From NCBI GenBank assembly GCA_039096935.1, contig JBBPEE010000035.1:124001-188000 (forward strand): a stretch of 64,000 bases of DNA. Reading direction: 5' to 3'. Below are positions 1-64,000 of the stretch, one piece after another (the first letter of the stretch is position 1; every line of letters begins with the position of its first letter). Origin of the DNA: Blastocystis sp. ATCC 50177/Nand II. Its lineage: Eukaryota. Position numbers and translations under genes: made by a program. The notes beneath the pieces were generated by a model. That model worked only from the letters and a program-made list of their open reading frames with translations. It searched no databases and had not been told where the DNA came from.

Positions 1-367
1 CAATGGTCAGAGAAGTGTCCTACACCAGAACAAAGGTAAAATGCAGCCCACCTTCAGATTTTCGAGGACCTTGTATGTGCGAGTGAGATTCTTCTTCAGC
101 TGTTCCATAGCGTCGTCCATCTTCTGAATTTCGGCGGAAAATCCTATGAACTCTGTGTAGTGGTCGAATACGCTTTCCTTCAGAGACGACTCCGTATCGT
201 ACTACGCAATCACGCGTCCCCAGAAGATGGATTACTTTCATCTGCTCCAACTGACGGCTAAACCCACGGTATTGGTCTCTTGTCTCTTTCGTGAAGAAAC
301 TCAAAGCCTCATCCTTCGCGTTAAACGCGGGATTGGCGTAGTGGTTGATCATCGTTACATCCGCCAT
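1..367 (-). CDS. Exocyst Exo84/Vps51-family protein, 5' part (runs off the window)
   Basis: Manual splicing gives MADVTMINHYANPAFNAK...LEQMK|YDTESSLKESVFDHYTEFIGFSAEIQKMDDAMEQLKK, resembling the Vps51/Exo84 N-terminal coiled-coil motif. Confidence 0.55.
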
Positions 368-597
368 TTTGCAAGATTTTGCTGGCTGGAATCACGCAGT
401 CGAATTCTTGGGATATGTGGGATTCCTTCCTGTGTTGTGATTCCCTTTCTATTGTGTTTGAAAGCAGTGGAATAGATGATTCGGAGCCGCAGCCCCACCA
501 TGGATTCATGCACTCCTCATTCCCTTCATACTAGGATTCGGTGATACTAGGGGAGCTCCAACGCAACACGAAAGAAGAACATTAACGCGTTATCGAA

Positions 598-3083
598 ATG
601 TGGAAGCAACGCCAACGGTTGCTCTCCTTATTCTACACATCGCTACGATCCTCAGGAAGGAGGAGTCGTTTCTTTTCAAGCGCCGCCGCTCCCGTTTCCG
701 GATCACCGTCTTTTAGAACGCAGCGACCTATTACGGTTGCTTCTCGGAGGTTTGCTATGCCTACAATGCAGTCAGCCGTAGGTTTGGAACAGAGGCGGCG
801 AAACCAGCGGTTGCAGCCCTTTCTCCGGTCGCCGGAGAGATGGTTGACGAGGTCACGGATATTAAAAGGCCGGAGCTCTATGCCGTGCCGATAACGCCGC
901 CCAATCTGAGCATTTCGGGGAAGGACATCGGTCTCAAGCCCATGTCCCTCGAGGACTTCAGGAAGAAGATTTCGAGTTTCCAAAACTCGGACCGCTGGAA
1001 GGAGTTCAACACCGACGAGGGAGTGATCGAGAACGAGCGCGCGGACATCCTTGCCGACCGCATCAACGAGTTGCTGAGCAACCGCAAGCAGAAGTTCATG
1101 TAGGGGCCTGCGATGGGCTTCAGTCTAGCTACAAGGAGTTGCAGCGGTTCATCATGCTGCCCTCCCCGGTGGACCGCCAGGCGCTCATCAAGATGCTGCG
1201 AACCATCGACAAGGGGCTCGATGAGGTCTCTCCCTCCATTCTGCCGTGGATCGAGGCCTACTTCAACGGGACGGAGTTCCCCGAGGCGGGCGAGGAGCTG
1301 CGCGAGGTGCAGCTGCAGCTGAACGCGCTGACGAAGGTGACGGAGAAATTCTTCCGCGATTGGGAGTTTGCCCGCCGGCGCGTGTGAAGGGTAGGAACGT
1401 GCAGTACGATGGGTTCCAGTGGCGCGTGAACGTGGTGCGCGACTGCATCGAGTCGTACGTGACGGACGAGGAGTCCTTCAAACTGTACGCCTATTTCAAC
1501 GCCTTCGCCGAGTCGCCGAAGAAGGCCGCCTCGCTCACTCAGTTCCTGACGCGCTGTGGAGTGGCTGCGACGATGTCTGCTGACGGCTAGACGATCCTGA
1601 AGTTCAACGAGCACAGCTCGGACCTGCTGGCGCTGATCGAGTGGGTGATCAAGGGGCTGAACGACTTCCCGCTCATTTCCATCTCCGCCATCCAGAGCAC
1701 CGAGGCACGCCGCCGCGACGCCGAGCGCCATACGTTGATTTGCGCCTACAACAAGTACCGTTACCACTCCAAGATGCTCGTGCGCGTAGCTGTGTCTTCT
1801 CACACCACCCGTAGAGCGACGAGGAGCAGGAGAAGGGCGCGCTGCTGCTCTCCTTTCGTCTCTCCACGCTGCTCAGCGACGCGCAGCACAAGCTGTTCGT
1901 GGCGCGGCTCGCCGACTACCAGGCCTCGCCCATGGGCCCCAACGACCTCCAGGCCTTCGTGCGCGCCGCCTGCCAGATCTGCGGGCAGTCGGCGTACCTG
2001 GTGCAGCCCTCGCTGAAGCAGTACGTAGGCGTGCGCGTGCGGGGTGAGCGGCAGGCCAACTTTCTGTCGATCCCCACACTGGAGCACGTGCGGCGCATGA
2101 AGAAGCCCGTCCTCACCGTCAAGGCCGTCACGCGCTTCTGCAACCCCGACGGCCGTGGGCTCTGTGCCGCGGACTGACTCGTAGCCGTCGAGCAGCTCCT
2201 CGCCGCCGAGCCCCTGCAGGATGGTGCGGCCAATAGTGCTGGAGGTGTTGGTGGTGGTGGTGTTGGTGGTGGTGTTGGTGGTGCTGGTGGTGCTGGTGGT
2301 TCAGGTAACACAGGAGAGGGCACAGTCAACACTGCTGGTACGGGAGAGACCACAGCCACCACAGCCGAGAAGCCGCTGAAGAAACGACAGCGCGTGCTGA
2401 CCTTCCAGTCGAACGCGGCGCTGCCCGGGAAGCACGCCAACGCCAACTCTTTCTACCAGGTGTTCGTGCACAACCTCCCCGCGGGGATCGGCACGGAGGA
2501 GCTGGCGCGTGCCTTCCGCAACTGCGGCAGCGTGAGCAAGGTGGAGATCCTGGACTACAGCCGGCCGGAGGAGGCGGAGAAGAAGCGTGTGCCGCGCATC
2601 CGACAGCAGACCAGCGAGTCGCGCATCTACGGGTTTATCCACTTCACAGAGCGAGAGGCGCGGGAGAAGGCACTGATTCCCGCGATGCGCGTGTTCGGCG
2701 TGAAGATCCGCGACTGCCTCTGCCGCACGGGTGGTGGAATTGTGGGGGAATGAGGGGTAGAGCCGGCGGAGAACAAGCGGACGCTCTTCGTGGGAAACAT
2801 CGACAAGGGAGTCACGGGCGAGGAGGTGAGCGAGTCGCTGAACCAGATTCTGAAACCGCAATTGCAGATCGAGTTGCAGAACGTGTCTCCTCCGGGGATT
2901 CTCACAACGTCCGCCGGCTACTGCTTTATCGAGTTCGATTCGCACCAGCTCGCCTCCAGCTGCTTCTCTCTCCTTTCGGGAGCGGTCGTGAACGGGAAGG
3001 AGCTGAAGGTGGGGTGGGCGCTGGACTCCAACGACATGCGCAGGAGGAAGCAGGAATACAAGTGGGACAAGTATCACTTCTAG
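598..3083 (+). CDS. Predicted organelle-targeted RNA-binding protein with two C-terminal RRM domains (multi-exon)
   Basis: Arg/Ser-rich acid-free N-terminus (MWKQRQRLLSLFYTSLRSSGRRSRFFSS); intron 750-781 joins the 840 ORF frame; RNP motifs VFVHNL/YGFIHF and LFVGNI/YCFIEF; TAG 3081-3083 then TGTTTGTT 3091-3098. Confidence 0.7.
2241..2302 (+). repeat. (GGT)n Gly-rich coding microsatellite
   Basis: ggaggtgttggtggtggtggtgttggt... encodes GGVGGGGVGGGVGGAGGAGGS before RRM1. Confidence 0.8.
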
Positions 3084-3107
3084 CTTGGCGTGTTTGTTTC
3101 ACAAACA

Positions 3108-3566
3108 GGACGTAGTGAATATATACAGAGAAAACGACCGTTTGTGAACTCTATAGGTGACGCAGACAAGAGAAGGGGACACTGACGACGTGCCAATCGC
3201 AACGCCATATCGGGCTGCACTTTGGGGGCGGTATTGCCCTTCTTATACTCCAGCACTCTCTGGAACAGAGGAGAGTGCTTAAACCTAGACATGAGCGTTT
3301 GAGGAGAGAAACACGCACATCTCGGGAAGGACAATGAACTCGATCTGCGCACCGCGAATATACAGCATGCTGAACGGAATCTCTTCATCGCTGCCCTTTG
3401 CCTTCATAATCACTGTTTTCATGTTCAGGTTCCAATTGTCTTCCACTTCCGAGATCATTCCGCGAAAAATGGAGCCATCGCGAGTTTGCACGAGAGCCGT
3501 GCATCCTTCCGCTTCGTAAAGGATCAGGGTTGGAACGCCAACGATTCTCTTTCCTGTTACACTCAT
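3108..3566 (-). CDS. SNRPD3: Small nuclear ribonucleoprotein Sm D3 (3' end uncertain)
   Basis: MSVTGKRIVGVPTLILYEAEG...YIRGAQIEFIVLPEM|FKHSPLFQR matches SmD3; intron 3285-3318; ATG at 3566. Confidence 0.8.
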
Positions 3567-4114
3567 GGGGTGTTCTTGCTGTGAAGAAGTGGAGATGGCA
3601 AAAGTGGGGCGGATTTTGGGTGCGTGTGGTTCTCTTTGATGCGGATTGTGGATGGGAAAGGGGAATGGATGGGAAGGTGGGTGGGGGGGAATGGAGGTGG
3701 ATTCGAGTTGCATGTGGAGTTGTGTGGGGAATGCGTGGTTTTTGATGAGAGAGAGATGGGATTGGTGTGCGTGATGGTGTATTTTGTGAGATGAAGTGGA
3801 TGGAGGAATGTGAGTGGGGAGTTAGCACCATGTTGAGTAGAAACCGTCTGTGATTTGATTGCGTGTTTCTTAGTTGGAGATATGTGTGTGAATGAGTAAA
3901 AACGGAAATGACGTTCTTCTGCTCTGCTATGGGGGTGGTTTTGACAAGGTAGTCATGATAGGGCTAGAATAGCAGGAGATACGCTCACGGGATGTGTAAT
4001 GATGTGAAACTTAGCCGCTTGGAACTAGGATGGTGAACAAATAAGTACTGTAATGAACTAAACGCAAATATGGTACATGCAATCATTGATTGTAGATAAT
4101 CACGATTTACGTGA

Positions 4115-7100
4115 TTATCTGCAGAATATCACATAAAGAAGAATCATAAGCAATATCCACCATCCAAGCAATCCAAATGAGAGAAAAGGATATGTGTCTA
4201 CCCAAAAGAGAGAAACAATCATTGCAATGAACACCACAACTATGATACAACCTAGAGCAATTGCAAATTCGTTAGTAAATATATCTTTATCAGCTGCAAT
4301 AGACACAACAATAACATACACCAAACCAATACCCAGGGGAATGTAAAACAACCAACTATTCACAAATGACAGAATGCAAGTGCAAATGATCAAACATACC
4401 AACTCTGCTGGGATAATAACAACCTTCAATTCATCATCCATTTCTCCAATACAACACCATACAAACAGAATTACTGTAACTGCCAACCACCACCCAAGCA
4501 ATCCATATGAAAGAAGAGGAGGAGACTTGATAGTGCAAATGGTTAGAATACACCACCCAACAAAGAGAGTCACATCAATCACTAACAGAAGGATTGAATA
4601 GGACTTCCTACTGTCACTATTGTCTCCCATTACAATAGACACAACAATAACACACACCAAACCAACACCCAGGGGAATGACAAACAACCAGTTATTCATA
4701 AACGACAGAATGCAAGTGCAAATGATCAAACATACCAACTCCACTGAGACAAAGAAAACCAATGGGCTATTATCTTCCCCAATACACCATACAACCAGAC
4801 CCACTGCAGTAACAAACCACCACACAAGCAATCCCCATGAAAGAAGAGGAGGAGATTTGATAGTGCGAATGGCAAGAATACACCACCAAATGAACAACAC
4901 AATGAAAGATATCATGAGCATGAAAGAAAACCAGTCGGCAGCATCACTATCACTCTCCAGCACGACAAGGAACACACCAATAGCATACAATACACCAATT
5001 CCCAGACTGATGTAAAACAACCAAGAGTTCACAAAGGACAGAATAAAACTGCACACAATCAAGCACACCAACTCTGTTGCGATAACGCCAGCCCTCCATC
5101 CACCATCCACATATCCACCATAACACAACACAACCAGAGCCACTGCAGTAACAAACCACCATCCAAGCAAACCATATGAAAGAAGAGAAGGAGATTTGAT
5201 TGTGCGAATGGTTAGAATACACCACCCAACAAAGAGAATCATATCAATCACAAACAGAATGATGGAATAAGACTCTTTGGTTTCCTTCTTACCTCCCATT
5301 ATTACAGACACAGCAATAAAACACACCAAACCAATTACCAGACTGATTACAAACAACCCATTGTCTATAAAAGACAGAATGAAACTGCACACAATCAAAC
5401 ATACCAGCTCTGTTGAGAGAATGAGAACCCTCAACCCACCATCCACACATCCAAAACAGCACAACTCAACCAACACCGCCCCAATTGCAAACCACCACCC
5501 AAGCAATCCCCAAGAAAAAAGAGGGGGAGACTTGATCGTACACAATGCCACCACACACCACCCAATGAACACCGCCAAATCAATCCCAAGCAAGACACCA
5601 CCTCGTTCCTCCTTCATCCCAATCATCCCAACAACTCCGACAATTCCAACCCCCAACACAACAGACAGAATCAAATACACTTTATTGTTTGCTCCACTCA
5701 ACGCAAGACAGAACAGGAACAACAACACCAGCATCGACGTGATGGAATTCGCGTAGTACGCAAAGGCGCTGGACATGGTGGAGTACTGATAGACCATGAA
5801 CGCCACCTCCACCACGCCGCACACTCCCAGCCCGTACGGCGCCCACGAGGGATGCTTGAAGTAGCACCATCCCGCTGCAGCCGCCAGCAGAAGGCTCACA
5901 ACCAGAAACACGGCGGAATACCCATTCGCCCGCGCATCTGTCATGCGCACGCTATACTTCCGCTCTCTCTTCTTCAACCACCCGCTCTTAAACACACCCT
6001 CCACCTTCACCTGACCCCATTGGAAGGTCCTCCCCCTGCCCGATCGAACCGCCTGGTTCTTCTTCATCTCGAACCCTCCTTCATATACCTTCTTCCCCTT
6101 CTTGTCGTACTCGATCATCACTCCATCCTTAAACTCCTTGGCTTTGCGCTTCAACTCCCCCTTCTCAAAACAGCCACAATACGCAATCACACCCTTCTCA
6201 TACACAGTGCCCTGTCCATCACGCAAAAACACACCCTTCTCATTCCTCACATAACCGCCCCAATACACCATCTTCCCCTCTTCATCATACTCCCTCATCA
6301 ACCCCTTCTCAAACTCCAACTCCTTTCTCTTCATCGCATCTCCTTCAAACACACCCATACACTTCAACTCTCCATTCTCAAACACTGTTCCTTTTCCATT
6401 GCGAGGACAGAACAACTCCGGATTCTCGGCATATTCTCCCACATACACCACAACTCCCTTCTCATCCATCTCCGTCATCACCTCGTCCACCAGCATCTTC
6501 CATCGTCTGACCTCTTCTCCATTCGCATACATGTTCACTCTCGCCACAACGCCACCCTCCAACACACATCCTTTCCCCTCTCGGCAGAACCCACTCGCCA
6601 CGTCATTCCTGTACTCTCCCACAAAGCACTTCTCTCCTCCCTCTCCGAACTCCGTTCGCACCTTCTCGTCGAACTCCAGCATCACTCGCTCCATTCGCCC
6701 TCCACGATACCACTCGCCACGCTTTACGCGTCCCTGCTCGTAGATGAAGCACAAGCCGTCCATCGCGGAGAAGTCGGCGGTGTACTTCGCAACCGACAGG
6801 ATTTCATTCGTCGCCTTGCTTCGCTCCTCCCAGTAACCCTCCAGCGAGGAGAGCGGATGCAGCACGGACACTTCCGCGCCGTTGGAACAGCGCACCATCT
6901 CAGTTCGATTCCCATCCCCATCGAACTTCTGGACGACGCCCTCTTTCTTCCCATTCACATAACACTCCGTTTGCACCAACACGCCCTCTGGAGTGCGACG
7001 CGTGAATGATCCCTCCAGCATGTCATTGCAGAAGAAGCACTCCGCAATGCTGCATCCTTGACGATTCTCCAACAGGCCGCTCCCCTCCTTCTTTCCGTTC

Positions 7101-7354
7101 ACCATCGTCGTGAACAGAACAAGACCAGGATGCAAAGGGTAGGTAATACTGCATTTCCCGGTATACTGCCCTCCAGGGAGCAGCATTCGTACATCTCCCT
7201 TCTCCAACAGAAAGGAACAATCAGATATGGAACCAGACATAATGTCAGCTTTCTTTGCTGCAAACGCGTGTTGATGGTTTTGACAACGACAGTTACATTC
7301 GCACAATCCAGTATCTTCTCCAGTTCCCGAATTACACTGAGGATCACTATTCAT
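4115..7354 (-). CDS. Intronless MORN-like repeat protein fused to a tandemly repeated polytopic membrane domain
   Basis: Single 1104-codon ORF; beta-hairpin repeats (VYxGEY...R.GKG.VFE.G), then about 20 hydrophobic helices in ~110-aa repeats (GWCILTIRTIKSPPLLSxGLLGWW); start codon uncertain. Confidence 0.8.
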   Translation of the reverse strand: MNSDPQCNSGTGEDTGLCECNCRCQNHQHAFAAKKADIMSGSISDCSFLLEKGDVRMLLPGGQYTGKCSITYPLHPGLVLFTTMVNGKKEGSGLLENRQGCSIAECFFCNDMLEGSFTRRTPEGVLVQTECYVNGKKEGVVQKFDGDGNRTEMVRCSNGAEVSVLHPLSSLEGYWEERSKATNEILSVAKYTADFSAMDGLCFIYEQGRVKRGEWYRGGRMERVMLEFDEKVRTEFGEGGEKCFVGEYRNDVASGFCREGKGCVLEGGVVARVNMYANGEEVRRWKMLVDEVMTEMDEKGVVVYVGEYAENPELFCPRNGKGTVFENGELKCMGVFEGDAMKRKELEFEKGLMREYDEEGKMVYWGGYVRNEKGVFLRDGQGTVYEKGVIAYCGCFEKGELKRKAKEFKDGVMIEYDKKGKKVYEGGFEMKKNQAVRSGRGRTFQWGQVKVEGVFKSGWLKKRERKYSVRMTDARANGYSAVFLVVSLLLAAAAGWCYFKHPSWAPYGLGVCGVVEVAFMVYQYSTMSSAFAYYANSITSMLVLLFLFCLALSGANNKVYLILSVVLGVGIVGVVGMIGMKEERGGVLLGIDLAVFIGWCVVALCTIKSPPLFSWGLLGWWFAIGAVLVELCCFGCVDGGLRVLILSTELVCLIVCSFILSFIDNGLFVISLVIGLVCFIAVSVIMGGKKETKESYSIILFVIDMILFVGWCILTIRTIKSPSLLSYGLLGWWFVTAVALVVLCYGGYVDGGWRAGVIATELVCLIVCSFILSFVNSWLFYISLGIGVLYAIGVFLVVLESDSDAADWFSFMLMISFIVLFIWWCILAIRTIKSPPLLSWGLLVWWFVTAVGLVVWCIGEDNSPLVFFVSVELVCLIICTCILSFMNNWLFVIPLGVGLVCVIVVSIVMGDNSDSRKSYSILLLVIDVTLFVGWCILTICTIKSPPLLSYGLLGWWLAVTVILFVWCCIGEMDDELKVVIIPAELVCLIICTCILSFVNSWLFYIPLGIGLVYVIVVSIAADKDIFTNEFAIALGCIIVVVFIAMIVSLFWVDTYPFLSFGLLGWWILLMILLYVIFCR

Positions 7355-7373
7355 TTTGAAATCGAACACGATC

Positions 7374-10300
7374 ATGAGCAGCAGTTCTAAATACGTTTGT
7401 GGAAAGAAGATCGGAGAAGGGCTTCTCATTCTCGCAGCCTCTCACAGATAGAGCCTTCGGAGTTGTTTACGAAGGATTATGCGCCTCTGACAAATCCGCG
7501 GTTGCCATCAAGGTCATTTCGTGCAACACAAATCTGCCCTTTCTTGATGAGGAAGCAAAGGCTCTCCATTCTGTGAAATCCGAGTATGTTGTGAAGTATG
7601 TGGACGTTGTAGTGGAGCCAAGAGAGGTGTGGGTAAGCCAAATCTTCCCCTGTTCACGAATCAGCTGGTTATGGAGTACTGCAGCAAAGGATCGGTTGGC
7701 AACTATCTTCGCGATATACAGAAGTTGAAGGAGGTGGAGATCCGCGATATTGCTGCCTGCTCTCTATTAGGATTGAACGACCTCCACAAGCAGAGGATCA
7801 TCCATCGAGTAATTCATTACTCGTGTCCATCAGGGATAGGACATCAAGCCCGACAATCTCCTCTTCGGTGACAATGGTACTGTAAAGCTGGGCGATTTCG
7901 GCTTGGCAACGCAGCTGGGCTCCTCCTCGTCTCATCGATCCACCATCTGTGGCACAAACTGCTACATGGCTCCCGAGGTGTTTGACGGAGCGACTTGCTT
8001 GAAATCCGACGTCTGGTCGCTGGGCATCACTCTCATCGAGCTGGCAGAGGGAAGGAACCCCTTCGGCGTTTCGACTGCCGCAGCGGCGATGAAGTCGATT
8101 TACCTGAATCCTCCGCCTTCTCTCTCCTCCTCTGCGTACTCTCCCGACTTCGTGGACTTTGTGAAGCAGTGTCTGGTGAAGGAGCGGGAGCAGCGCCCCT
8201 CCGTCGCAGAGTTGCTTACGGTGGGTTTGAGTGGGTTGAGTCACACACAGCATCCGTTCATTGTGGACGCAGTGCGAACCATCACACAGAATGGGGTTTC
8301 GCCTGTTCTGGAAGGCATCGTGGGAGCCAATTCCACACCCACACCCACACCCACACCCACACCCACACCCACACCCACACCCACACCCACACCCACACCC
8401 ACACCCACACCCACACCCACTGTGGGAGGCAACTTGTTTCCATTTACGGTGATCGATATGGGACCGACCCCATCAAGCGGAACGCACGGCTCTTCGGAGA
8501 AGGGCGTTTTGCGGATTCGCAACGAGGACGACTTTCACTCCATGCAGAAGGGCATTCACACCATTATCACGGAGGCGAATGTGTGCAACAACGGGTCGAT
8601 CACTTCGTGGAGTTTCACTTCCTATCCCCAACTGCGTGAGCTCTCCGTGGGACCCCAATCCTTTCGATGTGTGGGGAGTTTGCGACTGGATGGCATGGTG
8701 CAGTTGGAGAGTGTTGTGATTGGCGAGGGGAGTTTCACCATGTGTTCCGCCATTCCAGCCACTTCCACCAACAACGCATTCGTCATTTCCAACTGTCCCA
8801 AACTCAAAACCATCGCCATTGCATCCAATGCGTTCATGGATTGGGGCGAGTTCCAATTGAAGAGTGATGATTGAAGAGAAGAGTGATGATTAGACGTGAA
8901 GAGTTTGAGGGAATTGAGTGTGGGTGATAACTGCTTCTGTCGCTGTCACACGACCGTGTTTGAAGACTTGCCTTCTCTGACTTCCATCAAGCTAGGCATT
9001 GATGTGTTTGAGGGCACGGAACAGAGTCGGAATGTCTTCCGCATGAAGAGTACCCTCATACCCATCCATCTTATCTAGACCTCGCTAAACTCAAATCCTT
9101 CACCGCGGGGAAGTGCAGTCTCGGTAATGCAAACGAAGTGCTGTTTGAAAGTGGTGTTGAAACGCTATTCTGACACATAGACGTTCCTTCTCTGCAACAG
9201 TTGGAACTGCCCTTCGCAATGGTCAAGATCACAACCTGTTCTGTGAAGAGTGGCTGTCTGTAGAGCCAATCAAGCCTAGATGCGAGCCTTCTGGAGGAGT
9301 ACTCGACGGTGAAGGAGTTTCTGGACAACGCAAAGAAGATTCAAAGCAAGGAGGAGGAGAAGATCCAAGAGGCGCTTCGTGTTGCGAAAGAGGAAAGGAT
9401 ACGCCGCAGCGAGGGAAGAGTGATTAGTCGCGAGGACTACAAGAATCTGTTGGAGTCCATTCCGGGCTTGTCGATCGAGAGCTGCTGCAACGAAAGCGAC
9501 TTCACTTCCCTCGACCTCTCGCCCTTCCACGGCCTCGGCTCCATCTCGATCAGCCCGCAGAGCTGTCGGTACGTGACCTCCTTCGCCATCAATGGGATGA
9601 AGAAGTTGGAGAGTGTTGTGATTGGCGAGGGGAGTTTCACCATGTGTACTACCGTTTCCACCAACAACGCATTCACTATTTCCAACTGTCCCAAACTCAA
9701 AACCATCGCCATTGCATCCAATGCGTTTATGGATTGGGGCGACTTCCAATTGAAGAGTGATGATTGAAGACAAGAGTGATGACTAGACATGAAGAGTTTG
9801 AGAGAATTGAGTATGGGCGACAACTGTTTCTGTCGTTGTCACACGACCGTGTTTGAAGACTTGCCCTCTCTGTCTTCCATCAAGCTAGGCATTGGTGTGT
9901 TTGAGGGAGATGAACAGAACCAAAACGCACTCACTATGAAGAGTACCCTCCCACCCATCCCTCTCAATTAGACCTCTCCAAACTCCAATCCTTCACCGCG
10001 GGGGAGAAGGCTCTTCGCTGCGTCACTCATGCCACCCTCATCAGTTCCACTCCTCCTTTTCCCTCACACCCAGACATCCCTTCTCTGGAATCGCTCTGCC
10101 TGCCGCGCGCCTTCGAGAAGATCGCCGCCCTCACCTTCTCCAGTACACGCCTCTCAACCCAGTCACTCCCAGATGCCAGCGAGCTGGAGCGCCTCCAGAA
10201 CCTGCAGCCCTGCGTCACGCGCCGCTTCACCGTCCGGTCGCTGCAGGAGTTCAACGCGCTGCCCGCCGACACGGTGGAGATTGCCGTGGAGAACAACAGC

Positions 10301-11203
10301 TGCAACGAGCCGGTTGTTGGCACTGTCGACGTGAGTCGCTTCCCACGACTGGAGCTGCTGCGCGTCGGCGACAACTGCTTCTGGAACGGCACGGCGCTGC
10401 GCGTGGTGGGACTGAGCGCGCTGAAGACGCTGGAAGTGGGCGTGAACTGCTTCAACGGCAACGGCAGGGACTCGGCGCTGGTGCTGCGGGACTGCGCGGC
10501 GCTGCGGACGGTGGACCTGGGCTACTGCTCCTTCTGCAACTACGTGACGTGTGAGATGAGTGGTGGGTGAGGTGAGAGGGGTTGAGAGAAAGGACTACCG
10601 AAGCTGGAGAGTCTGAACATCGGGCAGGTGGAGAAGAAGTCCTTCGACTTCCAGAAGGCGTCGCTGGTGGTGAAGGGTGGCTCATGGGAGGGTGGGTGAG
10701 GGGTAGACATGCCGTCGCTGAAGAGCCTGCAGCTGGGCGCGTACTGCTTCATGCGCTCCTGCCACACGGTCATTGCGAGTAAAAGAGGGAGGGAAATGCG
10801 AGGTAGATTTGCCGGCCTTGGAGGAGTGCAGAATGGGAAGGCATGCCTTGGAGGGAAACGACACGGACAGGAGTAGCAGTGTGGAAATGCGAGGTTGGGG
10901 TGAGATGGCGAATTGAGAGTAGATCTACCCAAACTCAGGACAATCGTGTCCGAAGGCTTCAGTCTGATCTATGTGTACAATGTGCAATGCGAAAGTGAGG
11001 AAAGAGAGGAGAGTTGAGAATAGACATGCCGGCGGTGGAGACAGCGATCTTTTCAAGTCCACTGCGGTGCATGAAATCGTGTGATCTTTGCAGTGGCACA
11101 GAAGGGAGAGAGTGAGGGAGTAGATGTGGGGAAACTGGCTCAGTGCTTCCCTGAAGTGGAGGAACGCGTTCCCGAGAAGAGGTCTTTTGGTTGCTTTGCT
11201 TAG
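7374..11203 (+). CDS. STE20/MST-like Ser/Thr kinase fused to BspA-like leucine-rich repeats (multi-exon)
   Basis: MSSSSKYVCGKKIGEG|AFGVV, VAIK, IIHR|DIKPDN, DFGLA, YMAPE, DVWSLG; (TP)14 linker; repeated LESVVIGEGSF / LRELSVGDNCF units; TAG 11201-11203 then TGTTTGCA. Confidence 0.85.
8335..8418 (+). repeat. (ACACCC)14 perfect hexamer repeat encoding a Thr-Pro linker
   Basis: 14 exact copies, in frame between the kinase and LRR regions. Confidence 0.95.
8703..10003 (+). repeat. Intragenic duplication of ~400 nt (8703-9110 and 9605-10003) including introns
   Basis: Both copies start gttggagagtgttgtgattggcgaggggagtttcaccatgtgt and share near-identical introns (gtgatgattgaagagaagagtgatgattag vs gtgatgattgaagacaagagtgatgactag). 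Confidence 0.9.
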
Positions 11204-11347
11204 GAAGCTGTTTGCATTCTGACAAGCTCATTTTGGCAATCACAGTGTATTCATGAAAACGGACTCTATAAATTGCACCTGCAATGCAAATGGCATCCAA
11301 ATTCGCAACTGAAAATGCAATGCCCGCCAAATGAGTCATTCAACGAC

Positions 11348-11360
11348 AACAAACACAGTA
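11348..11360 (-). terminator. Poly(A) signal TGTTTGTT with incomplete stop T
   Basis: Minus strand AGC GTG T|ACTG TGTTTGTT. Confidence 0.7.
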
Positions 11361-12322
11361 CACGCTATTGTACAACTCAATATCACTATGCTCTCTAAAG
11401 TACACGATATCGTCAACTCGACGACTGATGGAGTATGTCATGGCCTGAAAAAACATCAAATCTACCCATAACCCACAGTGCAAGCACGCACCCTCCTGAG
11501 AAAGGCGTCTGAAATGGAGAAGCCACTGCACAAGGAAATACAGAAGGGCGCCGTCGCAGAAGAACGTTATCAGTGCAACAACGTCAAATTTCCGGTGGAG
11601 AAACACGATCACGGCGAGAACCGTCGAGAGGGCGATCATGACGATTACGATGGAGAGATAGAGTTTGTTCCGCGACGACAGGCTCACGACGCCGATGATC
11701 ATGGCCAGGCAGTTGAAGAGGATGGATGGATGGAACCGCTGGAGATTCGCCGAAATGATGTTCAGAATCTACATGTCACGCAGCGAAAAAGGCCAAACAA
11801 AAGTGATGACGAAGAGTCCCCAAATGATGTACTCTCGCTGGAGGTAGGGGAGATACTCTCGCGTGATCATCTCCCACTTCTTCAGATTATCCCATGACAG
11901 AATCTATCCTAAAGGCAATGCACGACTCCCTACGCTTCCGGGGTTCATCCTACGACTCATCCACACCTCCAACACTTACAATGGATTTCGGCGACTGATG
12001 ATGATCCTATGATAATAACGAGTACAGAAAGAACCTACGGCGGAGGACTCTGACCATTCGCGGAAGACACTTCCGGAATGCTGATTCCCGAAGCACAGTG
12101 CTCAAGACCGATGGGAACAATAGAGGCAGAGGAATCGTGAGGACTGACTCCAGAAGTGGCTCCCTCTTCTTGAACGGACCCAGAAATGGCAGAAAAGGGT
12201 TTGTACACACTACACTGAATAAAGAGAGTTACCGTAACTCGAAAAGCCCCTCGACCTGATGAAGACTAACGGTGACACAACGCAAAAGAGCCTACAGATA
12301 CCCGTAGTTGGTATAAGAATAC
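11360..12322 (-). CDS. Hypothetical multi-pass membrane protein; stop predicted to be completed by poly(A)
   Basis: Hydrophobic exons (YIIWGLFVITF; LYLSIVIVMIALSTVLAVIVFLH; VVALITFFCDGALLYFLVQWLL); 5' exons uncertain; codon-initial T11360 then 4 nt then TGTTTGTT (11355-11348). Confidence 0.5.
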
Positions 12323-12430
12323 ATCAGGGTTAGAGCGATGCCGTTTTGTGGATTGAGAACAGCAGGATCCAAATAAAGAGCCGATTTTGGCGACTCGTTT
12401 TGCCCTTTCATAACTCTTCAGGGAATTGGA

Positions 12431-12878
12431 ATGTCTGCGAGAGCGTTCGGTAGTCTGCCGCGGCAATTCGCCAAGAGTTGCCGTTTCCAAGCGTAATCCT
12501 CTTTCCCCGTGATGACCCCCAGATCGGGTATTCCCAAGATGGCTTCGAGGCGGTGGGGGAAGACGGAGACGTACTTCGATTTCATGAAGAAAGTGCGCAA
12601 GCCCGTGGTTTCCCTCCCTCGCTCCTTTGACGAAATGGTGGTGCGCTGCCGCACAAGCGAGGTGAGGGCGCGGAGAGGGAAATAACGAGTAGATGCAGCA
12701 TCTTCAGATTGGAGCCCTGTACATGTTCTCCTACGTGTCCAAGGAGCTGCTGGAGGAGATGGAGTCGTTAAAGGATATGCTAAGCGAGGAGGAGATGACC
12801 ACCGAGGAGGACGTTACGTAGTGCTTGAAAGGGTGGGTCACGAGTAGGACAGTAACAACCACCACCGTTAGAACGTGA
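12431..12878 (+). CDS. Small hypothetical protein with presequence-like N-terminus (multi-exon)
   Basis: MSARAFGSLPRQFAKSCRFQ..., GC3-rich exons separated by ~30-nt introns; TGTTTGTT at 12950-12957. Confidence 0.45.
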
Positions 12879-12989
12879 AATGCGCCATTGGGATCATTCC
12901 GGGTTTGCTCCTTCCGTATAGTTCATTCGTGGGTTGTTTTCACTTGGGCTGTTTGTTTTTCACAGTTTCAGTGAATTGGCGTTCATGGC

Positions 12990-13996
12990 ATGTGGGTGCG
13001 GCAGAATGTCCTCTTTCGGCGTTTTGGGACGCAGGTCGTGCTGAAGAAGGCGCTTGGACAGCATCTGCTGAAGGATGAGAATGTGCTGCGAAAACTCGTG
13101 AAGGAGGCGAAAATATCCATTTCTAACATATTGAAGCTTGCTTAATGGGAGAACATTCCAGAAAAGGGCACCGTATTTGAGATTGGACCGGGTTCCGGTC
13201 AACTCACGAAATACCTGCTGCAACAGTGTGACCATGTGGTTTGCATTCCCATATTCATTTCCGATATAGGTGGCGTTGGAAAAGGACCGTGACATGGTGG
13301 CTGTCCTTCAGCAGCGATTTCAACGGGAGATCCAAGATTCAAAACTCACCCTTCTTGAAGGCGATGTGCTAAAGGACCCACTTCCCGCATTTGACGTGTG
13401 TGTGGCCAATATTCCCTATTATGTAACATCATATCCTCCCTCTAAACTGTAGGTGTCTTCACAACTTATCCAGCGCCTCATTCTCTCGCGCCATTTCACC
13501 GAAGAGTATCTCTTCCTCGTTCAAAAGGAGTTCTGTGACAAGCTTATCATGGAGCACGATTTCACGCCATTGAATCACGCATAGCACACGTGCTTCCAAT
13601 CACGACTCCACCTTCCTCACGGTGCTCGTACAGTCCTACTTTAGGGCCTCGAAGTGCTTCGATGTGTCGAGAACTTGTTTCGTTCCTCCACCCAAAGTGA
13701 TTGTCGTCTCCTCCGTGAATTGCAGGTGACGTCGTCAGTCCTCTCCCTCTCGCCACTCTATACAAGGGAGGGAGAAGACGCGGTATCGACAAAACCGGAG
13801 GAGTATGCGCAATTCCTCCGAACCCTCTTCCGAACGAAGAACAAGAGTTTCGTGAAGGTGCTTCAAACGGCATACGGAAAGTGCGCAGACTGCAACATCG
13901 ATCCTGTGGAAACCACCATCCGCATTGAATCCTAGAAGCGCAAAGTGTACCAACTCTCGAGCGAAGAGTACAAGGCCCTCTTCAACTCGTACTTCT
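12990..13996 (+). CDS. rRNA adenine dimethylase (KsgA/DIM1 family), probably organellar; U12-type intron; poly(A)-completed stop
   Basis: MWVRQNVLFRRFGTQVVLKKALGQHLL, VFEIGPGSGQLT, ALEKDRDM, GDVLK, VANIPY, FVPPPK, ending LSSEEYKALFNSYF. Confidence 0.85.
13113..13154 (+). other. U12-type (minor spliceosome) AT-AC intron
   Basis: 5' ATATCCATTT, branch-like TGCTTAAT, 3' AC; contains an in-frame TAA; removal gives EAK|IPEKGTVFEIGPG. Confidence 0.8.
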
Positions 13997-14020
13997 CGCT
14001 TCTTTATTCCAAACACCAAA
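13996..14020. terminator. Overlapping degenerate poly(A) signals of two convergent stop-less genes
   Basis: Plus: TTC T|CGCT TCTTTATT (14001-14008); minus: TTA T|TTGG TGTTTGGA (14015-14008). Confidence 0.6.
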
Positions 14021-14990
14021 TAAGACAGAAGCAATTAACTCCGAATCGGCCTTTCTGCGCGCGGCCCAGAGCATCTTCTTGCCCGCATTCCTCTCCACCT
14101 TCTTTCCCTCCTCCGTCGAATGGTACACCGCATCAATCACCGGATCGTCCTTCTGCTGCTTATGCCGCACCACCATGCCTACCAGCTCCTCTTCCGTCAA
14201 CAGTTCGAACCCGGGATGCTCCTGCAGCTGGTCGTGATGCCAGTTGGCCAAATCCTCCACATCGGTGATGGTGTAGAGAATGCCACCGGGGCGCAGGTAG
14301 TACATGTACTCGGACAGCAGCACTTGGCTACGAGATGACAACCACAATCAACACCCTTCCTGATGATGCGTCGACGATGATTCTTTTCCTTGAAATGGGG
14401 GTCGGGGAAGCAGAAGAACATCTTGGAGAGCTGGCCCTTCCGGATGTAGTTGGACAGGTACTTCATGGCGTTCGTTCGCATCACAGACGCGTTCTGGTAC
14501 TTTCCGGGGTTCTCCTCGCGTAAATTCTTGATGCGCAGGTCAACGTACTCCGTCACCTTCATGCGGATCTCCAAACCGAGAATGAGCTCGTCCGGAAGGA
14601 TGGTGCTAAGTGCCACTGCATATGATGAGACGGAAAAAGAGAAGTACCCGTCAAGCCTCCATAGCCGCAGCCCACATCGAGAATACTCACTTGCCTGCCT
14701 CTGACGCGAAAAGGAGACTCTTACTTTGTTGCAGCTGCATTTTGCTCTTGAGGGGTCAATTCTACGGGTGACGATAGCCAGCCCAGCGCAAACTCGAGTC
14801 GAAGAAAGCGGGGTAGTGCGTCGACCAATCCATGTCATCTGGGGTTTGTGGACTACGCAGTAAGCCGCCTTCTGAACGCTGACTAAGTGAAGGTGTCATT
14901 GTGAGAGAGCGGGTTGCAGTGGGCTCTCTGACGGAAGTAGCGCTTCAGGGGACGGTGGTTTTCCTTCACCTCTTTCTCGGTGGGCTCCAT
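14020..14990 (-). CDS. TRM8: tRNA (guanine-N7)-methyltransferase TRM8/METTL1 (multi-exon)
   Basis: KRYFRQRAHCNPLSHND, ILGLEIRMKVTEYV, RTNAMKYL, FFCFPDPHFKEKNHRRRII, YTITDVEDL, STEEGKKVERN. Confidence 0.92.
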
Positions 14991-15074
14991 TTTTGCCTTC
15001 GAAGAACTCCCGCGGGGAACCGAATGGAGTCGTTTTTTGGAATCAGTACACGTCAAGATTGTCTGAACCCTTTC

Positions 15075-17650
15075 ATGTGCTGTTGCTGTAGAAAGAAAAA
15101 GGATCTCGAGGTGAAGTTCTCTGGACGTCACTGCACCGATCCTCTGTGTCTAGTGCTATTCGCCGCCGCTTGGTTCGTTTCCATTATCGTCCTGATTGCT
15201 GCACATAGAACGGCGGATATGGCTTCGTAGGGGTTGGAAAGCGAATGGACGGTAGTCTGTCAAATGGTCGCGACTACAACGGCAACGTGTGCGGCAGCCA
15301 GACCAATCCGCCCGGATCGGTTGTTTTGAACTGTCCCACGGGAGTCTGCGACCAGGTGTACTATCCGCGTCTCACGGAAGACGTTTCTATTTCTCTGGCC
15401 TTCGTAGATCATTCCGCTGCGTTTGACCGTAGAATACGTCCTTCTCCATGTTTGGCATCTGCCTTCCCTCCTGTCCGTCGGCTCGGGACGTTGTGTGTAC
15501 CTACAACTACACGGTGCTCTCCCATGGTGACTTTTATTGTAGGACAACAAGGGCCTCCCTCCCTTCGATGACGTGATTCAGTGCACGAACGGCGCCTACC
15601 GTCTTACCCACGGCGAGCTGTGCGCCAACTGCTGGGCGGTGCCCCTCAACACCTCGAGCGTCATGTCCCTCCCCATCTCCCGCCTCATCGCTAGGAACCG
15701 CTGCGTGCCCGTGGTCACCACCGTGCGCAAGACGACGGCGCGCTGCGTGATGCCCGAGAGCCCTGCGGACCCGACGGACCCCGCCTACATCGACCCGTCG
15801 TCGCCGTCGTGCCTGGCGCAGTCGGTGGAGGAGACGGAGACGTACACGCGCGCGAGCAGCGAGGACGTGCTGACGAACGCGCTGGTGAGCGTGCAGGTGT
15901 TCGTCAACCGCTACATGAGCGACATTCGCTCCTGCTACCTGGTGCTCGCCGTCGGCGTGGCGGTCTCCTTCGTCCTGGGCTTCGTCTTCCTGGTAGGGTT
16001 TATAATACTCGTTGAGCGTAGCTGCTGCTGAAGACGTGCTCCAAGTTCGTGATCTGGTGCACCATCGTGCTGGGGCTGCTGCTCTGCGTGCTGGTGACGC
16101 TGCTCTGCTTCCAGCAGGCGCAGCTGCTGCCCGTGAACCAGTGGTTCAACTTCCTGGTCTCCACCGGTGACGAGTACTTCCACTGGGGCAACCTCACCTT
16201 CGAGAACATCGTGGAGAACGTGCGCGCGCCGTGTCGCTCTGATCCATAGCTGCCCGACTATCTCGCTTCCAACGACCGCACGGTGGTGTACTGGGAGATC
16301 GCGGCGTACGTGATGGCGGCGTTCACGCTGGTGCTGCTGTTCGTGGTGATCGCCATGGGCCACTCCGTCAACGTGTCCGTGGAGCAGATGAAGAAGGCCA
16401 CCATCGTGCTGGCCCGCACTCCCTCCATCCTGCTGTAGCCGCGCTGTGGCTGAGTCACGCGTAGTGTGCCGATGGTGGTGACGGTGGTGAACGTGGTGCT
16501 GTTCTGCTTCTTCGCGTGGGCGTACTCGCTGACGCTGTCCTCCTCGCTCTCGCTCTCCGACTACACCGACGAGGTGCTGCGCAGCATCGGCGCCGTGGTC
16601 TGTGCGTGTGCGTGTGGGGACTGACGCGCAGCGAAGAACGACACGGCGATGTTATGCGAGGACCCCGAGACCATGACCAACTGCACCTTCATCTCGCGCG
16701 CCATTGAGAAGGGCGCGCCCTCCGACGTGGTGCTGGGCTTCTGGCATCTCTTCATGTTCCTGTGGTCCTCGGGGCTGGTGAACGCCATCGGCGTCATGGC
16801 AGTGGCGGGCACGGTGGGCAAGTGGTACTTCAAGAAGGAGGACGTGGGTGACGGCACGGCGGCTGAGGCGTAGGAGCGCATCAGCATCACGACGCTGTCG
16901 CAGGCGCTGCTGTGCGCGGTGGGCTACCACCTGGGCAGTGCGGCGTACGGCGCGCTGCTGATCAGCCTGATCCAGCTGGCGCGTGCGGTGATGCTGTGAG
17001 CGATGGGGGACGGAGTGAGGCGCAGGTACATCGACAACCGCTTCAAGAAGAGCCAGTCGGGCAACCCGCTGGTGAAGTGCGGCATGAAGTGCTGCCACTG
17101 CTGCCTGTTGTGCCTGGAGAAGTGCATGAAGTACATCTCGCGCAACGCCTACATCCTCGTGATCATGCGCGGCTCCAACTTCTTCAAGTCCTCCGTGGAG
17201 TCCTTCTCACTCCTCGCCTCCAACATCGGCGCCGTCACCGTCCTCAAGTCCGTCTCGACGCTCTTCATCTGGATGGGAAAGGTCGCCAACATCGTCATGT
17301 CCCCGTCGCCGCGCCGCCTCACACATAGCTCCACGCTCGTCGTGCAGGTCATGATCCGCTTCTGCCCCGACTGGATCACGCACCCGATCGTCAGCTTCGT
17401 CGGACCCACCGTCGTCATCGTCATTCTGAGCTATCTCGTCTCCACCATCTTCATTCAGGTCTTCGTCATCGCTGTCGACACCACCATGCTCTGCTACTGC
17501 GAGGACCTCAAGAAGAACGGCACCGACGGCATGGATAAGAAGGCTGCCCAGGCTGCCCAGGCTGCCCAGACGACGCCTGATGCTGCGCCGGCGGAGACTG
17601 CGGCCCCTGCGGAAACAACGGCGGCCGCTCCTGCCGAGGGTGCGCAGTAA
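15075..17650 (+). CDS. Choline transporter-like protein (CTL/SLC44 family, multi-exon)
   Basis: MCCCCRKKK...RHCTDPLCL, NGRDYNGNVCG, YHLGSAAYGALLI, CLEKCMKYISRNAYI, AVDTTMLCYCED; TAA 17648-17650; an upstream ATG at 15024 is also in frame. Confidence 0.9.
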
Positions 17651-17690
17651 GCGAGTAGTTCGTATCCTGTTTGATGAAACGCAATAATCC

Positions 17691-18105
17691 ATGTCCAAAG
17701 ATCGCTTTATCATTCTCCGCTCCTACTTGGATTCGCGCAGCACTGCCAATGTGTCCCTCTTCGAAGTGGGTCCGTTTGGAGGGGATCATTCCGTAGACCC
17801 ACCTGAATGAGTTGGGAATACGCTACGAGGAGATTGAAGGGACGGAGCCAAACAACCATGACATCCGCAACGACCTATTTCGCCTGGCCGGTGAATCTGA
17901 GAACGGGCTGTGATCTTTAGAAATGAAGGGCGGGAGCAGGGAGTATCCACTCTTCTTCATCCTCCGCTCTCCCGACACCATCGAGTTCGTTGGGAACTGG
18001 AATACTGTCCAGAAGCTGATGGACGCCAACAACAACCCACCGTCTTATCTGAAGCAGCACCCCGATATCATGACCGTTAGCCGCCTGTTTTTCAAGGAGG
18101 CCTAA
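17691..18105 (+). CDS. SH3BGR/glutaredoxin-like thioredoxin-fold protein (3 exons)
   Basis: Spliced MSKDRFIILRSY...LGIRYEEIEG...IRNDLFRLA...REYPLFFI...EFVGNWNTVQKLMDAN. Confidence 0.55.
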
Positions 18106-18535
18106 CTATCGCTATTTGTATTGTTTTCTTCACAAACGTGGAAAGTGGAATGGGATTCTTGGATTTGGAGCAACCATCATGAGATGACCCGAATCGCAGG
18201 GATTGTGGATCCCGTTTGTGATTGTATACTTCACGTGAGGAGGAATCCATTAGTGGGTGATAAAGGGAGAGGTGCGGAAATCGCGGAAGCCAAGCCGGAT
18301 TCAAATCAACTCAATAGAATCAGCATTGACATGCTTCTACTTCCACATCTCAAACAAAGAAAGCACATGATGACGCATTCAGCCACACTTCCTTCCATCG
18401 TCACCCACGCACCCTTATCTCACGATACCACACACAGACTCCCAGAATGGCGAGAAGACACTCACATGAAAAGCAGAAACGTAGAAACTTACCCCGATTC
18501 TACCATTCTTTGTGGGAGAAACGGGAGTATTCACG

Positions 18536-19211
18536 ATGTCTCCGTCTGGGTCGAGCATAATACTGAGGCTCAACACGAGCAATCAAAATAAAGTAGACCG
18601 CTCGTTCGTGGTTGTCATCGTAGTACAAAGAGTTTAAAAGACTGTTCTCGAAATATAACATTGATCTCGACGTATCGCACGTGGATCCGTGGAAGAAAAA
18701 TGATGTGTAGCGTGATGTCCGCGAGATTGTCTCGGATCCTTTATCCGTTTCCATTCACAAGGCATCGCAGTTGGGAGAGTACGTGATTACGGAAGATACC
18801 TCCCTTGATATTGAGGGGGAAAAGGTGGGGATTAACGTAAAATGGATGATGGACTCCCTGTCCAAGTTCGTGGGAAAGCATGCAAACTGGAATGTGTTCC
18901 TCGCGATTCTGGTCGCTCTTCTCGCTCTTGGTTACGCGTAGATTCAGGGACAGGTGCACATCTATCGGGGGCAGGTTCAGGGAACGATCGTGAACCCGAG
19001 GGGAGACAGCAACTTTGGGTGGACGTAGCGTGATTCTGTGAGGAGTAGGTTCGACCCCGTTTTTCAGCCCGTCGGCGCGACGAAAACGCTTGCAGAGGAC
19101 AAGCCCGATGAATACAGTGCGCGCGCAAAGGCGGTTGAGAGTTTCGTGAGGGATCAGCCCTACGCGATCGTAAATCCTATCTTTGATTGGGATGGAGAGT
19201 ACCAAGAGTAA
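18536..19211 (+). CDS. Ham1/ITPase-family non-canonical NTP pyrophosphatase (5 exons; not visible in the ORF track)
   Basis: LNTSNQNK|YKEFKRLF, VITEDTSLDIEG, GINVKW, GTIVNPRGDSNFG|FDPVFQP, KTLAE, YSARAKAV; TAA 19209-19211. Confidence 0.85.
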
Positions 19212-19241
19212 ACGAAATGACAATGTTCTTGTCTTTCTTGC

Positions 19242-19254
19242 AACAAACAGAATA
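19242..19254 (-). terminator. Poly(A) signal TGTTTGTT with incomplete stop T
   Basis: Minus strand ACC CTG T|ATTC TGTTTGTT. Confidence 0.8.
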
Positions 19255-19895
19255 CAGGGTGCTAACGATTTTTGACACGTGGATGGGCTTGTCATAGGGC
19301 GGAATGATGGTGGACTTTGTTGTGTCCCGCGGCAGCGCTCTGCGCATATCTAGTCGTCAAGACGCACCGCCGATGCAACCGTAGGCATCCGTTCCGGTTC
19401 CATAGTACTCAAGAATGTGTCTATATACGGAGTACTGCAGTTTCTTGTAGAGGGACACTGCAAGCGCATTATCCACGCGGACGAACAGATCCACAAAGAA
19501 CGCGTTATCTCTATGCGGGAAGCGAATCCACAATCAGCGTACACAAGCTCGGACACGTCCTCGATGTACTTCATGAAGCGCTGACTGTAACCGATACGGC
19601 GGTATTCCGGAGCAATGGTGAGCACAGAAACGTGTCCTCTCCAATCCTTCTTTTCGGGAAGAAGGTCGCCCTCCACCTTTCCCACGCCAATGCCGACAAC
19701 CTCTCCGTTCGGCGCCTCCTCCGCAAAGAACAGGTCTGACCACTTCGTCATGTACGTCAGGTAGAAATCCATCGTGAACTACGCTTCATTCCCTCGTGCT
19801 CCCCCCACAGTGTTCGTCCACTTGTCCAGGTTGTAGTTCGCAACCGTGAACAAATCGTCCGTCGTGAAGAGTCTCATGAAAGAATGAATGGGCAT
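19254..19895 (-). CDS. NAA20: N-terminal acetyltransferase B catalytic subunit; poly(A)-completed stop
   Basis: MRLFTTDDLF..NLDKWTNT, FYLTYMTKW, GKVEG, WRGHVSVLTIAPEYRRIG, EDAY|DMRRALPRD. Confidence 0.9.
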
Positions 19896-19971
19896 GAGGA
19901 GTGCTCCAAGGCAAACAAGGAGTATAGTACAAACGCGGGATAAACAAACAGGGAGTATAGTACAAGCAGAA

Positions 19972-20463
19972 CTAGTTCTCAAAGGTGCGGAGGATGTCCG
20001 AATCGCCTACGTCTCATTTCCCTTCCGTGGAACCCACCGGCATCGATAATGGCAACAGATGACACGCCAAAGTACTTTCCGCAAGCAGTTCCCAGATCCA
20101 GGCAGTTGCCCTGATAGTGGTGAACCGTCGTCTTGGTCAGCATCGCGTAGTACTCGAGCTCCGATTTCCGAAGAGGCGAGCAGTTGTCGGCCACCAGCAG
20201 CAGTTTCGCTATACAGGGTTAGAAGGCGCGTTCTTAAGCAACAGATCACAGGCACGTACCCTTTCCAGAGCGGATGGTCTTCAGCACAGACTTGAAACCC
20301 AGCTGGAATTTGCCGCTGCGAACCACGAGCTGCAGCTTGCTGTTGATGTTGTCGGTAGACTTCTTCTACGCGGGGGGTTAGAGGCCTGAAGGTGCAATGG
20401 AGACAGAGGCAGTGATTCCACAAAGAAACAGGTCCCTACAGCAGACTTGGAGGTAGCAGACAT
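19972..20463 (-). CDS. RPL30: 60S ribosomal protein L30 (eL30), 4 exons
   Basis: [70 protein letters not shown]. Confidence 0.95.
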
Positions 20464-20637
20464 GATAGCAGCGAGTTGGGTCGATAGCACAAAAGAATAC
20501 TGTCATTCATGGAGAATGCACCTCATTGGCAGTTGCCATTCGAGCGCTGGATCGGGTTGTTTTAAAGAGAGCTCTGAACGAAAATACTGCAATTGCATTC
20601 TACCCCAACCGCTAGCTTCTCTCTCCCATTCTTTCCC

Positions 20638-20651
20638 AACAAACACATGCA
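20638..20651 (-). terminator. Poly(A) signal TGTTTGTT with incomplete stop TG
   Basis: Minus strand TGT CAT TG|CATG TGTTTGTT. Confidence 0.75.
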
Positions 20652-21870
20652 ATGACAGTAGGACAGCATCTCCGACGCAGTGGGGCGCTTCGAGGGGTCG
20701 TAACAGAAGATGGCTTCCAACATGGATCGATACTCCCTGGTCGTCACAGCCTCTCTTTGGAGCATACGGAGACACGTCGCGCGGAAGGAGAGTGCTTAGG
20801 GGAATTCGGGCGATGGGCTGGATAGAGGACAAGACTAGAAGGGAGCCGTTTACCTTACTCCATACCTTCTCTATTGCTGCGAGGAACCTGCATTTGGGCG
20901 AGATCCTCCTCGGAAGGGGTTCCTAGGACTAGGAGTCATTCGGTTGCCTTGTCGGTACCGTTTATGATGCTTAGGAGCTGGTCCGCATCCGAATCGAGAG
21001 CGATGAAGAGGGGCGTTCCAACGAGGATTTCGGCGATGACTCTTTGTGATTCCCTTTCCCTCCGCGTACCGCAACCCAGAGACCAGACGTCAATGGCGTA
21101 TCCATAGCGTGTGGCTCCCATGAGCAACTCAGGCGCCCTGCGCATGAGTCCGGAATTAAGTGTGCACCGATAAAAGCGCGAAGTGACGAGCGGTGTGCTG
21201 CGATGGTTCTCGATCGAGCCGACGATCTGTTTGCTGCACCCAAAGTCGCAGAGTTTCGCTTGCATGGACGGTTTTTCCAGCAGGAGAATGTTGGACGGCT
21301 TGATGTCGCGGTGCATGATGTGAAGGGAGTGCAGATAGGCCACTTCTGGAAGTGAGCATGGGCAACATCATCAACCATTGATGATTTGAGGAATGAGGAT
21401 GTCCTTCGGTAGGGAGAGGTTGTGAAGAATGTGATGGGAGAGCGTGGACCCCACATACTCGAGCACCTGTGAGTGAGCGTCACCCCGTTCGACCACGATA
21501 TTGTTCCACACACTCGTCCCCTTCAGTCCTCGTCTCTCTGTGTAGAACTGCTCTTCCCATTACTCCTCCTCATCGAGTGAACCCTTCATGTTGACAAAGT
21601 ACTGTCTGGTTTTGTCGTTGCAGCCCGCTAGAAGCGCCTTGTTGATAGTGCTCTCTCGAGATGCCGCAATCACGCCCCCTACAGCCTGTACGGGAAAAGC
21701 GTCCACTACCCACAATGTCGTCCCGATTCACTCGGATCTGCTTCAGCGCGTACGCCTTTCCATCCGATTTGGCGCGAACGAGAAACACACTCCCAACTAC
21801 ATGTTCCAAACAATCACAAAAGCCAACACGTTCCACTCCCCAGCTTCCGTTCCACTCGGTACACTTCCAT
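20650..21870 (-). CDS. CMGC kinase (GSK3/CDK-like); poly(A)-completed TGA stop
   Basis: MEVYRVERKLGSGT|FGSV, YALK, HRDIKPSN, KLCDFG, SRFYR|APEL, DVWSLG, YDPSKRPTASEML. Confidence 0.85.
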
Positions 21871-21925
21871 TTTGAGAGAGGGAATCTCCCTCCAACTGTG
21901 TCGAACAAACACTGTGCTAAATGGA

Positions 21926-22354
21926 CTACTTTTTCTTTTTCGGATTCACCGGCTGGCTGCTCTTCGGAGGAGCTACACATCAGACCATCCACGAACCCAA
22001 ACCACCCAGTGGCATCTTCGACTTGATGCTCTTCGCTTTGCTCATTTTGTCCTCGTCAGAGTCACTCTCCGACGAAGTGTCCCGATCCTCCATGTTCTTC
22101 TCTTTCCTCCTGCGCTTTTCCCTCAGCAGTTTCTTCTTCAGCACACTCGGTGGCTCCTGCTCCTATCCATCACTTCCTCGCCCATCGACCACTCGTTTAT
22201 GGGGAACGTACTTGGCTCCGAGTCCCAAACGACGTGCTCTTGCGTCGAAGACGGGCTGCTTCGGCTTTTCCTCAGTGCCGGTGGATTCGCCAAGCCACGA
22301 GTCCACGATGTCCAGCGCGTCTTGTTTCAACTCAACCTGCTTGTCGTCGCTCAT
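21926..22354 (-). CDS. Small basic hypothetical nuclear protein (RLGLGAK motif)
   Basis: MSDDKQVELKQDALDIVDSWLG...ARRLGLGAKYVPHK; ends NPKKKK*; TGTTTGTT at 21911-21904. Confidence 0.6.
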
Positions 22355-22618
22355 GGGTGGTATTCTGCACGTCGGTGAGCAGATTGTGGAAAAGGATGGA
22401 GGTCCGAAGAAGGATGAAATGTGTTCCCTTGCTGTGGTTATTGATCGAAAAATGCACTGCCCGTGTAATGGGTGAGAGTGGCAGCATCGATGCGATTGAC
22501 AAGTGTTCTTCGCCTCATCCCTTGACAAGCATCCTTCTCCACTATAATGGACTACCCGTCGTCGTGATGACTAACAGCGAAGATAGACGACGCGTTGACA
22601 GGAAGTCATATTATCATA

Positions 22619-22753
22619 ATGCCTTGTTCCTGTACGAATACGAAGAAGACCTGCAAGAACCCCCATTGCACCTGCGACATCTGCCAGGACTGCGGAAAGT
22701 GCACGCACCCCAACTGCCCCTGCGAGGAGTGCCAGAAGCTTGAGAAGAAGTAA
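22619..22753 (+). CDS. Metallothionein-like Cys-rich peptide (44 aa)
   Basis: MPCSCTNTKKTCKNPHCTCDICQDCGKCTHPNCPCEECQKLEKK*: 11 Cys, 2 His, no Phe/Tyr/Trp; GC3-rich codons; own TGTTTGTT at 22772-22779. Confidence 0.75.
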   Translation: MPCSCTNTKKTCKNPHCTCDICQDCGKCTHPNCPCEECQKLEKK

Positions 22754-22807
22754 GCCGCATCTCAGCTCCTCTGTTTGTTCACAAACACGCCAAATCGATA
22801 AATCACC

Positions 22808-23822
22808 CTATTCCATAGTCGCCTCAGCGCCCAGCTCCTTCAGCTTCGCCACAAGAGCCTACACATCAGCAGAAAGGACCACCACCACCTCAGCCTCCTT
22901 CTTGGGCATGTTCTCCTTCAGCATGGCAGGAACGCTCTCCACCAGCGTCTTGCTCTCCTTCAGGCCCAGGTTCAGAATGCCTCTCACCTCTTTGATAATC
23001 TACGCCTTACGCACTTCTCAAACCGCCACTTTAATCTTGTTCTTTGCGTCGAACTTCACCAGCTTCACGTTCACCGCCTTCTTCTCCTTCTTCTCCTCCT
23101 TCTTCTCGCCAGCAGCAGCACCCGCAGCAGCACCCGCAGCGGGAGCGCCAGCAGCAGGAGCAGCGCCAGCAGCGGCCATGGGCACGGCCATCACATCGGG
23201 CAGACCGAGACGCTCCTATTCCTCAGGAAATTTACATTCCGCAACCTTCATCACTCGCACGAACTGGCCAACCTGCACAAAGTTGAGAGCGAGCACTTCA
23301 TCAACCAGCTGCGGATGAAACCGGAGAGACAAGCCCCACCTTCAGCACCTTCTCTTCCACGGGCTGCTTGCCCTTCGAGTCCACGGCCTTCGTCTGGAAA
23401 GTCGTCTCCTTGCCATCGGCGCCCTTCACGGTGGTGAAGCACTCCTCCTTCTACGCCGTCAGCACGAGCACCTTGTCCACAACCTTTGTGACTTGGGCCT
23501 CAGGCTCCTTCTTCTCCGTAGCGGCCTTGGCTTGTGTAGCCTCCTTCGCTCTCTCCTCTTTCACTTTTGCAGCGGCCTCTTTGACCTTCTTTTTAATCTC
23601 CTCTCCGTTCTGCTTCTAGGCGCATAACCAACGAAATCTCAGCTCCCACGGCCTTTGCCTCCGTCGAGAAGAAGGACTGCGCCACCGGTGCATAAACGGC
23701 CCGCGAAATGGAGGGCTGAGCGACCACACGACGAGACGCCGCTGAACTACAGATCACTTGCCGTTCGCCAAACCGCACGAAAGAATGCGTATACAGCTCT
23801 GTATCGGTTGCTTTGCGAACAT
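22808..23822 (-). CDS. MRPL12: Mitochondrial ribosomal protein L7/L12 (bL12m, multi-exon)
   Basis: Presequence [23 protein letters not shown]..., Ala/Pro hinge, [47 protein letters not shown]. Confidence 0.9.
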
Positions 23823-23934
23823 TCTCTTCTACCTCTTGCGCTTAATCTGCGCAAATCGCGGTCCTTGTTGGGAGCGAAACTCCTTCTGGAAATGGCCCCG
23901 ATTTTTGCCGCCGCTCTGAAAACAAACAGCTCCC

Positions 23935-25301
23935 TCATCCACGATATTCAAAGTACCCAGTGGCGTCGTTACGCTTGGAGAGACTCTCGAACACGTCCTT
24001 CGCCTCCTTCGAGTTTTGATTGTACCACTTCGCCAAATCGGGATTCTTGGAGAGCTCCACACTCACCAGCTGAAGCATCTGCGCGATGCGGATCTTGTTG
24101 CCGTTGCGCAGGAACAGGGTGATGAACTACGCCTCAGCCATCTCCACCTCCCTCACCATTTGCTTGAGGAGCGACTTCTCCTTATTGGCATCGTCCTCCT
24201 CGCTCCTCTCCTCCTCCTCCATGTCGAGGCTGTCCGACATGGAGTCGGACGACGAGTACGATTCCGAATCGTCGATCGGGCTGTTCGACTTCTCCTTCTT
24301 CCCGTTGTCCTCCTCCTCGTCGTCCTCGCTCTACCCCTCACGCCCCGCACCCGGACCCACCGCCTCGTCCACCCACTTGGAGGACTCCTCCTGCGCGTAC
24401 TTCGTCTGGTCGAACACCTCGTGGTCGCTCTCGTCCGAGAACACCGCGCCGTCCACCTCCTCGTCCGACACGCCCATGCCGCCCTCCTCCATCTACGCCT
24501 CACCACGCCGCCTCGTGTCCACGTGAAGTTCCTTGAAGTCCGGCGCGTCGTCCGCCTCCTCGTCGTCTTCTTTGCGTTCCCGCTTGCGGCTCTTCTTCAT
24601 CGACAGCTCGTCCTCCTCCCCATCGAACCCCTTCTCCACCTGCTTGAACTGCGTCTCCACCTCCTTTCCCAGCTGCGTGCCCTTCAGCTGATTCATGATC
24701 GCCTACTCCTCAACCAATCGGCAGCGTCGCTACGTCCGTAGCGAGGTGGATCGCGTCCTTCTGCGACTCCAAACCGACGGACGTGCTCTCCTTTTCGCTC
24801 TTCCGAATGAGGTCGCTCTCGCGCTTGCAGATCACTCGGCAGTTGTACACACCCTTTATCTTCTGCACAAAGTACACGGGGTGGCTGCACTTTCCCTGGC
24901 AGGTCGGATTGCAGTTGCAGCCGCGACGAAGTGCGTCTTCGCATTACGAATCAGCTGCAAATCCACAGTAATGTGTTTTGATATCGCTCTTTTCGGCCTG
25001 GATAAAGGTCCTGTTGTCATTGTTGTACACGGAGATTGTGTCGACAGTCGCCTGCTTCGTCGGCTTGTAGACGTGATTTCTATGCGATGAGAATAGAATC
25101 GAGCGGTAATGGCTACAAATAGAGATTATCGTCCTTCTCCTTCTTGAACAGCTCCGACTCCTTCTTGGACGGGAACGACCGCGGGTCCAGCATCAACACC
25201 ACCTCCTCCGCCGACTTCTTCACCAACGCAAAGGGCTTGTACCTTCGGTTCTGGGTCGCAGAGGCAATGGACTCCGCGTCGGACTGCTGCGATTTCTGCA
25301 T
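23935..25301 (-). CDS. Hypothetical protein with a Cys cluster (GCNCNPTCQGKCSHP) and a long acidic region
   Basis: GC3-rich exons joined by ~30-37 nt introns; ends GYFEYRG* followed by TGTTTGTT at 23928-23921. Confidence 0.6.
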
Positions 25302-25368
25302 CCTTTACCACAACAAAGACGAAGGATAGATTTCTTTCTCTTTTCCGTTTTTCCAGGAGGAATCGTAG

Positions 25369-26611
25369 ATGGTGCAACCAGTCCCCACGGAAGGCTATGA
25401 CGGTAGGGAGGAGGCAGCAACGCTCTCACTCCGTAGAAGGATGGGAAACCCCGCCAACTGTGCCCTCTTCCAGTCAGCATGTCTCTTCTCTTCGTTGCTG
25501 TCATGGATAGGAGCACGGCGAAGAACAATCGGAGGAAGGGACCTCGAGAGGAAGCGACCTGTGCAGGCGCGCGGGAAAGTGCGTGAGATGCGCCTTTATG
25601 AGCTCCGTTTGCGCGTTTCTGTGTATCGTCATGTTTGCTCTGTACAGTCTGTTCCAAATCGCAAATTATCCCGTACTCGCACTTCGCTTCATCGTTATTC
25701 CTAGGCCAGTGGCGTAAGAACCGTTCAGGATGAGAACGGCAACGTGTACATGGAAGATGACGGAGATGGGGTGGGGCTGTCTTTCCGCATTGATCCATAG
25801 TTTGATCTGTTTGATCTGTTCGGCATGAGAGAGCACATCCAGGAAGTGCCCATTGACTTGTCTCTGGAGCAAATCTATGCTGGTTATTCGACAGAAGTTC
25901 ATGACGAAATTCCATTTTACGTGTAGTATCCGCTGAGTGTGAATCGAGCGTGTCCCAGCTGCGGAGGCCAGGGAGGCCACACGCACCACTGCCCCTACTG
26001 CGGTGGCTCAGGGATGATACGAACCCCGCGCGGAATGGCCTAGTTTGTTAGTCCTTTTGGAATTCACGATCAGCTGTCCCCACTGCCAGGGCCACGGTGT
26101 CATCATGTCGGGAGTCTGCGAGATGTGCCACGGAACGGGAGTGATCGCGAAGGACTTCTCCGTCCCCATCGCCATTCCGCCCGGCGCTCCGGACAAGTGG
26201 AGCCACGTGTACAAGCTGAACGATGGCAGCAAAGTGCGGTTCCGCGTTCATCAGCTGCCTCATTCTTCTTTTGAACGACAAGACGCTGATTTGGTGATGC
26301 ACATTCATCTCTCTTTGAAGGAGGTGGGAATGCGGGGAGAGTGTGAGGAATAGGCCTTGCTGGGAACGACAATACCGATTACCACCATCGACAAGCAGGA
26401 ACTACAGGTTGCCATTCCTCCGTGCTCCGTGCAGCCGTTTGGGACCATTCGGAAGGCGGGGTACGGGTTACCTCGGTATGAGAAGAATGCAGTGAATGGG
26501 ATTACCAATTTGTTCAAGGGAAAGCGAGGGGATCTGCTGCTTATCGTGGATATCGATTTCCCGGATGCGTTGGATGATGATCAGCGTGGTGCGATTCAGA
26601 CCTTGTTTTAA
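25369..26611 (+). CDS. DnaJ-like protein (zinc finger plus C-terminal domain) with an N-terminal TM segment and no visible J domain
   Basis: Four CxxCxGxG repeats, LSLEQIYAG, FERQDADL, LSLKE|ALLG, RGDLLLIVDIDFP; TAA 26609-26611, TGTTTGTT 26617-26624. Confidence 0.75.
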
Positions 26612-26763
26612 TGTCCTGTTTGTTTCAAATTGCACTGTCAATCAGGGCCACTACACAGTTTCACCGGGTAAAGTTGCTAGCACTGGACTTCGCTGACTGA
26701 AGTTTGACAGCTGACCCTAACTGACTTTTTCAGTCAATTTTGTTCTGGAACAATTAACAACTG

Positions 26764-29700
26764 ATGCAGTCTAAGCGTTTGGGCCAAATTACTGGAATTG
26801 TGTCAGGTGTTCTGCCGCATTTGTTGAAGCAGGACGAGCCTTGTGGTAATGACCATCTCCCTCGCTTTAATTGTAGCCATTTGCTATGAAAGAGAGCCGA
26901 ATATCAATTTGGATAGCTGCACCCATCGTTTCTGCGAAGCCTGCGTTTCTGACTTAATCAGCAATGTACGGGATCGAAAGCATGACTTTCCATTAGAAGA
27001 AAACATTCTGTCCAGTGTGTCGCACCAGTTTCTGCAGTTACGTAAGAGATGACGTACTCTTCACTCTCACTGTGTTTTATGTGTAGCAGTACCTGTTCTT
27101 CATCATGGACGTTATTCAGGGAGATTCATCTGTACTGCTTGGGAAAACACGACTCATCAGTAGACGACCATACAGAGGATTCGAAAGTACAAGCTCTTTT
27201 CTAGGGTCCGTGTTTGGGATCATGTGTAACGATTAGAGTGCTCAACGGTTGTGTATTCTCTTTGCTAGCCTGATTCATGCCTCGGATAGTGTTTGTGCTG
27301 AGTCGAACTGTCATGGATAGGTGTACAATATTACTATAAATGCTATTGCTAACTATAATCCTACGGTCCGGTATGAAGAGCGGGAATCATCCCTAGGAGT
27401 TGCTAGAGATGTTGGACCAGATCACCAATGAGAATGAACTAATGGAGGACCGCGACCTGGTCCAATTCGTGAATGTGAAGGCCAAGGTGATCGAGAGAGA
27501 CCACGTCTTCTACATCGGGTCCTTTTCGGAAGACCTGTCCTTCAGCGAGCACGCAACTGCCCACTACCCCAACGGCATTTCCATCACCGGTCGCTTCGAG
27601 GACCACCAGCCCGCGGGTCCCTGCGAGATCGTCTTCGGCGCCACGGGCATCACCGAGACCGTGCTGTTCAGCAAGGGCCACCGGACCGGCAAGGCGACCG
27701 TGACCTACCCCAGCGGTCTGGCGGTCGAGAAGACGCTGACGGACTTCACGCCGTTCCTCTTCCAGTCCGTCATCCCCTACGGCCGCAACTTCTACAACCA
27801 CAGCGTCCTCGCCTTCCCCTGCGGCACGCCCACCGTGCACGCCATCTCGCGCGGCGCGGCGACCTTCCCCGCGGGTGGGAACCTGAGCTGGCTGCTGCGG
27901 TACTTCGACACGCAGCAGTCCGCCATGAACGTGAACCTGTCCGCGGCGGAGCTCCTCAGCCTGGGCGACCACCTGCCGCGCTGCATCCGCGAGCACCAGA
28001 GGCTAAGGGTGGTGTGTGCGGGCTCGAAAGGTGCTGAAGGTGAGAAGAATGAGAATGGAATGGAGTGTGAGAAGAATGATGGAATGGAGTGTGAGAAGAA
28101 TGATGGAATGGAGTGTGAGAAGAAGGAGAATGGAATGCAATATGAGAAGAATAATGGAATGGGTTGTGAGAAGGAGAATGATGGAATGGAATGCGAGAAG
28201 AAGGAGAATGCAATGGAGGGTGAAAAGAATGATGAATTGGAATATGAGAAGAAGGAGAATGCAATGGAATGTGAGACAGCGCCGGGCAGCTCGGGCAAGG
28301 ACTCGCCGCAACTGGATCCGCACGAGCGCGCCGCAGCGCCGATGACAGAGGAGGACTTCTTGGCCTCTTCCGACTTCTACCGCGTGACGAGCGCCATGCT
28401 GTGCTGGGACCACGTGATCGCGCGGAACCGCCTCAACTACTCGCTGCCCGAGATCCCCTCTCTGCACGGCATCAACCGCACGCTCATCAAGTCCATCGCG
28501 CGCTGTCGCAGTCCCGTGAGCCTCACACCCAAGCAGAAGGAGGTCTGCAAAGTGGTGATGGACGTGCTCGACTACGCTCAGGACTTCGACGACCTCACGC
28601 TGGTGGCGTGGGCGGAGGACGCGCTGGACCTGGGTGGCCACACGCTGTTCGCCAAGCTGCGGACGCTGACGCTGAAGAGTGGGCGTCGGGCGGATGACTG
28701 ATGCGTAGCCTGCTTCCTGCTGAAGCAAGTGAAGTTCGCCGCGCTGCCGAAGCTGCGCACGCTGGTTCTGCGAGGTGCTGGCGCTGGCGTTGTGTGAGCC
28801 ATAGAGGTCGAGGTGGCCTCGCTGGAGATCGCAGAGCCGCTGCCGAGCTGCACCACCTGCCTCATCGAGAGTGCGTCCGTCCTGCGAGGATCACCTCTAG
28901 ACTGCGCCTCGCTCGCTTCCGTCACCGTCGCCGCTGGCTGTCTCCCCAAGTGCTGTCATCTCACCGTGACCCGTTGTCGCACCACGGCGGAATCACTCCT
29001 AGACTGCGCGAATCTCGCCACACTCACACTGGCCGACGACAACATGACGGGCACCGCGCAGGGCAGTCTGGAACTCAACGACCTGAACAGGCTGGCCGTC
29101 ATCCACGTGGGCCAGCGCGCCTGCACCTGCGTGGAGCGTCTGGAGCTGCGTGGGTGTCCGCGCGGCGCGTCACGCCTAGGCATTTCCTCGCTGCGCGAAT
29201 TAGTCGTTGGCGCCAGTTCCTTCGCCAACACCTCAATGCTGTCTCTGACCTGTGAGTGCCATCAAACCGTGTCACACGCAGATTTGCCCGCACTGGCTTC
29301 CTTCCGCGTCAAGGACAAGGCCTTCTCCAACACCTCGCTCGCCGTGTTCTGTACGCCCGCCTCCCTCGCCTCACCCACAGACCCGCTGACGCAGCTGGCC
29401 GAGTTCTCCGTCGGCCAGCAATGCTTCACCAACACCACACTCCTCCTCCCCATGAGTACGCCCCACGCCTCCGCCTCACGCACAGAGTTCCCCAGCGTCA
29501 CCTCCTTCGTCATCGGCGACCACTCCTTCGAGAACGCGCGTCTCGGACCCTTCTGTGGCTCCGTCCTCGAGCCGCCCGACGCCGTGCCGCCTCCCGCCCC
29601 GTCCGCCGTTGAGCCAGCGAGTGCAATCACCGCTCCCGAAGCAACAGCAAATGCCACAGGTGCCACAGACACTACAAAACCTGCAGGGACGGAGCGGCTG

Positions 29701-30332
29701 AGCGAGGAGGAGGCGACGGCGGTGGTGAGCAACCCGCTGAGGAGTCTGCGAGAGCTGCGCATCGGCGAGGGCTGCTTCTTCTGCACCGTGGTTCTCTTCG
29801 TCCACAGTACGCCTGCGCCGTGTGACTGAGCACTAGACCTGCCCGCGCTCGAGACCGTGACGCTCGGCAAGGGCTCCTTCCACGACGCTGTCACCCTCAA
29901 CCTGTCGTGTAGGCATGGCGGGGGCGTTTCATCGTAGTTCTTCCGGAACTGAAGCACGTGTGTTGCGATTTTTCCGAGAACTTCTCGTTGGCGATGTTCC
30001 GTGTCTTCAGTGAGCGCTGTGGGGTGTTGTGATGCGTAGGAGTTCCTAAGCTTCAATACTTGAGTGACATTAATGGCAATCGAACGAAGACCTTTGAATT
30101 CCCCGCACTAGTTACCTTCCTTTATAGATGTCGCAGTACGCCCCAAAAATCATCCCTAGATGTTTCTCCCAGTCTGGTCGAGCAGGCGCGGAGAGAAAGA
30201 GTAATCACCAACAAGCACCCCAATTCGTTCTTCCAGGACAATGAATACAAGGGTCACTGTATCCATGAGATGAACGACATTACGAATGACTACCTAAAGA
30301 AGCAGAAGAGCGACTATGCCCCAAACCCTTAA
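26764..30332 (+). CDS. RING-finger + MORN-like + BspA-like LRR protein (multi-exon)
   Basis: Spliced DEPC|AICYE...CTHRFCEAC...|FCPVCR (C3HC4 RING); MORN-like hairpins 27500-27740; LRR units (LRELVVGASSFAN, LRELRIGEGCF); TAA 30330-30332. Confidence 0.7.
28042..28275 (+). repeat. 21/24-nt coding tandem repeat (EKNDGMEC-like, about 10 units)
   Basis: gagaagaatgatggaatggagtgt and variants; purine-rich insert within a GC-rich exon. Confidence 0.9.
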
Positions 30333-30474
30333 CCCTTTCTCTTTTCTCCGTGCCGTGTACTATTCCGTAATGTCCTTGTTTGTTGCACCCTCTTCCTTCC
30401 GCTGCGTTCTCTTCCTTTCTCCTTCCCCTCATCCACCCTCACTCTCATAGGTGCACCCCAAAGCAAACAAGCAA

Positions 30475-30547
30475 GCCCGTCTAGCTCAGTCGGTAGAGCG
30501 CCAGGCTCTTAACCTGGTGGTCGGGGGTTCGAGCCCCCCGGTGGGCG
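30475..30547 (+). tRNA. tRNA-Lys (anticodon CTT)
   Basis: GCCCGTC acceptor, TAGCTCAGTCGGTAGAGC D arm, CCAGG-CT-CTT-AA-CCTGG anticodon arm, GGTTCGAGCCC T arm, downstream T-runs (Pol III terminator). Confidence 0.97.
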
Positions 30548-30731
30548 ATTCCTTTTTCTCTTTTTCACTCCCGTTTCTTTTTCCAATCACTTGCAGAAGC
30601 ATAGGAAGAAAGCCATTCTCCCTGCAAAACGACTTGTACAGGTTTCAAAACAATTGAGCCACCCCTTCAATAATCCACGCCTCTCCAAACAAACACACAA
30701 AAGCGCACAGTAGAACCCTTCAAGAGCCCCA

Positions 30732-32207
30732 TTAGTTCTTGCTATTGTACTTGGGATGGATCATGTCCTCGGGCACAAGGAGCTTCTTCACCTCCTCCTC
30801 GGTGCAGAGACCCAGCTCCACCAGCACCTGACCCACGGACTTGCCGCTCTCCAGCGCCATCTTCGCGGCCTTCGTGCAGTTCTTGTAGCCGATGTAGGGC
30901 AGCAGGCAGGTCACGATGCCGATCGAGTTGTGCACCATCATCTTCGTGTGCTCGGGGTTGGCGGTGATCATGTCCACGCACAGCTCGCGCAGGATGCGGA
31001 ACGCGCGCGTGAAGTAGTGGATGCTGTTGAAGCAGTTGTAGATGATCGTCGGCTCCATCACGTTCAGCTCCAGCTGGCCCGCCTCCGACGCCATCGTGCA
31101 CGCCGTGTCCGCGCCGATGATCTGGAAGCACGTCTGGTTCACCACCTCGGGAATCACCGGGTTCACCTTGCCGGGCATGATCGAGCTGCCCGGAGCGCGA
31201 GGCGGCAGGTTGATCTCGTGGAGGCCGCAGCGAGGACCGGAGCCCATCAGACGCAGGTCGTTGCAGATCTGCGACAGACGCGCCGCCGTCACCTTCAGCG
31301 CCGCATGGAAGTTCAGCATGCCGTAGGTGTTCGAGGACGCGCTGATCATGTCGGGCGCGATCTTCATGTCGAAGCCCGTCACCTCGCACAGCGCCTTGCA
31401 CGCCTCCTCGGGGAACTGCGGGTGCGCAGCAGCGCCCGTGCCGATGGCCGTGCCGCCCAGGTTCTGCACCTTCAGCGGCTCCGCGGCGGCCTTGATCAGC
31501 GCCAGCGACTCGCGCAGTGTGGAGGCGTACGCATGGAACTCCTGGCCCAGCGTCATGGGCACGGCATCCTGCAGCTGCGTGCGACCCATCTTCAGCACGT
31601 CCTTGAACTCCACCGCCTTCTTCTCGAAGGCCTCGATCAGCTTCTCCAGCTCCGCCACCAGCTCGAAGTGGTCCAGGTACATGCCCAGCTTGCCCGAGCT
31701 CGGGTACGTGTCGTTCGTCGACTGGCACTTGTTGATGTGGTCGTTCGGGCTCACGATCGTGTACTCGCCCTTGTTCTTGCCCAGGATCTCCAGAGCGCGG
31801 TTCGCGATCACCTCGTTCGCGTTCATGTTCGTGGAGGTACCCGCACCACCCTGGATCATGTCCACGATGAAGGAGCTGTCCAGCTTGCCCTCGATCACGT
31901 CGTCGCAAGCAGCGGACACGGCGTCCACGACCTCCTTGTTGATCAAGCCCAGGCGGCCGTTGGCAATGATGCAAGCCTTCTTGATCATACCGAAGGCCTT
32001 GATGAAGTTGCGGTAGCTGGAAAGACGCACACCGGTGATGTTGTAGTTGTACAGGCCGCGCAGAGACTGCACGCCGTAGTACGCGTCCTTGGGAACCTTG
32101 ATCTCGCCCAGGAGATCAGATTCGGTACGGAACTCCTTGGCCTCAAGGACCTCCTTAAGCGCAGAAGAATTCAAATCAGCGTCATACTGAGACAGCAGTG
32201 GGAACAT
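30732..32207 (-). CDS. aspA: Aspartate ammonia-lyase (aspartase), intronless
   Basis: RTESDLLGE..VPKDAYYGVQSLR, QGGAGTSTNMNANEVIANRA, QSTND, KMGRTQLQDAVP, GSSIMPGKVNPVIPEVVNQ, GQLELNVMEP. Confidence 0.93.
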   Translation of the reverse strand: MFPLLSQYDADLNSSALKEVLEAKEFRTESDLLGEIKVPKDAYYGVQSLRGLYNYNITGVRLSSYRNFIKAFGMIKKACIIANGRLGLINKEVVDAVSAACDDVIEGKLDSSFIVDMIQGGAGTSTNMNANEVIANRALEILGKNKGEYTIVSPNDHINKCQSTNDTYPSSGKLGMYLDHFELVAELEKLIEAFEKKAVEFKDVLKMGRTQLQDAVPMTLGQEFHAYASTLRESLALIKAAAEPLKVQNLGGTAIGTGAAAHPQFPEEACKALCEVTGFDMKIAPDMISASSNTYGMLNFHAALKVTAARLSQICNDLRLMGSGPRCGLHEINLPPRAPGSSIMPGKVNPVIPEVVNQTCFQIIGADTACTMASEAGQLELNVMEPTIIYNCFNSIHYFTRAFRILRELCVDMITANPEHTKMMVHNSIGIVTCLLPYIGYKNCTKAAKMALESGKSVGQVLVELGLCTEEEVKKLLVPEDMIHPKYNSKN

Positions 32208-32600
32208 GATTGTGTTGAAATTACGGTTGATAAATAAAGAATTGTGTCTGTTCTTATGACAAAAAGGAGAACCGTGGAAAGAATGGAGTTTCAATTCCAC
32301 AGTTCGGGCTTCGGATGTGTTCTTCTCAACAATTGATTTCATGGGAATGCGCTGGTGGAGTGGAGTGTGATTCATCTCACCTTGGATCTCTCCTTCTGAA
32401 ATGATGGGGATCTTTCTCAATGTCTTCTATCCACTCCATGCTATTCAGCAACACACGTAGAAGAGGATTTGAGGAACAATAACGTGGATGGACAGATGGC
32501 GGTCTCTCCCAAGGGAAGCCACACGGCTATTATAAGCACACTCTTTTCATCCTGTTGCACACACAAATCCAAGAGACCCGCCACATTCTCTTTTCCTCTC

Positions 32601-33954
32601 ATGGCTTGCAAGCTCCGTGACAAGGCGATCGAACTCTTCAAGGAGAGCTTCAACGACAGACCCTCCGTGTACGCGTATGCTCCCGGCCGTGTGAACTTCA
32701 TCGGCGAGCACACGGACTACTGCGAGGGCTTTGTATGCCCTCTCGCAATCCACTACGGAACGGCAGTGGTCGGAAAGCTCGTGCCCGGCAATGTTCTCAG
32801 TAACCAACCCTCATAACTTCTAGACGTGCCGTGTGGTTTCGGCCAACATGGAGGGCATGTGCGAGTTCAAGGGAGACAGTTCGCTGACCCGTGACGAGTC
32901 GGGCAGTTGGGTGAACTATGTGGCCGTAGTCCCTATCTCCAGTGATTAATAATAGGGCGTCGTCTACGAATTCATTACTCGCTTCGGCAAGAAGGAGGTG
33001 GGCTTCGACATGGCGATTGCGGCGGATGTGCCCATTGGCAGCGGGCTCAGCAGCTCCGCGTCGCTGGAGGTTGCGGTGTCCGTGTTCCTGGAGCAGATCC
33101 TGTGCGTGGCGCTTTCCCCGGAGGATCGCGCGCTGCTGTGCCAGTCGGCGGAGCACACCTTCCCCCGCATGCCGTGCGGCATCATGGACCAGTTCATCTC
33201 GTCGTGCGCAGTGAAGGGCAATCTGCTGCTGATCGACTGCCGCGCGAACAAGGGCGAGCTGGTGCCGATGGCGGACCCGTCGGTGTCGATCATCGTGTGC
33301 AACAGCAACAAGAAGCACCAGCTGACGGGCAGCGAGTACCCCGACCGCGTGGCGCAGTGCAAGCAGGCGCTGGTGCTGCTGCAGGCGAAGTACCCCGAGG
33401 TGCACGCGCTGCGCGACGCGTCGGTGGAGCAGGTGGAGGCGCTGAAGGAGGCGATGGGCGACGTGGTGTACCGCCGCGCGCTGCACGTGGTGTCGGAGTG
33501 CCAGCGATGCCTGGCGTGCAAGGAGGCGTTGGAGCGTCGCGACTACGAGAAGGTGGGTCTGTTGCTGTACCAGAGCCACGCGTCGCTGCGTGACAACTTC
33601 GAGGTGAGCACGCCCGAGATCGACATCCTCGTGGAGATCGCGTCCGAGCAGGACGGCGTGTTCGGCGCGCGCATCACCGGCGGTGGCTTCGGCGGGTGCG
33701 TGGTGTGCTTCGTGCAGAGCGACAAGGCAGAGGCGGTGATGCGCGCGATGGAGACGGAGTACAAGGCGCGCACGGGCATCGAGTGCTCCGCCTTCATCAC
33801 CTCGCCCGAGCAGGGCGCGCGCGTGATGAACGGGTTCGAGGTGGACGAGGAGCCCTCGCAGGCGATCAGCGTGGTGAAGAGACCTTTGTTCTGGTTCACG
33901 CTGGGAATGGTCGTTCTGGGCGGGGCCTTCCTCATTATGCGCAGAAGACGTTAG
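32601..33954 (+). CDS. GALK: Galactokinase with a C-terminal transmembrane tail (3 exons)
   Basis: APGRVNFIGEHTDY, PIGSGLSSSAS, CGIMDQF, LLIDCR, GARITGGGFGGC; tail PLFWFTLGMVVLGGAFLIMRRRR*. Confidence 0.92.
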
Positions 33955-34001
33955 TCTGTTTCTCCTTTTCTTTGCTGTTGCTTCGGAACAAACAATCGCC
34001 A

Positions 34002-34698
34002 TTACGCGAAGGGCGCATTTTTGTACTTCTTGAACTCCTTTTCCGCCTTCGCCGCGTCGAAGTCCTCCGCCAACTTCAGCTCGTCCCTGAGATAAGGCAT
34101 GGTGCAGGCCCGTTCGCCCTCCGCCTCCGTCAGCGCCTTCATTTGTTCCTTGATGGCTGTAGTCCACATGCTCTTCAGCTGGTGGCAGTTGTACTTCAGC
34201 AGATTGTTCACCGTGGGAGCCGTCTTCATGTCGCGCGTGTCCGCGATCTGGCCAATGTCACCGCCGTGAATGCACACAAAAACGCCTGGGAATCCCGGGA
34301 GCTCCATGTAGTGTTTGTCTTCCTACGAATGGGACAAAGTCGGCAGCATGACTTGCAATTTTTCGCGCTGTTCCTTCAAATCTGCGGGAAGCTTGCTGTC
34401 GTCGGGCCATTTCATGCAATAATTCCACCTGCAGTGAAGGGGGAGAAAAGAACCCTACCGAACGAGTACCCGCTTCACCACTTCATGCTTTTTTATACAA
34501 CCCTCGGGGAATGAGTACCGAGTCGGAATCTACGCGAATCACAACAGCAGCAATGCAGCCCACTCGCACCGTTCCCCTATATCGATAGTTCTTTTCTGTG
34601 TTCACTTTCGCCACTACACGTCATTCCTCAGCCTTCCAGGCTCTACCTTTCTGGTTCGATCCCTTATCCTTTTTGGACGACGATTCCTTTGTAACCAT
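34002..34698 (-). CDS. Hypothetical protein (multi-exon)
   Basis: Spliced ...VVKRVLVR|WNYCMKWP...YMELPGFPGVFVC...KYKNAPFA*; TGTTTGTT at 33994-33987. Confidence 0.6.
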
Positions 34699-34779
34699 CT
34701 CGTGAAATGGTGCCAGCTGCTTGAAACGGGGCTGTGACCGAAATCGGCCGTATTTTCTCCAATTCATTTCTCGCTTAGG

Positions 34780-35806
34780 ATGCAGTCGATGGAGAAGGAT
34801 CAATTGCTACTCGAACCTATACACAATACATATGTCAAAATCGAGGAGGAGGGGGAGGAAGCCAATTCGTATCTGCGAAGTATCTATCAGTCCATGGAAA
34901 GTGGTTATCCTCACTCTACATTACGTGTAGATATCATTGTCAGTATAAAGAAGGGAGAAGAGGGAGTGAACGAAAAGTGTGCTGAAGTGAGGGCTCTGAT
35001 CGACCAAGTACGGAAATTCCTGCTTCCCTATGAAGTGAAAAGAGTGCTGGAAGTATTCGAGAGGAGATACGATGAGGAGTAGGACGTGAAGACGCTTCAA
35101 AGCGTGTGCAAACGCTGTTCACAAAAGGAGAAGAAGCTGCTCTTCTCGTCCCGGAATCGAAAGACGGCAGTAATTCAACCCGTGGTGAGAGTGGAACCCT
35201 CGACAGTAGAGCCGATTCCCATGTTGGCGTATGTACTCAGTGGAAGGAGTGGTGAGTGCGTGAACGTGAAGTGCGACGAGGATGTGGTGAATCTCGTCGA
35301 CCTGACATCCTGCGTTGTCATTATGTATGCTTGTAAGTAGAGCGCAATGAATAGATGTGAAACGAAGAAGAGTATTCATGTGAAGAACGTGAAGGAGTCC
35401 ATCGTACTGCTGCGCGATGTGAAGGGGAGTATCCTGGTGAACGATGCTGATAGTTGCATGTTCACTTCCCACTGCGAGCAGATCCGCATTCACAATTCGA
35501 AGAATACACTGTTTGCCCTCGCGATTCCAAATCATCCGATCATCGAGGATTGTTCCTCCCTCTTTTTTGCGGAAGACACCTCTGTATGGGATGGAGAAGC
35601 CCCGTGCAGAATAGCGGCTGTAATTGTATTTGTATGCATGTAACCGCTAGAATCTATACGATAAGGTGCTCGATTTCAAGTGGCTGAAACAGGAGCAGTC
35701 GCCAAATTGGAGCGTGTGTTCCATACATGATTTCCTCATCGCCCATTCGAGTCTGGATGGCTTGTGGCATAGTCATCAATGCAACACGCCTGTTTCACTT
35801 CTGTAG
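34780..35806 (+). CDS. TBCC: Tubulin-specific chaperone C (multi-exon)
   Basis: LLPYEVKR, beta-helix region VKGSILV...CEQIRIHNSKNT...PIIEDCSSLFFA, YDKVLDFKWLKQEQSPNW. Confidence 0.88.
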
Positions 35807-35945
35807 TCTGCTTCCTTGAGTTGTTTGTTGTCTGCACGATTTGTTTGTGTTACGTACGGAAAGAAAGGGGATTTGTGTGAAAGAGCATGTGATGAGAACC
35901 GCGGTTATTCCTTTCCGTACACAAAGAAAGCCGTTCTGAAAGGGA

Positions 35946-37179
35946 ATGAGACTCTGTTTTTCGTGCTCTTATGAAGAGAAGGAGGAGATCACGCCAGAGG
36001 ACTCTGTGGAGAATCTGAAATCGACAATAGCCAAGAAGAAGGGAATTGATACTCGATATGTGCACCTAATTCACAAGGGGAGGGTTCTACACAACGGAAA
36101 GCGGTTGGCTGACTATGGTACGACAGTATTCGCGGTTTTGATTGGTAGGTGTTGCATCGGACTCATTAATTCATGTCGTTACTTCTAAGCCGAAGGCGTC
36201 TTCCGGCTTTGTCCCGTCTCCTCGAAAAGAGGAGGATGGTGTTTCAGTCGAGTCGCCAATATGCCAGGATGCCCAAAAGAAAGTGGCTGAGAATGGCGTG
36301 CAGGAGGGTGATGATTATGGGGAAACCATGATTGCTTCGATCATTACCCACGTGTTCGGCGACATAGTTGATTACGCCAAAGAGAACGGCAGCATCGTGG
36401 TGAACACGAAGAGTATTACGGACTTTCTGACCTCCGAGCCCGGCATTGTGAAAACAGCGCTGCAAACGCCCCTGTTGCAAGACCTGCTCAGCGACACCAC
36501 GTGCGTGAGGCAGTTGCTGCTGTCCAACTCCACCATTTCGCAGCTGATCGTCAATAATCCCGGATTGAAGGACTTCATCGACCGCGACGACAAGCTGCGG
36601 GAGCTGACGGAGGCCATCTCCGACACGACCAACTTCTGCGATTTCAAGCACCTCCAGCAGATCATCATTCAAAAGGTGGAGCACGCGATTGGGAACCAGC
36701 TGCGCTTTGGCGACTCCACTGTAGTGATGTTTGCTGTCGCTGAGGTTTAGTCCCAAACCCCTTCCACGCCGACATCACCCAATCCGTCTCCGTGTACCAT
36801 AAACGAGCCTCCGCCCCAGAAGGAGGACCTGCCGTCGCCGATAACGGCTCCGAATCTGTGGAACGGGACGTCTGAGGAGAATCGCGATCGTCGTGATGGT
36901 AACCCTTTAATCCAAGCGTCATTCGCAGATCACATTGCCTTGCTGTGCCAACTCATCGCCCACCGTCCGGACGTCGTGCGTGCCGTGGCTGCTGCTGCTG
37001 GCTATGACGCGTAGTTCATGAAGCGAACACCCATCTACAAGCGCATCGCCAAGAGCCGACCGGAGCTGCTGGACGACCTGCTGAAGCCCGAGCGCATCCG
37101 ACTGATGGGCAAGCCGGAGGTGATTCGCGCGCTGATCAAGGTGGACAAGGCGTTGCAGAAAGCCATTCGCAAGTCATAA
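35946..37179 (+). CDS. Ubiquitin-like domain protein (ubiquilin/DSK2-like)
   Basis: SVENLKSTIA...LIHKGRVLHNGKRLADY|GVASDSLIHVV; STI1-like segments (QLLLSNSTISQLIVNNPGL); no UBA seen. Confidence 0.65.
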
Positions 37180-37191
37180 CTCGTGAGTGTC

Positions 37192-37203
37192 AACAAACCC
37201 GCA

Positions 37204-37205
<2 letters not shown>
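37192..37205 (-). terminator. Poly(A) signal GGTTTGTT with incomplete stop TA
   Basis: Minus strand CAG TCA TA|TGCG GGTTTGTT. Confidence 0.75.
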
Positions 37206-41239
<4,034 letters not shown>

Positions 41240-41329
41240 GGGAATCGCAGTTTCTGCCTGCCAGCCTCTTTTTGGCGGGGTGCTTGAACGAAGTCGGGCG
41301 TTTCGTTCTCGCTTTCGTATCAAAAAACG

Positions 41330-41985
41330 ATGGCATTCCATTACTATCAAAGCCAATCTCACAGGAAATCGGCGAGTTCGGACGCGGACTCGGAGATGGG
41401 AGTAGGCTTTTCCTTCTATGGCTCGTAATTGCGGTTTAGATCAATGAGAGTGCCTTCTCGTTTCTGTTTTCGGAATTCATCAGCTACGAGAAACGGAGAG
41501 TATCGAGCAGCGCCGAACTTGAACAAAAGTGAGAGGACTGCAGTTTTCGGTGATGAGGTAGAATGGATCAAGCGGGATTTGAGGTTGGATTCAAGATTCT
41601 CGAGTCGTTGTATCCGCGCGTGAAGCCGGGACGGAGGCCCACCAAACTGATGGACGTCCTGCAGTTCATCAGCTCTCCCTGCTGGAATCACCTCTTTGGA
41701 AGGACGATCGATTCGCTGGAAAAGGGTACGGATAACGACAATGAGTACATCCTCACGGACTACCAGCCTCTCTGCAGCAAGTTTATTTCCGTTCCGAAGG
41801 TACATGCCGTGAGTGATGCTGATACCTAGGAACTCGGAGAGTTCAGTTGCTGCTCATTTGTGGGAGGCATCATCCGTGGTATCATGTCGGGCGCTGGTTT
41901 TCCATGTTCAGTGACTGCCTATGATATGAAGGACGAGGAGAAGGAGGGCTATGCTCTATACCTGATTCGTTTAGAGAGTTCTTAA
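41330..41985 (+). CDS. TRAPPC5: TRAPP complex subunit Trs31/TRAPPC5 (4 exons)
   Basis: SAFSFLFSEFISY, GFEVGFKILE, LQFISSPCWNHLFGRTIDSLEK, FISVPK|ELGEFSCCSFVGGIIRGIM. Confidence 0.88.
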
Positions 41986-42060
41986 GTTGTATCATGTTGT
42001 TCCGTGGTTGTTGAACACACTCTGAGTGACGGTGGGAGGAATCACTCTCCTGTTCTGAGC

Positions 42061-43201
42061 ATGAAGCGCAGTATGGAAATGAATCGAAGATTGATGGATA
42101 GAACGGGAGGGCAGTCATAATGGTGAAGAGTATCGGCATTGGAGGGTTGGAGTGATTCCGAAGAGATGCATCAAAGCGAAATGCTGAATCAACAAGGGAT
42201 AAGGATGTCATCCGTTCTGTACTGGAAAACAAGGGGAATCAGGAATAGGCGCTCCAATTCCTCTATTCGAAGAAACACATTGTAGTCATAATGGGTGCGG
42301 GAGTGAGTGTGGATGCTGGAATTCCTGACTTCCGATCGAAGGTATTCAGCGTTCTTTGCCTCTGAGCATCAGAATGGCTTCTTTGACCGGATCAAGCATA
42401 CACTCCCTCCGCACTATTCTCCTGAAGACGTTTTCGACATTTCCGTCTTCAAGGAGAATCCCTCTCTCTTTTACTCCTGCATCCAGTCCCTTTCATTAAG
42501 TGAGTCTGCCATTTTCTAGTTTAGGATAGATGAGTTTCGCCCTTCCGTGACCCATCTGTGGCTGAAGGCCATGCAAGCCAAGTTCCACAACATCCAACAC
42601 ATATTCACACAGAACATCGACGGACTGGAGAGTTGCATCGACTGCCCTATCACCAAACTTCATGGTTCTCTCCATCAGGGTCATTGTCTCCGGTGTGGGT
42701 ATTCCCTCTTCATCTCATTCACATACAGAAAGAGCATCGACTCTTCTCTCCTCCAGCAGGCCTATCGTTCTGGAAACGTGCTGCATTGCCCATGTGGGGG
42801 TGTAGTGAAACCCGACATTGTATTCTACAACGAGTGCGTGGACAGTACGTCCATGGAGCGGATGAAGCAAGCATCTGTAGTCTGCGACTTGCTTCTCATT
42901 TTGGGCACATCACTGTCGACACATCCAGTTTCGGAGTGCGTTCGGCTTTTTGACCACTGCGATCTGTTGGTGCTGAATCAATCGAACATTCAAATCCCCG
43001 AGCGAGGTGATGGTGTGAAGACCGTTCAGATCCTTGGCTCCTTCCGGGAGCTGTTTGGAGAAGATGGTGACGCGCTGACGGAGCCGGAGCCTCTGAAAGA
43101 CAAGTGCGTGTATGTATTATCCGTTGCCATTCCGAAACGGTGTAACCCTTAGAGCGGCATCCTCCAGAAGAGAAAGTACTTGAACTCCTGGACAATCGTG
43201 T
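42061..43201 (+). CDS. Sir2-family NAD-dependent deacylase (multi-exon)
   Basis: GAGVSVDAGIPDFRS, FTQNIDGLE, HGS, CxxC...CPC, VKPDIVF, GTSL; last exon predicted to end T|TGTG TGTTTGTT. Confidence 0.9.
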
Positions 43202-43213
43202 TGTGTGTTTGTT
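43201..43213 (+). terminator. Poly(A) signal TGTTTGTT with incomplete stop T (if intron 43114-43152 is spliced)
   Basis: ATC GTG T|TGTG TGTTTGTT. Confidence 0.55.
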
Positions 43214-43231
43214 TCCTCACAACTGCCGCTC

Positions 43232-44258
43232 ATGATCCCCAGAATCGGAGAGGTGATGTTGAATAAACTCATTTCTGCCTTTCTGTACTTGCCTCCACGA
43301 TGCACCTACTGCACAAACGATCCCCTTTTTCGAGGCAGTTTCTTTGAAATGTGAATGGCTCGAATCCTCCCTTCATCGTAGTAAGGACTCGGCAGGGAAC
43401 TGCATCCCATGCGTGTATGTGAAGGCGTCGAGCCAATCGCGCTATACTGTGCTGTACAGCCATGCAAATGCAGAGGACATTGGAAATCTGTTTCTCTTCC
43501 ACTCCATTTCGATGACGAGTAGAATGGGCTTCTTCCTGTGGATGTCGAAGCATCTGTTTGTAGATGTGATCGGATACGACTATCCGGGATATGGACTGTG
43601 TGGGTATGCTGTATAAAATGAAATTGACGTGCAGAGGGACTCCCAACGAGAAATCGGTCCAAGCCTGCGCCTGCACCGTTCTAAACTACATGATCGACAC
43701 CATGGGGATTGGGAACAACCAAATCATTCTGTATCTTCTCCATTCGCCTCTGAATTCTAGTTACGGCCATTCATTAGGAAGCGCCGTAAGTGCCTACTTG
43801 GCTGTCTACGCGTCAAAGACGCGTTCCAGAGGAGTGGCAGGCGTCGTTCTCCAAGTCCTTCCCTCGCCTTCCCCTCATCTCCAGAGTTGCTTCATGTCCA
43901 TCTACCGACTGGTCTTCGACTTGCGATTCAGCGCAAAGCGCGACCTCTACGAGACCGTGGACATCGTATTCCTTTCATCTCCGCTTCTCCGTAGATCAAG
44001 GACATCAGCAGCCCCGTCACGTTCATCCACGGCATGTGCGACTGCGTCGTGCCCTTGTCCCATCCGAAGGCGCTCTTCACGCTCGTTCCGGAGGATCTGC
44101 GGTACAAGTGTCTGTTTGTGGTGGGAGTGGGTTGTACACGTCAGACGTAGCCCGCCGCCGGTCATAACAACATCGAGCTGTTTTGCACGCCCCGATCCCT
44201 GTTCGCAAACCACCTGCTTAATTTCCTTGTGGCGATGGAGCACGCGCCTGATTTTTAG
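43232..44258 (+). CDS. Alpha/beta hydrolase, ABHD17/ABHD13-like (multi-exon)
   Basis: TVLYSHANAEDIG, YDYPGYG, YGHSLGS nucleophile elbow, FIHGMCDCVVP, GHNNIE. Confidence 0.85.
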
Positions 44259-44584
44259 ACCTTTGTTAGCCTACGGGAAGAGCAGGGGCAGAGCCTTCAG
44301 TGCCTAGTGGGTGTTTAGGAACTTAGTTGCTTTGGATTGTTTGTTAACCGCCTCAGTCAACCACTCTTTATGACCCGTTCCCTTCACACGGTTTCGTTTC
44401 TGGATAGAGCTGGAAAAATTCACTGTTCCTGCTTTTACGATCACAAGTGGGTCTAATAAAGCCAGAAACCGACTGGTATTTCGTTCTCAGTTTATTAGAC
44501 TATAACAAGTCTTATTTCCTTTATCGACTGTTGTTTTGGTAGATTCACTTCTGTGCCTTTACAAGCTAGAATCCGATACAAAGA

Positions 44585-47500
44585 ATGCCTAAGAATGGGA
44601 TTGGAGCGTATACCCTGCTTTACATGCGTAACGAATAGCGGAAAGAAGCCCCGCATGCGATCTGACCTGATGAACACCGGGGGCCTCGTAATTGCCACTT
44701 TCAACAGAGGTGCTTTTCTGTGTAATTCCTTATGGATAGACAGACCGATCCCACGCAGTAACGAGATCGAGGTGGACTCCTGGGTCTCCCACGTTCCGAT
44801 GGCCGTTTTTGTTGTTGTAATGGTTTCAAGTATAGTTTTGCAAGACACCGAAACGTCCTCGTGGATTGGGAAGACGGGCGAAGAGCAATAGGGAGAATAC
44901 CGCCTCCATTAAGGTGATTCCTGGAACCGAGTCGGTAACCCAGGACTTACATCTACCGACCCTGGAGAACCTGAGTTCTTTTGTGGGCCACTCGCTCCTT
45001 GTACTGATGGGTAGGAGCTTCCTGCGTTGGAAGAATACTACCCTCTGTGGTGCAAGGGCGTCGTGAGCACGATCAACCATCGTATCAACAACACGTCCTC
45101 ACGCGCGTGCAATCTCAGCAATGTGGTCGTGTACTGCAACCGTATTATCGAGGCTGCGGGCATCATTGCGATGCAGGACCTGCCCGCTGCGAAATCGCTG
45201 GATATCGGTGAATCGTTGATGGAGGTCGTTTTCCAGGAGGTATTCGTCTTTTGCTCTTCCCACACCTAGCTCTCGATGATCCAATACGAGATCCAGCGCA
45301 ACTGCTCCGAAGACGACATTGCCCAATTGGCCTCCTTCCTCGAGTACCCCACTCCATTCCATTCCACCCTAGCGACCGCGCCAAGACCCTCTCCGAGCTG
45401 CGCGACACGCTGCACAAGAAGTACAACATCGTGCTGGACGCCAACTGGATGGCGGCGGCTCTGGGCTCCGACGGTGCGTTCACCCTTCCCCTCTCACGCC
45501 TAGTGAAGGACCGCTACGAAGTCTTCCTCTTCCAGTGCGCCTGGCTGCTGCTGGGCCTCGTGATACTCAAGCGCGAGGCCAAGCCCCGTGGCCTCTTCTC
45601 CCCCTTCTCACACACAGGCGCCGAGCTGCTGCGTGACGTGTCGTGGTGCTTCCAGTACGCGTTCCTCCTGCACCGCGGATTCGGCCGTGCGCGCGCCTAT
45701 CTGGGCGGCGTGTACGCGATGAAGGAGAGCTTCCTGGACTCGGTGTACTACAACATGAGCAGCATGGTGAGCGACCTGCCGTACGAGACGCGCGAGTCGC
45801 TGGAGTACGTGTTCGGGCTGTGCTCGCAGCAGCAGCACGCCTTGGAGCAGGAGGTGCGCGGCCGCAGCGCGGAGGAGCAGGACGCGGTCTGCGTGCGGCT
45901 GTTCGGCCTGCGCTTCCTGAACGTGATCCGCTGTCTGTGGACGAACGTGCGCGCGGCGGCGGTGGGTGAGGCATAGATCAATCTGGACGTGGTGCCGCAG
46001 TACGCCGTGCGACTGTCCTTCTCGATGCGCCAGCTGCTGGCGCGGTGGGAGAAGGACGAGCTGAAGTATATCCTGAGACGCCGTGCGCTGGGTTCCTTAA
46101 CGCCAGTCAACGGCTGCATCCTGCAGCGTATGATGACGGTGCTGCTGATGGTGATCTCCGTCCTGCTCAACGACCCCCAGCGCAAGAAGGAGGACATGAC
46201 CGAGCCGCACGTGATCGTCGTTTCCAACCGCGACACGCGTGCGGCTCTGCGTGCGGTGTGACGCCCAGAGAACATCCGCGTGTACATCGCCGTGCAGGTG
46301 CTCTATCAGTTCCTCTCGACGCTCTGCGTGTGCTACTGCAGCAGCCCCGTGCACGCCAAGGACATCCTGCCCGCCATCGTGTTGGGTCTGCACTTCCTCG
46401 TGTTGAACAATTCCCTCCTCCTGATGAGCTACGAGCCCAGCGAGACCATGGACAAGCCCGCGATGGCCTTCGCCGCCGCCTGCGCGCCCTTCTTCTCGCT
46501 GTTCCGCGAGGCCACCGTGGTGGAGTGCGCGGCGACGGTGGACGAGGCGGACCTCTCTGCGGTGAACGAGGAGTACTTTGACTGCGCGGGCGTGGCCATT
46601 CTGGGCGACATTCTGGTGAGCGAATCGGTGGGGTGTGAGTCGTAGTTGTCTGCACTGCCGACACGGGAAATGACGAGCCATGCCAGTATGGACTCCGTGA
46701 AGAGCTCTGTGCGTGCTTCGTTCATCACGTACGCGCTGAGCATCCTGATGGGCTACGGGCTGCTGGAGGACCGCAACGGCGAGATCCGCGGCGTGGGCGA
46801 GGCCGCCAGTCTGGAGGAGATCGCGGGCGGCGACGAGGGTCTGGAGCTGGGCGACGTGGCGGCGCCCGCGGGCCAGGACCCCGTGTTCCTCGTGCAGCGA
46901 GAGGCGGCCTCGTCGGATGAGTCGGACGAGTCGGATGAGGGAGAGGCGGCGAAGGAGCCTGTGAAGGAGCCTGTGAAGGAGCCTGTGAAGGAGCCTGCGA
47001 AGGAAGCGGTGGGCAAGCCGAGACGTGTGGTGATGTCGGACTCGGACTCCGATTCGGACTCCGATTCGGACTCCGAGGCGGATGAGAGAGCGGCGAAGGG
47101 AGAGAAGCTGACGAAGGAGCAGAAGATCAAGAAGGAGGCGCGGTACCTGCTGAAGCGCCAGAGGAAGAACGGCCGCTCGGTGGCGTACCTGGGCGCGAGG
47201 ATCGACCCGCGCTGGCTGATCGTGATCGACGGGTACAACGTGGCACGCAACCTGAACAAGGACCGCTTCGACGCGAAGTGCATTCAGATGGCAGTGGAGT
47301 ACTTCGAGAAGCTGGGCTGCCGCGCGTACGCGGTCACGCACGACTTCTTGGAGAGCACGAACAAGAAGGGAACGATGATCATCACCAAGAAGGACCAGGA
47401 GCTGCTGAAGGCAATGAGACAGAAGAAGCAGGTGTACGTGGTGCCGGGCCAGGCCTACGATGACTCGTATGTCGTGAAGACGGCGATGGAGGAAAATGGG

Positions 47501-47674
47501 CTGATCGTGACGAACGACAACTACAAGGACTTCAGCGACAACAAGCACTTCACCGTGGACATGGACCTGCTGCGCAGCCGACTGATCTCCTTCAGCTTCG
47601 TGGGCGACAAGTTCCGCATGAACCCGGAGTTCGAGTGCCCCACCTACCCCGACGACTTTACCGACGACGAGTGA
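44585..47674 (+). CDS. EST1/SMG6-like protein with a C-terminal Regnase-type NYN nuclease (Smg6L-like, multi-exon)
   Basis: EST1-like segment FQYAFLLHRGFGRARAYLG...LDSVYYNMSSMVSDLPYETRESLEYVF; NYN motifs VIDGYNVA, YDDSYVV, GLIVTNDNYKD, RLISFSFVGDKF; 5' exons less certain. Confidence 0.75.
46068..46106 (+). other. Candidate U12-type AT-AG intron (39 nt)
   Basis: ATATCCT 5' splice site and perfect TTCCTTAAC branch site (46093-46101); the AG at 46105-46106 keeps the GC3-rich frame. Confidence 0.65.
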
Positions 47675-48060
47675 AGCGGTTCATGTGTACATCACGATAC
47701 TACTCTATGACGGATTGTGCGTGAAGACTGCAGTGTAGTATGTGTATACACTGTCTGTTTGTTGACTACTGCCTTTTGGAGATGTATGTGTCTCTCGACT
47801 TGGGAATTCAAATTGGGTGATGCCTCTGGTCTTCCCAGTTCATTCGTACCAGAAACGCTCCAATCGATGGAATGAATGCAACTCGGCTCTATGCTTTCCA
47901 ATAAACAAAAAATGCGTCTGTACACACGAATCGCAGCAAATTCTATTCCCATTCTCGGAAGATGGTTTGTGTAAAAGACAACGCGGCAATAGTTTGGACC
48001 TGTACGGTGGGACGACATAAACGAGCCACTATTCTTTGTCTCAAAAAAACGCTATCTAGA

Positions 48061-48792
48061 ATGAACCAGTTCTTTGTTTTTGCTACTATCCTTGCCGTTG
48101 CGCTCTGTGGATGTGCGTTCTGCGGTTTGTTGCTCACGGTGTAGCCTGCGGTACTTACACCAACGAGTGCGGTTCTTCGTTCGTGAGCAAGTACAGTGGC
48201 AGAAGCACTGCCTATGTTAGCTGCAGCCTGAACGGTTATGTGAGCGGTGTGGAGATCAAGCAGAACGTGTACCCCCAGAGCGGATGCAAGGGCGACTCCA
48301 TGTTCATCTTCAGAAACACCTATAAGACCACCAAGAAGGCTGATGCCACCGACAAGCGTATGAGCCGTGTTCAGATAGTGACTCCTAGTGAACGCTCAGT
48401 ATGACGCTCTGCTCGAGAAGATGACGGTGAAGAGCAACAACGTGAACGCCATCAAGGAGCTCTATCTTACTTGCTCCCCCGAGATGAAGGAGGGCAAGAC
48501 CTACAACATCCAGGACATCTCCTGCACGCTCCTGACGGTCGACCTGTTCGCCGGCTGGAAGTCCTCTGTCGGCAAGACCTCCGACATGTCCATCAAGTTC
48601 GAGGGAAAGAAGATGACCATGGTGGGCAGCTTCTCGGGTGAGCTGAACAAGTCCAGCAGCTTCTGGGGCTGCTTCCAGGTGTGGAGTCTGATTCTCCTCA
48701 TCGTGGTTGTGATTATCGTGATTGTGGTCATTGTGCTCGTTTCTATGAAGTGCTGCTGCTCCAAGAAACTGCCCAAGAAGAGCAAGAAGTAA
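48061..48792 (+). CDS. Type I membrane/surface protein of unknown family (3 exons)
   Basis: Signal peptide MNQFFVFATILAVALCG, Cys-containing ectodomain, TM LILLIVVVIIVIVVIVLV, cytosolic KCCCSKKLPKKSKK*. Confidence 0.75.
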
Positions 48793-48829
48793 ATGTGCTT
48801 CTTGATCGCTTTGTTTCACACGCCTGAGC

Positions 48830-48842
48830 AACAAACAGGCCA
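48830..48842 (-). terminator. Poly(A) signal TGTTTGTT with incomplete stop T
   Basis: Minus strand TAC CAG T|GGCC TGTTTGTT. Confidence 0.8.
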
Positions 48843-50871
48843 CTGGTACATGGCATCAATCTCCTTCGCGTAGTGCTCCTGCACCACGGCTCTCCTCAGC
48901 TTCATCGTGGCCGTCAGCTCGCCGCGACCGATCGTAAACTCCTCCGGCAGAATGCACCACTTGCGAATCTGCTGGGCGCGGCTCACCGCCACCTCGTTGT
49001 ACTTCTCCACTACGCCGTCGATGTAGGCCTTCACCTTCTCGTCGGTCATCGCCTGCTCGATCGTCTCCGCGGTCGATCCCATCGTCTTCAGGAATCGCTT
49101 CACGTCGGGCGCCAGTCTGTGTGTGGACTCTCCGTCGGGCGTCATTTCGCAGCGAATGCAGATGAGGAGGGAGATAAACTTGCGCTTGTCGCCAATCGCG
49201 ACGCAGGAGCTGAAAATGGAGCTGAGCTCCATCACCTTGTTCTCGATGATCACCGGGGAGATGTTCTCGCCTCCGGCCGTCACGATCAGCTCCTTGATTC
49301 GGCCGGTCACCTTCAGGAAGCCGTCGCTGTCCTTCACGCCCTGATCGCCCGTGTGGATCCAGCCCTCGCTGTCCAGCGTGCGCAGCGTGTCCTGCGGCAG
49401 CTTCAGGTAGCCCATCATGGTGTTGCGGCCCTTGTACATGATTTCGTTGTTCTGGGGGTCCACACGGATCTCGATTCCGGGCATGGGAAGACCGACGGTG
49501 CCGATCTACGCATCATCCGTGTTGGACGTCACTACCTTCCACCGCTGCTCCACGGGCGAGCAGGTGGCGACGGGCGCCGTTGCCTCGCTCTGGCCGAGGA
49601 GGTCATAAATGGGCATGTCAAACGCGGCGAAGAAGCGCAGTGTCTCCTCCGTCACCGGCGCAGCACTCACGACGAGCGTGCGGCACCTACGCGTAATCTC
49701 CTTCCCTCGCGCCCACTCGTCGAGTCCCAGGCCCTGGCGCACCTTGTCGAACACGAGCTTCTTCGCCAGTCCGTACAGCCAGGGCTTCTTGAAGGTGCAG
49801 CCGTACTGGCGCGTCATCGCCGTGCGGTATCCCACGCGGCGCGCCCACGCGGCGATGCGCTTCTTCAGCCCGGAGTTCTTGGCGCCGGTGGCCACCACGC
49901 CGTCCATCATCTTCTCGTAGACGCGCGGCACGGCCACGAACACCGTGGGCTTGGCCTTCTTCATGGTGGCGGTCAGCGTGCCGCGCAGCGCGTCGGGCGC
50001 CGCCATGTAGACGGTAATGGGGTGGCAGAGGAAGATCATCGCGTCGACGTACTGCGCCGCCACGTGGTTGAGCGGCAGGTAGCCCACGACGCGCTCGTTG
50101 CCCTGCAGGCCGATGGTGGAGACGATGGCGCGCGCGTTGTAGGTGCAGGCGTCGTGCGAGCACATCACACCCTTCGGGTCGCCGGTGGTGCCGGAGGTGT
50201 AGATGAGCGTGGCGCAGCTGCCCGGCTGCGTGCCGGCGATCGCCGCGTCCACCTGCGCGTCGGGCACCGAAGCACCCAGCTTCAAAAAGTCCTCCCACTT
50301 GTAGAGGCGCGCGAAGGCGTCGTCCTTCACAGCGGGAAGCTCCTCGTCCGCCCAGTACACCACGATGGCCTTCAGCAGCGGCAGGCTCTCGCGGATGGAC
50401 AGGATCTTGGTGAGCTGCTTGCCCGACTGGCACACGCACACCACCGCCTCCGAGTGCTTCAGCACGTAGCAGCAGGCCAGCTCGTTGTTGGTCGTGTAGA
50501 TGCCCGCCGTCACGCCGTCCGCCATCCACGTGCCGTGCAGCGCGAAGTGGTACTCGGGAGAGTTGAATCCGATGATGCCCACGGCATCTTTGGGATGGAA
50601 GCCAATGTGCAGCAGCGCCTTGGAAAAGGCGAGAGCATTGTTGTAGTAGTCAGTATACGAATACACGACGTCGTCCTTGCTGACGATGGCGGGGAAGGAT
50701 CCCCTCTCTTTGCAACAACGCTTGAATTCCTACGGCTGAAAGGCATATTGGGTAGCGTACTTTGGGGAGTGTGGTCGGTTCCGGGTTGAAGGAGCAGTTT
50801 GTGTTGCGGCGGATTTCAATCAAGTCCGTTTTGTTCACGGCTCTGTACTTGTCTGGAAGCGTCGTTTCCAT
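48842..50871 (-). CDS. Long-chain acyl-CoA synthetase (ACSBG/bubblegum-like); poly(A)-completed stop
   Basis: LIYTSGTTGDPKGVMCSHD, YLPLNHVAAQ, AVPRVYEK, GWIHTGD, GRIKELIVTAGGENI, GELTATMKLRR, EIDAMY. Confidence 0.93.
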
Positions 50872-51284
50872 TTCCACGGCGTTTGCAAATTGTTTTGTGG
50901 TGTGTCCCTCCCCGCGTGCACGACGTTGCCTCTTACGTTGCTCGAAAATCGGGACCAGACGGACCGAAATGTCCCAAAGGCTTCTTCATCGGAAGAGGAG
51001 CCACCTCTTCCCCAATCCCCCTTTGTTTCCACCTTCTCGTCACTGGAATAACCACATACACAATAGCAACAATGCGGTGAATCATGATGAAAACAACACA
51101 TTAACCACCTTCATGCGCATACACTCATGGAGGAGAAAGGAACAAAGACAGGGAACAGTTCAATGCACTCCGGAAATAGTGCCGATTTTTGCACACTCTT
51201 TGTTGCGTTCTTTCTCTACAAGCAGTCAGTAGAAACCGTTTTTCGTAATTCCATCGTCTCTTTTCATGTGATACGTAGAGAGTC

Positions 51285-52987
<1,703 letters not shown>

Positions 52988-53079
52988 TGTATAATACTAC
53001 GCTTGTTTGTTTTGCTACGGGCGAGCTGTTTCCCTTTGATGGGGTCAGTTCTCTTCGTTTGGCCCCTCTCATTATTCCG

Positions 53080-55687
53080 ATGTTCCTTCCTCTCCTATCG
53101 CTTTTACTCCTGTCGCTGTGTCATTCCGCTATCGTGGAAAGAGTATGGGTTCGTCCCGCATCGACAATCGGACAGGACACGCCGCTGTCCTCTACGACTT
53201 TGCAGTCCATCTCCATATCGTCGTTGCAGCAGGCTCTGGATATTGGTATACAGTTCTGTCCGCCGAGCTCAAATGCGCGGTTTTCCTCGCATCAAAACAT
53301 AATCAGTAGATTCACGATCAAGTTCACTGTGAAGGGGATAAACCACGAGTCCGTCCACTTCATGCACCACCTCCAGTCCTCTTCAACGGAGTGCTTGCCC
53401 ATCAGCAGCGCGGTCTTCTCGGACGGAGAAAGCTTCTGGTACGCGACGCAGGGCGTGTACTCCATCATCATCTCCATCCACGATTCCTCCCCGTACGCCA
53501 TCTTCTCCACCTCTTACTCCCTCGCCGTCATCCGTCCCGCCTCCATCCAGTTCCAGCTGTCCTCCCCGCTCTCCGCCTCCTGCACCCTTCCCCTCTCCTC
53601 CCTCGCTAACACTCCCTTCACTCTTCTTCTTCCCTCTTCCATCACCCCCACCGCCGTCCGCTGGGTCCTCGACGGCCGCGAAGCCGCCTCCACCACCCAC
53701 ACGTGGCCTCTCTCCCTCCTCCTCACCTCTAGGCACTCCTTTCACCCCTCCCTGACCGAAGGCACCCACTCCCTCGTCGTCCTTCTCCACACCGAACCCT
53801 ACGGCTTCCCCGAGTACGCCCAAGCCCTCTCCTTCACCGCCACCTCCACACAGGCTCCTACCAAGGCTCCTACCAAGGCTCCTACCAAGGCTCCTACCAA
53901 GGCTCCCACGCAGCCCCCAGTGACCCCCACAATTCCACCGCACGTGGCGCCCACAGTGCCGCCGAAGGCCGAAGAGAGTCGCAGCTACTGCGGCGACGGC
54001 GACTGCTCCGCGGACGAGTCGTGTGCCTCCTGCCCGCTGGACTGCGGCCTGTGCTCCTCCTACACCTGCTCGCCGCAGCACTGCGCCTCGCCCGCCTGCC
54101 GCTGCGCCGCCACGACGCACCCTCTGGGCAGTGCCGCCGCCACGCCGCAGTTCGTGACGATCACATGGGACGACGCACAGACACCCACCACCTTCTCCGC
54201 CATGATGGACGTGGCGCGAACCACCTCCGTGGGGTCAACACGGGCGTTTCATCGTAGGCACGTGATGCGTTCGGGTGTCGTCCGAAGATGACCTTCTTCA
54301 CGCAGACAAACGACAACCAGTACCAGTTCACCAAACAGCTGTACCTGGAGGGCCACGAGGTGGCGTTGCACTCCGTCCACCACAACACCGGCCCGCACAC
54401 CACCAAGTCCGAGTGGGAGCGCGAGATCGTGAAGGCGCGCGAGTACATCGCCCGGCTGTGTTGGCGTCTGCATCGGCTCTGAGCAGTAGCCGGCATTCCC
54501 GAGGCCGCCATCACCGGCTTCCGCGCGCCGGACCTGAAGTACAACGACGCCATGCTGGAGGTGCTGGCGGAGCGGGGCTTCGCCTACGACAGCAGCGTGC
54601 CCTACGAGCCCACCGCGCCCGAGCTGTTGTTCCCCTACACGCTGGACTTCGGCGCCGTCGAGCAGCACTGGCGCCAGCGTGGCATCATCGCGCCGCACGC
54701 GGGGCTGTGGGAGGTGCCGCTGCCCGCGCTGGTGGACGGTGCCTTCGCCGCGGTGACTGTGCAGGATCCGCCCGGCTCGCGCGCGGAGATCGTGGAGCTG
54801 CTGAAGAGCAATTTCGGTTCCGACGTGCGGAGTGGATGAAGCGCAGATCTGCACTACGAGCACGGCCGCGCGCCCTTCGTGATCGGACTGACGGCGTCGT
54901 GGCTGCTGCAGGACGAGGCGCAGCGGCGCGCGGCGCTGGAGGTGGCGATGGGTTGGTGGTGTGAAGTGTAGGAGGTGCTGCAATATGTGGCGGGAAAGAG
55001 CGGCGTGGTGTTCGCCTCCATGGCGGAGTTGGTGGACTACATGAAGGCGCCGGTGTCACTGGAGCAGCTGCAGCAGGCGCCGCGGCAGTGCGTGTCCGCT
55101 ACGCCCACGTGAGGGTGTGTGAGGGAGCTGAGGGTTAGTCCTGTGGAGGCGCTGTGTGGCGGACAGACCATCAACACCTGCTACTACTCCTCCGTGGTCC
55201 TTCGCTTTGCGCGTCATGCGTAGCGCAACTTCCAGACGTGCGAGCAGTGTCCGGACTACTATCCCGGAGAAGAGCCGTCATCATCCACGATCGGCACCAT
55301 TGCGCCAGAGAACCAGTGGCAGGGCTTGTTCAGCACGGCGAACGAGCAGCGGTGGGACGGCGGGTTCTGCATGTCGGTAACCATCGGGAACAAGGGCATG
55401 CGGCCCGCGTCCTTCTTCGAGGTGGGATTCAGAGTTGCGAATTCCCAGTAGATTACCTTCACAACGAAAAACTGCCAACTCACCACGCTGTGGGGGTTGA
55501 AGATCAAATCGACGGCGCAAGGCAAGTACACCGTGATTCCGGATCGGAATGTGTTGATAAAGCCGAACAAGGTGGGATCCGTGAGGGGCAGTGACGAGCA
55601 GGAGTACTCTCTCGGCGGTATCTGTGCGAAGACGAGTCAGAAGTATTCCATTTCAGGGACGGTTGTTCTGTATGCGGACGCTCCGTG
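53080..55687 (+). CDS. Secreted chitin-deacetylase-like (CE4) protein with a C-terminal CBM2-like domain; poly(A)-completed TGA
   Basis: Signal peptide MFLPLLSLLLLSLCHS; TKAP repeat; Cys-rich module; PQFVTITWDDA, HEVALHSVHH, GFRAPDL, YDSS, PYTLD, LWEVP; WDGGFCMSVTIGNKG. Confidence 0.8.
53851..53910 (+). repeat. 12-nt tandem repeat encoding a (TKAP)n mucin-like linker
   Basis: accaaggctcct repeated about 5 times. Confidence 0.9.
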
Positions 55688-55699
55688 TGTGTGTTTGTT
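55686..55699 (+). terminator. Poly(A) signal TGTTTGTT with incomplete stop TG
   Basis: GCT CCG TG|TGTG TGTTTGTT. Confidence 0.7.
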
Positions 55700-55882
55700 G
55701 GTGTGAAACGCACTCACTTCGTTTTCATACACAACAACTCCAATTTCCCCTTCTCAATGCATTATATGTCGGGTGCACTTCAAGTGGGAAGCAGAGGAAC
55801 GGAATCCCTTCCCTTCAGCCCATCTTGATCCCTTTCACGGCGGATACCCTTTCCGGGATGCACTCATTTCTGTGGTTCTGCT

Positions 55883-57050
55883 ATGATGGACAAGTTCGTG
55901 AAAACGCTAAAGACAACCAAACGACGGATCAGCCAGCAGCTGAAGGTGGCCACCGGCCAGGCGGAGATGACGAGAGACGCAGAGTTCGATCTGGCCTATC
56001 GCGACTTTGCTGATCTGGAGAGCAACCTGAAGTTGCTCAGTTCGCAGTGCGTATCCATCATCCACAACGTGGACAGCTGGTGCGACACGAACCGCAAGTT
56101 GGCGGACGAGTTGCTGCACTTCACGATGAAGAGCGAGGTGGACACGGAAGACATGACGGAGTACCGAGAAGCGATCAACAACCTGCACATCGCTCTGCAG
56201 GCGGAGTACGACTACACGCGGCGCGCCATCATCTGCGTTCTGCGTTCCCACATCATCGTGCGCATCGACGGGCTGCTGAAGCAGGAGTTTGCGGCGGTGG
56301 AGAAGGTGGTGAAGACACGCAAGAACATCCTGACGGACTACGACTCGCATCGCGCGAAGTGCAGCCTGTACGAGCGGCGCGGCGACTCGAGCAACGCGGA
56401 CCGGTTCCGGGTGAAGATGGAGCACGACAGCGAGATGCTGCGCGAGCACAGCGAGTACCTGCGGAAGCGGTTCGCGGAGCTGGTGGCGGTGGGCGGCGCG
56501 CTGCTGCGGCAGGAGACGGCGACGCTGGTGGCGTGCGAGATGTACCTGCTGCAGTGCCAGAACGAGGCGATGGCGACGATCGCGAGCGGCTTCTCCGGGT
56601 CGTCGGTGCAGCAGGTGCTGGAGGGGCTGGCGGCGCTGGCGGAGCGCATCAAGGACGGCGAGGACGTGGAGCGTGAGTACGTGCCGCCCGCGCTGGCGCT
56701 GCCCGCCCTCAGCTGCGCCGAGCCGCCCGTGGTGACCGACTACCCCGCCGTGTCACGTCTGCAGGCGAGCTCACAATCGAGTCAGGTGGGTTCTCAAACG
56801 GATAAGGTGGGTTTTCAAACGGATAAGGCGAACGCTCAGCCCATGACAGTTCAGCAACAAAAGGGGACGAGTGAGAGGGGGCCGCAGATGGTGAGGGCGC
56901 TGTACTCGCTGGACACGGCGGAGGAGGGGGAGCTGGCGTTCAAGGAGGGCGACTGCATCGAGGTGCTTCGTGAGGATCCGAGCGGATGGTGGGAGGGCAG
57001 ACTGAACGGGAAGACGGGTCGATTTCCGTGCAACTACACGCAGGCTTGTT
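55883..57050 (+). CDS. BAR + SH3 domain protein (amphiphysin/endophilin-like), intronless; poly(A)-completed stop
   Basis: N-BAR-like TRDAEFD...KTRKNILTDYDSHR; SH3 VRALYS...ELAFKEGD...GWWEG...GRFPCNY. Confidence 0.9.
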
Positions 57051-57062
57051 TGGCTGTTTGTT
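57050..57062 (+). terminator. Poly(A) signal TGTTTGTT with incomplete stop T
   Basis: GCT TGT T|TGGC TGTTTGTT. Confidence 0.8.
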
Positions 57063-57366
57063 GTATCAGACTCCCCCATTCCCCCACAATTTGAGAGCAC
57101 GATCAAATGCGGAGAAGTCGACAGAAACGGACTGTTTGTTCTCCAAAGATAGTGTCGTCGCTTTGCTTCGTCATACGAATGGGTATGCCATCCTGTGCGC
57201 CTTCATCCGCAGACAGCTCTGGAAAACGAGGTAGAGACGTTGGTTTTGGTAAGGAATGATCTGCACCTCTTACGTGTAGAAGAATCGGAGAAGGAGATGG
57301 AGAATAGTGCAAATAGTGCGCTGCTGTTCGAATTTGAATTATTCTGTAGCAAACAAACGGCAAAAG

Positions 57367-60255
57367 ATGAAGGAGACAGAAACGGAACGCACAGAGTCGC
57401 CCGTGAAGGATGTGGTTCCAAACACGATTGACACGATTCTAAATATGGAGGCAGATATTCCACACAGGGAAGAGGAAGTGGGCGGAAAGACGGTGAATAT
57501 TGGAGAGCTGGAAGTCGATTTGCTTTCGCTTTGGGTTTATGGCTAGGATTTGATCAACCAAGAGTCACCCGATTCGTCTTCTGTCGAAAACGAGCCCATG
57601 ACTCCACCCCGCGCGACTCCTCGCAAATCAAAGCCGTTGACCCCTTGCCTATCTGAAAAGCGAACTGCATCTGCCAAGCGAATCCATTTCGGGAAGAAGG
57701 CTATCGTGGACTTCAGCGAATCCGAGCCGGTCACATCCTTGACTCCCCTTCTTCAGCGCGTTGCTTCCAATTGTAATTCTTGACGTATAGGTGGAGAGCG
57801 ACTTGACCACGCATGCAACGGCCGTAACGGAGGTGGCTTCTCCCGATAGTCCGGAAACGAGTCGCAACTCCAGCTATCTTTCTCAGTTCGACGTACTTCT
57901 TTTCCCTCTTCTCAACGACAGGCCGAGCCGGACATTCCCTCCCTCTCCCGCGCATCGCAGCGATTGCGGTCTCCTCCTCCTCTCTCCATGACCCTCAGCC
58001 TCTCCGTCCTCAGCGGCGCGCCGCAACCGGCCTCGGAAGACTCCTCCCTCCTCTCCTCCGCGGGCGGTTCGCGCCGCCAGACAGCCGACCTCCAGGAACT
58101 CCAAGCGCTTCTCAACGACGAGCAGGCAACAAGCCCCAATGGCACTGCAGACGCCGGTGCGAGTGTGGCAGGCGCGGCGAGTGTGGAGGACAAGACGGTA
58201 CGGCTGTCACGCGTGCAGGCGCTGCTGGAGGCGTCGAACAGCGCGTCGGAGTCGCCGAGCGCGATAGACGCGGAGGAGACCGTGGCGCTGCAGGACCTGC
58301 TCCAAGTGTCACAGCAGGTGGAGCCCTCCAGCGACTCCTCCATGTCCATCTCGCGCGACTCCGACGCCACCGGGTCCGCGCGCGCGTCGGAGTCGCGGCG
58401 GGCGACGCTGGGGCTGGGCGAGGTGCAGACGCGTCTGATGCAGGAGCTGAACGACTTCGAGCGCCGCTCCTCCATCTTCACGCGCCCTCTCTCTCAAGCT
58501 TCACGCGCCTCCCGGGCCTCCCAGACCACCGCTACAGTCACGGGAAGCACCGCGGGTAACACGGGTAACACGGGTAACACGGGTAACACGGGCACGGAGG
58601 CGGCGGGCGGGCTGCTGGGGCTGCTGGAGGCGGAGCAGGACTCCACGCTGGAACTGCAGCAGTACGCCGAGGCGCTGCGGCGCGAGCGGGCGGAGGCATT
58701 GGCGGCACAGCCGTCGGAGCCGTCCGAGGCGACGGAGGCGACGGACGAGATCCTGAAGAAGATGCGGCTGTCGACAAGCGCGGCGCGCGTGGAGGAGTTC
58801 GACGCGACGGTGACGGAGGACCTGCGGCGCCTGTCGCAGCTGCTGGAGCCGGCGCGCGCGGGCGTGGAGGAGGACTCGCTGGAGGGCGGCGAGGAGAAGG
58901 CGCACGCGCCGCAGCGGTTCTCGCCGCTGGTGACGCGGTCGGGCAGCAAGCAGGTGATCCACAGCGTGAAGAGCAACCAGAAGTACGCGGGCGGCGCGGA
59001 GGAGCAGCTGCGCGTCATCGACAGCGTCACGCCCCGGAAGCTCTTCCAGGACCCGCCCGACGCCGACGAGCCTGCTCAGGCGATTCCCGTGGCACCAGCC
59101 GCTCCAACGACGCAAACCACTCAGACTCCTCCTGTGATGCCGATCGCTCAGACTCCTCCTGTGATGCCGATCGCTCAGACTCCTCCTGTGATGCCGACCA
59201 CTCAGACTCCTCCTGTGACGCAAACCACTCAGACTCCTCCTGTGATACAGATGACGGAGAAGGCGGGAGAGTCCTCACGCGAGAAGGAGATGGAGACGAG
59301 CCTCAACCTGGACCAGTACTTTTTGCCCTCCAAGACGCAGTCCTCCCTCGACGCCTCCTCCATCGTCTCCGCCTCCCTCCAACTCACCTCCTCCGAAAGT
59401 ATCTCCGTCGACCCTGCGGAACCCGCCAAGCCCGCCGACGCCACGCCTCCCACCCCACATACCCCAAGAATTCCAGAGCCAACTCTCTCGCCCATTCGCC
59501 CGCCCATGAGTGCCATTCCAGAACCTTCTCTCTCGCCGATTGATCCGCCGGCGAAGGCCGTCAAGGAACCCTCCCTTTCTCCCGTCGTGTTGGGGCGTTT
59601 CATTCATCCGTAGATTCTCCCGCCAAAGAAGGAACCGGTGGTGCTGAGTGACGTGGTTGTGGAGAAAAAGGCGCGAATTCTGTCATTCCATCGGGTGCGT
59701 GATAAGGAGTGAGATGAGGAATAGAGTCTGGTGAGCGTTTCGTTCCATTTGGAGCGGATTCTGGGTACGAGAAAGCTGTGCGAGGAGCTGATGGAGCTGC
59801 GAGGGAAGGAGAAGAGCGTCCGCGCGGAGATCGAGGCGAAGGAGAGGGAGAAGAAGAGCGTGGAGGAGGAAGTGAAGGCGTTGGAAGAGAAGGAGAGAAC
59901 GGAGTCAGAGAAGAAGGAGGAGAAGAAAGCGGTAGTGAAGAAGGAGGAGGAAAGCAATATGAAGGAGTCTGTGGAGGAGATTGAGAAGATGCTGGGGTGC
60001 TTTGTGCGGCTTCTCTCCGATGATTCGTTTGAATTGCTGATCAAGAAGCGAGAGGAGAGCAAGGCCCGGATTATCATTCACATGCTTTCAGATCAGTCCG
60101 TTTCGATTCGGGTCGTGTTCCACCCCTCGATTACGAAGTCGCTTAGGAAGCGACTCGAAGCGCGGCTGCCCATCCAGACGGAAAGAATCGTGGAGGTGAA
60201 GGACATGAGAGAGATGGTATGTCGGTACTACTGGATCGTGTGTCATACTTGTTAG
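57367..60255 (+). CDS. Large disordered protein with an RVxF-like motif, repeats and a C-terminal coiled coil; KNL1/Spc105-like candidate
   Basis: PCLS...KRIHFG..DF....PVTSLTP; repeated T-x-x-L-x-x-L modules; coiled coil then alpha/beta tail; TAG 60253-60255 then GGTTTGTT 60269-60276. Confidence 0.5.
59119..59246 (+). repeat. 24-nt tandem repeat encoding (A/T)QTPPVMP(I/T)
   Basis: ctcagactcctcctgtga repeated 5 times. Confidence 0.9.
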
Positions 60256-60322
60256 TCTTTTGCAGAGCGGTTTGTTGAACAAAGACGCGCTAAATCTTGA
60301 TCAACCTTCGAATTGTCCTTCA

Positions 60323-60766
60323 TTACACACGGCTGGGGAAGAGCATCACACGGACAGTCTTGCCAATGGCAGTGGAAGGAAGGTTGCGGCGGAAGATGCA
60401 GCGGACCTAGTCGTCAGTTCAACACAAAAACGCCTACCACACCGTTGTCTCCATGAGCGCACATCACCTTACCACAGATCATGCGGTAGTGAGAACCGTT
60501 CTTCATGGTAGGAGCCTACAGCACGGTCAGATGCCATTCCCACCCGCGACGCACAGACGTACCTTGTAGATGTAGACAACGCGCTTACCGAAGTAGAACT
60601 CGGCGTCCTTCTTGGTGTTCACTCCCTCCATCTTAACGAGGTGCTGGTTGGTGTTCTGAAGGACCTTGGATCTACGGCGTGAGAACAACCTTCCGGATGA
60701 ATATTCCTACCTTCTGAAGCCGAGGAACGCTCCCTTAACGTACAGCTTAGTGGGCTTGTAAGACAT
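60323..60766 (-). CDS. RPL35A: 60S ribosomal protein L35a (eL33), multi-exon
   Basis: KLYVKGAFLGFRR|SK..QNTNQHLVKMEGV...FYFGKRVVYIYK, WGKVMCAHG, RVMLFPSRV*. Confidence 0.93.
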
Positions 60767-61187
60767 ATTGCCTAGAAAGGGGTTAATGCCGACTGCTCCA
60801 CAAGAAGCCCATCTCAATGCCCAAATATGTTCATTGGGTCGTTAAAACGCTCAATAAGCGAAAGAAACTACGTACAACAATGAATTCCTAGAAATGATCA
60901 AGAATCTGCTTCTCACCAAAAGAAAAAGGGACCCAGGGGTACAATTCAATAATGCGAATGCGATACCATCCGCCGATATCCCCTACATCATCCTCTTCCA
61001 GCCTATCCATGGACAGAATCAGCGGGATTGAGTGAAAGAACTGGACAGCGACCACAAAGACCTCACCGATGAACGAATGTTGGAAAAGACCGAATCAGCA
61101 ATCCCACTGTGTAAGAGACTGGAAATGTGTGAAACAAAGAAATAGATGGTGATTGTTTTTCAAAGTAACACTTTCTTCCCAGCATGC

Positions 61188-61589
61188 TTAAATCTGCTCC
61201 TTAGGGGTGTCTACGAGAGTTAGCACGCACAATCGATTGCCTACTAGGAGGGAGGGCCTTCGCCAGCTTCTCAGCCTTAGCAGCATCCTTCACAACGAAG
61301 GTGTACAGGTACTATCGGATTAGACCCGGGAGTGACACAAGTCGCCTACCTTGCTGCAGCGCACCTTGAACTTCGTCTCACCGTTGGCGTTCTTCTTGAT
61401 CTTGATCACTACGGCATTACACCCACAAAACGGGCCGCTTACGAGAAGCATCCTTTCTTCTAGAGACGATGACAAACTCGCGGACGTCCTTAATCTCCTT
61501 GGGCTACGACAGAGTAAATACGCCGTTCAACACAGTTCGCCTCATTTCATTTATCACACGCCAAGAACAAGTCACAAGCACCCTACCAT
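61188..61589 (-). CDS. RPL38: 60S ribosomal protein L38 (eL38), 5 exons
   Basis: M|PKEIKDVREFV..SRRKDAS|.IKIKKN..ETKFKVRCSK|YLYTFVVKD..KAEKL..ALPP. Confidence 0.93.
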
Positions 61590-62153
61590 GATAGTATTTA
61601 GGAATGAAATAACAATCTTTAGGTGAGAACAAGGGGAAAGGAAAGGAATAGGCGAACCCCTGGATCGATGCCCCTATTCATTTCTGTAACCTTTATTTGG
61701 AATACTCCATCCCATCTTGTTCTCTCAATTCAAAAGCAGTTCTGTTGCACTACCTTGCATTTTTGTTTCTTCCATGTTGTGTGAATGAAATGAGCGTAGC
61801 CACTTGTTGTTTCGGAGTACTTCGGTTTTCGCTCCATCACAATTGAATCGATGAATCTGTGTTCTAGTCATAGTAAAATGGAGTGCATAACCGAATAATA
61901 CGATTCTGTTCACCATCAACTCAATCTCGCTTTGTTTGGATTATAGATAAGAGAAAGAGCACACTTTGGTACAATAGGACAGGATTTGGGTTTGTAAGGA
62001 GAGTGGGAGAGATGAAGTCAAGAAGACTCACTTTGCAGCGGTATTGAATAGAAAACGAAGAGTAGGTGAAAAACACATAGCGTAAAGAACAAAGCACCAC
62101 TCCATTCAATTCAAGAAGAGCGGCGATTATTGCTGATACCCGCAGTTCTTAGT

Positions 62154-64000
62154 ATGGAGGATCCCTTCTCTAGTTCCGAAAAGAAGCTGGAGCTGGAAAA
62201 CCTGGTTTCACCCATCAAGCCCCGTAGGGAGGAAAACAGCATACTAAGTGATGAAGAAGAGAGCGAAGACTCCATTCTAAATCGAGTCGCTCGAAAGCCG
62301 TAAGTGGGCTGTTGTTTCCGTTCACCAATAGACATCGTGTTATTGATTCCGAATCTACACTCCTGGCAGACTCAGAAAAGTCTCTATTGCCAAAGAAGGA
62401 GATTCGATTCAAAGATGAAATCCCAGCAGTATCCAAGGAGGACGAATATGTTTCTGTGCTCGGTGACGAACCGGCAAAATCAGAGCAGTGCTATTTCTGT
62501 CATGGGAGAGAGGACTTGGTTTCCTGCACGGGCGGATGCAACCGCGCATACCATTTGCGTTGTATTGGAATGAAGGCTACAACCAACTATGCGAACTGGA
62601 AGTGCAAGCAGTGTCGTGGAATGGCGCTGAAGTCCTCCGATTATCACAAGAAGCACTGTCTGAAGCAATGGTATTTGAAATATGTTGTTTCCCTGCAAAG
62701 TGGAGAGAAGTCGATTGTTTTCGAGGGCATTCGCTGTTTTGACAACACTGTGTGGAAGTGCTCTCCAGTGTCATCCGTTATCGACCCTACTCACTTTCAA
62801 ACGGTCAACAACGCCATCTACATTCTGATCGGAGAGGAAGATGCGAAGAAGAGTGCCGCCAACGGCTTCCAGCAGGACGTGTGTGATGCCTTCCAGAAGG
62901 GCATTCCCCAGGACTGGAAGGCGCGCATCGGGGGATGTGGCGCAGAGAGCGAGTTGGCGCAGCAGCCATCGGATGTGTCGATTGACAAGGAGAGGGAGAA
63001 GGGTGTGATGGTGGACAATAAGAAAGAGAAGGGTGTGGTGGTGGAGGAGGAAGTGAGAGAGAAGGAGGAACAGGAAAAGGTGAATGAAGAAAAGACGAAA
63101 GTGGAAGGTGACAAGGAAGCTCCATCAGCGCCACAGCCCGCGAAGGCTCCAGTAAAGAGAAGACGCCGCAACGTCACGGTCCCCTCCGTGCGCGTGATCC
63201 CACTGGACCCCGAGGACAGCGACTCGTCCGCCGCGGAGCCGCAAGAGCCGTCGGAGCCGTCGGAGCCGCCGGAGTTCCCGCCGCCCGTGCGCCGCAGCTC
63301 GCGCATCCGCATGCCGCCGCTGGCCTTCTGGAAGAACGAGTACCTGCGGGAGAACGTGAAGACGGGCCGGACGGAGCTCATCGTGGGCAGCTCGAACGCG
63401 GACCTGCCGAGCGTGATGGCGCACGCGTTCCCGCTGGAGCCGTCGCCCTCCGTGTATGAGATGGTGACCGCCGCCGCGCCTAGCGTGAGGAGGAGCAAGG
63501 AGAAGAAGAGTGGAGAGAAGAAAGAGAAGAGGGTGGACAAGGCAGTGAAGAAAAAGCCGGAAAGAACGGAAAAGCCGGAAAAGGAGAAGAAGGAAAAGGT
63601 AGAGAAGAAGAAGCCAGAAAAGAAGGTGGAAAAGGAAACAAAGAACCCCGTCAAGAAGCCAAAGACCAAAACACCTCCTGTTGAGAAGCTTAAAGCCCCC
63701 GAGCCCGTCTTCGTGGAGGTTCGATTCCGAAGCGACGCTGACCAGTAGTGGAAAGAGAAGGAAGTGAACGACCTGCGCCAGGCGGTGGAGGCGGTGCGGC
63801 TGGCACCGAGCAGCCCGCTCTTCTGGATCCAGGTCAGCCTGCGCGTGCCGGGAAAGACGGCGAAGGAGTGCGAGAGAGCGGCGGGCGTGTACCACATCGA
63901 GCTGAAGAGTGAGCGCGATGGCATCCAGTCACGGGTAGAGAAGCCGGAGAAGAAGGCTGTAGAGAAGAAGAAGCCGTCGATCGTTCGAGCAGACGGGCGG
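62154..64000 (+). CDS. KNL2: KNL2/Mis18BP1-like protein with PHD, SANTA, CENP-C-like motif and SANT/Myb domains (runs off the window)
   Basis: PHD CYFC...CTGGCNRAYHLRC...WKCKQC; SANTA LKQWYLK...IVFEG...WKCSPV...YILIG...FQKGIPQDWK; RRSSRIRMPPLAFWKNE; SANT WKEKEVNDL...FWIQVSLRVPGKTAKEC. Confidence 0.8.

What the first reader, a model, noticed from the sequence alone, without database searches (positions are those of the whole stretch)
11348..57062. About ten genes lack a genomic stop codon; poly(A) addition 4 nt upstream of TGTTTGTT would create UAA or UGA
Seen: in ten genes a codon-initial T, TA or TG is followed by exactly 4 nt and a TGTTTGTT-like octamer, in most cases where family homology ends. 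Cases: T11360(-), T13996(+), T14020(-), T19254(-), TG20651-20650(-), TA37205-37204(-), T43201(+), T48842(-), TG55686-55687(+), T57050(+). Read-through gives tails such as VCCS/CLL, sometimes running into the neighbouring gene. Genes with real stops carry the same octamer just downstream (e.g. 3091, 22772, 26617, 53004), marking it as the 3'-processing signal. Established: poly(A)-completed stops tied to TGTTTGTT are described for Blastocystis nuclear genes, so the system is not new. Inference: roughly a quarter of the genes here use it, their mRNAs have no 3' UTR, and cleavage must be single-base precise.
Basis: partly seen in the sequence, partly recalled or inferred. Interest (0 to 1): 0.92.

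Follow-up and report, generated by a model that had tools for sequence, protein, structure and literature searches.

The report
Blastocystis stops completed by poly(A) tail
Ten genes in this stretch of the gut protist Blastocystis have no stop codon where their proteins should end and likely get it from the first A's of the poly(A) tail (seen directly in RNA for one gene), a mechanism already published for this organism, so the finding is real but not new.

Summary
All 10 listed T/TA/TG are codon-initial in spliced models and lie 4 nt before a TGTTTGTT motif: 7 exact, 1 with one mismatch, 2 with two. The exact motif occurs 22 times against 1.6 expected. The window is Blastocystis ST1: two genes match NandII proteins whose annotated C-termini end at the predicted residue. 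RNA contigs were laid on 5 of 10 sites. One shows a 24-nt tail directly after T48842; four stop 1-25 nt short of the site. The other five have no RNA evidence. Related ACSBG-like loci have either a bare T plus motif or a genomic TAG/TGA at the same codon. The rate, 10 of 38 hand-listed gene ends, equals the 26% published for ST1. This is the system of Klimes 2014 and Gentekaki 2017. One correction: single-base precision is needed at only 4 of 10 sites. One detail of note: two stop-less genes meet tail to tail across 23 nt holding only two overlapping signals. The scan noted similar stops on other genomes, none on this one. Already known; interest low.

The parts
11348..12324 (-). Uncharacterised 251-aa protein gene (NandII AV274_5367); T11360, spacer, exact motif 11355-11348
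   Evidence: P0008 (NandII) and P0013 (JDR) both end at the predicted last residue; no RNA evidence
12990..14008 (+). rRNA adenine dimethylase (RrnaAD) gene; T13996, spacer, two-mismatch motif 14001-14008
   Evidence: P0003 (OAO12990.1, NandII) ends at the predicted last residue; no RNA evidence
13997..14019 (.). 23-nt gap between two convergent stop-less genes: 4-nt spacer, plus-strand motif, minus-strand motif (sharing base 14008), 4-nt spacer
   Evidence: sequence
14008..14990 (-). tRNA (guanine-N7) methyltransferase gene; T14020, spacer, two-mismatch motif 14015-14008
   Evidence: strain DL protein P0018 ends at the same aligned residue; no RNA evidence
19242..19877 (-). N-alpha-acetyltransferase 20 (NatB catalytic) gene; T19254, exact motif 19249-19242
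   Evidence: model 177 aa against 178 aa for the PDB NAA20 chain; no RNA evidence
20638..21763 (-). Protein kinase gene (5' end uncertain); TG 20651-20650, exact motif 20645-20638
   Evidence: no homologue reached the C-terminus; no RNA evidence; weakest-tested case
37192..41239 (-). SMC3 gene; TA 37205-37204, one-mismatch motif 37199-37192
   Evidence: RNA contig X1 stops at 37230
42061..43213 (+). Sir2-family gene (5' end uncertain); T43201, exact motif 43206-43213
   Evidence: depth arithmetic puts the X1 contig end near 43200 and favours a 30-nt last intron
48830..50871 (-). AMP-binding (ACSBG-like acyl-CoA synthetase, label recalled) gene; T48842, exact motif 48837-48830
   Evidence: 24-nt tail directly after 48842 in a spliced X2 contig; related loci; Pfam
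53080..55699 (+). Secreted-type protein gene with a polysaccharide-deacetylase-like region (label recalled; no Pfam hit); TG 55686-55687, exact motif 55692-55699
   Evidence: X3 contig stops at 55661 and no X3 cover is needed for 55662-55747
55883..57062 (+). Intronless BAR-SH3 gene; T57050, exact motif 57055-57062
   Evidence: SH3 ends at residue 387 of 389; X1 and X3 contigs stop at 57044 and 57038
57133..57140 (+). Second exact motif 38 nt beyond the read-through stop of the BAR-SH3 gene; possible distal poly(A) site
   Evidence: use not shown

Best explanation
These ten Blastocystis ST1 nuclear genes have no stop codon before a TGTTTGTT-type signal, and their mRNAs are likely cut 4 nt upstream of it and polyadenylated so that the first one or two A's complete UAA or UGA (shown in RNA for one gene, inferred for nine). 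Shown here: the geometry at 10 of 10 sites, the tail at T48842, the same motif behind ordinary genes. Taken from papers: the motif fixes the poly(A) site 4 nt upstream, and a reporter whose motif and two upstream T's were mutated lost expression 324-fold. Inferred, not tested: a CstF-64-like reader of the motif (the hypothesis of Klimes 2014), loss of the genomic stop by relaxed selection once cleavage became precise, and normal termination on the made stop.
For: Geometry and statistics. A spliced X2 contig of 1984 nt begins with 24 T's and lies on the window from 48842; an X3 contig stops at 48843. Contigs of the other four genes examined stop 1-25 nt short of the site, and none of the listed pieces crosses a motif. 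NandII proteins end at the predicted residue for 11360 and 13996; a strain DL protein ends at the aligned residue for 14020. Among 18 Blastocystis-like ACSBG loci: 3 repeat the window's end, 3 keep T + 4 nt + exact motif at the same codon with an unrelated 152-aa read-through, 6 have a genomic TAG or TGA at that codon, 3 likely paralogue loci have T + motif ten codons later where a fourth has TAG, and 2 have a genomic stop two codons later. Only 1 of 10 genes has a motif with at most one mismatch within 100 nt after its read-through stop, whereas 23 of 28 genes with genomic stops have one within 115 nt.
Against: A tail was seen at 1 site only, in one contig of one run whose RNA status is a guess by the index (its introns are spliced out). 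Only 24 of 360 loose-end rows were shown, so tails at other sites could be neither seen nor excluded. Contig ends are weak evidence of transcript ends. Five sites have no RNA evidence. The public annotations were made with knowledge of this rule, so their C-termini are not fully independent. Two sites have two-mismatch motifs, which are common by chance (607 sites with at most two mismatches in the window). The BAR-SH3 contigs differ from the window by about 2%, so they may come from another allele or copy, and that gene has a distal exact motif. One search finds possible hidden 29-33-nt introns across the motif for 20651 and 43201.
Confidence: 0.95

Rival explanations
1. Some genes read through the motif to the downstream genomic stop and use a distal poly(A) site, alone or as a second isoform; the BAR-SH3 gene is the best candidate (14 extra residues, exact motif at 57133).
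For: Exact distal motif 38 nt after the read-through stop of the 57050 gene. Tails are short (6-14 aa) in five genes, so homology cannot exclude them.
Against: Tail at T48842; X1 and X3 BAR-SH3 contigs stop at 57044 and 57038. 9 of 10 genes have no good motif after the read-through stop. Read-through length at the ACSBG-like gene is 8 aa in some loci and 152 aa in others. Klimes 2014 found almost no alternative 3' ends. The confidence given is for at least one of the ten genes doing this as its main form.
Confidence: 0.12
2. A hidden short terminal intron removes the motif and leads to a genomic stop in one or two genes (20651, 43201), or the last intron of the Sir2 gene is called wrongly.
For: One search lists GT..YAG stretches of 29-33 nt across the motif for 20651 (two) and 43201 (one). 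By my reading, a 43-nt last intron or retention of 43123-43152 would give the Sir2 gene a genomic stop.
Against: X1 depth in two bins fits three 30-nt introns and an end near 43200. Both sites have an exact motif at the canonical distance. Such terminal introns were annotation artefacts in ST7. No such intron is possible in the other 8 of 10.
Confidence: 0.06
3. The missing stops are assembly errors or recent stop-loss mutations in this strain.
For: None found.
Against: Three other assemblies carry the same stop-less ACSBG-like end (L001, L005, L008), and the fixed 4-nt geometry at ten sites is not what errors give.
Confidence: 0.01

Closest known systems
Polyadenylation-created termination codons in Blastocystis nuclear genes (Klimes et al. 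2014, PMC4159000; Gentekaki et al. 2017, PMC5608401; PMC12129017)
   Same: Same genus and subtype, same TGTTTGTT motif 4 nt downstream with up to two mismatches, same UAA/UGA outcome, same share of genes (10 of 38 here; 26% in ST1, 15% in ST7), same motif density (1 per 2909 nt here; 1 per 2751-3097 nt published).
   Different: Nothing in kind. UGA-type ends are 2 of 10 here against 13 of 372 in ST7, a small sample. The 23-nt tail-to-tail pair, the one-base tolerance and the codon-level swap between made and genomic stops were not in the passages I read.
Poly(A)-completed UAA stops of mammalian, dinoflagellate and Diplonema mitochondrial mRNAs (as described in PMC4159000)
   Same: The tail supplies one or two A's of the stop; no 3' UTR.
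   Different: Organellar; ends are not set by a downstream GU-rich nuclear signal (in mammals by tRNA punctuation, recalled).
PAY* Tyr-to-stop conversion and mouse thymidylate synthase UAG-to-UAA (as described in PMC4159000)
   Same: Cleavage inside a codon then polyadenylation makes UAA; three sites here are Tyr codons in the genome (11360, 19254, 37205).
   Different: Those are alternative isoforms of genes that also have a genomic stop and full-length product; here the made stop appears to be the normal end.

Membership tests
Blastocystis poly(A)-created termination codons | Nuclear, intron-bearing gene of a human- or mammal-associated Blastocystis subtype | tested here: met
   Best hits are NandII and JDR (ST1) proteins at 95-100%; GC 55.5%; 29-34-nt GT..AG introns in RNA contigs
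Blastocystis poly(A)-created termination codons | No in-frame genomic stop before the poly(A) site | tested here: met
   10 of 10 in spliced models
Blastocystis poly(A)-created termination codons | In-frame T, TA or TG as the last transcribed bases | tested here: met
   10 of 10; frame supported from outside the model for 8 of 10
Blastocystis poly(A)-created termination codons | TGTTTGTT with at most two mismatches exactly 4 nt downstream | tested here: met
   7 exact, 1 with one mismatch, 2 with two
Blastocystis poly(A)-created termination codons | Poly(A) tail begins at the predicted base (site 48842) | tested here: met
   24-nt tail directly after 48842 in X2
Blastocystis poly(A)-created termination codons | Poly(A) tail begins at the predicted base (sites 37205, 43201, 55686, 57050) | tested here: inconclusive
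   Contigs stop 1-25 nt short; no tail among the 24 of 360 loose-end rows shown
Blastocystis poly(A)-created termination codons | Poly(A) tail begins at the predicted base (sites 11360, 13996, 14020, 19254, 20651) | not tested
   No RNA result for these five; annotated C-termini agree for three
Blastocystis poly(A)-created termination codons | Same motif downstream of genes with ordinary stops | tested here: met
   14 exact, 9 one-mismatch, 5 two-mismatch only, of 28 hand-listed genes; offsets 8-84 nt from the stop for the first two classes
Blastocystis poly(A)-created termination codons | No alternative 3' end with a genomic stop | tested here: inconclusive
   No good distal motif in 9 of 10; exact distal motif for 57050
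Blastocystis poly(A)-created termination codons | Protein actually terminates at the made stop | not testable with these tools
   Needs mass spectrometry or ribosome profiling
PAY* alternative Tyr-to-stop conversion | A main full-length isoform ends at a genomic stop and the made stop truncates a minor one | tested here: not met
   For 48842 the listed contigs of three runs end at or just before the made stop; family homology ends there for SMC3, SH3 and RrnaAD

The most novel reading that the evidence does not exclude
The stop and the 3' signal behave as an interchangeable, minimal module. Two stop-less genes (RrnaAD and tRNA methyltransferase) end tail to tail across 23 nt made only of two spacers and two signals that share a base and each carry two mismatches, close to the smallest possible intergenic space. 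Single genes swap between a genomic stop and a poly(A)-made stop at the same codon across Blastocystis lineages. Six of ten made stops tolerate a one-base slip, which may reflect selection against non-stop mRNA.
Probability: 0.5. Interest if true: 0.35.

Novelty: already known. Interest (0 to 1): 0.15.

Why it matters
As a mechanism it adds nothing to work from 2014-2025. It matters in practice for annotation: read-through calls (for example P0002, P0015) and 'partial' labels mis-state Blastocystis C-termini. The side observations give cheap tests of open points named in those papers, such as how exact the cut must be, whether stop loss is one-way, and what reads the motif. The 23-nt convergent pair would be a compact reporter.

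Tried and rejected
No whole genome is held, so the genome-wide frame test was not run. Exact look-up of the intronless BAR-SH3 protein, cut at the made stop or read through, with either of two start codons: 0 of 4 in the collection, uninformative. PDB search with the NAA20 last exon gave no real hit; one search was probably out of frame and is disregarded. The kinase search returned fragments and prokaryote-style calls that do not reach the C-terminus. Pfam gave no family for 6 of 14 pieces and 2 of 5, among them the 11360 gene and the 55686 gene. Of 79 loci, 45 that reach the C-terminus were read; 34 that stop earlier were dropped; 18 were treated as Blastocystis-like by identity and motif density (22 exact motifs in 56.8 kb against 3 in 183.1 kb for the other 61), with no subtype assigned. 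The read-through peptide of P0002 resembles the window's 13996 read-through; I rejected this as evidence for read-through because that stretch is the antisense of the conserved methyltransferase gene. The leftmost gene was excluded from the count because it runs off the window. Supplements of the other papers were not read.

Full report
Observation. All ten sites are in the sequence as described. Each codon-initial T, TA or TG is followed by 4 nt and an octamer: exact TGTTTGTT at 11360, 19254, 20651, 43201, 48842, 55686 and 57050; one mismatch at 37205; two at 13996 and 14020. The exact motif occurs 22 times in the window against 1.57 expected (maximum 7 in 100 dinucleotide shuffles). Sites with up to two mismatches number 607, so the two weak cases need support beyond geometry.

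Reading frame. A small spliced-alignment script built models for the ten genes, mostly with 29-32-nt introns. The models were forced to end in the proposed frame, and at least four in-frame introns were missed by the script and recognised later from RNA gaps or homologues. Outside support for the terminal frame exists for eight genes: identical or aligned homologue ends (11360, 13996, 14020), Pfam or PDB matches in the last exon (37205, 48842, 57050), and RNA gap or depth arithmetic (43201, 55686). For 19254 and 20651 it rests on the model. Read-through would add 6-90 residues, and in four genes it would run antisense into a neighbour's coding sequence.

Organism. The best protein hits are Blastocystis NandII and JDR proteins at 95-100% identity, both ST1 by PMC12129017 (passages). 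GC is 55.5% against 54.5-55.0% for ST1. The 251-aa model of the 11360 gene reads the same as AV274_5367. I call the window ST1, NandII-like; the strain is not established.

Share of genes. I listed 38 gene ends that lie inside the window, assigning the frames of the ordinary genes by eye. Ten lack a stop before the motif (26%) and 28 have a genomic stop. Of those 28, 14 have an exact motif downstream, 9 a one-mismatch motif and 5 only a two-mismatch motif. All 7 exact motifs that precede the first in-frame stop have an in-frame T or TG at the predicted place. With a per-site chance of 0.07-0.13 this is about 1e-8 to 7e-7.

RNA. Ten runs were listed and four were laid on 37150-57149, which covers five of the ten sites. 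All are assembled contigs, not raw reads. In X2 a spliced 1984-nt contig starts with 24 T's and lies on the window from 48842, which is a poly(A) tail directly after the predicted T on the minus strand, giving UAA. An X3 contig stops at 48843 and the X1 contig at 48861. For the other four sites no tail was among the 24 of 360 loose-end rows shown. Contigs stop at 37230 (X1), 55661 (X3), 57044 (X1) and 57038 (X3). For the Sir2 gene, X1 depth implies 48 nt of cover from 43153, an end near 43200, and 90 nt skipped in the bin before, which fits three 30-nt introns (this assumes one contig contributes). X3 depth in 55159-55825 is fully explained without cover of 55662-55747. X1 and X2 belong to one study. 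The other five sites have no RNA evidence in this report.

Annotated ends. OAO12990.1 (NandII) ends at the last residue predicted for 13996, and AV274_5367 and its JDR counterpart end at the one predicted for 11360. A strain DL methyltransferase ends at the residue aligned with the end predicted for 14020; a second DL copy ends one residue earlier, and an unnamed relative ends one residue later or reads on with a W-S-V-C-C tail typical of the motif. Other 'partial' entries stop 3-15 residues short; no named Blastocystis entry runs past the site. These annotations were made knowing the rule, so they are consistent rather than independent.

Comparison across lineages. The last exon of the 48842 gene recovered 79 loci; 18 look like Blastocystis. 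Three repeat the window's end. Three at 91% identity keep T + 4 nt + exact motif at the same codon, with a different spacer and an unrelated 152-residue read-through. Four at about 78% have a genomic TAG at that codon and the motif further down. Two at 52% have a genomic TGA there with a one-mismatch motif placed so that a cut would turn it into UAA. Three likely paralogue loci have T + motif ten codons later, where a fourth has TAG. Two have a genomic stop two codons later. The protein end is conserved and the read-through is not. Direction of change was not inferred, since no tree was built.

Mechanism. Shown here: geometry, one tail, shared motif. From papers: the motif lies 4 nt downstream of 96% of 2,419 poly(A) sites in ST7, and 372 genes had made stops, 359 UAA and 13 UGA (PMC4159000; parts 1-2 of 3 read, covering the main text); 1,693 ST1 genes, 26% (PMC5608401, passages); mutation of the motif and two upstream T's cut reporter expression 324-fold (PMC6395660, passages); tortoise isolates lack both motif and stop loss (PMC12129017, passages). 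Inferred: a CstF-64-like reader and loss of stops by relaxed selection, both hypotheses of those papers and untested here.

Corrections and side points. A one-base shift of the cut still yields a stop at 6 of 10 sites; only 13996, 14020, 43201 and 57050 need exact cleavage. The genes ending at 13996 and 14020 are separated by 23 nt: spacer, motif, motif, spacer, with base 14008 shared. The read-through peptide of an unnamed relative (P0002) has the same spacing, which hints that the layout is conserved; its DNA was not seen. The BAR-SH3 gene has a second exact motif after its read-through stop, and its RNA contigs differ from the window by about 2% while other X1 pieces listed match it exactly, so that case is less secure.

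Novelty. Four paper searches found the system described in 2014, 2017, 2019 and 2025. I did not see the tail-to-tail pair, the one-base tolerance or the codon-level swaps in the passages read; overlapping 3' ends resolved by the motif are discussed for ST4, and unread supplements may hold more. PMC11529991 (passages) mentions Blastocystis once and adds nothing here. The scan's notes hold similar made-stop candidates in other genomes and nothing for this one; I did not test them. Verdict: real, correctly interpreted, already known; interest 0.15.

Noticed in passing
window 55796-57044 (+): X1 differs from the window at 24 places in the BAR-SH3 gene while other long X1 pieces listed have none, and several variants are shared by all four runs: the window may hold a divergent allele or a second copy.
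   Followed up: partly
window 33952-33964 (+): A galactokinase-like gene (label recalled) has a genomic TAG with a two-mismatch motif 5 nt from its first base, so the cut could turn UAG into UAA.
   Followed up: no
window 37177-37238: The plus-strand neighbour of SMC3 has its first one-mismatch motif at 37231, so its 3' UTR would overlap the last SMC3 codons antisense by about 22 nt.
   Followed up: no
window 26609-26624 (+) and 23937-23921 (-): Genes with genomic stops and predicted 3' UTRs of only 1 and 2 nt, apparent intermediates to stop loss.
   Followed up: no
window 30475-30547 (+): tRNA-Lys(CTT) gene between two protein genes.
   Followed up: no
window 4115-7243 (-): Long intronless reading frame with an AT-rich, repetitive hydrophobic C-terminal half.
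   Followed up: no
window 30732-32208 (-): Intronless gene that looks like aspartate ammonia-lyase (label recalled); intronless enzymes in this genus can be bacterial transfers, not tested.
   Followed up: no
L010-L012 and L015, just after the match: A likely paralogue of the 48842 gene shows the same swap between T + motif and a genomic TAG at one codon.
   Followed up: partly
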